Counted from the first letter of the stretch, positions 1 through 64,000 are shown. The stretch is 64,000 bases of DNA from Heptranchias perlo (GCF_035084215.1 NC_090366.1:3534001-3598000), one strand, 5' to 3'. Numbers and translations are program-made. Notes: generated from the sequence alone by a model not told the origin.

Positions 1-312
1 AGCGATTTGAGTTGTCTCTGCTTCATTCCTACTTTTCGCCCCTTCCACATCCTTTCGCCCACATCCCATGAACGAATAAAAAAAACTGGGTTTCTCTACG
101 AAAATAAAAATTCTGCTTACCTGCCACACAATGACTTATTCCATTTTCACTGGTTCATTTATTTATCACCGTCACTTTCTCAATTTGTATCTTCAATTTT
201 CCTGTGTATTGTGGCTTCTCTTTACTCTCTTTCTCTCTAGCTCTGCTCCTCCCCTTTTCACTCTCTCGTCCTATCTCTCTCCGCTTAGTAACTGCGAGTT
301 GAGCAATTACGG

Positions 313-2995
313 ATGAAACATAAGAAACATAAGAAATAGGAGCAGGAGTAGCCTACATTGCTCCTCGAGCCTGCTCCGCCATTCAATCAGATCATGGCTG
401 ATCTTCGACCTCAACTCCACTTTCCCGCCCGATCCCCATAACATTCGGCCATCCCTTGATTCGCTTAGAGTCAAAAATCTATCAATCTCGGTCTTGAATA
501 TACTCAACGACTGAGCATCCACAGCCCTCTGGGGTAAAGAATCCCAAATATTGACAACCTTATGATTGAAGAAATTCCTCCTCATCTCAGTCCTAAATAG
601 CAGACCGCTTTATCCTAAGACTGTGTCCCCCAGTTCTAGACTCTCCAGGTAGGGGAAACATCCTCTCAGCATCTACGCTGTCAGGCCCTCTTGTTATCTT
701 ATATGTTTCAATGAGATCACCTCTCATTCTTCTAAACTCCAGAGAGTATAGGCCAATTCTACTCAAACTTTCCTCATAGGAAAACCCCCTCATCCCAGGA
801 ATCAATCCAGTGAACCTTCATTGCACCGCCTCAAAGGCAAGTACATCCTTCCTTAGGTATGGAGACCAATATTGCTCACACTCTCGTTGTGGTCTCACCA
901 AAGCCCTATACAATGTCAGCAAGAATTCCTTACTCTTAAACATCAATCCCCTTGCAATAAAGGCTAACATACCATTTGCCTTCCTAATTGCTTGCTTTAC
1001 CTGCATATTAACTTTCTGTGCTTCATGTACAAGGGAACCAAAATCCCTCTGAACACCAACATTTAATAGTTTCTCACCTTTTTTTTTAAATACGTTTTTC
1101 GATTTTTCCTACCAAAGTGAATATCCTCACATTTCCCCACATTTTACTCCATATGCCACCTTCTTGCCCACTCAGTTAACCTGTCTATATCCCTTTTCCG
1201 ACTCTTTGTGTCCTCCTCACAGCTTATTTTCCCACCTAGCTTTGCATCGTCTGCAAACTTGGATACAATACGCTCGGTCTCTTCATCTATGTCATTAAAA
1301 TAGATTGTAAATAGTGAGCCACCAGCACCAATCCCTACGGCAACCAACGAGAAACAACCTGCCAAATGACCTGTTTATCCTACCCTCTGATTTCTGTCCG
1401 TTAACCAATCCTTAATCCAAGCTAATATGTCATCCCCAATCCCATGTGCCCCAATATTGTGTAACACCCTATTATATGGAACCTTATCGAATGCCTTTTG
1501 AAAACCAAAATATGCTACATCCACTGATTCCCTCTTATCTGCCCTGCTCGTTACATCCTCAAAAACACTAACAGATTTGTCAAACACGATTTTCCTTTCA
1601 TAAGACCATGTTAACTCTGCCTAATCATATTATGATTTTCTAAGTGCCCTGTTACTGCGTCCTTAATAATAGATTCTAGCATTTCCCTTACTCCTGATGT
1701 GATGCTAACTGGTCTATATTTCCCTGTTGTCTCTCTTTCTCCTTTCTTGAATAGCGGGGTTACATTTGCTATCTTCCAATCCACGGGGACCGTCCTAAAC
1801 GCCACAGAATTCTGGAAGATCAAAACCAATACATCCTCTATCTCTGCAGCCACCTCTTTTAAAACCTTAGGGCGCAGACTATCAGGTCCAGGGGATTTGT
1901 CGGCTTTTGGACCCATTCATTTTTCCAAAAATTTTCTTTAATAATCTGAATTACTTTAAGTTCCTCACTCTCATTAGACCTTTGGTTCCACATTATTTCC
2001 ATTATTTTTTTTGCCTTCTACTTTGAAGACAGATGTAAAACATTTGTTTCGCGTCTCTGCCCTTTCCTTATTTCCCATTATAATGTCTCCTGTCTCTGCC
2101 TCTAAGGGGCCAACGTTTACTTTTGCTACTCTCTTCCTTTTCATATACTTAGCGAAGCTCTTGCAATCTGTTTTCATAGTACTTGCTAGTTTGCTTTCAT
2201 ATTCAATTTCCTCCTGCCTCTATTAATTTCTTGGTTATCGTTTGCTGATTTCTAAAACCCTCCCAAACATCAGGCTTACTACTCTTTTCGACAGGATTGT
2301 AAAGCTGTAATGCTATCATTAGCTTCTCTATTTAGCCATGGTTGGATCACTTTTCCTGTGGAGTTTTTATTGCTCAAGGGTAATTCGTTAGGAATTATGA
2401 ATTATGTCTTCAAATGTTTTCCATTGCTTATCTACCGTCATATCTTTTAATCTAGTTTTCCAATCTACCTTAGCCTACTCACCCCTCCTACCTACGTAAT
2501 TGGCCTTGTTTAAAGGTAAGACCATAGTTTCGGACTTAACTATATCACTCTCAAACTCATTATGAAATTCTATCGCATCATGATCACTCTTCCCTAGAGG
2601 ATCCTTCATTATATGATTACTAATTAATCATGTCTCATTACCCAATGCTAGATCTGATATAACCTGTTCCTCGACATATTGTTCTAGAAAACTGTCTCGA
2701 ATGCATTCCATGAATTCGTCCTCCAAACTACTTTAGCCAATTTGGTTTGCCCAGTCTATATGAAGATTATAGTTCCCCCATGATTATTCATTACTCTTGT
2801 TACATGCTTCTCTAATTTCCTGATTTATATTCTGTTCAACACTGTAGCTATGTGTTAGGGGGCCTGGAAACTACTCCTACCACTGTTTTCTGCCCCTTGT
2901 TATTTCTTAGTTCCACCCATTCTGATTCTACATCGTGATTTTCTGAATTAAGATCCTTTCTCACTGCTGCCTTTATCTCATCCTTTATTACCAGA
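313..2995 (-). mobile_element. Degenerate CR1-type LINE (ORF2 endonuclease/RT fragments plus 3' tail)
   Basis: Minus-strand ORF fragments carry CR1 ORF2 motifs ([40 protein letters not shown]) with many stops and frameshifts. The 3' tail repeat reads gaaacataagaaacataag on the + strand near 313-335. Confidence 0.9.
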
Positions 2996-3029
2996 TCATA
3001 ATAACGGGCTGCATAAACAAATGTATCCT

Positions 3030-3345
3030 CACCTCAACTCTGGCTCTTTTGCCAATTACTTAAATATGTGGCCTCTGGTTACCGACCCTTCTTGCAGTGG
3101 AAACAATTTCTCTTATTTACTCTATCAAAACCCTTCATGATTTTCAACACGGCTATTCAATCTCCTTTTAACTTTTCTGCTCTAAGGAGAACAATTCCAG
3201 TTTGTGTAGTCTCTGCATACCTGAAGTCCCTCATTCCTGTTACCATTCTAGTAAATCTCCTCTGCACCATCTCCCAAGGCCGTGACATCCTTCCTAAAGT
3301 GTGTTGCCCAGAATTGGACACGATACTCCAGCTGAGATATAAACA
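3030..3345 (-). mobile_element. CR1-like LINE 3' fragment
   Basis: Minus-strand translation includes LEYRVQFWATHFRKDV, matching the CR1 ORF2 C-terminal region. Confidence 0.7.
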
Positions 3346-3349
3346 GTGA

Positions 3350-3490
3350 TTTAAGGGATTCTCCCCAGTAAACCTGAACTGGAGAGTCTGCCTGGATTAT
3401 GTGCTCAAGTTTCGTGAGAGGGAATTGAACCAACGAACGAACCCACAGCCTCTGAGGCGAAAGCGCCACCCACTGAGCCAAGGTTGACAC
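3350..3490 (-). mobile_element. tRNA-derived SINE 5' fragment (Deu-SINE-like)
   Basis: Reverse complement reads ggctcagtgggtggcgc...ggttcaattccc...cttgagcacataatccaggc. This has A/B-box-like pieces and matches the head of the SINE at 15980. Confidence 0.65.
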
Positions 3491-4234
3491 AACACGCCAC
3501 CAAAGCAAATCGATCCATCCAAAATCCCTAGCACGAAGGCTGCACTTTGAGCCGGTGGGAAACCCAGCGAACTTTGAGGCGAAATTATTATGTGCATTGA
3601 TTATTTAGACACCAGCGGATATAATATTTGAAATGAAACGAAGAAAATGCATCAACGATTAAGTCCCATACAGTGCTGTAAAACCAGCGACCAATGGTAA
3701 AACATTGAAAAAATGTTTGTGATTGCAAATCAAACGTGCCAAAAAAAAGTGAATTTATTAAATATCCTCTGAACGATATTCTTTCTCGCGTGCGTTCCTG
3801 CAGTGTTTGGGGAGATAGGAGATTGCATCAAACCCTGCCCCCTAACGATGTACATCGTATTTCCGTTCAGTTATGTTAATTGTTCCATGTTCACCTGTCC
3901 CCATGCTGGATAGATCCTGCACATTGTTCAGTAATTGACAAACTCCCAGCAGCGTCCGTGAGTCTCAATTGGTTTCATCGCGAGAAAAGGAAACTTAAAG
4001 TTGAACTTCTGTGCGTCCATCGTCACTCCGTAACAGAAACAGTGGGGATGGAGATAAACCGGATCTGAACTGACAATGGAATCTGATCTGACCCTTTTAT
4101 GGTATTCGTCCAGGGTTAATAAATTTCTGCTGAGTGAGTTGCGGATTTGCGAAGAAGTGTACATTCCTATGGGATTGCTCTGCACTCTTTACGTAGACAC
4201 GTCGTAAATGCGTTTTCAAACATTTACATAGATT

Positions 4235-4600
4235 TACCTAGAATTTCACAGAATATACAGCACAGAAACAGGCCATTCGGCCCAACTGGTCCATACTGAT
4301 GTTTATGCTCCACACGAGCCTCCTCCCTCCCTACTCCACCTCACCCTATCAGCATATCCTTCTAGTCCTTTCTCCCTCATGTGTTTATCCAGCTTCCCCT
4401 TAAATACATCTATGCGATTCATCACAATTATTCCTTGTGGTAGCGAGTTCCACATTCTCACCACTCTCTGGGTAAAGAAGTTTCTCCTGAATTCGTGATT
4501 GGATTTATTAGTGACTGTCTTATATTTTTGGCCCCTAGTTCTGGTCTGCCCCACAAGTGGAAGCAGCTTCTCTTCATCCACCCTATCAAACCCTATCTTA
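4235..4600 (-). mobile_element. CR1-like LINE 3' end fragment
   Basis: ORF 4303-4662 contains FRRNFFTQRVVRMWNSLPQ...FKGKLDKHM, followed by the 3' UTR ggccgaatggcctgtttctgtgctgta. Confidence 0.85.
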
Positions 4601-5518
4601 ATCGTATAGCGCTGTATCAGCCTTGTCCCACGAAGCCTTCCGTCCACGAAGAATTTAATCATAGTGGGAAGATTTCACATGGTTCTCATTTCCAGCGAAT
4701 TTGTAAACGGTCCAGAAGATTTAGATTTCACTGCAAATGGTCACCAGAAGAAATGATCCCTCCTACCGTGTTATTAGAACACTTTACAATCATTAAATTT
4801 GGGGTGCGTGTTATGCTGTAACAAACCAGGTGAATTCTTAAGGTTTAAATTTGTGATTTTATTTAACTCCGTTTTTATTTGGAATGCACTGATATGGACG
4901 ATGTTAATATAATGGGCCTGTAGGACCATATTCGCGACCCAAGAAGGTAATTGCTGAGTCGAGCTTCATACAATACAAACAGGTGCCACAATTGTCTCCG
5001 CGTGAAAGACAACTGAAACAATGTACATTTATCTATCGCCTTTCACGTTTTCGGGATGTCCCAAGGTGCTGTGCAACTAATGGATTAATTAGAAATTCTT
5101 AATTACCTTGTTGGTTTACGTCAGAGATAACACATGCCGTTTGAGGGTAAAGACTTCGCCAGTTGTGAAATGATCCCAAGCTTCAATTTCAGTTATGTGC
5201 TAGCATAGCAGTGGCCGCACTGTGAATGGCCTCGACGCTCCTGGCCTAAATGGCAGAAAACAGCCAGCGTTCCCATTCCTGATCATTGTCGAGTGAGCCA
5301 TTTCCAGCTGGTAAACGTGCCGATGCCACGGCTGAGTAAGCACAGGATCAGGCACAACCGTGAGCACTTAGCTACGCCCAGGACAAGTTTTTACCACTAC
5401 ATGTTCTGAAAAGGAAGGATGCATTGTGAAGGAACAAGGCCACACAGTTTAGTGGTAAATAGTGAAAGATCCCCCGGGTGCTGACAGTGTGTCACAGGAA
5501 AAAATACAGTGCACTTAC

Positions 5519-5536
5519 TGCGCCACCTAGTGGCCG
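5519..5536 (-). promoter_or_regulatory. Candidate CTCF site
   Basis: Reverse complement CGGCCACTAGGTGGCGCA closely matches the CTCF core consensus. A TGTAGT upstream-motif-like hexamer lies 9 nt before it. Confidence 0.6.
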
Positions 5537-5592
5537 TAGCCAGCAACTACACCTACATTCGAACTCGCTGGAAATAACTATATTAACATGCC

Positions 5593-8578
5593 CATAAGGC
5601 AATAAGACCGTAAGAGATAGGAGCAGGAGTAGGCCATTCGGCCCCTCGAGCCTGCTCCGACATTTAATGAGATAATAGTTGATCAGATTATTACCTCAAC
5701 TCCACTTTCCCGCCCTTTCCCCATATCCTTTGACTCCCTTGCTGATCAAAAATTTGTCTAACTCAGCCTTGAATGTATTCAATGACTCAGCCTCCACAGC
5801 TTTTTGGGGTAAAGAATTCCAAAGATTCACGACTCACTGGGAGAAGAAATTCCACCTCATTTCTGCCTTTTTCTGAGACTATGCCCCTTAGTTTTAGATT
5901 CCCCCATCAGGGGTAACATCCTCTCAGCATCGACCCCAGAGAGTCCTCTCAGAATCTTGTATGTTTCAATAAGGTCTCATCTCATTCTTCTAAACTCCAA
6001 TGAGTATAGACCCAACCTGTTCAATCTTTCCTCATAAGACAACCCTCCATACCCGGAATCAACCTCGTGAACCTTCTCTGAATTGCCTCCAATGCAAATA
6101 TGTCCTTCCTTAAATAAGGGCACCAGAACTGTACGCAGTACTCCGGGTGTGGTCTCACCAGCACTCTGTACAGTTGCAGCATGACTTCCCTGCTTAAATA
6201 TTCAATCCTCCTGGAAATAAAGGCCAATATTCCGTTTGCCTTCCGGATTACCTACTGCACCGGTATGTTGATATTTTGTGTTTCCCAAATCCCCGGGGCC
6301 TGATAATCTACACCCCAGAGTACTAAAGGAAGTGACCCTGGAAATAGTGGATGCATTGGTGATCACCTTCCAAAAATTCTAGATATTCTGGAACTGGTCC
6401 TACAGATTGGAGAGTGGCAAATATAATCCCACTAATTAAAAAAGGAGGAAGGGAAAAAACAGGGAATTGCAGACCAGTTAGCCTATCATCAGTAGTGGGG
6501 AAAATGCTAGAGTCTATTATAAAAGATATGATGACAGAACCTTTGGAAGGCATTAACGGGATTGGACAACGTCGGCATGGGTTTATGAAATGGAAATCAT
6601 GCTTAACAAATCTACTGGAGTTTTTGGAGGATGTAACTAGTAGAATAGACAGGGCAGAACAAGTGGATGTGGTGTATTTGGATTTGCAGAAGGCTTTTGA
6701 TAAGATCCCACAAAAGAGGTTATTGTGCAAAATTAAAGCACATGGGATTGGGTTAAATATACTGGCATGGATTGAGAATTGGTTGACAGAGAGGAAACAG
6801 AGAGTAGGAATAAACGGGTCTTTTTCCGGATGGCAGGCAGTGACTAGTGGGGTACCGCAGGCATCAGTGCTTTGGCCCCAGCTATTCACAATATATATCA
6901 ATGATTTGGATGAGGGAATTAAATGTAACATTTCCAAGTTTGCAGACGACACAAAGCTGGGGTGGAATGTGAGCTGTGAGGAGGATGCAAAGTGGCTCCA
7001 ACGTGATTTAGACAAGTTGGGTGAGTGGGCATAACATGGCAGATGCAGTAAACCGTGCATAAATGTGAGGTTATCCACTTTGCTTGTAAAAACAGAAAGA
7101 CAGATTATTATCTCAATGGTGATGGATTGGGAAAAGGGGAGGTGGAACGAGGCCTGGGAGTCCTTGTACACCAGTCGCTGAAAGCGAGGATTCAGCTGCA
7201 GCAGTTAGGAAGGCGAATGGTGTGTTGGCCTTCATTGCAAGAGGATTTGAGTACAGGAGCAGGGGTGTCTTACTGCAGTTATACAGGGCCTTGGTGAGAC
7301 CACTTCTGGAGTATTGTTTGCAGTTTGGTCTACTTATCATGGAGGGAGTGCAACAAGGTTTACCAGACTGATTTCAGGGATGGCAGGACTGACGTATGAG
7401 GAGAGATTGGGTCGACTAGGCCGATATTCACTAGAGTTTAGAAGAATGAGAGGTGATCCCATCGAAACATATAAAATTCTAACAGGACTAGACAGACTAG
7501 ATGCAGGGAGGATGTTCCCGATGGCTGGGGAGTCCAGAATCAGGGGTCACAGTCTCAGGATACGTGGTATGCCATTTGGAACCGAGATGAGGAGAAATTT
7601 CTTCACTCAGAGGGTGGTGATCCCGTGGAATTCTCTACCACAGAAGGCAGTGGAGGCCAAGTCATTAGATGTATTCAAGAAGGAGATACATATATTTCTT
7701 AATGCTAAGGGGATCAACGGATATGGGGAAAAAGTGGGAACAGGGTACTGAGTTAGACGATCAGCCATGATCATTTTGAATGGCGGAGCAGGCCCGAAGG
7801 GCGGAATGGCCTACTCTTGCTCCTATTTTCGATGTTTCTATGTTTCATGTACGAGGACACCCAGATCCTTCTGTACCGCAGCATTTGGTATTATTTCTCC
7901 ATTTAAATAATATTTAGCTTTTTTATTTTTCTCACAAAGTGGATGACTTCACATTTTCCCACATTATATTCCATCTGCCAAATGTTTGCCCATTCGCTTA
8001 ACCTATCAATATCCCTTTGCAGACACTTTGTGTTCTCATCGCAACTTGCTTTTCCACCTATCTTTGCATCTTCAGCAAAGCTGGCCACAAGACACTCTGC
8101 TCCTTCATCCAAGTCATTGATATATATTATAAATACTTGAGGCCCCAGCACTGATCCCTGCGGCACCCGACTAGTTACAGATTGCCATTTTGAAAATGAC
8201 CCTTTTATCCCGACTCCTTGTTTTCTGTTAGTTAGCCAGTCCTCTATCTATGCCAGTATATTACCCCCAACACCATAAGCTCTTATCTTGTGCAGTAATC
8301 TTTTTTGTGGCACCTTATCGAATGCCATTTGGAAATCCAAATATACTGCATCCATTGGTTCCTCTTTATCCACCCTGTCCGTTACTTCCTCAAAGAACTC
8401 TAATAAATTTGCCAGACATGATTTCCCCTTCATAAAACCATGTTGACTCTCCTTGATTGCATTATGAGTCTCCAAATGTCCTGCTACTACGTCCTTAACA
8501 ATGGATTCTAGCATTTTCACAGTGATAGATGTTAGGCTAACTGATCTACAGTTACCTGCTTTCTGTCTCACTCCCTTC
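5593..8578 (-). mobile_element. 5'-truncated CR1 LINE (minus), interrupted by a nested plus-strand CR1 at 6285-7846
   Basis: Minus RT fragments at 6021-6227, 7903-8166 and 8248-8613 are colinear once 6285-7846 is removed. The block is absent from the paralogous site in copy B (35510-35530). Confidence 0.85.
6285..7846 (+). mobile_element. Nested 5'-truncated CR1 LINE
   Basis: ORFs 6414-7034 (RT: KAFDKIP, GVPQ, FADDTKL) and 7314-7751. Tail gatgtttctatgtttc; tgtttc is present at both junctions. Confidence 0.9.
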
Positions 8579-8699
8579 ACTAACACACAGATTGCAACGG
8601 CAAGAGAGACCATAGTGAGTCTTTCCCTGCACTTCCCCGCCTCTCCAGTTTGTGTTTTCCAACTCTGATTCTAATTAATACGAAGCAGAAATACTCCTT

Positions 8700-8920
8700 C
8701 GTGTATCTGTACCATGTGTTATTTGCCTATGTGTACCACATGTTTTTGTGTATCTGTACCGCGTGTTCATTGTGTATCTGTACCACGTGTTCTTTGAGGA
8801 TTTACACCACGTGAACTTTATGTCCCTCTATCGCGTATTGTTTGTGGACCTCCACCAAGTGTTCTTTGTGTATCTGCACCATGCATTCTTTGTGAATGCA
8901 CCACATGTTCTTTGTGTTGC
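8700..8920. repeat. 24-bp minisatellite (about 9 units), consensus ~TGTATCTGTACCACGTGTTCTTTG
   Basis: Visible tandem units; translate as an 8-aa period (VYLYHVFF). Confidence 0.85.
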
Positions 8921-8922
8921 AG

Positions 8923-9096
8923 GGAGAACATTGTGAGAATGATCCAGACAGTGGCGTCAGGGAACTGATATCAGATTCGTCTCAGCAGAACGAATACATT
9001 AATTACGCCAGTGTGCATTTTTCACATATTCCTCAAGAGCATGCATGTGTACATGGTAAAGGGATGAGTCAATTTGCAGCTATTAAGTACAACTGA
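8923..9096 (+). CDS. Terminal cytoplasmic exon of a plus-strand Siglec-like/ITIM receptor (copy A)
   Basis: Acceptor tttgtgttgcag| then GEHCENDPDSGVRELISDSSQQNEYINYASVHFSHIPQEHACVHGKGMSQFAAIKYN*. INYASV fits the ITIM consensus and SQFAAIKYN resembles the SEYAAIKFK tail of the minus genes. AATAAA at 9447. Confidence 0.65.
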   Translation, partial: GEHCENDPDSGVRELISDSSQQNEYINYASVHFSHIPQEHACVHGKGMSQFAAIKYN

Positions 9097-10299
9097 AAAG
9101 GACCGGAAACTGCAGAGGCCGCATTTTCTGATTCCCCACATTTCAGTTTCTTTCTCTAAACGATCTAAGTATAAAAACCAGGAGATACTGTGCGTTTTTA
9201 CAATCCAGACATCGGCAACGCTCGCTGTTGTTGCTTGCAGTGTTTGCCCCAGTATTCACCTCCTCCACCTTGAACGAGTTGACTCCTTGCTGAGCTTCGG
9301 TTCCTCCAATCCCTCGCTCAAGTTGCTACTTTGCAGATGGCTCTATTAACACTGAAGTTTGCTGCGAGACCCACCACCCCGAATCTGATCCTGCCCTCTC
9401 TGGATGTCCACAGGGAAACTTGCAACTGGGTTCACTCAACAGCGATAATAAACTATGGATGACATTTGTGACGTTATAACGGCAACATCGTGTTAGGAAG
9501 TACATATGTATTAGGGCGTTTTCCTAAAAGATATCGTAGATTTACAATAGGGCAAACATAATTAACATCAAACCTTCCCAGTGGAACCTAAAGCTTATCT
9601 ATTGCCTAAGTAGGAAGTTTGCGGGGCGGAAAGAATAGGAATGAGTGGGAAGCCGTGCACTCTGGTCCTCCGGATGTGACATCTCCGGGTTTCCAAACGA
9701 TATATAAAATGTCAGGGCAATCTGACAGAAACGTCACAGCCTCCCCATGTGACTTCACATGTTAAAAAATCAGTTCACGAGCGAGAGGTTTGAACATTGG
9801 GTGCAGTGCAGAGGAACGCTGCGACCGGTGAAAATAAAATACATTTAATGCCTCTCCATTAAATGTTGCCCGTTATTTTATTCACGATCATCAGATTGAA
9901 ACGAAATATATAAAATATGAATAGACGATAAAACAGAACTGACAATCCGATTGTTAAAGCATTTTCAATGAAAGGATAATCAGTAAACATTTATTGGGAA
10001 ATTTTGAAGGTCAAAATATTTCCCTTCAAGGGGCAATGTGCTTGTGTGAATTAAAGGAAACACGGGTCGGAGATAGGCCGCATCACTGTATCCAATTCTT
10101 TGACAACACCTCAAACCACCCCCACCCCCACCAAGCCCCTCCGCCCCCAGCCCCCACCCTCCATCCCCCCCCCCCCCCCCCGCCCCACCAAATCATTTCA
10201 AGCGTGGTTCTGAGGTTGTAGTGTGGAACAGTGCAATTACCCCTACAATCAAAATGTAAGCTAGGAGGAAGCAATTATTGCTTCCATGTGAGGCCAGTA

Positions 10300-10560
10300 G
10301 GTGTCTCGGAACACGGTCAACTCCAAATTCGCCTCCAAGTCACACACCATCCTGACTTGGACCTGTGTCGCTGTTCCTTCATTGTCGCTTGGTCAAAATC
10401 CAGGAATTCCCTACCGAACAGCACCGTAAGAGCACCTTCACCAGGCGGCATGCAGCGTTTCTAGATGAAAGGTCACCACCACCTTCTCAAGGGCAACTAA
10501 GGATGGGCAAAAAATGCTGGCCTTACTAAAGACACCCACACCCCGAGAATGAATAAAAAA
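10300..10560 (+). mobile_element. 3' fragment of a second LINE family (same family as 23820-24662); paralog at 38290-38540
   Basis: cctccaagtcacacaccatcctgacttgg...caccaccttctcaagggcaac...aatgctggcc...gaatgaataaaaaa. Confidence 0.8.
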
Positions 10561-12640
10561 TGTCCTAGTATTTTTCAATCAATTTCACTCCAATTTTCCA
10601 ATGATGTCCATGTTCTGAAGTTCATTGTTCTTATTGAAATGTGTTTCCACCGCTGCACAGTTGACCATTTTAACTTGCAAACCGAAAAACGAGTATATGC
10701 GGGTTTTTCGACAATAGCGGGCGCCCTGACTGACCTTTAAGTTCTGAGCCCAGGTTCGCTGGGCTTGGGACAATTTAATTGCTCAATTGTTTTCTGGTTA
10801 CCGTGGAAAACCTACAATCGCATTTTGAATTGCAGTTTGTTATAATTTCTCTGATTCCTTCTGGCGCCTGAGGTCTTGATTGCTGCGTATTATCAGTGTG
10901 GAATATAAAGTCTACTCAACTCAACAGCGCGCCACACAGTGACAGACCGGCAGCATTACAAAGGCTATTTGTCACTGCATTCATCAGGCACATCTGAGTC
11001 CGACAGAGGTAGAGAGACGTGACATGCAAAGATCAACTCCTGATTTACATCACTCTTTCCAACATTGACTGTCGAAATGTGTACTGAGTGTGCTAAACAA
11101 AACAGATGTGGCCGGAGAATGTGTTCTTCCTGAGGAAATGCACTTGCTACATTTGTCAAATAGAAGAATAGAAGGCGTGCACTGTGATTTGGTCGCTTTC
11201 CTCTCATCCTGTAGATGGAAACAACAGCACAAACTGCCATTTGGATACCAAGCACAGGAATCTTCAGTTATGGAAGGTAAATCATAATCGATACACGTTG
11301 TAAAGCTTGTGACGTTCCTCGTGCAATGCTTGGTCGTATTAACAACACAGTTCTTGGTATATTAGGTTGAATCAAAGTAAATGGAGGAGTTTCACCAAAG
11401 TGAATCTTTGCTACGTTTCATGCAAATTATCCTCTTTGATGTTTGGAACATAGTTATTTTATGGAAATTAACGTGTTTTAATATTTAATTGGGACATTAT
11501 AATCTAGACTGTGACGTCAAATCAATTCGTGCTGGTTTGTTGTCCGAATAATCTAGTTCATCCTTCAGAATCGGTTCTCCTGAAACAGAGACTCAAACAA
11601 AACCGAAGGTTGACCGAAGATTCCTCTGGAGGCTGTGTTTTAGTGACAGTGTAAACATAATTGGAGGATTAATCACTATTTTAAGCATAACACCTGGGAA
11701 ACTTTTACGATTATTTCGAGACACCGAACAAGGGACATATTCACAAAAATCATGACCAATGTCACTAACGCAGAGGGACCAAATGGAAATCCTCCAGCAA
11801 TATTTACACTGTCACTAACACAGGGAGTTAAAAGGGAGGATCCAACCCAGTTGCTGTACAAACTAACAAAAGCGTATTTCTTCTGCTGACTACTGTACCT
11901 GACTGGGGAAGGGTGGATGCTTATTTTGACTTTCAGTAAAGTAAAGTAATCCACGTTCATTGGAGAACAAAAACAATAACAAATGACCAGTTACGTCATG
12001 ACCATTTTCTAACCATGGCCCCACCATCTTTAAGCAAGTATTAATTTTCAGTACAATTTGATAAAGATTGGAATCCAATACTTCATGGAACTCCCTGCTC
12101 CGCCCTTTGTAATCAGTTCGCTTCCATTTCAAACTGCTTCTGAATGAATCAATAAGTTTATAAATGTCTAGATATCGTCGTGAATGAAACTGATGAAATT
12201 TGACACTGAGCTGAAGCTTCATTACTCTGGATGGGAGAGGCTTCCAAACTAACACAGCCGCCTATTGAGACGTTTAGCGCCGTGCAACAGGGCCATATAA
12301 CAAGGTGAGAGAGGGAAGCCTTCCATGGAAGGAACGTTAAAATTACTTAGGAGATTACTTCGTTTTATTAAAATAAAAATAAAGTTTTTAAAAAGTTATA
12401 TTGACCACTAGAGTCCGCCTCACTGCATTTCAGATTGGTGGTTTAAATGAAAGCACATGTGGGGTTATAAATCATATGTTCCAACAAAGAGAATTGAAAA
12501 TGTTAGCAATTAATCTCGGGAAGATGTCCATTTTCACAGCACTTCCTGAGTGTGAAGTCCCTGTTCTATCTCATGAAACCAGTTGTGTTGAGTTGTTGAT
12601 GAGATCTTTCTGTCCAAATCCAGTAAATCCCATTCGATTT

Positions 12641-14812
12641 TCACTTAAATTTAATTGCGGTGTATTCACTGGATTCCTCAGTGTGGGGATATCTTTCAAG
12701 CTTGCGAAAGTTTCAAACATTGGCCACTGCATACAAAACCTCTTCACACCAATGTTTGTACACAGACCAATGATTCAATACAGGCCTTGGCTCTATAACA
12801 TAAAGTACTGCCTTAGACATGGAGTTATTGTTCCGGGTGAGAGTGCGCGTTCAGTACCGGAATAATCCGCTTCATCCCACCTCTGGCACGAATCTATTGT
12901 TCGTACTGAGTTAGGGGAACATTTTGAGCTTCACAACATACAATCATACGAAAAGACGGGAAGGAAAAGACCGACTAGTCCATCGAGCATGAACCAAACT
13001 GTCATTTCCCAACAATGTATCAGGACACCAGCCTTCCCTCCCACCATGACGAACTGTCCAGGAAGAGGCAAAAACATAGTAAAAAGCATTAGGCCACTTC
13101 ATCAAAAAATATATGTTAAATTCCTCTCTGATCACTAAAAGGAGTTAGAGGTTGATAACAGTGCCGATGAAGTAAATTAAACAACATCCAACCTATGGTT
13201 TGAATGCCAGGAGGGAACACATCCAGTTGCTTTATGAACTTTTGCAGATTCCTCTCCAACTTCACCAGGACACCGACTGCAATCAGAATGATAACTGCGG
13301 CGGTTGTTCTTATTCGCATGGCTATTATCAATGAAAATGTAACTAAAATATTCAAAAGAAAAAGCTTGCTGCTCACTATTCTTCCAAGATTACAACACGG
13401 TATGAGGATAGTATTTATCAGCTTGTATGGGAATCTGTAAACATTACAGCCCAGCGTTACACTTCTTAACTAAACAATGGAGGGAGCTTCTGCAAGTTGC
13501 CGAGAATTCAATTATTTCTGTTCAATTCAAAACCTAACACACATCTCGGTATTATTCAATGTACCAGCAGCCTCCCTGTAGCTTGTGACGTAGGTGAGGA
13601 GTATCACGATATATTTCCATTCTAGGCTTAAGTTAAATGGCACTGAGAAGATGGAACATAAACGACAAAAGGAACAAATGAAGAAAAAAATCCTGAAATA
13701 GAAAGATTGACATGAGATCTGGAAGCGTGTTCTTCTATAATATTCCGGGCATTAGTTTTATTCAGTCGGAATTAATAGTCACCTTCATCGATGTCTTTTA
13801 TCCGTAAGAAATATTGTTTTTTTGTGAAGTCGCTGGTGAACTCACCTCTCCCTCTATAGATCAAGTTTATATTGTCTAGGCCTCTGGGATCAGGGACAAT
13901 AAAGACCCCTCGGGTTCCACGATCAGAACCCATCTTCAACCACATACCCCGTGGGTTGCGGCCATAGACGGGATAATCACATTTGCACTGGATCTCTGCA
14001 CATGAACCGCTCACTTCCGTCACAAAGCATGGCATCGCCACAGACCATGGTGACCTATGGACAACTGATGATAAATAGAAATTTAGCACCCGTTGAAATC
14101 CCCAATATCGTTCCATTTCAAACATTCCAGAAAAGTCCAGCTAAATGCTTTTAAATTACTCTTTAATGCTGAAATAGCCACTTCGTGAATTTACAAATCA
14201 CTAACTAACCATATAACACGTCTGTAATTAATTACTTTGATAGTTTTCCACAAGATGGAAAACGTCGCCAGCAGAAATAATTAGAACGAATATTTTAATT
14301 CCAGGGATGAAGGGCTTTAGTTATATGGATAGATTGGAGAAGCTGGCGTTGTTCTCCTTATAACAGAGAAGGTTGTGAGGTGATTTGATAGAGGTTTTGA
14401 AAATCATGAGCGGCATAAATAGAGTCGATAGAGAGAAACTATTCGCATTGGCAGAAGGGTCAAGAAGCAGAGGTCATAGATTTAATGTGATTGGCAAAAG
14501 AACCAAAGGTGACATGAGGAAAAGCTTTTTTACACAGCAAGTGGTTAGGATCTGGAATGCGCTGCCAGAGAGGATGGTGGAGGCAGATTTAATTATGGCC
14601 TTCAAAGAGGAACTGGATAAATACTTGAAAGGAAAAACAATGCAGGGCTACGGGGAAAGGGCGAGGAAGTGAGACCAGCTGGATTGCTCTTGCATAGAGT
14701 CGGCACAGAGTTGACAGGCCGAATGGACTCCTTCCGCGCAGTAACTTTTCTTTTATTCTATGATTTAACCTTCGCTAAATAATAAGAGAGAAACGAACTT
14801 CATATTCTTCAT
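12641..14812 (-). pseudogene. Compact Siglec-like pseudogene A2: signal 14770-14812, V-set 13693-14064, TM 13252-13342, tail 12641-12792
   Basis: MKNMKFVSLLLFSE|VVHRSPWSVAMP..SGSCAEIQC..GMWLK..YRGRGEFTSD..LRIKDIDEGDY*FRL; in-frame TAA at 13772-13774. V and TM donors read GA instead of GT. Tail EEVLYAVANV*..SSEYTAIKFK* contains stops. Confidence 0.85.
14295..14765 (+). mobile_element. CR1 3' fragment inserted just inside intron 1 of A2 (paralog 49375-49840)
   Basis: ORF 14385-14672 includes RSRGHRF..FFTQQVVRIWNALP. Present in both duplicate copies and absent from intron 1 of A1. Confidence 0.85.
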
Positions 14813-15229
14813 CACTACAGACGGTTCATGATGTAAACACAATAAAAAAACAGCTATCTCAATCAGATCTAAGACTAATCACGGGTCTGGATTCCGCTCG
14901 CTGGGAATATATTCGATGTCGATGACAATCGAAATAGAGTATTGGAAGACCAGCTGTTGGGCACCAGCCAATAATTGGGAACCATGTGAACTCACACAGC
15001 TTGAGAAACCCCTTCACTGTTAGTGACCATAACTGCTCGCACTCTCGAACAGTTCGAATATGAAGAGGGACATCTATGTGAGACCATTGTTACTGGATAT
15101 AACGTCAACATAGCGCCAGACTCTCGATCAGAGAATTATCCCTCCCCCTCATCAGCCACACATTTACTGGACAGGAAGTAACATTTAAGATTCGAATATC
15201 TAAAATAACCCGGTATACAAACGTTAGCC

Positions 15230-15830
15230 TTTCATCTCCCACATGTTTAACTACTTGGCTGTCATTGCGCCAAGAACGAGACGGTGTGGTTAGTTTTGCA
15301 GCCGCTGTCTCCAGACATGTGGGTTTATCACCTTCAGTGTTTGGAGACACAATATGTATCTGAAATGTCAAAGGCACAAAAGAGTTTGCTATATTTCGAA
15401 GTGACCTCAACAGTTTATTTTCACTCTCCAACGATGTGAAATCTGCTGAAATTAACTCATTTATAACCCGGTGGCTACAGTGACCGGTGTGTGATTAAGA
15501 ACGAGATCTGGGGCGTGTGACTTGAGCTTTTAGATTCGAGTGTCAATGCTGGAGAAAACCATATGGATATTTTTATCTGCATCAATTTGAGTTGATCAGT
15601 GTAAACAAATTCTGGATCCAATCGGGAACTCAATCAAACCCCATCCACTTTAAGCATTAGGCGCCATTAGCGTTTGATTGAGACCGAATCAGTTCAAACT
15701 AATTCTGCCAGCAGGAGGTAAAAGGCCCGTGTTATTACTGCCGTGAAACTGAGGTCCAGAGTCAATTGCCATTTTATATTACAGATCACAGTGAAGTGAC
15801 CGGATGAGCCTCGTACAGTTTGCTCAAAAT
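15230..15830 (-). promoter_or_regulatory. Conserved upstream non-coding block of the Siglec-like genes (paralogs ~29390-30030 and ~50330-50900)
   Basis: Shared motifs 5' of three signal exons: tgtggttagtt..gccgctgtctccag (RUNX-type TGTGGTT), tttatca (GATA) and aaatctgctgaaattaactcatttata. Confidence 0.45.
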
Positions 15831-15979
15831 TCTTTTTAGTTTTATTCAATTTCACTGATCGGTTGGCGATGTGGTGGTTATGTCACTGGACTCATAATCC
15901 CGAGAACGTGAGTTCAGAATCCCACCATGGCAGTTTGAGAATATGAATTCAGTTTTTAAAAATCTGGAAAGAGAAAGCT

Positions 15980-16398
15980 GCCTCTGAGTCAGAAGTTTGT
16001 AGGTTCAATCCCACTCCAGTGACTTGAGCACAAAATCTAGGATGAGATTCCCGTGCTGTCCTGGGGGGTGCTGCACTGTCAGAGGCGTTGTCTTTCAGAT
16101 CAGAAATTAAACCGAGGACCCATCAGCTCTTTCTGGTGGACCTAAAATATCCCACGACACTATTTCGAAGAAGAGCAGGGGTGTTCTCCCTGGTGTCCTG
16201 GCCAACATTTATCCCTCAATCAACACCACCAAACAGCACGTTACCTGGTCAATATCACACTGCTGTTTGTGGTACATTGCTTTGTTCAAATTGGCTCCCG
16301 CGCTTCCTACCACAGTGACGACAATTCAAAAAAGGCCTTCATTGGCTGTAAAGCGCTTTAGGTCGTGAAAGGCGCTATATAAATGCAAGTGTTTCTTT
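15980..16398 (+). mobile_element. Deu-domain tRNA-derived SINE (SacSINE1/AmnSINE-like); paralog 51055-51472
   Basis: cctctgagtcagaag..ggttcaatcccactcc..gacttgagcac..gaagaagagcagggg..atttatccctcaa..ttcattggctgtaaagcgc..gtgaaaggcgctatataaatgcaagt. Confidence 0.8.
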
Positions 16399-17829
16399 AA
16401 AAACTCAACTGGTTCACTCATGTCATTGAGCCAAGGGAACATGCTGTCCTTAGCCAGTCTGCGCCTATGTGTGTCTCCTGTCCCACATCAACGGGGTTGA
16501 CACTTAACTGCCCTCTGAAGTGGCCTAGCAAGCCATTCAACCGTATCAAACTCAGGACAGCTCGAGGTGAGAAATAAATTGGCCCGTTTCCAGCGACCTG
16601 ACCTTCTCGATATTTTGTTTTTGAAATGCTAAGCCTGAATCCGGAGCAGAAAGGCTGACAGTAGAGATTCGCCAAACCCAAAGATCCACCCTTTATACTT
16701 CCTTCCCTTCTGCATGATGCCGGTGAAATCACAATAAATAAACTGATGGAAGTTTAAACCCGAAAAATCGTTTGTTACAATGGGCTGGGAGAGGGTGCAA
16801 ACAAACCCAGCCCCGGATAGAGACAGTGAACGCTATTCGATAGGGCTTTGTAATATGTTAGCAAAGATAGGTCTTAAATGAAAACAACGGTCGAATTTTA
16901 AAAAAATATTTATTTTACTAGAGCAGATAAAAAAAGTTTCAATTCTCATTGACGATTAAAGCCCATTTTCCGACGCTTTTCACAAGTGTATTTGGAAAGG
17001 AAACACGTGTTCGGATTGCAAATCAAATGATCTCACAAAGATTTAAAAATGTTAGCATGATGTCCATTCCCACAGCACTTCCTGGAATGTGAAGTTCCTG
17101 ATCTAGCTCAGAAAACCAATTGTGTGAAGATGCTAACGAGCTCCCTCTCTCCGAACGCTGTAAATCCTGCTTCATTTCACTCAAATTGAATTGCTCCGTA
17201 TTCACTGGACTCCTCATTCCGCAGATATTCTTCATGTTTTCGAACGTTTGATACTTTGACAGCTGCGTACAGCACATTTTCTCTTTGAGCTAGTTGGTTG
17301 GAGGCAGCCCCTCGAACATCAGTGTTTGCATACTGCCCTTGGCTCTGTAACAGAAAGTGAGAATTAGATATGGAACTACTGCCGGTTGGGAGTGCGCTTC
17401 CTGTGCCAGAATAACTCGCCTTATTCCCTACCTGGTGCATTCTAATGTTCCTACTCAGTGTGAAAAGCATTTGAAGTTCTAATACAATAAGTAACGTGTG
17501 TTTACATAATACCTCATTACAGCGTCTTGTAACCAACGGATTACATTTAAAGTACATCAGCTAATTTGCCCACAATAAAAGGAAATGAGTAAAATGACCT
17601 GGCGATCCATTTTGGTGGTGTTTTGAACAATTTTAACCATGACAGGTGGAGAAATCGCTACTCTTCTTCCAATAGTGCATTGAGATTTCTAACTTCCAAC
17701 TGAACTACTGGAACAGGCAGCCAAGGCCCTGGATTAAGCAGTCATTTGAAAGACGGCACCTCCCTTAATGCAGCACTTGCTCTGTACTACATCCCGGTCA
17801 CACTCTAGATGGAAGGCTCAAAATGTGAC

Positions 17830-18182
17830 TTAGAAACATAGAAACATTGAAAATAGGAGCAGGAGTAGGCCATTCGGCCCTTCAAGCCTGCTCCGCCATG
17901 CAATATGATCATGGCTGATCCTCTATCTCAATACCATATTCCCGCTCTCTCCCCATCCCCCTTAATGCCTTTTGTGTCTAGAAATCTATCTACTTCCTTC
18001 TTAAATATATTCAGTGACTTGGCCTCCACAGCCGTCTGTGGTAGAGAATTCCACATGTTCACCACCCTCTGAGGGAAGAAATTTCTCCTCATCTCAGTCC
18101 TAAATGTCGTACACCATATCCTGGGACTCTGACCCCTCGCTCTGGATCCCGCCAGCCAAGGGAAACATCCTCCCTGCATCCA
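17830..18182 (-). mobile_element. CR1 3' fragment (paralog 52915-53260)
   Basis: ORF 17928-18251 includes EMRRNFFPQRVVNMWNSLP; tail agaaacatagaaac. Confidence 0.85.
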
Positions 18183-18969
18183 CGTTTGGTGACGTAGTTT
18201 TTGAACCACCAACACTGTGAAACAGACCGTGGGCGCGACGAAAGGAGCCAAACCAATATTAATGCCCTGAATATTAATCCTCTGTGCGCCTGGCGGATAC
18301 CAGGTAGGGCACTTGAAATCTAGCGGGCTACTTATCTACCCCTTTCCCACCCAGATATGACCGCCTGCAATTTTAAATTGCAGGGGGCAAGGGCATCCAC
18401 CGCAAGACGGCGGGGCCCTCTTTAAATATGCAGTTCGGGCTCCATATCCGGCATTGGAGCCCAATGTGTCATTTTAGCCCGAAGCCTTAGCGAGGGACAC
18501 GTGTCTGGAGCTGAATGGTGGCCAGAACAGCCCCAGTATGATTTATTTCTTATTTCGGTTTCCTTGTGGGCAAGGAGTGGAAGGAGTACTGCGTCTGGCG
18601 CCACAAAGAAACCTTATGGCTGCCTTGTCGCGGGCTCCTCTCCCCCTACCCAGATTAACTTCGCCCCCACTTCCAACCCTTACCTGACTTTTGTGGACTA
18701 TTCCCGCGGTCGCAAGCAGCGGCCGGCCAGGCAATCATTTATGTCGGGGCTTGGATATGGAAATGAGGCACCGGGCGTAAAATCTATCCGGCTTTCGGCA
18801 GGCGAGCATGTTGCTCAACCAAGCCCCTCGCACGGACCGATCGCACCCCACAATAAAATAGGGACGTAAAATCCAGGGAGGAAAATGCAGATAGTCCCAG
18901 AGAACTGCAATGCGGTTTGTCGCTTCTCAGGCCCGTCACACACTGTGATCGTGCTGAGAATTTAAACCA

Positions 18970-19160
18970 ACGGACATAAGAAATAGCAGCAGGTGGAGCC
19001 CATAGGGCCCCTCGAGCCTGCTCTGCCGTTCAATAAGTTCATAGCTGAACAACGACCTGAACGAAACTTTCCTCCACAATCCCCATATCCCTTGATTCCG
19101 TTAGAGTCCAAAAATCTATCCATCTCAGCCTTGAATATACTCAACCACTGATTATTCACA
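18970..19160 (-). mobile_element. Short CR1 3' tail fragment (paralog 54145-54360)
   Basis: LSIFKAEMDRFLDSNGIKGYG plus a 3' UTR like that at 313-500. Confidence 0.75.
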
Positions 19161-21179
19161 GTCCCCCGGGTGTCACAATGTCATGAGGGAGGGCAGTGCA
19201 AGATTTTTTTCCTTAAGAGATATGAGAAAACGATTTTCTTCGACTGACTTTGATTTCAATAAAATCCCCAATAATGTAAACGTCGATGACCGATTTATCA
19301 GGTCATGACCAGCGCATCAGTTCCTGTTAGTAGGCTGAGGTGGCCATTCAACCCTTTAAAAATTCCGTCAAACTATTTTCTAAAGCACCCGTTAAACCGT
19401 TGCGTTGTGTGTTGAATGTCATTCCCACTGGTTACAAACAGAGCAAATATCAGGTAGGTAACTCCAGCGAATGCTGGATAATTTCCATATGCTCACTTAC
19501 CTCATTGTTAAACGGGTGCTGCACTGCAGCGTAAATCACGGAATCGCTGTTTGTTGGGGGGACAGTAACGGTGTCTCTTGTCTTCTTGCTGATTCAAAAC
19601 AATACAAACAATCAAAATCTCATAACTGCTGATATTTAAAGTTAATAAATCTTCTGGTGCCCTATGTTGAACTACGTCATCGAGGATTTGTGTATATAAC
19701 GTTTCCTGATTAGCATAGACATGATTTCATTCCAGTTTCTGTTCTATCCTTACGCTTCCATATTTCTGAATGAGGATTTATCTCTATCCCGTGAAGCTGG
19801 ATAATGAATTGGCGCAGTCTGCACTTGGAGAAAAGATTAGCCTGGACAGTGTGTTATCACACTTGGAGATAGATTGCTAACAACTGTTCAAAAACCGGAC
19901 ACAGGAGTTGCATACATTGAGGTAACACCTTGTTAAAATAGGAAATAGAGGAGTTTTATCAAGTGTGTTCCCACTTTATTAAGTAGCGGGGTTGTTTTAA
20001 TTGATTATTAACACTATTTGAACTGCAGGTATGAGCTTCACAAATTAACACCTTATTAAGTAGCAGAGAAGTGGTTAAAGAGGCGGGATTTGCAGACATT
20101 GGCTTAACATATTGCCGAAAGAGCAGTCGGAAGAGTTTCCTGCGATATATTAACACATTTCTAAAATTACAGACGGGACTTTTATGTTGTGTGTTACCAC
20201 ATTCGTTACTGGTATTGAACAGTTGAATTCCAACCGATTAGATTTTTGAAAAGAGGAATAAATTAACTTTCTTCTGATTCAGTTTGAAAACCTGGGGTCG
20301 AATTTCTGATATTTCTTATATTTTTTGTGAAGTTAAGCTAGTTTGTGATTTTCTGAGTTTTTTTATGGTAAATTGGAGGCAACAACCACCTTCGCTCACA
20401 GAAGAATGTTGGAGCTCATTGAGATCCCGTTGTTGCCAGTGTGTGGTTCTAATCAGGCATGGGTATGAGGGAAAAGCCTGATATTTTTTAAACCACAAAC
20501 ATCTTTTGTGATTAAGTAACACGTCTTCGAAGAAGCTGCTTTTTTTAGAATCGCCGAGCTGTTTAAATTTAGATGCTCCCAATTACTTTTTTGAAAGTAT
20601 TTAACAGCCAATCTTTCAGCTGACAGCAATGCTGACAGTAGCCTTGGAAGGAAATTAGTGAAACTAAATAGGTTCATCAGGAAAAGAGACACAGGAAAAT
20701 AACTCATTTCTCCTATAATATTTTCTCTACTCCATTAGTAATAACTACCATCATACTATTATTGGACAGATTAACATTTGTATAAATCCCTCCATGGTTT
20801 CACCCCACCCGGCACATGTAACAGCCTCTCGCCCCACAATAAACCCCGCGCATCGAACTCTGTGATGTTCTGACTCTCGCCTCTTATTTCCCTCTTCCCT
20901 CCACCCACAATTGGCGGACGTGCCTTCAGCTAGTGAGCCCACAGAGTCTGGAATTACCTGCTCAGAGCCTTTCACAACTCCATCTCACTCTTCTCCAAGG
21001 GGGCCCTCCTTAAAACCCATCTCCTTGACCAAGATTTTACTCACCGCTCATAATATCAGATTCTTTGAATCCGTTTCCGATTAGTTTTTCCTTGTAGCTC
21101 TTTTAAACCCTTGGGACGGGTTAGTACAAGGTGCTTTAGAAATTTAACTTGGTTTTTTTGGCACTTGAGTCCAAAATTA

Positions 21180-21570
21180 AGAAGAATGACCTTGCAATTA
21201 TAGATTGCCTTTATCTGAAGGTCTCTCTCCAAAGCACTTCACAGCCAAATAATTAATTTTGCAAACTGTTGTTTCGTAGACAAACACGGCAGCTATTTTG
21301 AGCATAGCAAGATCCCACACGAGTTAAGTGAACAGTTAATCTGTTTTCCTGGCTTGACTGGCTGGATATATGTTTGCCATGACACTTGGTGAACTCCCTT
21401 CTCTTCCGCCAATATTATTAAGTGATATTCCATATCCGCTTGAGCATACAGACGATGCTTTGGTTTAATTTCTGATATGAAAGAAGGCACCTCCCACAAT
21501 GCTGCACTCCACTACAGTGGTGTGTCCGGCTCGATGCGGTGCTCATGATTTATTTGGATGCTGGAACCAC
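21180..21570 (-). mobile_element. Degenerate Deu-SINE copy (paralog ~56335-56740)
   Basis: Reverse complement of the SINE body at 15980 (aaagcacttcacagccaa, aagatcccac, ggcacctcccacaatgctgcactcc). Confidence 0.6.
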
Positions 21571-21719
21571 AAGCTTTAAACTTAGAAGCGAAGGAGAGGA
21601 AGCCAAGGTCGAGAATAGGATTTTTCTGGTCTGTTAATCGAGCTGGGAGAAGTGATAGACAACTCTTAGCTGAGTTTCAGGGTCAAAGCTTTCAAGGGTT
21701 AATTATTTGAAGAAATAGC

Positions 21720-22595
21720 ATCATATTAATGCAGTATAGTACAGCACAGAAGGAGGCCATTCGGCCCCTCGCGCCTGTTCCGGTTATTTGAAAGAGCTAT
21801 CCAATTCGTCCCACTCCACTGCTCTTTTCCCATAGATATGATTTGTTTCCCCTTCAAGTATTTATCCAAGTCATTTTTGAAAGTTATTTTTGAATCTGCT
21901 TCTACCGCTCTTTCATGAAGTGCTTTCCAGATCATAACAACTCATTGTTTGAAAAAATGTTTGCTCATGTCGCCTCGAGTTCTTTGAGAATCACCTTAAA
22001 TCTGTGTCCTCTGTGTCCTCTTCTGCCACTGGAAACAGTTTCCCCTCATTTATTCTATCAAAACCGTTCATGATTTTGAACACCTCTATTAAATCTCCTC
22101 TTAAACATCTCTGCTGTAAGGAGAACAATCTCAGCTCCTCCAATTAATCCACATGACTGAAGTCCCTCATGCCTGGTCCCATTCTAGTAAATCTCCTCTG
22201 CACCCTCTCCAAGACCTTTACATCCTTCCTAAATTGAGATGCCCAGAATTGAACACAATACTCCAGCTGGGGCCTACCCAGTGTTTCATAAAGGTTTAGC
22301 ATGACTTCCTTGCTTTTGCACTCTATGCTTCTATTGATAAAACACAGGATCCCAAATGCTTTTAAACGATCTTGTCGACTTTTCCTGTCACCTTCACACT
22401 CTGAGTTCTCTGTTCCTGCACTCCCTTCAAAATTGTACCATTTACTTTATATTGCTTCCCATTATTCTTCCTACCAAAATGAATCACTTCACACTGCGTT
22501 AAATTTCATTTGTCATGTGTCAGCCCATTTCACAAATCTGTCCATGTCCTCCTGATATCTGTTACTATCCTCTACACTGTTGACTATAATAGTTT
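21720..22595 (-). mobile_element. Degenerate CR1 fragment (paralog 56880-57720)
   Basis: Peptides IWKALHERAVEADSKITFKNDLDKYLKG; the paralog gives MKFNSEKCEVIHFGRKN. Confidence 0.8.
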
Positions 22596-23819
22596 CTCAG
22601 TTGCAGAAATCCTGATGCCATGGACCCCTTTCAGATCTGTGATTGGCACATGACTTCATGTGAACTGTGCACCACACATACCTCAGTGCCATAACCGCGA
22701 TCAGAAACAGGATGATCAAAGTGGCCGCTGCTGCAACTGGGATGACAATTTTCCAAGGAAAAGTTCCTGAAATATTCAAAAAGACCTTGTTGTTCATTAT
22801 TGCTCTACGATTACAACATGGTATTAGGATCACTTTAATCCGCCTGAATTGGCAAGTTCCCTCTATGTTCACATCTCAAAAGCAAGAATCAAAGATTTTA
22901 TATCTTTACTGAAACCTCAGAACTCTGACCCGGCGATTAAAGGACGGACGATTTGAAAATGGTCCCAAATCTAATCTCCCTAAAAATCGTCAATGTGCTT
23001 CATTAATATATTGGGAAATATTTGCAGAAAATGCACAGGGCAGCATTTAAACTGATTACTTTTTCCCCGAACTAACACTGGATTTCCCACATCGTTTTAC
23101 CCTTGTTGTGAGTGTTCTGTAAATTTAAAATAAATATTTATGGATTGAATTCCTCTCTGTTCCGTTCATATCAAATTATGGAAAGAGAAATGTACACGGA
23201 CAGTCCATCGAATACACCTCTGCCTCGATAAAACAGTCGGATTCTTTTAATGCAACTGGGACACTTGTTAAAATGCAACATCGGGTCACGAAGCAACAAA
23301 CGAACCCCCCTCACACGGTGCCTTATTTACTTTAGCAGGATGATATCTGCCTTGAATGGATGTTATTGAGGACTGTATAAAGCACAACAAAGAATTCAGT
23401 CTCCAATCGCGAATGTGTGAAAATATCCATCTCACAAACATGGGTCGATTCGCTTGAATTCAGTCTCTCATCTTCAATTATCCCAGGTATTCGGGTATTC
23501 AGACTCCATTTTCAGAATTACCCAAATTAACAGTCTTCTCAGAACATCTTCAGGAAAGCAATCCCAGGAGCAGTCTGAAATAGCTGTAAGAGCTGCTTAG
23601 TTCTACTGTATGAACAAGATAGAACTGAGCAAGTATGAATTCAATGATGCATCCAGCCCGCGACTGTTGTAGTGCGAGACAACCTGACTTCAGAAAGCGT
23701 CGAGTTAATTCTGAAGATTCTGTTTTGTTCAAAATCGCATGGCACTTATACTGTTTTATATTAATCCCTTCCGATTTGCGCAAAACAAAGCAACAATAAA
23801 TACATCCGGTAAATCAGTG

Positions 23820-24662
23820 ACACATCTGCAGCAAGACCTGGACAACATCAGGCTTGGGCTGATAAGTGGCAAGTAACATTCGCGCCAGACAAGTGCCAGG
23901 CAATGACAATCTCCAACAAGAGAGAATCTAACTGCCTCCCGTTGACATTCAACGACATTACCATCGCCGAAGCCCCCGCCATCAACATCCTGGGGGTCAC
24001 CATTGACCAGAAACTTCATTGGACCAGCCACATAAATACTGTGGCTACAAGAGCAGGTTAGAGGCTCGATATTCTGCGGGGAGAGACTCACCTCTTGACT
24101 CCCCAAAGCCTTTCCACCATCTACAAGGCCCAAGTCAGGAGTGTGATGGAATACTCTCCACTTGCCTGGATGAGTGCAACTCCCGCAACACTCAAGAAGC
24201 TCGACAACATCCAGGACAAAGCAGCCCGCTGGATTGGCACCCCATCCACCACCCTAAACATTCACTCCCTCCAACACCGGCGCACTGTGGCTGCAGTGTG
24301 CACCATCCACAGGATGCACTGGAGCAACTCGCCGAGGCTTCTACCACAGCACCTCCCAAACCCGCGACCACTAACACCGAGAAGGACAAGCGCAGCAGGC
24401 ACATGGGAAAAACACCACCTGCACGTTCCCCTCCAAATCACACACCATCCCGACTTGGAAATATATCGGCCGTTCCTTCATCGTTTCTTGGTCAGAATCC
24501 TGGTACTGCCTTCCTAACAGCACTGTGGGAGAACCTTCACCACACGGACTGCAGCGGTTCAAGGAGGCGGCTCACCACCACCTTCTCAAGGGCAATTAGG
24601 GATGGGGAATAATTGCTGGCCGCGCCAGCGACGCCCACATCACGTGAACGAATAATAAAAAA
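23820..24662 (+). mobile_element. LINE 3' fragment, second family (CR1/L2 superclade); paralog 58955-59800
   Basis: LQQDLDNI..W..KWQ..FAPDKCQ; LSTIYKAQVRSVMEYSPLAW..SLQHRRTVAA; ends in cccacatc..gaataataaaaaa. Confidence 0.85.
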
Positions 24663-27539
24663 TTATTATTCTGATCGCAACTTTTAGTGAGTTAGTGGTC
24701 AGTGGCGGACAATACCTATAGACTACTTAAATTATCCAGTGGATTCTGTCCTTAATTGCAGATGGATTTGGTATTCAACTGCCGAATGGAGCTGATATTT
24801 GCTGACACTAACACCGTTCACTTAGTGACGGGTCAGTGATGGAAAAATCCAACGACAGTAATGAAATCCCAGGAAATGTCACGATTTACCTGTTAAATGG
24901 AGTTGATATTTGCCGACACTAACGCCGTGCTGGTTTGCTGCAACACATGAGATCTGGTTTCCAGTTCTAGTTGGGTGAATCAATATCAGAGAGCTCTGCA
25001 CCAAGTGACCATTCACTGCCCAGGAGATAAATTAATCTGAACTGTTCCTGGTGATGTTTCTTCCATTGAGACCCCATGTGATGTTTGCCGGGCGGTTGGC
25101 TCTGACACCGCAGGTACAATCAATCCCACTCTCAGAAATGATGCAGTTCGGGCCTGATACTATTGAAGGTTTATCTAAAAAAAATAAGAAAAGAGTTCAC
25201 CTTCAGATAGCTTTCATCAAGCAGTTTGCAGTGTCTTAGTAGAACCGACTTGGACTTTTAGACTAACCAGAGAGGTTACTGCACAGCCGTGTTTAATTGG
25301 AGCCATTAAATGTTACATTCGTTTCATGGATCATCAGATTTTGCTTTTTGCTCAATTCCAGCAATCAATAAGTTCACATCGAACCAATGAGAGGTCATTT
25401 AATCCATTCATCTTCATGCTGTGGGCGATCACCCAGTTACAATATTGTAAAAATACCCGACTAACTCACCTCAACTGTCAGTATATATAAAGTTATACAT
25501 ATAAAGTTATACATTTCTACCTTTGTGACTGACTAACGTGTTCTTCCACTTCAGGGCCGCTGGGATCAATCCCCCGCACATTAATTCTGCAGATCCACAT
25601 CTCACATATTCATTAACTTGGTTTCAACCAGTCTGAGATACATTTTACCTTGTTTTATGCAATCGGGTCTCTGTTATTTAACAATGTTTTTTTACACGCT
25701 AAATGTGATCAAATTATCCTTTTACTAGCCTTTCTGTGACCATTACTGACATCGGCTCGTGAGAGAATTGTGTGAACATGTGGGAAATAACACCCATGCG
25801 TAGTCACTGTGGAACGGATCATTCATGTCCCTTTGTGCATTCAATAGGTGGAACCTCCAATAATACTCCATGGGTCTGGGAAAAATGTTAAGCAAAGTGA
25901 CTGACAAGAATTAGCTGGTAGACAGTTCGATTAATTGATGATCCGGTCGAGCTCTCACTACACTGAGAATAACAACAACTTTTGAACCTGTTTATCAACA
26001 AGTTAGTTGAATCAAGCATAGAGCGGGTATTTACATTTAACGGCCAGTGCAAGAGTTTCTTGAACAGTAGCTTCGACACCTTCAACTATAACTTTACATC
26101 CCAGAGTTTTCCCATGAAGGTCCGAGGATGGGACGAAGGTGAAAATGGATGAAACCCTCCGGGAATAATCCAAACCGTTGACATTTTGTTCGGAAGTTTT
26201 AGTCTCTGTCAGAAAAGGAAAGTAACCTTGATCATAAGTCCACTTCAGCTCAAGGTTGGCGGATGGGCAACTGTGGGTGATCGAGCAGGTCAGTTGCGCT
26301 GGTTGTCCAACAACCAATTCCCCAGAGACCGATACATTTAGTTTTTCTGTACGGGGAGAAGGAAATTCGCGTTACAGTGGATTTCAATTTTGAAAATGGC
26401 CAATAGTGTGAAAGGCGATTCAATCCAAAGACTGAGAAAATATCACCATGAAAATGAATTCTTTTCTTTTCCGCCTGCTTTCAGCTGCAGGCAAAGATGC
26501 CTAAAGTCAATTACTCCTTAATATTACTGAACTAATCAGATCATATATGCACTCAGCCGCTTTATCACTCGAATTATTCACGTTATTGGCCAGTGAATTA
26601 ATTTCCACACATCCACTGCGTTGCTGACAACTCAAAATGAGCTCTTCAAATATCAGCAAGCATTAAACCCGTTCATGCCTCATTGGGTAAATTAATTCTT
26701 TGATGTGATACTGAACGATTAGGCCAGCCCGGTCCCACATTCTATCCCAAGTCTGTGGTTGGGATAGAATCTGGTATCTTCTTTGCCCGAACTGCTTCAA
26801 AGAAACGATGGTTGAAGACAGTCCTGACGGGGAACCGAGAGCCTGATAAAATCTTACGGGAGGAAACAACAAACAGGGGCCTGTCCTGAAAAAGTCATGC
26901 AGTCTTCAGCGGAAATATCATGCTGGTGGTGTGCGATGGAATCAATAAATAAATCAGAATTGGAAATCCGGTCAATTGTCGCATAGGCATTTGGTTATTA
27001 AATATTGAAAGACAAATCTCAGTCCCAAACCTGCGGGGACTCGGGGAGATCTCTGTAAAACTTAATCTGTCGGTGATGAGGAAGCGAAAATTGTGAACTT
27101 ATATTGTTTAATATTGGGAGAAAGGGTCACATTTAGTCGTTTTATCTTACTGGGAGTTGCCCTGTGGATTTTCACCACCCATCGGTCATTAGGTATTTTG
27201 AGAAATTGCTTTGTTGAAAATTGTACTTGGACGATTGGAAATTGGTCCTTATTGGCCCTGTCTTTATTATGATAATGGACTTAAAATTATCACTTGGGAT
27301 AATAGCAGAAGACGTTTCTGTCTAATTTCTTGCCACGCCGTTTTAGTGAGCTTTTCTCCATCTATTCTACATTTCAGCTAAACCTAAGCATTCAATGGCT
27401 CCAAGTGCATGGTGTAATTTCGCAGCCCGTGAGCTCTTTAACGAATTTGTTTGAGTCGGGTTACTGGGATAAATAACCCGCAGTCGTTATTCATGCAATC
27501 TTTATGACCAGTGCGGTGTGACAATACATGGGAAAACGT

Positions 27540-27820
27540 ACAAAGAGACTGGTCCATCTGCCTCCCATTGGGACTATTCAAAGTAAAGCAGGGATGTTCT
27601 CCCCGCTGTCTTGGCTAAAATATATCCACCAAGCAACTCCTAAAAACAGATTTCCTGGTCATTATGTCATTGCTGTTTGAGAGAACTTGGTGTGCGAAAA
27701 TTGGCTGGGGGATTTTCTACATTACATTAATCATTACATTTCAAAGTACTTCATTGGCTGTGAAGCGTATTGGGATGTCCTGATGTTTTGAAACTCCATG
27801 TATCAATTCAATCTTTATTT
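27540..27820 (+). mobile_element. Deu-SINE 3' portion
   Basis: gcagggatgttctcccc..ttgctgtttg..aaattggctg..tacttcattggctgtgaagcg matches the SINE at 15980. Confidence 0.65.
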
Positions 27821-30729
27821 TTTTTTATTCCTTTATGATATTGAGACCTGTAGGTGATGTTACCAGAGAAATCCCTCCCGTGTTTAAACCATGTCCACCT
27901 ACCCTTCCTTCAGAATTGCAAACGTTGACTTAGTTTTGCGCTTCAATTATGGATTGAATTTTGACCCGCCGTTCTGTACGGTTCAATACAACATCTAACG
28001 TTGCACTTACTAACCTAACAACGCGGAGCGCTTCTGTAAGTTTTTAAGAATACCTATGCCATTTTTCAACTCAAGTCAAAACATAATCCTCACCTGGGTA
28101 TTATTCAATGGACCAGCCCGGCAGCTATAGCCAGTGACGAAGGCCAAAAGTATCAAGATATTTTTCCATTCTAGGCTTAAATTAAATGGCACTGAGGAGA
28201 CGGAGTATAAACTAAAAAAGGAACAAATGAAAAAAATCTTACCTAAAATATAAAGACTGACGTGAGATGCGGATGTGTTTGTTCTATACTATTCTGGGAT
28301 TTGCTGATCTTCGGTCTAAATAATAGTCACCTTCATCGCTCTTCCTGATATCTTTTATCCGTAAGAAACATTGTTTCCTTGCAAAGTTGCCGTTCAACTC
28401 AGTTCGTCCTCGATAATTAAAGTTTATTTTGTTTAAATCTCGGGGATCATGGACAATAAAGACCCCCTGGCTACGAGGATCAGAAACCCCCTTTAACCAC
28501 ATACCCCATGGACTGTGGCCAAATGTACACAAGATCTCTGCACATGAACATTTCACTGCTGACACAAACCACGGCATCTTCACAGACCATCGTGAACAAA
28601 GGACAACTGATGAAAAATAGAAATTAAACACCCATTGAAATCCCTAATAACATACCAATTGCAACATCCCATGACATTCCAGCTAAGTACTGTTAAAAAT
28701 AACCTTTAAACATTCACGAACATATTCATTAGTATGTCTATTAAAGCGTGTGAAATTATCACTAAAACTCTTTAAATTCCATCAAAATTTCGATTACAGT
28801 CGAACAAAACAGAAATATTCAAAAATATCCTACTTAAATACAGAATAAAAGTCCGAATACAATGTACCTTAAATACCCACTTCTGAATTTACAAATCACT
28901 AAATAACCATACACGATTTGAATCACTAATTACCTTGTTATTTTGCAATACAAGTTATTAAAAAGAATATTTTACCTTCGCTAAATATCAGGATGAAAAT
29001 AACCATAATGCTCTTCATGACTATCACGGTGTTTCACTGTGTCAAAATGAACAAATAAAAACGACCTCAGATCGAAGATTAATTACGTTTCTTGACTCCG
29101 CTCGCCGGTAATATACTGGATTTCAATATCAGTATGTCCGGAGGTCAGCAGTTCGGCACGAACCAATCCAGGCCAACCGTGATAGCTCACACAGCTTGCA
29201 ACATTCCTCCACTCTGGGACAGTTCGACGATGACAATGTGACTTCAGTGTGTGGCCCGCAGTTCCAGGACGTGATAACTCCAAACTACTGCTAAATTCAG
29301 ATAAATGCCTCCACCTCATTATCTGCACAGTTACAGGGCAGGCGATGGCATTTTAAATTGCAAACTCTAAAATAATCTTCTACACCAAGTGTTAGACGCC
29401 CACACTCACAACTCCCACATATTTAGCTAATTTTCAGCACTTGAGCTCTGAATGTTTGAAATGTGCAGCTGTGGTTAGTTCTGTAGCCGCTGTCTCCAGA
29501 CATGTGGGTTTATCATCTTCAGTAGTTTGGGGCGTAACACGCATCTGAAATATCAAAGGCACAAAAGTATTTGTCAGTAAACAGTTTCAGACGAGCAAAC
29601 CGCCGTTTTTCGAAGTGACCTCAAGTATTTATATTCACAATCCAGAGATATGAAATCTGCTGAAATTAACTCATTTATATCCCAGTTGCTTCAATAACCC
29701 GTTTATGATTTTTCTGATGCTGGATCTGGGACGCATGGCTGGATCTTATAGATTCGTGTGTCAGTGCTACAGGAAACAAGATATTTTTATCTACAGAATT
29801 AAATTCCTTCAAATTGATCAGTGAGAGCAAATCTTAGATCCAATTAAACACCGCCCATCCTCAACTGAGCGCTTTTTCAGATTCGGTTAAGAGGAAGAAT
29901 AAGTTCAGACCAGTTGGACGGTAAGAGGCCCGTATCACCGCTGCCTTGGACACGGCGTTAGTGATCAATAAATATCTTAAATTATACGTTCCAGTAAAGC
30001 GTCGGATGAGCCTCGTAGAGTGTGCTCAACTCACTTATTCCATTTTCTGTTTCACAATTCCAAACCTGAAATCCGTTCCACTTTCATGAGGAAATCGCTC
30101 ATTTTCTGCCGCACTCTCAAGTGACCAATTTTTGCACGTTCTAGTCATACTTATTGGACTTCTCGACACGGGAAACATAATTCACTCTCCGCGATATCCC
30201 CACGCCCACAAGGAGAAGGGTCACGGCAGCCAGGCGAGATAAATCTGGACTCTTGGACATCCCGTGAACCCAAAGGCTTGTAGCAAACCAGAAAATGCTG
30301 GAAAGACATTACAGGTCAGTCGCTATCGGTAGGGGAGAAGAAATTCGTAAATTTTGGGTTAATAGTTCATCAGAATTGAAAGCAAGCATTTTAGTAAAGT
30401 GAAAGAAAGGAAGTCTTGACGAGAACGATGTCTCACATTACAGAATGGCGACTAATCGTTTACAAATCGGTTACTTGAAATCTATTAGGAAATATAAAAT
30501 ATCATCGGGGAGTGAAAGGAAATACAATATACGAACGTAGGAATGTGTAAGTATTTCAGCGGATGAAAATTGTCTGCGAGGAACAATCAATGTGGAGCTC
30601 TGAATTTAACTATTTGAGCCTTCTAGGATGTACACGCACTGGACCGAACATGCAATGGCAGTTTCCCTGAAATATCTACGGTTTCAAGAACTCTGAAAAC
30701 GGAGCGCTAAATTCTCGGGAGTGACCGTG

Positions 30730-31005
30730 TACCAATCCAGCTTCCCTTAAATGCATCTGTGCTATTCTCCTCAACCACTCTTTGTGGCAGCGAGTTCCAC
30801 ATTCCAACGACTCTCTGGGTAAAGACGTTTCTCGTGAATTCCCTATTGCATTGATTAACGACTATCTTATATTTATGTCACCTAGTTTTGGACACCCCCT
30901 TAGGTGAAAACATCTTCTCCACATCTAGACTATCAAACCCCTTCATAATTTTAAGGACGTCAATTAGGTCTCCTCTCAGTCTTCTCTTTTCCAGAGAAAA
31001 TAGAG
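30730..31005 (-). mobile_element. CR1 3' fragment
   Basis: Similar to 4385-4600 (ccagcttcccttaaatgcatct..gagttccacattc..ctctctgggtaaag). Confidence 0.7.
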
Positions 31006-31034
31006 AGTGTAGGAGCGTGAGTAAGTACAGATGC

Positions 31035-32190
31035 GTGCTCAGATCCATGTCCAGTTCAGCTTTACTGACTAGCTTAGGGAAGTGTGTTCAGATCCAGGGC
31101 CCAGTTTGGATTGACTGACTAGTTTATGGATCTGTATTCAGATCCAGGGCAAGTTTGGTTTTACTGACTAGTTTAGGCATGTTGGTTCAGATCCAGGTAC
31201 CAGTTTAGTCCTACTGACCAGTTTAGGAATGTGTGTTCAGGTTGAGGGCCAGTTTGGTTTCACTGACTAGATTAGGGATGTATTTTCAGATCCTGGCGCA
31301 GTTTTGCTCTACTCACCAGTTTAGGCATGTGAAATCTCATCCAGGGCCCAGTTTGGTTCTACTGACTAGCTTAGTGATGTCGGGTCAGATCCAGGTACCA
31401 GTTGAGTCTTACTGACTAGTTTAGGGATGTGAAATCAGATCCAGATCCCAGTTTGGTTTTGCCACCTAGATTCGGGATTTGTTTTCAGATCATGGCCCCA
31501 GTTTGGTTCTACTCACTAGTTTGGAGAAGTGAGATCTGATCCAGGGCCCAATTTGGTATTGCTGCCGAGATTAGGGGTGTGTGTTCAGATCCAGGTCCCA
31601 GTGTGTTTTTACTGACGAGATTAGTGATCGTCTCAGGTCCAGACCCCAGTTTTTTTTTTGCTGCCGAGATTAGTGATTATTTTCAGAGCCAGGGCCCAGT
31701 ATGGTTTTACTGACAAGATTGGGGATTGTTTTCGGATTCAGGGCCCAATATGGTTTTACTGACTAGATTCGGGATTATTTTCAGATCCCGGTTCCAGTGT
31801 GGTCTTACTGACTAGATTAGGGATTGTTTTCGGATCCAGGGCCCAGTATCTTTTTAATGACTCGATTTAAGGATTGTGTACAGATCTCGTGTCATGTGTG
31901 GTTTTACTGACTAGGTTAGGGATTGTTTTCGCATCCAGGGCCCAGTGTGGTTTTACTGACAAGATTAGAGATTTTTTACAGATCCCGGGTCCAGTATGGT
32001 TTTACTGACTAGATTAGGGATTGCTTTCAGATGCAGGGCACAGTATGGTTTTCACTCACTAGTTTAGGGATGTGTATACAGATCCAGGGCCCAGTTTGGA
32101 TTTATTGTATTTTTTAGGTGTGATCGTTTATTAATCCAGGGCCCAGTTTTGCTTTACTGCCAAGCTTAGGGATTGTGTTCAAATGCAGGC
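31035..32190. repeat. 48-50-bp tandem satellite (about 23 units), consensus ~CAGATCCAGGGCCCAGTTTGGTTTTACTGACTAGTTTAGGGATGTGTATT
   Basis: Recurring cagatccagggcccagt..tactgactag at ~50-nt period, shifting to ~48-nt units in the distal half. Confidence 0.9.
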
Positions 32191-32888
32191 TCCACTCAAG
32201 AACCAGTTTGCTCTGAGGCTGACAGCTGAAGTGGTGTGTGGTCAGCCCAGGGGCTCTGTCATCTGATGCTACCTCATTGTCTCGGTACTGTTCACATTGG
32301 AAACGAGTTAGTGTCTCACACTGTTCTCATTGAGTGTGGCTGCACCGGGGTGGGTTTATTTACACCGTGGGCCAGTACAGCTCCAGAGCTGAGATGTAAA
32401 GAGCTCGGTTCTATTTAGAGCCCAATTAGTTGTGGGCTGTACAGCCCATGCCCCGCTGCTATCTATGACGTTCTTGAGGTGTGAATCATTCTAGCAATTG
32501 AACCAGAATGAGCTTACTTGTGGTCAGGTAACATCCGGTTATAGTATGTGTTGCATCGTGAAAGGAGCTGTTGTGTTTTCAGCTGAATGTTTAAAGTGTA
32601 ATGCAAAGTGAGAGTTCAGAACTTGAGTATTCATAATATATCTGCATCATTAATAATACCTGCTAATAACAATGGCGTTATTAACGTGTCAGCTGTGGTT
32701 CAGTGGGTAGCGCAGCATCAGGCACAACTGTGAGCATGTAACACCGTCCAAGGTGGATTTCTACCCCTAACATGTTCTGAAAAGGATGGATGCATTGGGA
32801 AGGGAGGCGAACAATCAGTTTTCTGGTAAATAGTAACAGACCCCCCGTGTGCTGACAGTGTGTGGCTGGATCAATCACAGCAGACCTA

Positions 32889-35443
32889 CGGGAAATTGAG
32901 GAGCAAATATGTAAGGAGATTACAGACAGCTGCAAGAAAAATAGGGTGGTAATAGTAGGGGACTTTAACTTTCCCAACATTGACTGGGACAGCCATAGCA
33001 TTAGGGGCTTGGATGGAGAGAAATGTGTTGAGTGTATTCAGGAGGAATTTCTCATTCAGTATGTGGATGGCCCGACTAGAGAGGGGGCAAAACTTGACCT
33101 CCTCTTGGGAAATAAGGAAGGGCAGGTGACAGAAGTGTTAGTGAGGGATCACTTTGGGACCAGTGATCATAATTCCATTAGTTTTAAGATAGCTATGGAG
33201 AAGGATAGGTCTGGCCCAAAAGTTAAAATTCTAAATTGGGGAAAGGCCAATTTTGATGGTATTAGACAGGAACTTTCAGAAGTTGATTGGGAGAGTCTGT
33301 TGGCAGGCAAAGGGACGTCTGGTAAGTGGGAGGCTTTCAAAAGTGTGTTAACCAGGGTTCAGGGTAAGCACATTCCTTATAAAGTGAAGGGCAAGGCTGG
33401 TAGAAGTAGGGAACCTTGGATGACTCGGGAGATTGAGGCACTAGTCAAAAAGAAGAAGGAGGCATATGACATGCATAGGCAGCTGGGATCAAGTGGATCC
33501 CTTGAAGAGTATAGAGATTGCCGGAGTAGAGTTAAGAGAGAAATCAGGAGGGCAAAAAGGGGATATGAGATTGCTTTGGCAGATCAGGCAAAGGTGAATC
33601 CAAAGAGCTTCTACAAATACATAAAGGGCAAAAGGGTAACTAGGGAGAGAGTAGGGCCTCTTAAGGATCAACAAGGTCATCTATGTGCGGAACCACAAGA
33701 GATGGGTGAGATCCTGAATGAATATTTCACATCGGTATTTACGGTTGAGAAAGGCATGGATGTTAGGGAACTTGGGGAAATAAATAGTGATGTCTTGAGG
33801 AGTGTACATATTACAGAGAGGGAGGTGCTGGAAGTCTTAACGCGCATCAAGGTAGATAAATCTCCGGGACCTGATGAAATGTATCCCAGGACGTTATGGG
33901 AGGTTAGGGAGGAAATTGCGGGTCCCCTAGCAGAGATATTTGAATCATCCACCGCTACAGGTGAGGTGCCTGAAGATTGGAGGGTAGCAAATGTTGTGCC
34001 TTTGTTTAAGAAGGGCGGCAGGGAAAAGCCTGGGAACTACAGACCAGTGAGCCTGACATCTGTAGTGGGTAAGTTGTTAGAGGGTATTCTGAGGGACAGA
34101 ATCTACAGGCATTTGGAGAGGCAGGGACTAATTAGGAACAGTCAGCATGGTTTTGTGAGAGGAAAATCATGTCTCACGAATTTGATTGAGTTTTTTGAAG
34201 GGGTAACCAAGAAGATAGATGAGGGCTGTGCAGTAGACGTGGTCTACATGGACTTCAGCAAAGCATTTGACAAGGTACCGCATGGTAGGTTGTTACATAA
34301 GGTTAAATCTCATGGGATCCAAGGTGAGGTAGCCAATTGGATACAAAATTGGCTTGACGACAGAAGACAGAGGGTGGTTGTCGAGGGTTGTTTTTCAAAC
34401 TGGATGCCTGTGTCCAGCGGTGTGCCTCAGGGATCGGTGCTGGGTCCGCTGTTATTTGTTATTTATATTAATGATTTGGATGAGAATTTAGGAGGCATGG
34501 TTAGTAAGTTTGCAGATGACACCAAGATTGGTGGCATTGTGGACAGTGAAGAAGGTTATCTAGGATTGCAACGGGATCTTGATAAATTGGGCCAGTGGGC
34601 CGATGAATGGCAGATGGAGTTTAATTTAGATAAATGTGAGGTGATGCATTTTGGTAGATCGAATCGGGCCAGGACCTACTCCGTTAACGGTAGGGCGTTG
34701 GGGAGAGTTATAGAACAAAGAGATCTAGGAGTACAGATTCATAGCTCCTTGAAAGTGGAGTCACAGGTGGATAGGGTGGTGAAGAAGGCATTCAGCATGC
34801 TTGGTTTCATTGGTCAGAACATTGAATGCAGGAGTTGGGATGTCTTGTTGAAGTTGTACAGGGCATTGGTGAGGCCACACTTGGAGTACTGTGTACAGTT
34901 CTGGTCACCCTATTATAGAAAGGATATTATTAAACTAGAAAGAGTGCAGAAAAGATTTACTAGGATGCTACCGGGACTTGATGGTTTGACTTACAGGGAG
35001 AGGTTAGACAGACTGGGACTTTATTCCCTGGAGAGTAGGAGGTTAAGGGGTGATCTTATAGAAGTCTATAAAATAATGAGGGGCATAGATAAGGTCGATA
35101 GTCAAAATCTTTTCCCAAAGTTAGGGGAGTCTATAACGAGGGGGCACAGATTTAAGGTGAGAGGGGAGAGATACAAAAGGATCCAGAGGGGCAATTTTTT
35201 CACTCAAAGGGTGGTGAGTGTCTGGAACGAGCTGCCAGAGGCAGTAGTAGAGGCGGGTACAATTTTGTCTTTTAAAAAGCATTTGGACAGTTACATGGGG
35301 AAGATGGGTATCGAGGGATATGGGCCAAGTGCAGGCAATTGGGACTCGCTTTGTGGTATAAACTGGGCGACATGGACATGTTGGGCCGAAGGGCCTGTTT
35401 CCATGTTGTAACTTCTATGATTCTTCTATGATTCTATGATTCT
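32889..35443 (+). mobile_element. Young 5'-truncated CR1 LINE with uninterrupted partial ORF2 (endonuclease C-half, RT, C-terminus)
   Basis: 849-aa ORF 32862-35411 with GDFNFP, SDHN, KSPGPD, QHGF, DFSKAFD, GVPQGS and FADDTK; (ATTCTATG)n tail. The empty site is seen in copy A at ~5515-5522. Confidence 0.95.
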
Positions 35444-35636
35444 ACCGCGCCATCTATTTGTCACAGCCAGAAACTAAACCTGCATTCGAACTCGTGGCAA
35501 TAACTGTATTAACATGTCGCTAAAACACAGAGTGCAGAGGCAGGAGAGACCAGAGCGAGTCTCTCCCCACTCTGTCCCATGACAATTTGTGTTTCACAAA
35601 ACTGATTCTTACTAATTCGAAGCAGAAATACTCTTC

Positions 35637-36972
35637 TGTATATCAGTAGCACGTGTTCTTTGCGTATCTGAACCATGTGTATTTTGGGTATCTGCACCAC
35701 GTGTCTTTTGTGTAGCTGCAGCACGTGTTTTTTGTAGCTGTACCACGTGTTCCTTGCCTATCTGTATCGCGTGTTCTTTGTGTATCTGCATCATATGTTC
35801 TTTCCGTATCTGTACCGCGTGTCTTTTGTGTATCTGTATCACGTTTTCTTCTTGTATTTGTACCACGTGCTCTTTACGTATCTGTACCACGTGTTATGTG
35901 TTGATCTTTAGCACGTCGTCTTTGTGTACCCATTCCACGTGTTCTTGATGCAACTGTACCATGTGTTCGTTCTGCATCCGTAACGTGATGATTGTGTATC
36001 CGTACATGTTCTTTGTGTAATTGTACCACGTGTTATTTGTGCAACTGTGCCACGTCTTTTTTGTGTATCCGTATCCAGTGTTATTTTTGGATCTGTACCC
36101 CGTGTTCTTTGTGTATCTGTACCACGTTTTCTTATTGTATCTGTACCGTCTGCTCTTTATGTATCTGTATCACGTGTTCATTGTTGATCTGTACGTCGTG
36201 ATCTTTGTGTACCTGAACCACGTGTTCTTTTTGCATCTGTACCACGTGTTCTTTATGTATATGTACCACATGTTCTTTGTGTATCTGCACTAGTGTCTTT
36301 GTGCATCTGTACAACGTCTGCTTGGTATACCTGTACCACAAATCTATATGCATCTGCACCACATGTTATTTTCTATCCGAACCAAGTGTTCTTCATGTAT
36401 CTGTACCGAATGTTCTTTGTGTATCTGTACCAGGTAGTCATGTCGTATCTTGTGCCACGTGATCCTTTTATATGTGCACCACATGTTTTTTTGTGTATCT
36501 GGACCATGTGTTCCTTTTGTATCTGTAGCACTTGTTCTTTGTGCATCCGTGCCAGGTGTTCTATGCGCATGTGTACATGTGTTCCTTGTATATCTGCATC
36601 ACGTGGTGTTTGTGTATCAGTACCAAGTGTTCTTTTTGCATCTCCATATATTCTGCTCATACCTGTAACATGTGAACTTTGTGTATCTGTACCACGTATT
36701 CATTGTATATCTGTACCAAGTGTTCTTTGTGTATCTGTGCAAATGTTCTTTGGGTATCTGTATCTGCGAATCTGTACCAGGTGTGCTTTTATATCTACAC
36801 TACAGTTATTTGTGTACCTGTGACACGTGTGCTTCGTATAGCTGTTTAATATTGGTACCAAGTTTTGTTTGTGGATCTGTACCACGTGTCTTTGTGTATC
36901 GGTCCCTCCAGTTGCTTTTGCATCTGCACTATCTGTTCTTAGTTTAACTGCACCAGGTGTCCTTTGTGTTGC
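35637..36972. repeat. Expanded 24-bp minisatellite (roughly 55 units)
   Basis: Same unit as 8700-8920; produces spurious periodic ORFs on both strands. Confidence 0.9.
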
Positions 36973-36974
36973 AG

Positions 36975-37115
36975 TGTGGTCATTGTGAGAATGATCCAGA
37001 TAATAGTGTCGGGGAACTGATATCAGATCCAACTGTGCAGAACCAAGAAATTAATTATGCCACTGTGCACTTTTCAACTCTTCCTCCAGGGCATAGAGAT
37101 GAGACAATTTGTTGA
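36975..37115 (+). pseudogene. Terminal ITIM exon, copy B (apparently orphaned)
   Basis: Acceptor tttgtgttgcag| then CGHCENDPDNSVGELISDPTVQNQEINYATVHFSTLPPGHRDETIC*. A ~17-nt deletion versus copy A frameshifts the distal motif. Confidence 0.6.
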
Positions 37116-40100
37116 TATTAAGTCGAATGAAAAGGACCAGAATCTGCAGAGGCCGCATTGTCTGATTGCCCACATTTCAGTTTCTTTCTCTAAACGAACT
37201 AAATATAACAACCAGGAGATACCAGCCGTTTTTACAATCAAGACAATGGAATCGCTCGCTGTTGTTGCTTGCAGTATTGGCACCAATATTCTCCTCTTCT
37301 ACCTTGAACGAGTTGACTCCTTGCTGAGCTCCGGTTCCTCCAATCCCTCGCTCAAGTTACTACTTTGCAGATGGCTCTATTAGGAATGAAGTTTGCCGCG
37401 AGACCCTTCACCCCGAATCCGATCCTGCCATCTCTGGATATCCACTTGCAACTGGGTTCACTCAACAGCGATAATAAACTATGGATGACTTTTGTGACGT
37501 TATAACGTCAACATCGTGTTCGGAACTACATATGTATTAGCGCATTTTCCAAAGAGATATTGTAGATTTACAACAGGACAAACATAGTTAAGATCAAACC
37601 TTCGCAGTGGAGCCTAAAGCTTATTTATTACCAAAGGAGGAAATGTGCGGGTCGGAAAGAATAGGAACGAGTGGAAAGCCGTGCACCCTGGTCCTCGGGA
37701 TGTTACATTTCCGAGTTTCCAAACGATATATAAGATGTAAGGATAATCTGACAGAAACGTCACAGCCTCCCCATGTGACTTGACATGTTAAAAAATCAGT
37801 ACACCAGCGAGACGTTTGAACAATGAGTGCAGTGCAGGGCAACACTGCGACCGGTGAGCTTAAAATATATTCTAATCCCTCTCTAGTAAATGTTGCCAGT
37901 TATTTTAGTCACTATCATTAGATTGAAACGAGATATATTAAATATTAATAGACGATTAAACAGAACTGACAATCGGATTGTTAAAGCATTTTCAATAAAA
38001 GGATAATCAGTAAACATTTATTGGGAAATTTTGCAGATCAAAATATTTCCCTTCAATGGACAACGTGCTTGTGTGAATTACAGGAAACACGGGTCGTAGA
38101 TAGGCCGCATCAATGTTCCCAATTCTTTGTCAACACCTCAAACCCTCCCCCACCCCCACCCCCACCACCCAAAATCATTTCAAGCGTGGTTCTGAGCTTG
38201 TAGTGTGGAACTGTGCAATTACCCCTACAATCAAAATGAAAGCTAGGAGGAAGCAATTATTGCCTTCATGTGAGGCCAGTAGGTGTCTCAGAACACCATC
38301 AACTCCAAACTCGCCTCCAAGTCACACACCATCCTGACATGGACATATATCGCTGTTCCCTCATGGTCGTTTGGTCAAAATCCGACAACTCCCTTCCTAA
38401 CTGCACTGTGGGAGCACCTTCACCACACAATATGCATCGGTTCAAGATGAAAGCCCACCACCACCTTCTCAAGGGCAACTAGAGATGGGCAATAAATGCT
38501 GGCCTTACCAACGACATCCACATTCCGAGAATGAATGAAAAACGGCCTTGTATTTTTCCACGACTTTTCCCTCCAATTTTCCAATGATGCTCCTGTTCTG
38601 AAGTTCATTCTTCTCATTGAAATTTGTTTCCCCCGTGCCTCACACAGTTGAACATTTTTAACCAGCAAATCGAAAAACGAGTATGTGCGGGTTTTTCGAC
38701 AGTAGCGGGCGCCCTGACTGACCTTTAAGTTCCGAGCCCAGGTCTGCTGGGCTTGGTACAGATTAATTGCTGAATTGTTTTATGTTTACCGTGAAAGTTG
38801 GAAAACCTACAATCGCATTTTGAATTGAAGTTTGTTACAATTTCCCTGATTCCTTCTGCCACCTGAGGTCTTGTTTGCTCCGTATTATCAGTGTGGAAGA
38901 AAATGTCCACTCAACTCAACAACGCGCCACACAGTGGCAGACCGACAGCATTGCATAGGCTATATGTCTCTCATTGCATCATCAGGCACATCTGAGTCCG
39001 AGAGAGATAGAGACACGTAACATGCAAATTTCAACTCCTAATTTACCTCACTGTTCCCAACATAGACTGTTGAAATGTGCACACAGTTTAATGAACAAAA
39101 CAGATGTGGCCGGAGAATGAGTTCCACACGATGAAATGCACTTGCTATCTTTGTCCAATAGATGGCGCGCACTGTGATCTTGTCGTTTTCCTTCCATCCT
39201 GTTGATGGAAATAAAAGCTCAAACTGCCATTTGGATACCAAGCACAGGAATCTTCAATTATCCAAGGTAAATCTTAATCGAAACAGGTTGTAAAGCTTGT
39301 GACTTTCCTCAAGCAATGTTTGGTCTTATTAGCAACACAGTTTAAGGTGTGTTAGGTTGAATTAAAGTAAATGAGGGAGATTCACCAATGTGAATCTTGG
39401 CTATGTTACATGCAAATTATTCTCTTTGATGTTTGGAACAAAGTCATTTTATGGAAATTAACATGTTTTAATATTTAATTGGGACATTATAATGTAGACT
39501 GTGACGTCAAATCAATTCGTGCTGGTTTGCTTTCCGAATTTCAGGATACCGTCGTTACCTCCCTCTCCGACATTCCTCTTCTTACGATTCATAGAATCAT
39601 ATAGCACAGGAGAACATTCGGTCCATCATCCATGTGCCGGCACTTTGAAAGGGTTATCCAATCACTCCCACTTCCCCTTTTCTTTCCCTATAGATCTGTA
39701 TTTTTTTTCCTTTTCAAGTATATATCCAATTCCGTTTGGAAAGTTAGTATTGAATCTCTTTCCATCAACATTTTAGGAAGTGCATTCCAGATCGTAAGAG
39801 TTCTCCTTCCATTCGCTGCAACTTTTTGCGAATTTACTTTCCTGCACTATTCGTGCTGTGATTGTGACGTCCACATTGCAACATCCCACCATTGTTGACA
39901 AGCACTCACAGCTGCCTCGGACATGCAATGTGGCGCCCCCTTGCTGTCCTCGTCCCCTCTTTCCTTCACTCTCTTCCTCCCAAGCCATCATTTGGTTCTA
40001 GCCTTCAATTGGCTCTCTCTAACACTCTTAAACATCCTCTACTGTCTTGGCATTCCGCGTCTCTTGCTACAAAGTCAGCAAGCGGCTTTGCATACTTTAT

Positions 40101-41100
40101 ACTTCAAAACACTATATTAATGCGAGATTTACTTACGGGCTTGTAGTTCATCCATTATATCTCATATTGAATATGGTTAATGGACTCGCTCATGTCGATT
40201 TCCCATTGAATATTGCATTCAGGGTTGTGAATTGAACATGCTTGAGGGCATGTAGATCCCACCTTGTATTTCGCAGTGGGTGGTCTGCATGGACTAACCG
40301 TGTTGACGTGTAGTTTGCCTATTGTTTCGTACGTTGGGGGTGGTTAATGATTATCTCTGAGGACAAGTAGATCATCCAATGTAGCTCACATTATGGGTGG
40401 TGAATGGGTATCCCATAGTCATGAAGTTTGTCCATTGTATCTCGAATGGTGAGCTGCGGTTCGTTGATATTGTCTCAATATTCCATGGTCCAAAATCTAG
40501 CAGGTTAGTTGTGCTAGTTTGCAACACAGTAAACACACAGTTTAACAGATGTTCTAAATACTACTGACCTGTTAGACAATAATGAAAAGTGAGGTGATAT
40601 TTCATCACTGATAAAGTGACAGAAGTAATCAATGACCCATTATTATAAAACACTATAATCCAGTTCATCCTTCAGACTCGCTTCTCCTGAAATAGAGACA
40701 CAAACATAACCGAAGGTTGACAGAAGATCCCTCTGGCGGCTGTTTTGGTGACAGTTCAAACATAATGGGAGGATTTATCTCTATGTTAATCATAACACCT
40801 GGGAAACGTTAACGATTATGTGGAGATACCAAAGAAGGGAAATAGTCATAAAAATCTTGACCAATGTCACGAACGCAGAGAGAGCAAATGGAATCCTCCA
40901 GCGATATTTACACTGTCACGAACACAGGGAGTTAAAAGGGAGGGTCTAACCCAGTTGTAGTACAAACTAACAAGAGCGTATTTCATCTGCAGACTACTGT
41001 ACCTGACCGGGGAAAGGTGGATGCTTATTTTGACTTTAAGTAAAGTGAAGTGTTCCACGCTCATTGGATAACAAAAACAATAACAAATTACCAGTTACGT

Positions 41101-42927
41101 CATAGAATCATAGAATCATAGAAGTTACAACATGGAAACAGGCCCTTCGGCCCAACAGGTCCATGTCGCCCAGTTAATACCACTAAGCTAGTCCCAATTG
41201 CCTGCCCTTGGCCCATATCCCTCTATACCCATCTTACCCATGTAACTGTCCAAATGCTTTTTGAAAGACAAAATTGTACCCGCATCTACTGCTGCCTCTG
41301 GCAGCTCGTTCCAGACACTCACCACCCTTCGAGTGAAAAAATTGCCACTCGTGACCCTTTTATATCTCTCCCCTCACACCTTAATTCTATTTCCCCCCCC
41401 CCCCCCCACACTTTATAGACTCCCCTACCTTTGGGAAAAGATTTTGACTATCTACCTTATCTATGCCCCTCATTATTTTATAGACTTCTATAAGATCAGC
41501 CCTTCACCTCCTACTCTCCAGGGAAAAAAAGTCCCAGTCTATCTAACCTCTCCCTATAAGTCAAACCATCAAGTCCCGGTAGCATCCTAGTAAATCTTTT
41601 CTGCACTATTTCTAGTTTAATAATATCCTTTCTATAATAGGGTGACCAGAACTGTACACAGTATTCCAAGTGTGGCCTTACTAATGTCTTGTACAACTTC
41701 AACAAGACATCCCAACTCCTGTATTCAATGTTCTGACAAATGAAACCAAGCATGCCGAATGCCTTTTTCACCACCCTATCCACCTGTGACTCCACTTTCA
41801 AGGAGTTATGAACCTGTACTCCTGGATCTCTTTGTTCTATAACTCTCCCCAACGCCCTACCATTAACGTAGTTGGTCCTGGTCCGATTCGATTTACCAAA
41901 ATGCATCACCTCACATTTATCTAAATTAAACTCCATCTGCCATTCATCGACCCACTGGCCCAATTTATCAAGATCCCGTTGCAATCCTAGATAACCTTCT
42001 TCACTGTCCACAATGCCACCAATCTTGGTGTCATCTGCAAACTAACGAACCATGCCTCCTAAATTCTCATCCAAATCATTAATATAAATAACAAATAACA
42101 GCGGACCCAGCACCGATCCCTGAGGCACACCGCTGGTCACAGGCCTCCAGTTTGAAAAACAACCCTCCACAACCAGCCTCTGTCTTCTGTCGTCAAGCCA
42201 ATTTTCTATCCAATTGGCTACCTCACCTTGGATCCCGTGAGATTTAACCATATGTAACAACCTACCATGCGGTACCTTGTCAAAGGCTTTGCTGAAGTCC
42301 ATGTAGACCACGTCTACTGCACAGCACTCATCGATCTTCTTGGTTACCCCTTCAAAAAACTCAATCAAATTCGTGAGACATGATTTTCCTCTCACAAAAC
42401 CATGCTGACTGTTCCTAATCAGTCCCTTCCTCTCCAAATGCCTGTAGGTCCTGTCCCTCAGAATACCCTCTAACAACTTACCCACTACAGATGTCAGGCT
42501 CACCGGTCTGTATTTCCCAGGCTTTTCCCTGCCGCCCTTCTTAAACAAAGGCACAGCATTTGCTACCCTCCAATCTTCAGGCACCTCACCTGCAGCTGTC
42601 GATGATTCAAATATCTCTGCTCGGGGACCCGCAATTTCCTCCCTAACCTCCCATAACGTCCTGGGATACATTTCATCAGGTCCCGGAGATTTATCTACCT
42701 TGATGCGCGTTAAGACTTCCAGCACCTCCCTCTCTGTAATATGTACACTCCTCAAGACATAACTATTTATTTCCCCAAGTTCCCTAACATCCATGCCTTT
42801 TTCAACCGTAAATACCGATGTGAAATATTCATTCAGGATCTCACCCATCTCTTGTGGTTCCGCACATAGATGACCTTGTTGATCCTTAAGAGGCCCTATT
42901 CTCTCCCTCGTTACTCTTTTGCCCTTC
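41101..42927 (-). mobile_element. Young 5'-truncated CR1 LINE (frameshifted)
   Basis: ORFs 42042-42929 and 41511-42011 are near-identical to the 32889 element; tail catagaatcatagaatc. Empty site at ~11995-12003. Confidence 0.95.
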
Positions 42928-43280
42928 ATGATAATTTTATAACCATGACCCCACCATCTTTAAGTAAGTATTAATATTCAGTACAGTTTTATAAAGTGTG
43001 GGATCCAATACATACTTCAATAATTCATGGAACTCCATGCTCCGCCCTTTTGTAATCAGTTCGTTTCCATTGCAAATTGCTTCTGAATGAAGCAATATTT
43101 TTATAAATGTCTGTAGCGTTTATTTTTTAGTGAATCAAGGTCCCTAGTGTAGTTAACATTCTCTAAATTGAGAACAATTTAAAGGTGTAAACTCCTTAAA
43201 GGGAGTGGTAAGTAGTTTTACTTTCCTTTTTTTTTCTCTTGACATTGTAGTTGTTCTTAAGCTAATTTAAGGGTTAAGTC

Positions 43281-44229
43281 ATGGCAGGAGATCCCAGGGC
43301 CGTGTCATGTTCCTCTTGTGGGATGTGGGAATTCAGGGCTCCTTCCTGTATCCCTGATTCCTTCACCTGCGGGAAGTGTGTCCAGCTGCAGCTATTGTTT
43401 GACCGCTTGACGGCTCTGGAGCTGCGGATGGACTCACTTTGGAGCATCCGCGATGCTGAGAAAGTCGTGGATAGCTCGTTCTGTGAGTTGGTCACACCGC
43501 AGATAAAAATTACTGAGGGAGATAGTGAATGGGTGACCAACAGACAGAGGAAAAGTAGGAAGGCAGTGCAGGGGTCCCCTGCGGTCATCTACCTCCAAAA
43601 CAGGTATAACGTTTTGGATACTGTTGGGGGAGATGGCTCACCAGGGGAAGGTGGCAGTGGCCAGGTTCATGGCACCGTGGCTGGCTCTGCTGCACAGGAG
43701 GGCAGGAAAAAGAGTGGCAGAGCTATAGTGATAGGGGACTCGATTGTAAGGGGAATAGACAGGCGTTTCTGCGGACGCAACCGAGACTCCAGGATGGTAT
43801 GTTGCCTCCCTGGTGCAAGGGTCAAGGATGTCTCGGAGCGGCTGCAGGACATTCTGGAGGGGGAGGGTGAACAGCCAGTTGTCGTGGTGCATATAGGCAC
43901 CAACGATATAGGTAAAAAAACAGGATGAGGTCCTACAAGCTGAATTTAGGGAGTTAGGAGTTAAACTAAGGAGTAGGACCTCAAAGGTAGTAATCTCAGG
44001 ATTGCTACCAGTGCCACGGGCAAGTCAGAGTAGGAATGACAGGATAGCTAAGATGAATACGTGGCTTGAGAAATGGTGCAAAAGGGAGGGATTCAAATTC
44101 CTGGGCCATTGGAACCGGTTCTGGGGGAGGTGGGACCAGTACAAATTGGAGGGTCTGCATCTGGGCAGGACTGGAACCAATGTCCTAGGGGGAGTGTTTG
44201 CCAGTGCTGTTGGGGAGGGTTTAAACTAA
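43281..44229 (+). CDS. CR1 ORF1 (CxxC zinc finger, coiled coil, SGNH/GDSL esterase), frameshifted at the A-run ~43914-43921
   Basis: CSSC..CGKC, LxxRLxxLE, IVIGDSIVRG, LPGA, VHIGTND, then in the shifted frame LLPVP..EGLHL. Confidence 0.85.
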
Positions 44230-47177
44230 TGTGGCAGGGGGATGGGAACCGATGCAGGAAGTCAGTGGGAAATAAAGTGGTGACAGAAACAAAAGGCAGT
44301 AAGGGAGAGTGTACAGAATATGACCGGACAGATGGTCTGAGAAAGCAGGGCAAAGACCAAGGGAAGTCTAGATTAAACTGCATTTATTTCAATGCAAGAA
44401 GTCTGATGGGCAAGGCAGATGAACTCAGGGCATGGATGGGTACATGGGACTGGGATGTTATCGCTATTACTGAAACATGGCTAAGGGAGGGGCAGGACTG
44501 GCAGCTCAATGTTCCAGGGTACAGATGCTATAGGAAAGATAGAGCAGGAGGTAAGAGTGGAGGGGGAGTTGCGTTCTTGATTAGGGAGAACATCACGGCA
44601 GTAGTGAGAGGGGATATATCCGAGGGTTCGCCCACTGAGTCTATATGGGTAGAACTGAAAAATAAGAAGGGAGAGATCACTTTGATAGGATTGTACTACA
44701 GACCCCCAAATAGTCAACGGGAAATTGAGGAGCAAATATGTAAGGAGATTACAGACAGCTGCAAGAAAAATAGGGTGTTAATAGTAGGGGACTTTAACTT
44801 TCCCAACATTGACTGGGACAGCCATAGCATTAGGGGCTTGGATGGAGAGAAATTTGTTGAGTGTATTCAGGAGGAATTTCTCATTCAGTATGTGGATGGC
44901 CAGACAAGAGAGGGGGCAAAACTTGACCTCCTCTTGGGAAATAAGGAAGGGCAGGTGACAGAAGTGTTAGTGAGGGATCACTTTGGGACCAGTGATCATA
45001 ATTCCATTAGTTTTAAGATAGCTATGGAGAAGGATAGGTCTGGCCCAAAAGTTAAAATTCTAAATTGGGGAAAGGCCAATTTTGATGGTATTAGACAGGA
45101 ACTTTCAGAAGTTGATTGGGAGAGTCTGTTGGCAGGCAAAGGGACGTCTGGTAAGTGGGAGGCTTTCAAAAGTGTGTTAACCAGGGTTCAGGGTAAGCAC
45201 ATTCCTTATAAAGTGAAGGGCAAGGCTGGTAGAAGTAGGGAACCTTGGATGACTCGGGAGATTGAGGCCCGAGTCAAAACGAAGAAGGAGGCATATGACA
45301 TGCATAGGCAGCTGGGATCAAGTGGATCCCTTGAAGAGTATAGAGATTGCCGGAGTAGAGTTAAGAGAAAAATCAGGAGGGCAAAAAGGGGATATGAGAT
45401 TGCTTTGGCAGATCAGGCAAAGGTGAATCCAAAGAGCTTCTACAAATACATAAAGGGCAAAAGGGTAACTAGGGAGAGAGTAGGGCCTCTTAAGGATCAA
45501 CAAGGTCATCTATGTGCGGAACCACAAGAGATGGGTGAGATCCTGAATGAATATTTCACATCGGTATTTACGGTTGAGAAAGGCATGGATGTTAGGGAAC
45601 TTGGGGAAATAAATAGTGATGTCTTGAGGAGTGTACATATTACAGAGAGGGAGGTGCTGGAAGTCTTAACGCGCATCAAGGTAGATAAATCTCCGGGACC
45701 TGATGAAATGTATCCCAGGACGTTATGGGAGGTTAGGGAGGAAATTGCGGGTCCCCGAGCAGAGATATTTGAATCATCCACCGCTACAGGTGAGGTGCCT
45801 GAAGATTGCAGGGTAGCAAATGTTGTGCCTTTGTTTAAGAAGGGCGGCAGGGAAAAGCCTGGGGACTACAGACCAGTGAGCCTGACATCTGTAGTGGGTA
45901 AGTTGTTAGAGGTTATTCTGAGGGACAGGATCTACAGGCATTTGGAGAGGCAGGGACTAATTAGGAACAGTCAGCATGGTTTTGTGAGAGGAAAATCATG
46001 TCTCACGAATTTGATTGAGTTTTTTGAAGGGGTAACCAAGAAGATAGATGAGGGCTGTGCAGTAGACGTGGTCTACATGGACTTCAGCAAAGCATTTGAC
46101 AAGATACCGCATGGTAGGTTGTTACATAAGGTTAAATCTCATGGGATCCAAGTTGAGGTAGCCAATTGGATACAAAATTGGCTTGACGACAGAAGACAGA
46201 GGGTGGTTGTAGAGGTTTGCTTTTCAAACTGGATGCCTGTGTCCAGCGGTGTGCCTCAGGGATCGGTGCTGGGTCCGCTGTTATTTGTTATTTATATTAA
46301 TGATTTGGATGAGAATTTAGGAGGCATGGTTAGTAAGTTTGCCGATGACACCAAGATTGGTGGCATAGTGGACAGTGAATAAGGTTATCTAGGATTGCAA
46401 CGGGATCTTGATAAATTGGGCCAGTGGGCCGATGAATGGCAGATGGAGTTTAATTTAGATAAATGTGAGGTGATGCATTTTGGTAGATCGAATCGGGCCA
46501 GGACCTACTCCGTTAATGGTAGGGCGTTGGGGAGAGTTATAGAACAAAGAGATCTGGGAGTACAGATTCAGAGCTCCTTGAAAGTGGAGTCACAGGTGGA
46601 TAGGGTGGTGAAGAAGGCATTCAGCATGCTTGGTTTCATTGGTCAGAACATTGAATGCAGGAGTTGGGATGTGTTGTTGAAGTTGTACAGGGCATTGGTG
46701 AGGCCACACTTGGAGTACTCTGTACAGTTCTGGTCACCCTATTATAGAAAGGATATTATTAAACTAGAAAGAGTGCAGAAAAGATTTACTAGGATGCTAC
46801 CGGGACTTGATGGTTTGACTTACAGGGAGAGGTTAGACAGACTGGGACTTTTTTCCCTGGAGAGTAGGAGGTTAAGGGGTGATCTTATAGACGTCTATAA
46901 AATAATGAGGGGCATAGATAAGGTCGATAGTCAAAATCTTTTCCGAAAGGTAGGGGAGTCTATAACGAGGGGGCATAGATTTAAGGTGAGAGGGGAGAGA
47001 TACAAAAGGGTCCAGAGGGGCAAATTTTTCACTCAAATGGTGGTGAGTGTCTGGAACGAGCTGCCAGAGGCAGTAGTAGAGGCGGGTACAATTTTGTCTG
47101 TTAAAAAGCATTTGGACAGTTACATGGGTAAGATGGGTATAGAGGGATATGGGCCAAGTGCAGGCAATTGGGACTAG
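44229..47177 (+). CDS. CR1 ORF2 (APE endonuclease + reverse transcriptase), one premature stop at 46380-46382
   Basis: YFNARS, ITETW, GGGVA, YRPP, GDFN, SDH and RT motifs. GAA>TAA relative to the 32889 copy; the frame continues in ORF 46395-47177. Confidence 0.9.
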
Positions 47178-47721
47178 CTTAGTGGTATAAACTGGGCGAC
47201 ATGGACATTTTTTTGGCCGAAGGGCCTGTTTCCATGTTGTAACTTCTATGATTCTATGATTCTATGATTCTATGATATCGTCGTGAATGAAACTGATGAA
47301 AATTGACGCTGAGCTGAACGTTTATTATACTGGATGGGAGAGGCTGCCGCAATAACACAGCCCCCTTTGGAGACGTTTAACGCATTGCAGGGCCATATAA
47401 CAAGGTGAGAGAGGGAAGTCTTCAATGGAAACAATGTTAAGATTACTTAGGAAATTAGTTCTTTTTATTAAAGTAAAAAGATTGTCCATTAACGTCCGCC
47501 TCACTGCATTTCAGATTGGTGGTTAAAATGAAAACCCATGTGGGGTTATAAATCATATGTTCCAACAAAGAGAATTGCAAATGTTCGCAATTAATCTCGG
47601 GAAGATGTCCATTTTCACAGCCCTTCCTGAGTGTGAGGTCCCTGTTCTATCTCGTGAAACCAGTTGTGTTGAGTTATTGTTGAGATCTATCCGTCGAAAT
47701 GCAACAAATCTCACTCGATTT

Positions 47722-49888
47722 TCACTTAAATTTAATTGCGGGGTATTCACTGGATTCCTCAGTCTGGGAATATCTTTCAAGCTTGCGAAAGTTTCTATCA
47801 TTGGCCACTGCATAAAACCTCCTCACACCAATATTTGTATACAGGCCAATGAATATATATAGGGCATTGGCTCTATAACATAAAGTACTGCCTTAGACAT
47901 GGAGTCATTGTTCCGGGTGAGAGTGCGCTTTCAGTGCCGGAATAATCCGCATCATCCCACCTCTGGCACTAATCGACTGTTCCTAATGAGTTCGGGGAAC
48001 ATTTTGAGCTTTAGAACATGCACACGAACTAAAAGACGGGAAGCAAAAGACCGACTGGTCCATTGACCATCACCCAAACTGTCATGACCCATACAATGCA
48101 TCACGACAGCAGCCTTCCCTCCCTCCACCACGAACTGTCCAGGAAGAGGCAAAAAAATAGATAAAAAGCATTAGGCCACTTCATTAAAAAAAATGTTAAA
48201 TTCCTCTCTGATCACTAAAAGGAGTTCCAGGAGATAACAGTGCCGATTAGGTACATTAACCAACATCCCACCTGTGGTTTTTATGCCAAGTGGGAAGACA
48301 TCCAGTTGCTTTATGAACTTTTCCAGATTCCTCTCCAACTTCACCAAGACAACGACTGCAATCAGAATGATAACTGCGGCGGCTGTTCTTATTCGCATGG
48401 CTATTATCAATGAAAATGTACCTAACATATTCAAAAGAATAAGTTTGGAGATCATTATTCCTCTGAGATTACAACACGGTATGAGGATAGCATTTATCAG
48501 CATGTATGGGAATCTGTAAACATTACAGCCCAGCGTTGCACTTATTAAATAAACAATGGAGGGAGCTTCTGCAAATTGCTGAGAATTCAATTATTTCTGT
48601 TCAAGTCAAAACCGAACACACACCTCGGTATTATTCAATGTACCTGCAGCCTCCCTGTAGCTTGTGACTTAGGCTAGGAGTATCAAGATATCTTTCCATT
48701 CTAGGCTTAAGTTGAATGGCACTGAGGAGATGGAATATGAACTCCAAAAGGAACAAACAAAAAAATACCTAAAATAGAAAGATTGACATGAGATCTGGAA
48801 GCGTGTTGTTTTATAATATAGCGGGCATTGGTTTTCTTCAGTCGGAATTAATAGTCACCTTCATCGATGTCTTTTATCCGTAAGAAATAATGTTTTTTGT
48901 TAAAGTCGCTGGTGAATTCAGCTCGCCCTCTATAGATCAAGTTTATATTGTCTGGGCCTCTGGGATCCTGGACAATAAAGACCCCTCGGTTTCCAGGAAC
49001 AGAACCCCTCTTTAACCACATACCCCGTGGGTTGCGGCCATCGATGGGATAATCACATTTGCACGGGATCTCTGCACATGAACCGCTCACTGCCGTCACA
49101 AAGCATGGCATCGCCACAGACCATGGTGACCTTTGGACAACTGATGATAAATAGAAATTAAGCATCCATTGAAATCCCCAATAACATTCCAATTCAAACA
49201 TTCCGGAAAAGTCCAGCTAAATGCTTTGAAATTACTCTTTAATGCTGAAATAGCCACTTCGTGAATTGACAAATCACTAACTAACCATATACCACGTCTG
49301 TAATAAATTACTTCGATATTTTTCCACAAGATGGAAAACGTCGCCAGCAGAAATAATTATAACGAATATTTTAATTCCAGGGATGAAGGGCTTTAGTTAC
49401 GTGGATAGACTGGAGAAGCTGGCGTTGTTCTCCTTGGAACAGAGAAGGTTGTGAGGTGATTTGATAGAGTTTTTGAAAATCATGAAGGGCCTAAATAGAG
49501 TAGATAGCGAGAAACTATTCCCATTGGCAGAAGGGTCAAGAACCAGAGGTCATAGATTTAAGGTGATTGGCAAAAGAACCAAAGGTGACATGAGGAAAAA
49601 AATTTTTACACAGCGAGTGGTTAGGATCTGGAATGCGCTGCCAGAGAGGATGGTGGAGGCAGATTTAATTATGGCCTTCAAAGAGGAACTGGATAAGTAC
49701 TTGAAAGGAAAAACAATGCAGGGCTACGGGGATAGGGCGAGGAAGTGGGACTAGCTGTATTGCTCTTGCATGGAGTCGGCACGGAGTTGGTGGGCCGAAT
49801 GGCCTCCTTCCGCGCAGTCACCTTTCTATTATTCAATGATTTTACCTTCGATAAATAATAAGAGAGAAACGAACTTCATATTCTTCAT
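47722..49888 (-). pseudogene. Compact Siglec-like pseudogene B2: signal 49846-49888, V-set 48769-49140, TM 48331-48421, tail 47722-47872
   Basis: Paralog of A2 with the same DY*FRL stop (48848-48850) and the same GA TM donor. Frameshifted tail ends SSEYPAIKFK*. Confidence 0.85.
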
Positions 49889-52262
49889 CACTACAGACGG
49901 TTCATGATGTAAACACAATAAAAAAAACAACTATCTCAATCAGATCTAAGACTAATCACGGGTCTCGATTCCGCTCGCTGGGAATATATTCGATATCGAT
50001 GATAATCGAAACGGAGTATTGGAAGACCAGCTGTTGGGCACCAGCCAATTATTGGGAATCATGTGAACTCACGCAGCTTGAGAAACCGCTTCACTGTTAG
50101 TGACCATAACTGTTCGCACTCTCGAACAGTTCGAATATGAAAAGGGACATCTATGTGAGACCATTGTTACTGGATATAAGGTCAACATAGCGCCAAACTC
50201 TCGATCAGAGAATTACCCCTCCCCCTCATCAGCCACACATTTACTGGACAGGAAGTAACATTTAAGATTCAAATATCTAAAATAACCTGATACACAAACG
50301 TTAGCCTTTTATCTCCCAAATGTTTAGCTACTTGGCTGCCAATGCGCTATAAACGAGACGATGTGGTTAGTTCTGTTGCCGCTGTCTCCAGAAATATGGG
50401 TTTATCAGCTTCAGTGGTACGAGGCACAACATATATCTGAAATGTCAAAGGCACAAAAGATATATTTCGAAGTGAACTCAACTGTTTATTTTCACACTCT
50501 AGCGATGTAAAATCTGCTGAAATTAACTCATTTATAACCCGGTGGCGACAATGACCCGTCTGTGATTCAGAACGAGATCTGGGCCGTGTGTCTTGAGCTT
50601 TTAGATTCGAGTGTCAATGCTGGAGGAAACAATATGGATATTTTTATCTACATCAATTTGAGTTGATCAGTGTAAACAAATTCTGGATCCAATCAGGAAC
50701 TCAATCAAACCCCATCAACTTGGAGCATTCGGCGCCATTAGCGGTAGATTAAGAGACAGAATCAGTTCAAACTAATTCTGCCAGCAGGAGGTAAAAGGCC
50801 CGTGTTACTACTGCCGTGGAACTGAGGTCCAGCGTCAATTGTCATCTTATATTACTGATCACAGTGAAGTGACCGGATGAGCCTGGTACAGTTTGATCAA
50901 AACTCTTGTCAGTTTCTTTTTTAATTTCACTGACCGGTATGTGATGTGCTGGTTATGTCACTGGACTAATAATCCAGAGAACGTGAGTTCATAATCCCAC
51001 CAAGGCAGTTTGCGAATATGAATTCAGTTTTTAAAAATCTGGAAATAGAATGGTGCCTCTGAGTCAGAAGATTGTAGGTTCAATCCCACTCCAGTGGCTT
51101 GAGCACAAATTCTAGGCTGAGACTCCAGTGCTGCACTGAGGGGTGCTGCACTGTCAGAGGCGCTGCCTTTCAGGTTAGAAGTTAAACCGAGGGCCCATCA
51201 GCTCTTTCTTGTGGACGTAAAAGATCCCACTTCACTATTTCGAAGAAGAGCAGGGGGGATCTCGCTGGATTTCCGGCCAATATTTATCCCTCAATCAACA
51301 CCACTAAACAACACATTACCTGGTCACTATCACACTGCTGTTGTGGGACATTCCTGTGCGCAAATTGGCTCCCGCGTTTCCCACAACAGTGACTACACTT
51401 TAAAAAAGCCCTTCATTGGCTGTAAAGCGCTTTGGGTCGTGAAAGGCACTATATAAATGCAAGTCTTTCTTTAAAAACTCAATTGGTTCACTCATGTCAT
51501 TTAGCCAAGGGAACATGCTGCCCTTAACCAGTCTGCTCCTATATGTCTCTGCTGTCCCACATCAACGTGGTCGGCACTTAACTGCCCTCTGAAGTGGCCT
51601 AGCAAGCCATTCAATCGGATCAAACTCAGGACAGTTCGGGATGAGAAATAAATTGTGCAGTCGTTAGCGACCTGACCTTCTCGATGACATATTTTATTGA
51701 AATGCTGAGCCTGAATTCGGAGCAGAAAGGCTGACAGTAGAGATTCGCTAAACACCCAGATCCACCTTTTATAATTCATTCCCTTCTGCATGATGCCGGT
51801 GAAATCACAGCAAATAAACTGATGGAAGTTTACACTTGGGTAATCGCTTGTTACAATAGGCTGGGAGAGGGTGCAAACAAACTTAGCCCCGAATAGAGAC
51901 AGTGAACGCTGATCGACAGGGCTTTTTATAAATTAGCAAAGAGAGGTCTTAAATGAAAACAACGTTCGAATTAAGAAAGTAATTATTTTACTAGAGCAGA
52001 TGAACAAGTTTCAATTCGTATTGACGATTAAATCCCATTTCCCGCTCCTTTTCACAAATGTGCTTGGAAACCAAAGGCGTGTTTGGATTGTAAATCAAAT
52101 GCTCTCACAAATATATGAAAAATGTTAGCAATTAATGTCTGAAAGATATCCATTCTCACAGCACTTCCTGGAATGTGAAGTTCCTGTTCTAGCTCATAAA
52201 ACCAATTGTGTGAAGATGCTAATGAGCTCCCTCTCTCCGAATGGTGTAAATCCTGCTGCATT

Positions 52263-52430
52263 TCATTTAAATTTAATTGCGGCGTATTCACTGGACTCCG
52301 CATTCCGGAGATATTTTTCATGTTTGCGAACGTTTGATACTTTGACAGCTGCGTACAGCACATTTTCTCTTTCTGCTGATTGTTTGGCGGCAGCCCCTCT
52401 AACATCAGTGTTTGCATACTGGCCTTGGCT
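52263..52430 (-). CDS. Siglec-like gene B1 last exon (YxN, ITIM, ITIM-like)
   Basis: ttctgttacag|SQGQYANTDVRGAAAKQSAERENVLYAAVKVSNVRKHEKYLRNAESSEYAAIKFK*. Confidence 0.85.
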   Translation of the reverse strand, partial: SQGQYANTDVRGAAAKQSAERENVLYAAVKVSNVRKHEKYLRNAESSEYAAIKFK

Positions 52431-54711
52431 CTGTAACAGAAAGTAGATATTAGATATGGAACTACTGCCGGTTGGGAGTGCGCTGCCTGTACCAGAATAA
52501 CTCGCGTTATTCCATATCTGGTGCATTCCAATGTTCCTACTCAGTGAGTAAAGCATTTTAAGCTCAAACACAATAAGTAAGGTGTGTTTACATAACAACT
52601 CATTATAGCGTCTTGTAACCAACGGATTACATTTAAAGTACATGAGCTAGTTTGTCCACAATAAAAGCAAATGAGTAAAATGATCTGGCGGTCTATTTTC
52701 GTTGCGTTTCGACCAACTTTAACCAAGACATGTGGTGAAATCCGGACTCTTTTTCCAATAGTGCATTGAGATTTCTAACATCCAACTGAACTACTGGAAC
52801 AGGCAGCCGAGGCCCTGGATTAATCAATCATCTGAAAGATGGCACCTCCCTTAATGCAGCACTTGCTCGGTACTACATCCCAGTCACACTCTAGATGGAA
52901 GGCTCAAAATGTGACATAGAAAAATAGAAACATAGAAAATAGGAGCAGGAGTAGGCCATTCGGCCCTTCGATCCTGCTCCGCTATTCAATGGCTGATCCT
53001 TTATCTCAATAACATATTCCTGCTCTCTCCCCACACCCCTTAATGCCTTTCGTATCTAGAAATGTATGTAGCTTCTTCTTAAATATATTGAGTGACTTGG
53101 CCTCCACAGTCTTCTGTGGGAGATAATTCCACAGGCTTACTACGCTCTGAGTGAAGAAATTTCTCCTCAGCTCAGTCCAAATTGTCCTACCCCCTATACT
53201 GAGACTTTGACCCCTCGTGCTGGACACCCCAGCCAGGGGAAACATCCTCCCTCCATCCACGTTAGGTGAGGTAGAGTTTGACCCACCAACACTGCGAAAA
53301 AGACCGTGGGCGCTACCAACTCAGCCAAACCAACATTAATGCCCCGAATCTCACTCCGGCCGCCTGGCGGAAATCACGTAGGGCACTGGAAATGGAGCGG
53401 GCTACTTATCTGCGCCTTTCCCACCCAGATATGACCGCCTGCAATTTTAAATTGCAGGGGGCAAGGGTATCCATCGCAAGACGGCGAGGCCCACTTTAAA
53501 TATACAGATCTGTCTCCATATACGGCATTGGAGCCCAATGTGTCATTTTCGCCCGAAGCCTTAGCGGGGGAGACGTGTCGGGAGCTGAGTGGTGGCCAGA
53601 ACAGCCCCAGTGAGCTTTTATTTTTCATTTCGGTTTCCTTGTGGGCCGGGAGTGGCAGGAGTACTGCATCTGGCGCCAGAAGGCAAACTTATGGCTGCCT
53701 TGTCACGGGCTCCCCTCCCCCTGCCCAGATCGACTTCGCCCCCACTTCCCACCCTTACCTGACTGTTGGGGACTATTCCCGCGGTCGCAAGCAGCGTCCT
53801 GCTCAGAGCCCTTCACAACTCAATTTCATTCTTCTGCAAGGGGGCACTCTTTAAAACCCACCTCCTTTCCTGCCTAAAAATAAGGGCGCTCCCGCAGGCC
53901 AGGCAATAATTTATATCGGTGCTTGGATTTGGAAATGAGGCCCAGACCGTCAAATCTCTCTTGCTTTCGGAGGCGAGCTCGTTGCTCACCCAGCCCCCCC
54001 GCACGGACCGATCCCAACCCCAGAATAAAATCGGGGCGTAAAATCCAGGGAGGGAAATGCAGATAATCCCAGGGAACTGCAATGCCTTTTGCCGCTTCTT
54101 AGGCCCCTCACACACTGTGATCTTGGTGAGAATTTAAACCAACGGATATAAGAAAAAGTAGCAGGAGGAGGCCATTCGGCCCCTCGAGCCTGCTCCGCCA
54201 TTCAATAAGTTCATGGCTGATCTACGACCTCAACTCCACTTTCCTGCGCGACCCCCTATCCGTTGATTCCCTTAGAGTCCAAAAATCTATCCATCTCAGC
54301 CTTGAAATTACTCAACCACTGAGCATCCACAGCCCTCTGGGGTTGAGAATTCCAAAAATTCATTCCCCCCGCCCGCCCAGTGCCATAATATCATGAGGGA
54401 GGGGTGTGCAAGAATTTTTACCTCGTGTGACATGAGAAAACGATTTCCTTCGACTGACTTTGAATTCAACAAAGTCCCCAAAAGAGAAAAAAGTCCATGA
54501 CCGATTTATCAGGTCATGACCAGCGCATCAGTTCCTGTTAGTCGGCTGAGGTGGCCATTCCACCCTTTAAAAATTCCGTCAAGCAAGTTTGTAAAGCACC
54601 CGTTAAACCGTTGCATTGTGTGTTGAATGTCATTCCCACTGGTTACAAACAAAGCAAATATCAGGCAGGTAACTCCAGCAAATGCTGGACAATTTCCATA
54701 TCCTCACTTAC

Positions 54712-54799
54712 CTCAGTATTAAATGGGTGCTGCACCACAGCGTCAGTCACTGAATCGCTGTTTGTTGGTGGGACATTAACGGTGTCTCTTGTCTTCTTC
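54712..54799 (-). CDS. B1 first cytoplasmic exon
   Basis: ttttgaatcag|(R)KKTRDTVNVPPTNSDSVTDAVVQHPFNTE|gtaagt; 88 nt, phase 2 to 0, as in A1. Confidence 0.8.
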
Positions 54800-57700
54800 C
54801 TGATTCAAAACAATACCAATTATGCAAATCACATAACTGCTTATATTTAAGGTTAATAAATCTTCTGGTGCCCTATGTTGAACTATGTCATCAAGGATTT
54901 GTGAAAATAACGTTTCCTGATTAGCATAAATATGATTTCATTCCAGTTTCTGTTCTATCCTTACGCTTCCATATTTCTGAATGAGGATTTCTCTCTATCC
55001 CAATTGGTGCAGTCTGCACTTGGAGAAAAGATCAGCCTGCACAGTATATTATCACACTTCTAGATAGATTGCGAACAACTGTTCAAAAACCGGACACGGG
55101 AGTTCCACTCCTTAAGGTAACAGTTTATTTAAATAGCAAATAGAGGAGTTTAATCAAGTGTGTTCCCACTTTATTAATTAGCGGGGTAGTTTTATTCATT
55201 ATTAACACTGTGTTTCAATGGCAGACATGAGTTTCACAAATTAACACCTTATTAAGTAGCAGAGATGTGGTTAAAGAGGCAGGATTTGCAGACATTGGCT
55301 TAACATATTGCCTAAAGAGCAGTCGGAAGAGTTTCCTGCAATATCTTATCACATTTTTAAATTACAGACGGGACTTTTAAGTAGTGTGTTGACGCATTCG
55401 TTACTGATATTGCACAGCAGAATTCCAACACATTAGAGTTTTGAAATGAGGAAGAAATTAATCTTCTTCTGATTCAGTTTGAAAACCTGGGTTCTAATTT
55501 CTGATATTTCTTATATTTTTTTAAGTTACAGCTAGTTTGAGATTTTCTGAGATGTTTTATGGTAAATTGGAGGCAACAACCAGCTTCGCTCACACAAGAA
55601 TGTTGGAGCTCATTGAGATCCCGTTGTTGGCCAGCCTGTGGTTCTAATCAGGCATGGGTCTGAGGGAAAAGCCAGATATTTCATTTCAACCACAAACATT
55701 TTGTGTGATTTATTAACATATCTTTGAAGAAGCTGTTTTCTTTTGAATTGCCGAGTTATTTAAATTCAGATGCTCCCAGTTACTTTTTTGAAAGTATTAA
55801 ACAGTCTATCGTTAGTGAAACTAAATAGGTTCATCAGGAAAAGAGACAGAGAAAAATAACACATTTCTCCGATAATATATTCTCTACTACATTAGTAATA
55901 ACTACCATCATACTATTATTGGACAGATTAATATTTGTATATATCCCTCCATGGTTTCCCCCAACCCGGCCTCTGTAACAGCCTCCAGCTCTACAAGAAA
56001 CCCCGCGCTTCGAACTCTCCGATGTTCTGACTTTCGCCTCTTGTTTCCCTCATCCCTTCACCCACAATTGGCGGACGTGCCTTCAGCTAGTCAGCCCACA
56101 GAGTCTGGAATTACCTGCTCAGAGCCGTTCACAACTCCATCTCACTCTTCTCCAAGGGGGCCCTCCTTAAAACCCACCTCTTTGACCAAGATTTTAATCA
56201 CTGCTCATAATATCAGCTTCTTTGAATCCGTGTCCGGCAAGTTTTTCCTTGTACCTCTTTTAAACCCTTGGGACGGGTCAGTACAAGGTGCTGTAGAAAT
56301 TTAACTTGTTTTTTGGCACATAAGTCCAAAATCAAGAAGAATGAACTTGCAATTATAGATTGCCTTTAACTGAAGGTCTCTCTCCAAAGCACTTCACGGC
56401 CAAGTAATTAATTTTGCAAACTGTCGTTTCGTAGACAAACACGGCATCTATTTTGCGCAAAGCAAGATCCCACACGAGTCAAGTGAACAGTTAATCTATT
56501 TTCCTGGCTTGACTGGCTGGATATATTTTTGCCATGACACGGGGGAAGCTCCGTTCTCTTTCGCCAATATTATCAAGGGATATTTCACATCCGCGTGAGC
56601 ATGAAGACGATGCTTAGATTTAATGTCTGATGTGAAAGAAGGCACCTCCCACAATGCTGCACTCCACTACAGTGGTGTGTCCGGCTCGATGCGGTGCTCA
56701 TGATTTATTTGGAGGCTGGAACAACAAGCTTTAAACTTAGAAGCGAAGGAGAGGAAGCCAAGGTCTAGAGTAGGATTATTCTGGTCTGTTTTTTCGAGCT
56801 GGGAGAAGTGATAGACAACTCTTGGCTGAGTTTCAGGGTCAAAACTTTCAAGGGTTAATTATTTGAAGAAATAGCATCATAATAACACAGTATAGTACAG
56901 CACAGAAGGAGGCCATTCGGTCCCACGCGCCTGTTCCGGTTATTTGAAAGAGCTATCCAATTAGTCCCACTCCCCTGGTCTTTTCCCATAGATATGATTT
57001 GTTTCCCCTTCAAGTATTTATCCAAGTCCTTTTTGAAAGTTATTATTGAATCTGCTTCTACCGCTCCTTCATGAAGTGCATTCCAGATCATAACAACTCG
57101 TTGCTTAAAAAAATGTTTGCTCGTATCGCCTCTAGCTCTTTGCGAATCACCTTAAATCTGTGTCCTCTGGTTAACAGCCTTTCAGCTACTGGAAACAGTT
57201 TCTCCTTATTTATTCTATCAAAACCGTTCATGATTTTGAACGCCTCTATTAAATCTCCTCTTAAACATCTCTGCTGTAAGGAGAACAATCTCAGTACCAT
57301 TCAAGTAAATCTCCACTGCACCCTCTCCAAGACCTTGACATCCTTCCCAAAGTGAGATGCCCAGAATCGAACACAATACTCCAGCTGGGGCCTAACCAGT
57401 GTTTCATAAAGGTTTAGCATGACTTCCTTGCTTTTGCATTCTATGCCTCCATTGATAAAACACAGGATCCCAAATGCTTGCTAACGACCTTGTCGACTTT
57501 TCCTGTCACCTTCACACTCTGGATCCTCTGTTCCTGCACTCCATTCAAAATTGTACCATTTACTTTATATTGCCTCCCCTCATTCTTCCTACCAAAATGA
57601 ATCACTTCACACTTCTCTGAGTTAAATTTCATCTGTCATGTGTCTGCCCATTTTACAAGTCTGTCCATGTCCTCCTGATATTTGTTACTATCCTCCACAC

Positions 57701-57804
57701 TGTTCACTACAATAGTTACTCAGAGGCAGAAATCCTGATGCCATGGGCCCCTTTCAGATCTGTGATTAGCACAAGAGTTCATGTAAACTATGCACCACAC
57801 ATAC

Positions 57805-57889
57805 CTCAGTGCCATCACCGCGATCAGAAACAGGATGATCAAAGTGGCGGCTGCTGCAACTGGGATGACAATTTTCCAGGGAAAAGTTC
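57805..57889 (-). CDS. B1 transmembrane exon
   Basis: atatttcag|GTFPWKIVIPVAAAATLIILFLIAVMAL(R)|gtatgt; 85 nt; same peptide as A1 up to the split junction codon. Confidence 0.85.
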
Positions 57890-60024
57890 CTGAAATATTC
57901 AAAAAGACTTTGTTGTTCATTATTGATGTGAGATTACAACATGGTATTAGGATAGCTTTAATCCGCCCGAATTGACAAGTTTCCTGTATATTCATATCTT
58001 AAAAGAAAGAATCAAAGATTTTATATCCTTCCCTGAAACCACAGAACTCTGACACGACGATCAAAGGGAGGACTATTTCAAAATGGTCCCAAATCTAATC
58101 TCCCTAAAAATCGTCAATGTGCTTCATTAATATATTGGGAAATAATCGTAGAAAATGGACAGCGCAGCATTTGAACTGATTACTTTTGCCACGAACTAGC
58201 ATTGGATTTCACCCATCGTTTACATCTTGTTCTGTGCCCTGTCTAAATTTAAAATAAATATTATAGATTGAATTCCTCTCTGTTCGGTTCATATCAAATC
58301 ATGGAAAGAGAAACCTACACGGACAGTCCATCGAATGCATCTCTGCCTCGGTAAAACAGTCGGAATATTTGAATGCAACTGGAACACTTGGTAAAATGCA
58401 ACATCGGGTCACGAAGCAACAAACGAGCCCCCCTCACACGGTGCCTTATTTAAATTACCAGTATGACATCAACCTTGAAAGGATGTTATTGAGGACTGAA
58501 TAAAGCACAATAAAGAATTCAGTCACCAATCCCGAATGTGTGCAAATATTCATATCACATACATGGGTCGATTCGCTTCCGAGCCGTATTTCAATTCAGT
58601 CTCTCATCTTCAAAGATCCCAGGTATTCAGGTATTCAGACTCCATTTTCAGCATTACCCAAATTAACTGTCTTCTCAGAACATCTCCAAGACAACAATCC
58701 CAGAAGCAGTCTAAAATAGCTGGAAGAGGTGCTAAGTTCAACTGTATGAACAAGATAGAACTGAGAAAGTATGAATTGAATGATAGAATGCAGCCCGCTA
58801 CTGTTGTAGTGCGAGACAACCTGACTTCATAAAGCGTCTAATTAATTCAGAAGATTCTGTTTTATTAAAGATCGCATGGCACTTATACTGTTTTATATTA
58901 ATCCCTTCCGATCTTGAGCAAAACAAGGCAACTGTAAACAAATCCGGTAAATCAGTGACAAATCTGCAGCCAGACCTGGACAACATCCAGGCTTGGGCTC
59001 ATGACTGGCAACTAACATTCGCGCCAGACAAGTGCCAGGCAATGACCATCTCCAACAAGAGAGAGTCTAACCATCTCCCCTTGACATTCAACGGCATTAC
59101 AATCGTCGAATCCGCAACCATCAACATCCTGGGGGACACCATTGACCAGAAACTTAACTCAACCAGCCAAATAAATACTGTGGCTCGAAGAGCAGGTTAG
59201 CTGCTGGGTATTCTGCCGCGAATGACTCACCTCCTGACTCCCCAAAGCCTTTCCACCATCTACAAGGCACAAGTCAGGAGTGTGATGGAATACTCTCAAC
59301 TTGCCTGGATGAGTGCAGCTCCAACAACACTCAAGAAGCTCAACACCATCCAGGGCGAAGCAGCCAGCTTGATTGGGCCCCATCCACCACCCTAAACATT
59401 CACTCCCTCCACCACGGACGCACGGTGGCTGCAGTGTGTAAAATCCACAGGATACACTGCAGCAACTCGGCAAGACTTCTTCGACAGCACCTCACAAACC
59501 CGCGAATTCTACGACCTGAAAGGACAAGGGCACCAGACTCATGGGAACAACACCACCTGCACGTTCCCCTCCAAGTGACACATCATCCTGACTTGGAAAT
59601 ATATCGCTGTTCCTTCATCGTCGCCGGGTAAAAATCCTGGAACTCCCTTCCTAACAGCACTGTGAGAGAACCTTCACCACACAGACTGCAGCGGTTCAAG
59701 GAGGCGGTTCACCACCACCTTCTCAAGGGACAATTCGGGATGGGCAATAAATGCTGGCCCCGCCAGCGAGGCCCACATCCCATGACCGAATAAAAAAATA
59801 TTATTCCGTTCGCACCTTTCAGTCAGTTCGTGGTCAGTGGCGGACTATACCTACAGACGACTTAAATTATGCAGTGGATTCTGTCCTTAATTAGAGATGG
59901 ATTTGGTATTCAACTGCCAAATGGAGCTGATATTGGCTGACACTAACACCGCTCATATAGTGACGGGCCAGTGACGGAAAAATCCAGCTCCAGTAATTAA
60001 ATTCCACGAAATGTCAGGACTTAC

Positions 60025-60309
60025 CTGCTGAATGGAATTGATATTTGGCAACACTAATGCCGTGCGTGTTTGCTGCAACATATGAGATCTGGTTTCTCGT
60101 TCTAGTTGGGTGAGTCAGTGTCAGGGAGCTCTGCACCAGGTGACCATTCACTGCCCAGGAGATAACTTCATCTGAACTGTTCCTGGTGATGTTTCTTCCA
60201 TTGAGACCCCATGTGATGTTTGCCGGGGGGTTGGCTCTGACACTGCAGGTACAATCAATCCCACTCTCAGAAATGGTGCAGCTCGGACCTGAGACTACTG
60301 AAGGTTGAT
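60025..60309 (-). CDS. B1 membrane-proximal Ig exon (Siglec-5/-10/MAG-type CxxxxxxxxCxC pattern)
   Basis: QPSVVSGPSCTISESGIDCTCSVRANPPANITW..NSS..GHLVQSSLTL..ISYVAANTHG; 285 nt, phase 1-1. Confidence 0.85.
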
Positions 60310-61214
60310 CTAAAAAAGTAAAAGAAGAGTTCAACTTCAGCAAGTATTCTTCAAGCAGTTTGCAGTGTCTAAGTAGAACCGATTTGAACCTTTAGACTAA
60401 CCAGAGAGGTTACTGCACAGCCGTGTTTAATTGGAGCCATACAATAATTCTAGCAATCAATAACTCAGGTAAAAGTTCACATCGAACCAATAACCGGCAT
60501 TTGAATCATTTATCTTCATGCGGGAGATTACCCGGTTAGAATACTGTTAACAATACCCGGCTAACTCACCTCAACTGTCAGTTCTGGTAAAACTGTTTGT
60601 ATTTAATCTTATAAACTTCTACCTTTGTGATTGAATAACGTGTTCTTCCACTTCAGGGCCGCTGGGATCAGTCCCCCGCACATTAATTCCAGCGTTTCAC
60701 ATCTCACATATTCATTAATTTGGTTTCAACCAGTCTGAGATACATTTTACCTGGTTTTGAGCATTGGGGTCTCTGGTGTTTAACGATTTTTTTTACCCGC
60801 GAAATGTGGTCAAATTCTCGTTCTTTTACTGGCTTTTCTGTGACTATTACTGACATCGGCTATTGAGAGAATTGTGTGAACACGGGGGAAATAATACCCA
60901 CGCGTAGTCACTGTGGAACGGATCATTGATGTCCCTTTATATATTTAATAGGTTGCATAAAAATCTCTGTAGAGCTGTTTGCGGTGCCCAAGTTATCTCC
61001 AGCCATGCGCCAATGTTACATTTATGTTACGTTTGATCCTCAACGGAATCGGGTGTGAGGAAGATTAGCTTTCCAAATATCAGTGGGATAAATAGGAAAT
61101 GTTTAACACCACTCCCAGTCTAAGAGTTTTGAAGATGATTGTTTATAACAGCACGCTTAACTTCAGTAAAGAAACATAATAAAGAGAATGAAGGTAGTTT
61201 CACACCGCACTTAC

Positions 61215-61478
61215 ATTGTACAGAAATCTGTGTGGAGCTGTTTGCGTTGCCCACGATATTTTCAGCCACGCACCAATATTGTCCGTCATCTTTAGAACTA
61301 ATATTGTGAAATATCTGCCTCAGTTCACCGGTGGAAGACATGCTGATCTCCAAACCATCTCTCACCCATCTTAAACTGACCGGTAGTTTGCCCTGGGTCG
61401 TGCAGTACAGTAATACTGAACTTCCTTCCACTGCTACTATCGAGGAATTGACGGTTGGTTTCCGTGGGATAGCTGGTA
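61215..61478 (-). CDS. B1 third Ig exon (C2/I-set)
   Basis: PRKPTV..EGSSVLLYC..SLRWVRDG..DDGQYWCVAEN..ISVQ|gtaagt; acceptor at 61478 or 61472 (both phase 1). Confidence 0.85.
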
Positions 61479-61581
61479 CTGTTGAGGACATTGGCGGCCA
61501 ATGAGAATTCCAGTGCATTAAAGAGAAATAACTTTTTAAGTGACAACCAAAGAACAATATTAAGTAATATATGGTGACTAT

Positions 61582-62114
61582 CTCACCCTATTATAGAAAG
61601 GATATTATTAAACTAGAAAGAGTGCAGAAAAGATTTACTAGGATGCTACCGGGACTTGATGGTTTGACTTACAGGGAGAGGTTAGACAGACTGAGACTTT
61701 ATTCCCTGGAGAGTAGGAGGTTAAGGGGTGATCTTATAGAAGTCTATAAAATAATGAGGGGCATAGATAAGGTCGATAGTCAAAATCTTTTCCCAAAGGT
61801 AGGGGAGTCTATAACGAGGGGGCACAGATTTAAGGTGAGAGGGGAGAGATACAAAAGGATTCAGAGGGGCAATTTTTTCACACAAAGGGTGGTGAGTGTC
61901 TGGAACGAGCTGCCAGAGGCAGTAGTAGAGGCGGGTACAATTTTGTCTTTTAAAAAGCATTTGGACAGTTACATGGGGAAGATGGGTATCGAGGGATATG
62001 GGCCAAGTGCAGGCAATTGGGACTTGCTTAGTGGTATAAACTGGGCGACATGGACATGTTGGGCCGAAGGGCCTGTTTCCATGTTGTAACTTCTATGATT
62101 CTATGATTCTATGA
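61582..62114 (+). mobile_element. Young short CR1 3' insertion in a B1 intron
   Basis: Near-identical to 34903-35443; (ATTCTATG)n tail. Confidence 0.95.
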
Positions 62115-62384
62115 ACTCTAAATTGAGAAGCGAGCTCGTGTTTTTTGATGTCTTAGACCTTAAGCTCATTTCAAACATAAGCATCGTTTCCTCTCTTGTC
62201 ATTAAAGATTTGTCTGTTTGCCCGGGTAAGGTTCTAGTCCAGCGGTACGTCAACGAAGTGACCATTCCTCCCAGAACAAGAACTTGGTCGACTTTCCCTT
62301 CCCTCACGCAGGGATGTTGAGGCGAATTGTAGCATCTCGACCCCACCGCCCCAGCTAATTCAAAACAGACTCTCCTGGTCTGCA

Positions 62385-62550
62385 TGATGCATTTAAGGGG
62401 AAGCTAGAGAAACACAAGAGGGAAAAAAGAATAGAAGGTCACGTTGATGGGGTTGGATGTAGAGAAGTGGGAGAAGGCTCGTCTGTAGCATAAACAACAG
62501 CATGAACCAGTTGGGCCGAACGGCCTGTTTCTGTGCTGCACATTCTTTGC
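62385..62550 (+). mobile_element. Old CR1 3' tail fragment
   Basis: gatgcatttaaggggaagctagag..ccagttgggccgaacggcctgtttctgtgctg; same family as 4235-4600. Confidence 0.65.
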
Positions 62551-62818
62551 AATGTTATTCATTTACTCTGTGGCTAAAACGATATCTGACATTGGGATCC
62601 TTTGGAATAATATTGTACATAAACCACACCCGTGGAACGATCAATATTACTCCAATGGTTTGGGAAAAATGTTAAGTAAAGTGACTGACAAGAATTAGCT
62701 GATAGACAGTTCGATTAATTGATTATCCAGTCGAGCTCTCACTACACTGGGCAGAACAACAACTTTAGAACCTGTTTATCAACAAGTTAGTTGAAACAAG
62801 CATAGAGCGGGTATTTAC

Positions 62819-63130
62819 ATTTAACGGCCAGTGTAAGAGTTTCTTGAACAGTAGCTTCGACACCTTCAACGATAACTTTACATCCCAGCGTTTTCCCATG
62901 AATGTCCGATGATGGGACGAAGGTGAAAATGGATGAAACCCTCCGGTAACCATCGAAACCGTTGACATTTTGTTCGGAAGTTTTAGTCTCTGCCAGAAAT
63001 GGAAAGTAACCTTGATCATAAGTCCACTTCAGCTCAAGGTTGGCGGATGGGCAATTGTGGGTGATCGAGCAGGTCAGTTGCGCTGGTTGTCCAGCGATCA
63101 ATTCCACAGAGACTGATACACTTGGTTTTT
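62819..63130 (-). CDS. B1 second Ig exon (Siglec C2-set domain 2)
   Basis: ctcctcacag|KPSVSVSVELIAGQPAQLTCSITHNCP..LKW..SIFTFVPSSDIHGKTLGCKV..LAVK|gtaaat; 312 nt. Confidence 0.9.
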
Positions 63131-64000
63131 CTGTGAGGAGAGAAGGAAATTCGCGTTACAGTGGATTTCAATTTGAAAATGGCCAATGGTGTGCAAGTCG
63201 ATTCAACCCAAAGTCTGGGAAAATATCACCTTACAAATCGAATTCTGTTCTTTTCCGCCTGCTCTCAGCTGCAGGGAAAGATGCCTAAAGTCAATAGCTC
63301 CTTACAATTACTGAACTAATCGGATCACATATGCACTCAGCCGCTTTATCACATGAATTATTCACGTTATTGGCCAGTGAATTAATTTCCACTCACCCAC
63401 TGCGTTGCTGACAATTCAAAATGAGCTATTCAAATATCAGCAAGCATTAAACCCACTCATGAATCATTCGGTAAATTAATTGTTTGATGTGATACTGAAC
63501 CATTCGGCCAGCCCGGAGCCACATTCTATCCAAAGTCTGTGTTAGGGATCGAATTTGGCATATTGTTTGCCCGAATTGCTTCAACGAAACGATGGTTGAA
63601 GATAGTCCTGACTGGGAACCGAGAACCTGATGCAATCTTACGGGAGGAAACAACAAACCGGCGCTTGTCCTGAAAAAGTCATGTCGTCTTCAGCAGAAAT
63701 ATCATGCTGGTGGTGTGCGATGGAATCAATAAATAAATCAGAATTGGAAATCCGATCAATTGTCGCATAGGCATCAGGTTATTAAATATTGAAAGACAAA
63801 TCTCAGTACCAGCCCTGGGGGGACTCGGGAAGGTCTCTGTGGAATTTAATCTGGGGTGGATGAGGAAGCGAAAATTGTGAACTTATATTGTTTAATAATG
63901 GGAGAAAGGCACAAAATTATTAGATATATCTTATTGGTTGTTGCCCTGTAGGTCATTGAGTATTTTGGCAAAATTATTTGTTGAAAATTGTTCTTGTGAG

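Follow-up and report, generated by a model that had tools for sequence, protein, structure and literature searches.

The 64,000-nucleotide stretch of Heptranchias perlo DNA analysed here, called the window throughout, most probably carries a tandemly duplicated cassette of a Siglec-family receptor, with a dead receptor gene in copy A (A1), a spliced but relaxed one in copy B (B1), and older relics. The tandem duplication is real, and the locus is mostly a gene graveyard displaying clear but ordinary gene-family turnover. Comparison of the sequences supports a relationship of these genes to the Siglec family.

Two colinear copies of a three-unit cassette

Self-blastn of the whole window gives 115 off-diagonal matches at E<=1e-10 and resolves six colinear blocks of 83-89% identity between copies A and B (Table 1), which together span 8866-27229 in copy A and 36916-63996 in copy B. 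An extra weak match (5339-5492 / 32709-32863, 78%) agrees with the cassette boundary proposed in the first-pass annotation, and the period of copy A is ~27.4 kb. LINE insertions (41100-42959, 43278-47272 and 61583-62114) account for the greater length of copy B. Each copy contains a minus-strand receptor gene (A1/B1), a pseudogene reduced to leader, V, TM and tail (A2/B2) and an orphan plus-strand ITIM tail exon (A3/B3); all three units of the previously proposed cassette are thus found in both A and B. A3 and B3 are the convergent ITIM exons of the first-pass annotation, and A3 has 50% identity to the C-terminal end of a 718-aa MAG-like protein from Heterodontus. No non-Siglec marker gene was found within the 64-kb window.

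Table 1. Features of the window and colinear blocks between copies A and B
Feature	Position	Strand	Remarks
A1 leader exon	28976..29018	-	MKSIMVIFILIFSE + 1 nt; open, GT donor
A1 V exon	28243..28606	-	broken; length 364 nt, not divisible by 3; 6 codons deleted from C-C' region, frameshift, stop
A1 D2 exon	26035..26346	-	LTCSITHSCP; open, AG/GT, phase 1-1
A1 D4 exon	24890..25174	-	in-frame TAA where B1 has GAA; F-strand Cys retained (ISCVAAN)
A1 TM exon	22682..22766	-	uncharged helix; peptide identical to that of B1
A1 cytoplasmic exon 1	19501..19588	-	intact ITIM (SVIYAAV)
A1 last exon	17177..17344	-	QYANT (YxN), VLYAAV (ITIM), SEYGAI (ITIM-like), stop
A2 leader exon	14770..14812	-	MKNMKFVSLLLFSE
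A2 V exon	13693..14064	-	TAA 13772-13774 inside Y*FR; E-strand Cys->Tyr; donor GT->GA
A2 TM-like and tail exons	12644..13340	-	TM-like ~13340-13250, two Arg in helix; tail 12745-12644 degraded, stop and frameshift
A3 orphan last exon	8923..9096	+	INYASV (ITIM), SQFAAI (ITIM-like, Tyr->Phe), stop
B1 D2 exon	62819..63130	-	LTCSITHNCP; open, AG/GT, phase 1-1
B1 D3 exon (I-set)	61215..61478	-	open; copy B only
Relic of second D3-type exon	60953..61017	-	last 65 nt; 80% to 61216-61280
B1 D4 exon	60025..60309	-	GPSC...CTCSVRANPP; open; F-strand Cys->Tyr (ISYVAAN)
B1 TM exon	57805..57889	-	joined to 60025 in 184-nt run X5 contig
B1 cytoplasmic exon 1	54712..54799	-	ITIM tyrosine gone (SVTDAVV; TAC->GAC)
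B1 last exon	52263..52430	-	QYANT, VLYAAV, SEYAAI, stop
B2 leader exon	49846..49888	-	MKNMKFVSLLLFIE
B2 V exon	48769..49140	-	GSCAEIPC; TAA 48848-48850 inside Y*FR; E-strand Cys->Tyr
B2 TM-like and tail exons	47725..48431	-	TM-like 48431-48342; tail 47847-47725 degraded, 12-codon gap and frameshift
B3 orphan last exon	36975..37115	+	INYATV, then cut off by deletion or frameshift
LINE copy with endonuclease/RT ORF	32856..35444	+	851-aa ORF; at A/B cassette boundary; 98% identity with 44717-47272
Two LINE insertions	41100..47272		private to copy B; 41100-42959 minus, 43278-47272 plus
LINE 3' end	61583..62114	+	5'-truncated; private to copy B; adjoins D3 exon
Block 1	8866-11549 / 36916-39539		84.6%
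Block 2	11548-11999 / 40655-41103		88.5%
Block 3	11996-12169 / 42926-43112		83.4%
Block 4	12167-18727 / 47269-53802		89.3%
Block 5	18722-25849 / 53894-60953		87.0%
Block 6	25848-27229 / 62632-63996		89.2%

That A and B represent divergent haplotypes, or arose as an assembly artefact, is very improbable, and nothing speaking for this was found, reads having been examined for copy B. Against it stand Jukes-Cantor distances of 0.090-0.135 in six non-coding blocks (~9-13% divergence) and the numerous indels and LINE insertions that occur in one copy alone; dS between A1 and B1 is 0.142. Furthermore, the sequence that contains A and B is continuous, with neither gap nor N, and a spliced RNA contig matches B1, not A1. 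DNA run X1, which probably derives from the assembly's own sample, has reads covering copy B; minor alleles stand there at about one third of the depth at seven places in 5.5 kb, an allelic variation roughly a hundred-fold below the A/B difference.

An older layer of duplication is also visible. A2 is colinear with A1 over five blocks of 67-80% identity, with D2-D4 and cytoplasmic exon 1 deleted in A2. The lesions common to A2 and B2 are the same TAA, the same Cys->Tyr change and a degraded tail, and ω of their V exons is 0.80. The one-V pseudogene described earlier for each copy stands, with the amendment that each of the three V exons present (A1, A2 and B2) is broken, which leaves the window without an intact V domain. 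Shared and copy-private lesions, along with the older duplication between the first and second units, bear out birth-and-death evolution as originally suggested.

Relationship to the Siglec family

Family membership was approached through exon-wise comparison with solved structures (PDB), a profile built from 13 shark relatives, and Pfam. For every exon the best or near-best solved-structure match is MAG or sialoadhesin. The V exon of B2 matches sialoadhesin (5e-6), MAG (2.2e-5) and Siglec-7 (0.012), with no non-Siglec match below 0.27 in PDB; D2 matches MAG (1.3e-6) and Siglec-5 (7.6e-5), and D4 matches domain 5 of MAG (4.2e-7). The relatives' profile is colinear with MAG over D1-D5 (3.9e-75), the arginine of MAG YYFR being aligned to Yyfr in the profile. 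MAG, Siglec-8, CD22, Siglec-5, CD33, Siglec-10 and sialoadhesin, in this order, precede any non-Siglec covering V-D2, and over V-D2-D3 MAG scores 155 bits, Siglec-8 145, CD22 115, Siglec-5 107 and CD33 103. These exon-wise matches and the profile ranking uphold the Siglec kinship put forward in the first-pass annotation. The CD33-related membership also suggested there does not follow from these scores, MAG being first and Siglec-8 close behind.

The cysteine pattern points in the same direction. The V exon of A1 retains the B-strand CxxxxC (CAEILC) and the E-strand Cys (KQCFLRI) and has no Cys in the F strand (DYY region). An extra D2 Cys occurs in both copies (LTCSITH(N/S)CP), and the V and D2 cysteine positions align with those of MAG and sialoadhesin. 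All the motifs quoted earlier as Siglec hallmarks are present, namely GSCAEIPC in the V exon of B2, Y*FR in A2/B2, and LTCSITHNCP and GPSC...GIDCTCSVRANPP in D2 and D4 of B1. The YxFR arginine is found in the window only in A2/B2, where the x codon is TAA, and A1 has YYLDRR in its place, after the indel; among the relatives it is present in P0005, P0002, P0029 and P0016 and absent from P0007, P0022, P0018 and P0024. The uncharged TM and the tail with ITIM and ITIM-like motifs in A1/B1 are those of an inhibitory type I membrane protein.

Could the Siglec motifs have arisen by convergence in another immunoglobulin family, such as CEACAM-, nectin- or FcR-like proteins or generic I-set adhesion molecules? 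Pfam places the window exons in generic Ig families, mostly under the curated cut-offs; D3 taken alone has stronger matches in titin and contactin than in MAG, and D2 also matches IgG Fc and the poliovirus receptor. Against this, the four domains match MAG in order, all top profile matches covering V-D2 are Siglecs, the first non-Siglec of such coverage (nectin-1) reaches 6.8e-15 vs 3.9e-75 for MAG, and the V domain of P0005 passes Pfam Ig_CD22 (33.3 bits, cut-off 27). A non-Siglec origin is thus highly unlikely.

Fates of the receptor genes A1 and B1

The four-Ig receptor gene originally assigned to each copy does not hold in copy A. There the Ig exons of A1 are limited to V, D2 and D4 because the D3-holding stretch of copy B (60953-62632) has no counterpart in A, and with its frameshifted V, deleted D3 and D4 stop it is a pseudogene. 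For copy B, three Ig exons lie in the window, and the V and leader exons would fall past base 64000. The relic of a second D3-type exon at 60953..61017 coincides exactly with the A/B breakpoint.

Phase and AG/GT borders were checked for every exon; the six exons of B1 inside the window all have an open frame, and both their phases and their splice sites are correct. In run X5, which is probably RNA by its automatic label, a 184-nt contig (record 9; depth 14.5, 0 mismatches) joins 57889 to 60025 on the minus strand with GT..AG borders; this is the one junction seen, in one contig, and DNA run X1 lacks it. The contig matches B1 and not A1, which differs at 15 positions in the D4 part of the contig. 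B1 has also lost the F-strand Cys of D4 and the tyrosine of the first ITIM (now Asp), both of which are kept in A1 and in the closest relative, P0060.

Comparison of A1 with B1 gives an overall ω of 0.48, with ~0.29 for TM plus tail and ~0.76 for the ectodomain, all from small counts; none of the 59 non-synonymous sites of the TM has changed. The values of 0.48 and ~0.29 imply that some constraint acted for part of the history, and the ectodomain value resembles the 0.80 found for the dead V exons of A2 and B2. In a relative-rate count, 18 of the 41 A1/B1 differences are B1-derived, 19 are A1-derived and four are neither, with an outgroup assumption that is insecure for the D4 exon because A1 and B1 are not sisters in the D4 tree (A1 groups with P0060 and P0061, SH-aLRT 89, and B1 lies in an open polytomy).

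In our reading, B1 is still transcribed but its constraint is relaxed, so that it is either decaying or shifting in function rather than being a well-conserved receptor. A fully functional inhibitory receptor, in which the ectodomain changes would be ligand- or pathogen-driven and two of three ITIM-type motifs would suffice, is the less probable of prospects but one with some weight: the open exons, the spliced D4-TM junction, the low ω of TM plus tail and the YxN, ITIM and ITIM-like motifs left in the last exon favor it. It is opposed by the loss of a canonical Ig Cys and an ITIM Tyr, by derived replacements equal in number to those of dead A1, by the pseudo-V-like ectodomain ω, and by a V exon beyond the window that leaves six exons as the visible gene.

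The preferred history, with a relaxed B1, would run as follows. An ancestral cassette of ~27 kb would have been duplicated in tandem, its receptor gene possessing a leader, V, C2-type D2, I-set D3, C2-type D4, an uncharged TM and, in its tail, ITIM, YxN, ITIM and ITIM-like motifs. That cassette would already have held an older paralogue, which two intron-to-intron deletions had cut to leader, V, TM and tail and which the stop inside YxFR had inactivated, as well as an orphan tail exon, in inverted orientation, from a second subfamily. After the duplication, A1 would have died through its V frameshift, D3 deletion and D4 stop, and B1 would have kept six open exons, lost the D4 Cys and one ITIM tyrosine, and changed as fast as A1. 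An intact family member may be a sialoglycan-binding inhibitory receptor, whose ITIM phosphorylation would recruit SHP-type phosphatases.

Comparison with known Siglecs

Names were checked for 10 of the 50 closest proteins, and all 10 are shark or ray RefSeq models called Siglec-x, MAG-like, sialoadhesin-like or SMP-like; several of the named models sit on one Heptranchias perlo contig. P0060, also from Heptranchias perlo, is 85-90% identical to D2, D3, D4 and the last exons of A1/B1, with up to 81% identity for cytoplasmic exon 1 and 64% for the TM, and no model in the protein collection is nearer to A1 or B1. Its best non-self match has 60% identity. Since this model includes only 28 residues of V, it may be an unsound functional reference. 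The relatives' RefSeq models resemble the window genes exon by exon and in their tails, but the window copies, unlike them, are mostly pseudogenes.

MAG (Siglec-4) shares with the window the order of domain matches, the V cysteine pattern, the extra D2 Cys and the membrane-proximal C...CxC...NP start. However, the window genes have at most four Ig domains vs five in MAG, they are multi-copy, fast-changing and partly dead where MAG is a single conserved gene, and their tail carries up to three ITIM-type motifs plus YxN, unlike MAG. A teleost MAG with an ITIM is described in a passage of PMC7226832. An orthologue of MAG was considered and rejected on the number of Ig exons, the several paralogues in the window and the low identity.

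Mammalian CD33-related clusters evolve by fast gain and loss. Like the window, these Siglecs (e.g. Siglec-5, -8 and -10) form tandem clusters of inhibitory receptors with V and C2 domains, ITIM and ITIM-like tails, pseudogenes and rapid turnover. The tail is not simply of the Siglec-5-like layout suggested in the first-pass annotation: that of Siglec-5 is simple, and the window genes have a separate membrane-proximal ITIM exon as well as a last exon that carries YxN, ITIM and ITIM-like motifs.

According to a passage of PMC7226832, the regular Siglecs of fish are limited to Siglec-1, CD22, MAG and Siglec-15, and inhibitory members of the CD33-related group are lacking; this is said of teleosts, and that passage does not mention cartilaginous fish or sharks. 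Tentatively, and with rather low probability, cartilaginous fishes may have a large fast-turnover cluster of inhibitory Siglecs of their own, combining a MAG-like ectodomain with a multi-ITIM tail, as an ancestral or convergent functional counterpart of the mammalian CD33-related group, in which B1 would be live but shifted. If so, the teleost-derived view that fish have only four conserved Siglecs would be overturned. Under that same reading the V exon of B1 would lie just past the window, and the lost Cys and ITIM would represent a functional shift, not decay.

Automatic gene models already include this family, and the locus is therefore of value for comparative immunology, not as a new kind of system. 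At nucleotide resolution, the window shows a multi-copy shark Siglec-like locus that evolves through tandem duplication and internal deletion as well as through LINE insertion and pseudogenisation, a turnover dynamic also known for mammalian CD33-related Siglecs. It offers an example of birth-and-death with datable layers, in which the first and second units are 67-80% identical, cassettes A and B 87-91%, and the LINE copies 98%.

Two diverged copies of the cassette

The locus, which belongs to a larger shark Siglec-like cluster, has undergone two duplications and is now mostly decayed. Each cassette copy comprises a minus-strand receptor gene (unit 1; A1, B1), a leader-V-transmembrane-tail pseudogene (unit 2; A2, B2) and a plus-strand orphan exon encoding an ITIM tail (unit 3; A3, B3). 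The first-pass annotation, whose observation proved largely right, had described two colinear copies, and self-comparison of the window recovers them: copies A (~8866-27229) and B (~36916-63996) align in six blocks of 83-89% identity, with Jukes-Cantor distances of 0.090-0.135 over six non-coding blocks. A weak match between 5339-5492 and 32709-32863 is consistent with the cassette boundary proposed there. Copy B is longer than copy A because it carries private non-LTR retrotransposon (LINE) insertions.

Could A and B instead be haplotypes of a single locus, so that the duplication is an assembly artefact, as that annotation had also considered? Several things argue against it: the copies diverge by 9-13%, LINE insertions are found in one copy only, a single stretch free of gaps contains both copies (the window contains 0 N), and in the DNA read run X1 copy B has minor variants of its own at seven places, at about one third of local depth. 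Read depth itself is unusable here, and X1 probably derives from the sample that was assembled.

The copies also differ in gene content. Copy A has nothing that corresponds to 60953-62632 of copy B, the stretch with the D3 exon. Precisely at this break of A/B homology, at 60953-61017, lies what is left of a second D3-type exon: its final 65 nt, with 80% identity to the real D3 end. This suggests either two D3-type exons in the ancestor or a rearrangement via exon homology.

Receptor genes A1 and B1

Exons were mapped by tblastn with shark relatives, and acceptor, donor and phase were read for every exon (Table). All Ig exons of the window are on the minus strand. A four-Ig receptor had been proposed for each copy; this does not hold for A1, which has no D3 exon, and stands for B1 as far as D2, D3 and D4, all open in the window, while the V and leader exons of B1 must be located past base 64000; colinearity with A1 predicts the V exon some 1.1-1.5 kb past the window end and the leader about 0.4 kb beyond that. 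The transmembrane (TM), cytoplasmic and last exons of A1 are open.

Table. Exons of units 1 and 3 and LINE insertions private to copy B (D2-D4, Ig exons after V; TM, transmembrane).
Feature	Position	Strand	State
A1 leader	29018-28976	-	
A1 V	28606-28243	-	364 nt; six-codon deletion, frameshift, stop
A1 D2	26346-26035	-	open
A1 D4	25174-24890	-	TAA at GAA of B1
B1 D2	63130-62819	-	open; AG/GT; phase 1-1
B1 D3	61478-61215	-	open; AG/GT; phase 1-1
B1 D4	60309-60025	-	open; AG/GT; phase 1-1
B1 TM	57889-57805	-	open; AG/GT
B1 cytoplasmic exon	54799-54712	-	open; AG/GT
B1 last exon	52430-52263	-	open; AG/GT
A3	8923-9096	+	lone last exon; good acceptor; ITIM INYASV
B3	36975-37115	+	lone last exon; good acceptor; ITIM INYATV; truncated
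LINE	41100-42959	-	endonuclease and reverse-transcriptase ORF domains
LINE	43278-47272	+	endonuclease and reverse-transcriptase ORF domains
LINE insertion	61583-62114		

The open exons and correct splice sites of B1 speak for its being alive, as does a splice junction in X5, a probable RNA read run (tool label 'RNA?') from the same sample as the DNA runs. One 184-nt X5 contig with 0 mismatches joins 57889 to 60025, so that precisely the predicted intron is left out, its ends being GT..AG in minus-strand sense; the D4 part of the contig includes 15 positions that differ between A1 and B1, and the joint is absent from X1, which covers all 30 bins. Other features argue against B1 being well conserved. 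Its D4 F-strand Cys has become Tyr and its first ITIM Tyr has become Asp, both retained in A1 and in P0060, a Heptranchias perlo RefSeq model. A1 and B1 differ at 41 of 301 compared amino-acid sites; polarised against P0060, 18 of these changes are derived in B1, 19 in A1 and 4 in neither. Omega between them is 0.48 overall, ~0.76 for D2 plus D4 and ~0.29 for TM plus tail, the partial values being arithmetic on small per-exon counts (dN/dS was counted per exon, then summed).

Both copies have a tail-like minus-strand ORF, in another frame, a short way upstream of the first cytoplasmic exon (c1; ORF at 19650-19726 in A and 54860-54937 in B). It reads NHVYANQETLYTQILDD in copy A, with a YxN plus an ITIM, and has a Tyr-to-Phe change in copy B; the relatives' proteins gave no match to it, and chance or the remnant of an old exon may explain it.

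Family assignment and relatives

Pfam was rejected as the family decider, single exons matching generic Ig weakly except for I-set in D3. Against solved structures, the V exon matched sialoadhesin (5e-6), MAG (2.2e-5), Siglec-7 (0.012) and Siglec-8 (0.26), with the best non-Siglec at 0.27. D2 matched MAG domain 2 (1.3e-6), Siglec-5 (7.6e-5), Siglec-8 (1.6e-4) and the poliovirus receptor (3e-4), and an IgG Fc hybrid outscored the Siglecs at 9e-9 summed over two domains. Generic I-set proteins lead for D3 (titin 1.4e-27; MAG 1.9e-23), and D4 matched MAG domain 5 (4.2e-7), then axonin-1 (8.3e-5).

Phmmer with the B2 V exon as query, run on 1.84 billion representatives, returned 50 proteins at E<=1e-3, 10 of them at E<=1e-10. 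All 10 of the 50 that were looked up are cartilaginous-fish RefSeq models (nine shark, one ray), variously named Siglec-8, -13 or -14, MAG-like, sialoadhesin-like or Schwann-cell-myelin-protein-like. A family profile built from 13 of the RefSeq-type relatives has MAG as its top match (3.9e-75), which runs colinearly through V-D2-D3 and resumes over MAG domains 4-5, with the Arg of MAG YYFR aligned to the family's Yyfr. Siglec-8 (2e-41), CD22 (2.9e-32), Siglec-5 (9.4e-30), CD33 (8.9e-29), Siglec-10 (2.4e-21) and the sialoadhesin V domain (5.7e-18) follow; interspersed titin and contactin matches are confined to the I-set region, and the first non-Siglec to span V-D2 is nectin-1 (6.8e-15). The per-exon structure matches and this ranking, with MAG and Siglecs first, thus support the Siglec-family reading of the first-pass annotation. 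Over V-D2-D3, MAG and Siglec-8 score too closely (155 vs 145 bits) to settle the subfamily.

In an intact member, the V-domain Arg would bind sialylated ligands, and phosphorylated ITIM or ITIM-like Tyr would recruit SHP-1/2, as in Siglecs generally; both functions are putative here, and YxN is a possible Grb2 site. A1 has three ITIM-type motifs and B1 two. The tail half is the only intact portion of Siglec machinery in the window, and binding can be assigned to no V domain there.

Nothing in the protein collection searched is closer to A1 or B1 than P0060, and a look for an annotated model of B1 turned up none closer. P0060 is 85-90% identical to them in D2, D3, D4 and the last exon, at most 81% in c1 and 64% in TM. 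Its model starts within the V exon, at a Met, leaving only 28 V residues before D2, which hints that its V exon is likewise damaged or mis-modelled. Trees were built by a quick method with SH-aLRT support from non-mammalian rows (D2, 23 rows; D4, 33 rows). In the D2 tree A1 and B1 are sisters (81) and P0060 comes next (94), with branches of 0.02 for P0060 vs 0.06 for each window copy. The D4 tree does not recover this sisterhood, placing A1 with P0060 and a further protein, P0061 (89), while B1 falls into an open polytomy. The other parts of the two trees show mostly clusters of one species or one order, the pattern that lineage-specific expansion would give.

A second D4-like X5 contig (window 60133-60260) has a depth of 126 and 4 differences from B1. 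An origin from A1 was ruled out, none of the 4 being A1's; these differences and the higher depth show that a third paralogue, closer and with roughly 97% identity, lies outside the window and is expressed more strongly than B1.

A literature search, supplements excluded, turned up no paper that describes shark Siglec clusters. Fish regularly carry Siglec-1, CD22, MAG and Siglec-15 and lack CD33-related Siglecs, and teleost MAG bears an ITIM, according to PMC7226832, in which neither 'shark' nor 'cartilaginous' occurs. A passage of the whale-shark genome paper only lists Siglecs among Ig gene families (PMC8455134); its Supplementary file 9 may hold further Siglec detail.

Pseudogenes, orphan exons and repeats

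Each of A2 and B2 has four exons, namely leader, V, TM-like and a degraded tail. They share the TAA that interrupts Y*FR as well as the E-strand Cys-to-Tyr change, so unit 2 was dead before the cassette duplication. Their V exons differ by 7 synonymous and 20 non-synonymous changes (omega 0.80). A2 aligns with A1 in five colinear blocks of 67-80% identity, with the D2-D4 and c1 stretches cut out intron to intron. The TM-like exon (minus strand; 48342-48431 and ~13250-13340) has two Arg in its helix, IIAMRIRTAAAVIILI, which may reflect mutational noise or what was once an activating-type anchor.

Over 72 residues the unit 3 exon shares 50% identity with the C-terminal end of a Heterodontus 'MAG-like' protein of 718 aa (E 1.5e-14), and in the second motif of A3 Phe replaces Tyr. 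Tblastn in the window, with 50 relatives at E<=5 and with the relative P0065 alone at E<=1, found no further plus-strand exon of the Heterodontus protein or of another relative, nor any plus-strand Ig or TM exon to accompany A3 or B3, and unit 3 is therefore read as an orphan exon. A protein-atlas search with the A3 tail was set aside, since its result, an unnamed 55-aa cluster, scored 0.89 and the tool sets its trust level higher.

The LINE copy at 32856-35444 and the two longer insertions private to B form a young family. Two of them share 98% identity, and in one of these an endonuclease/reverse-transcriptase ORF of 851 aa is unbroken; the third, inverted, is 94-95% identical. Very high read depth over the LINE 3' end in all runs indicates a high-copy family, possibly still active. 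Long minisatellite-like arrays lie at 31031-32194, where cassette A has its 5' end, and at 35517-36969, immediately before the B3 exon; the repeat unit of one measures roughly 100 bp and the other is Cys/Thr/Ser-rich in translation.
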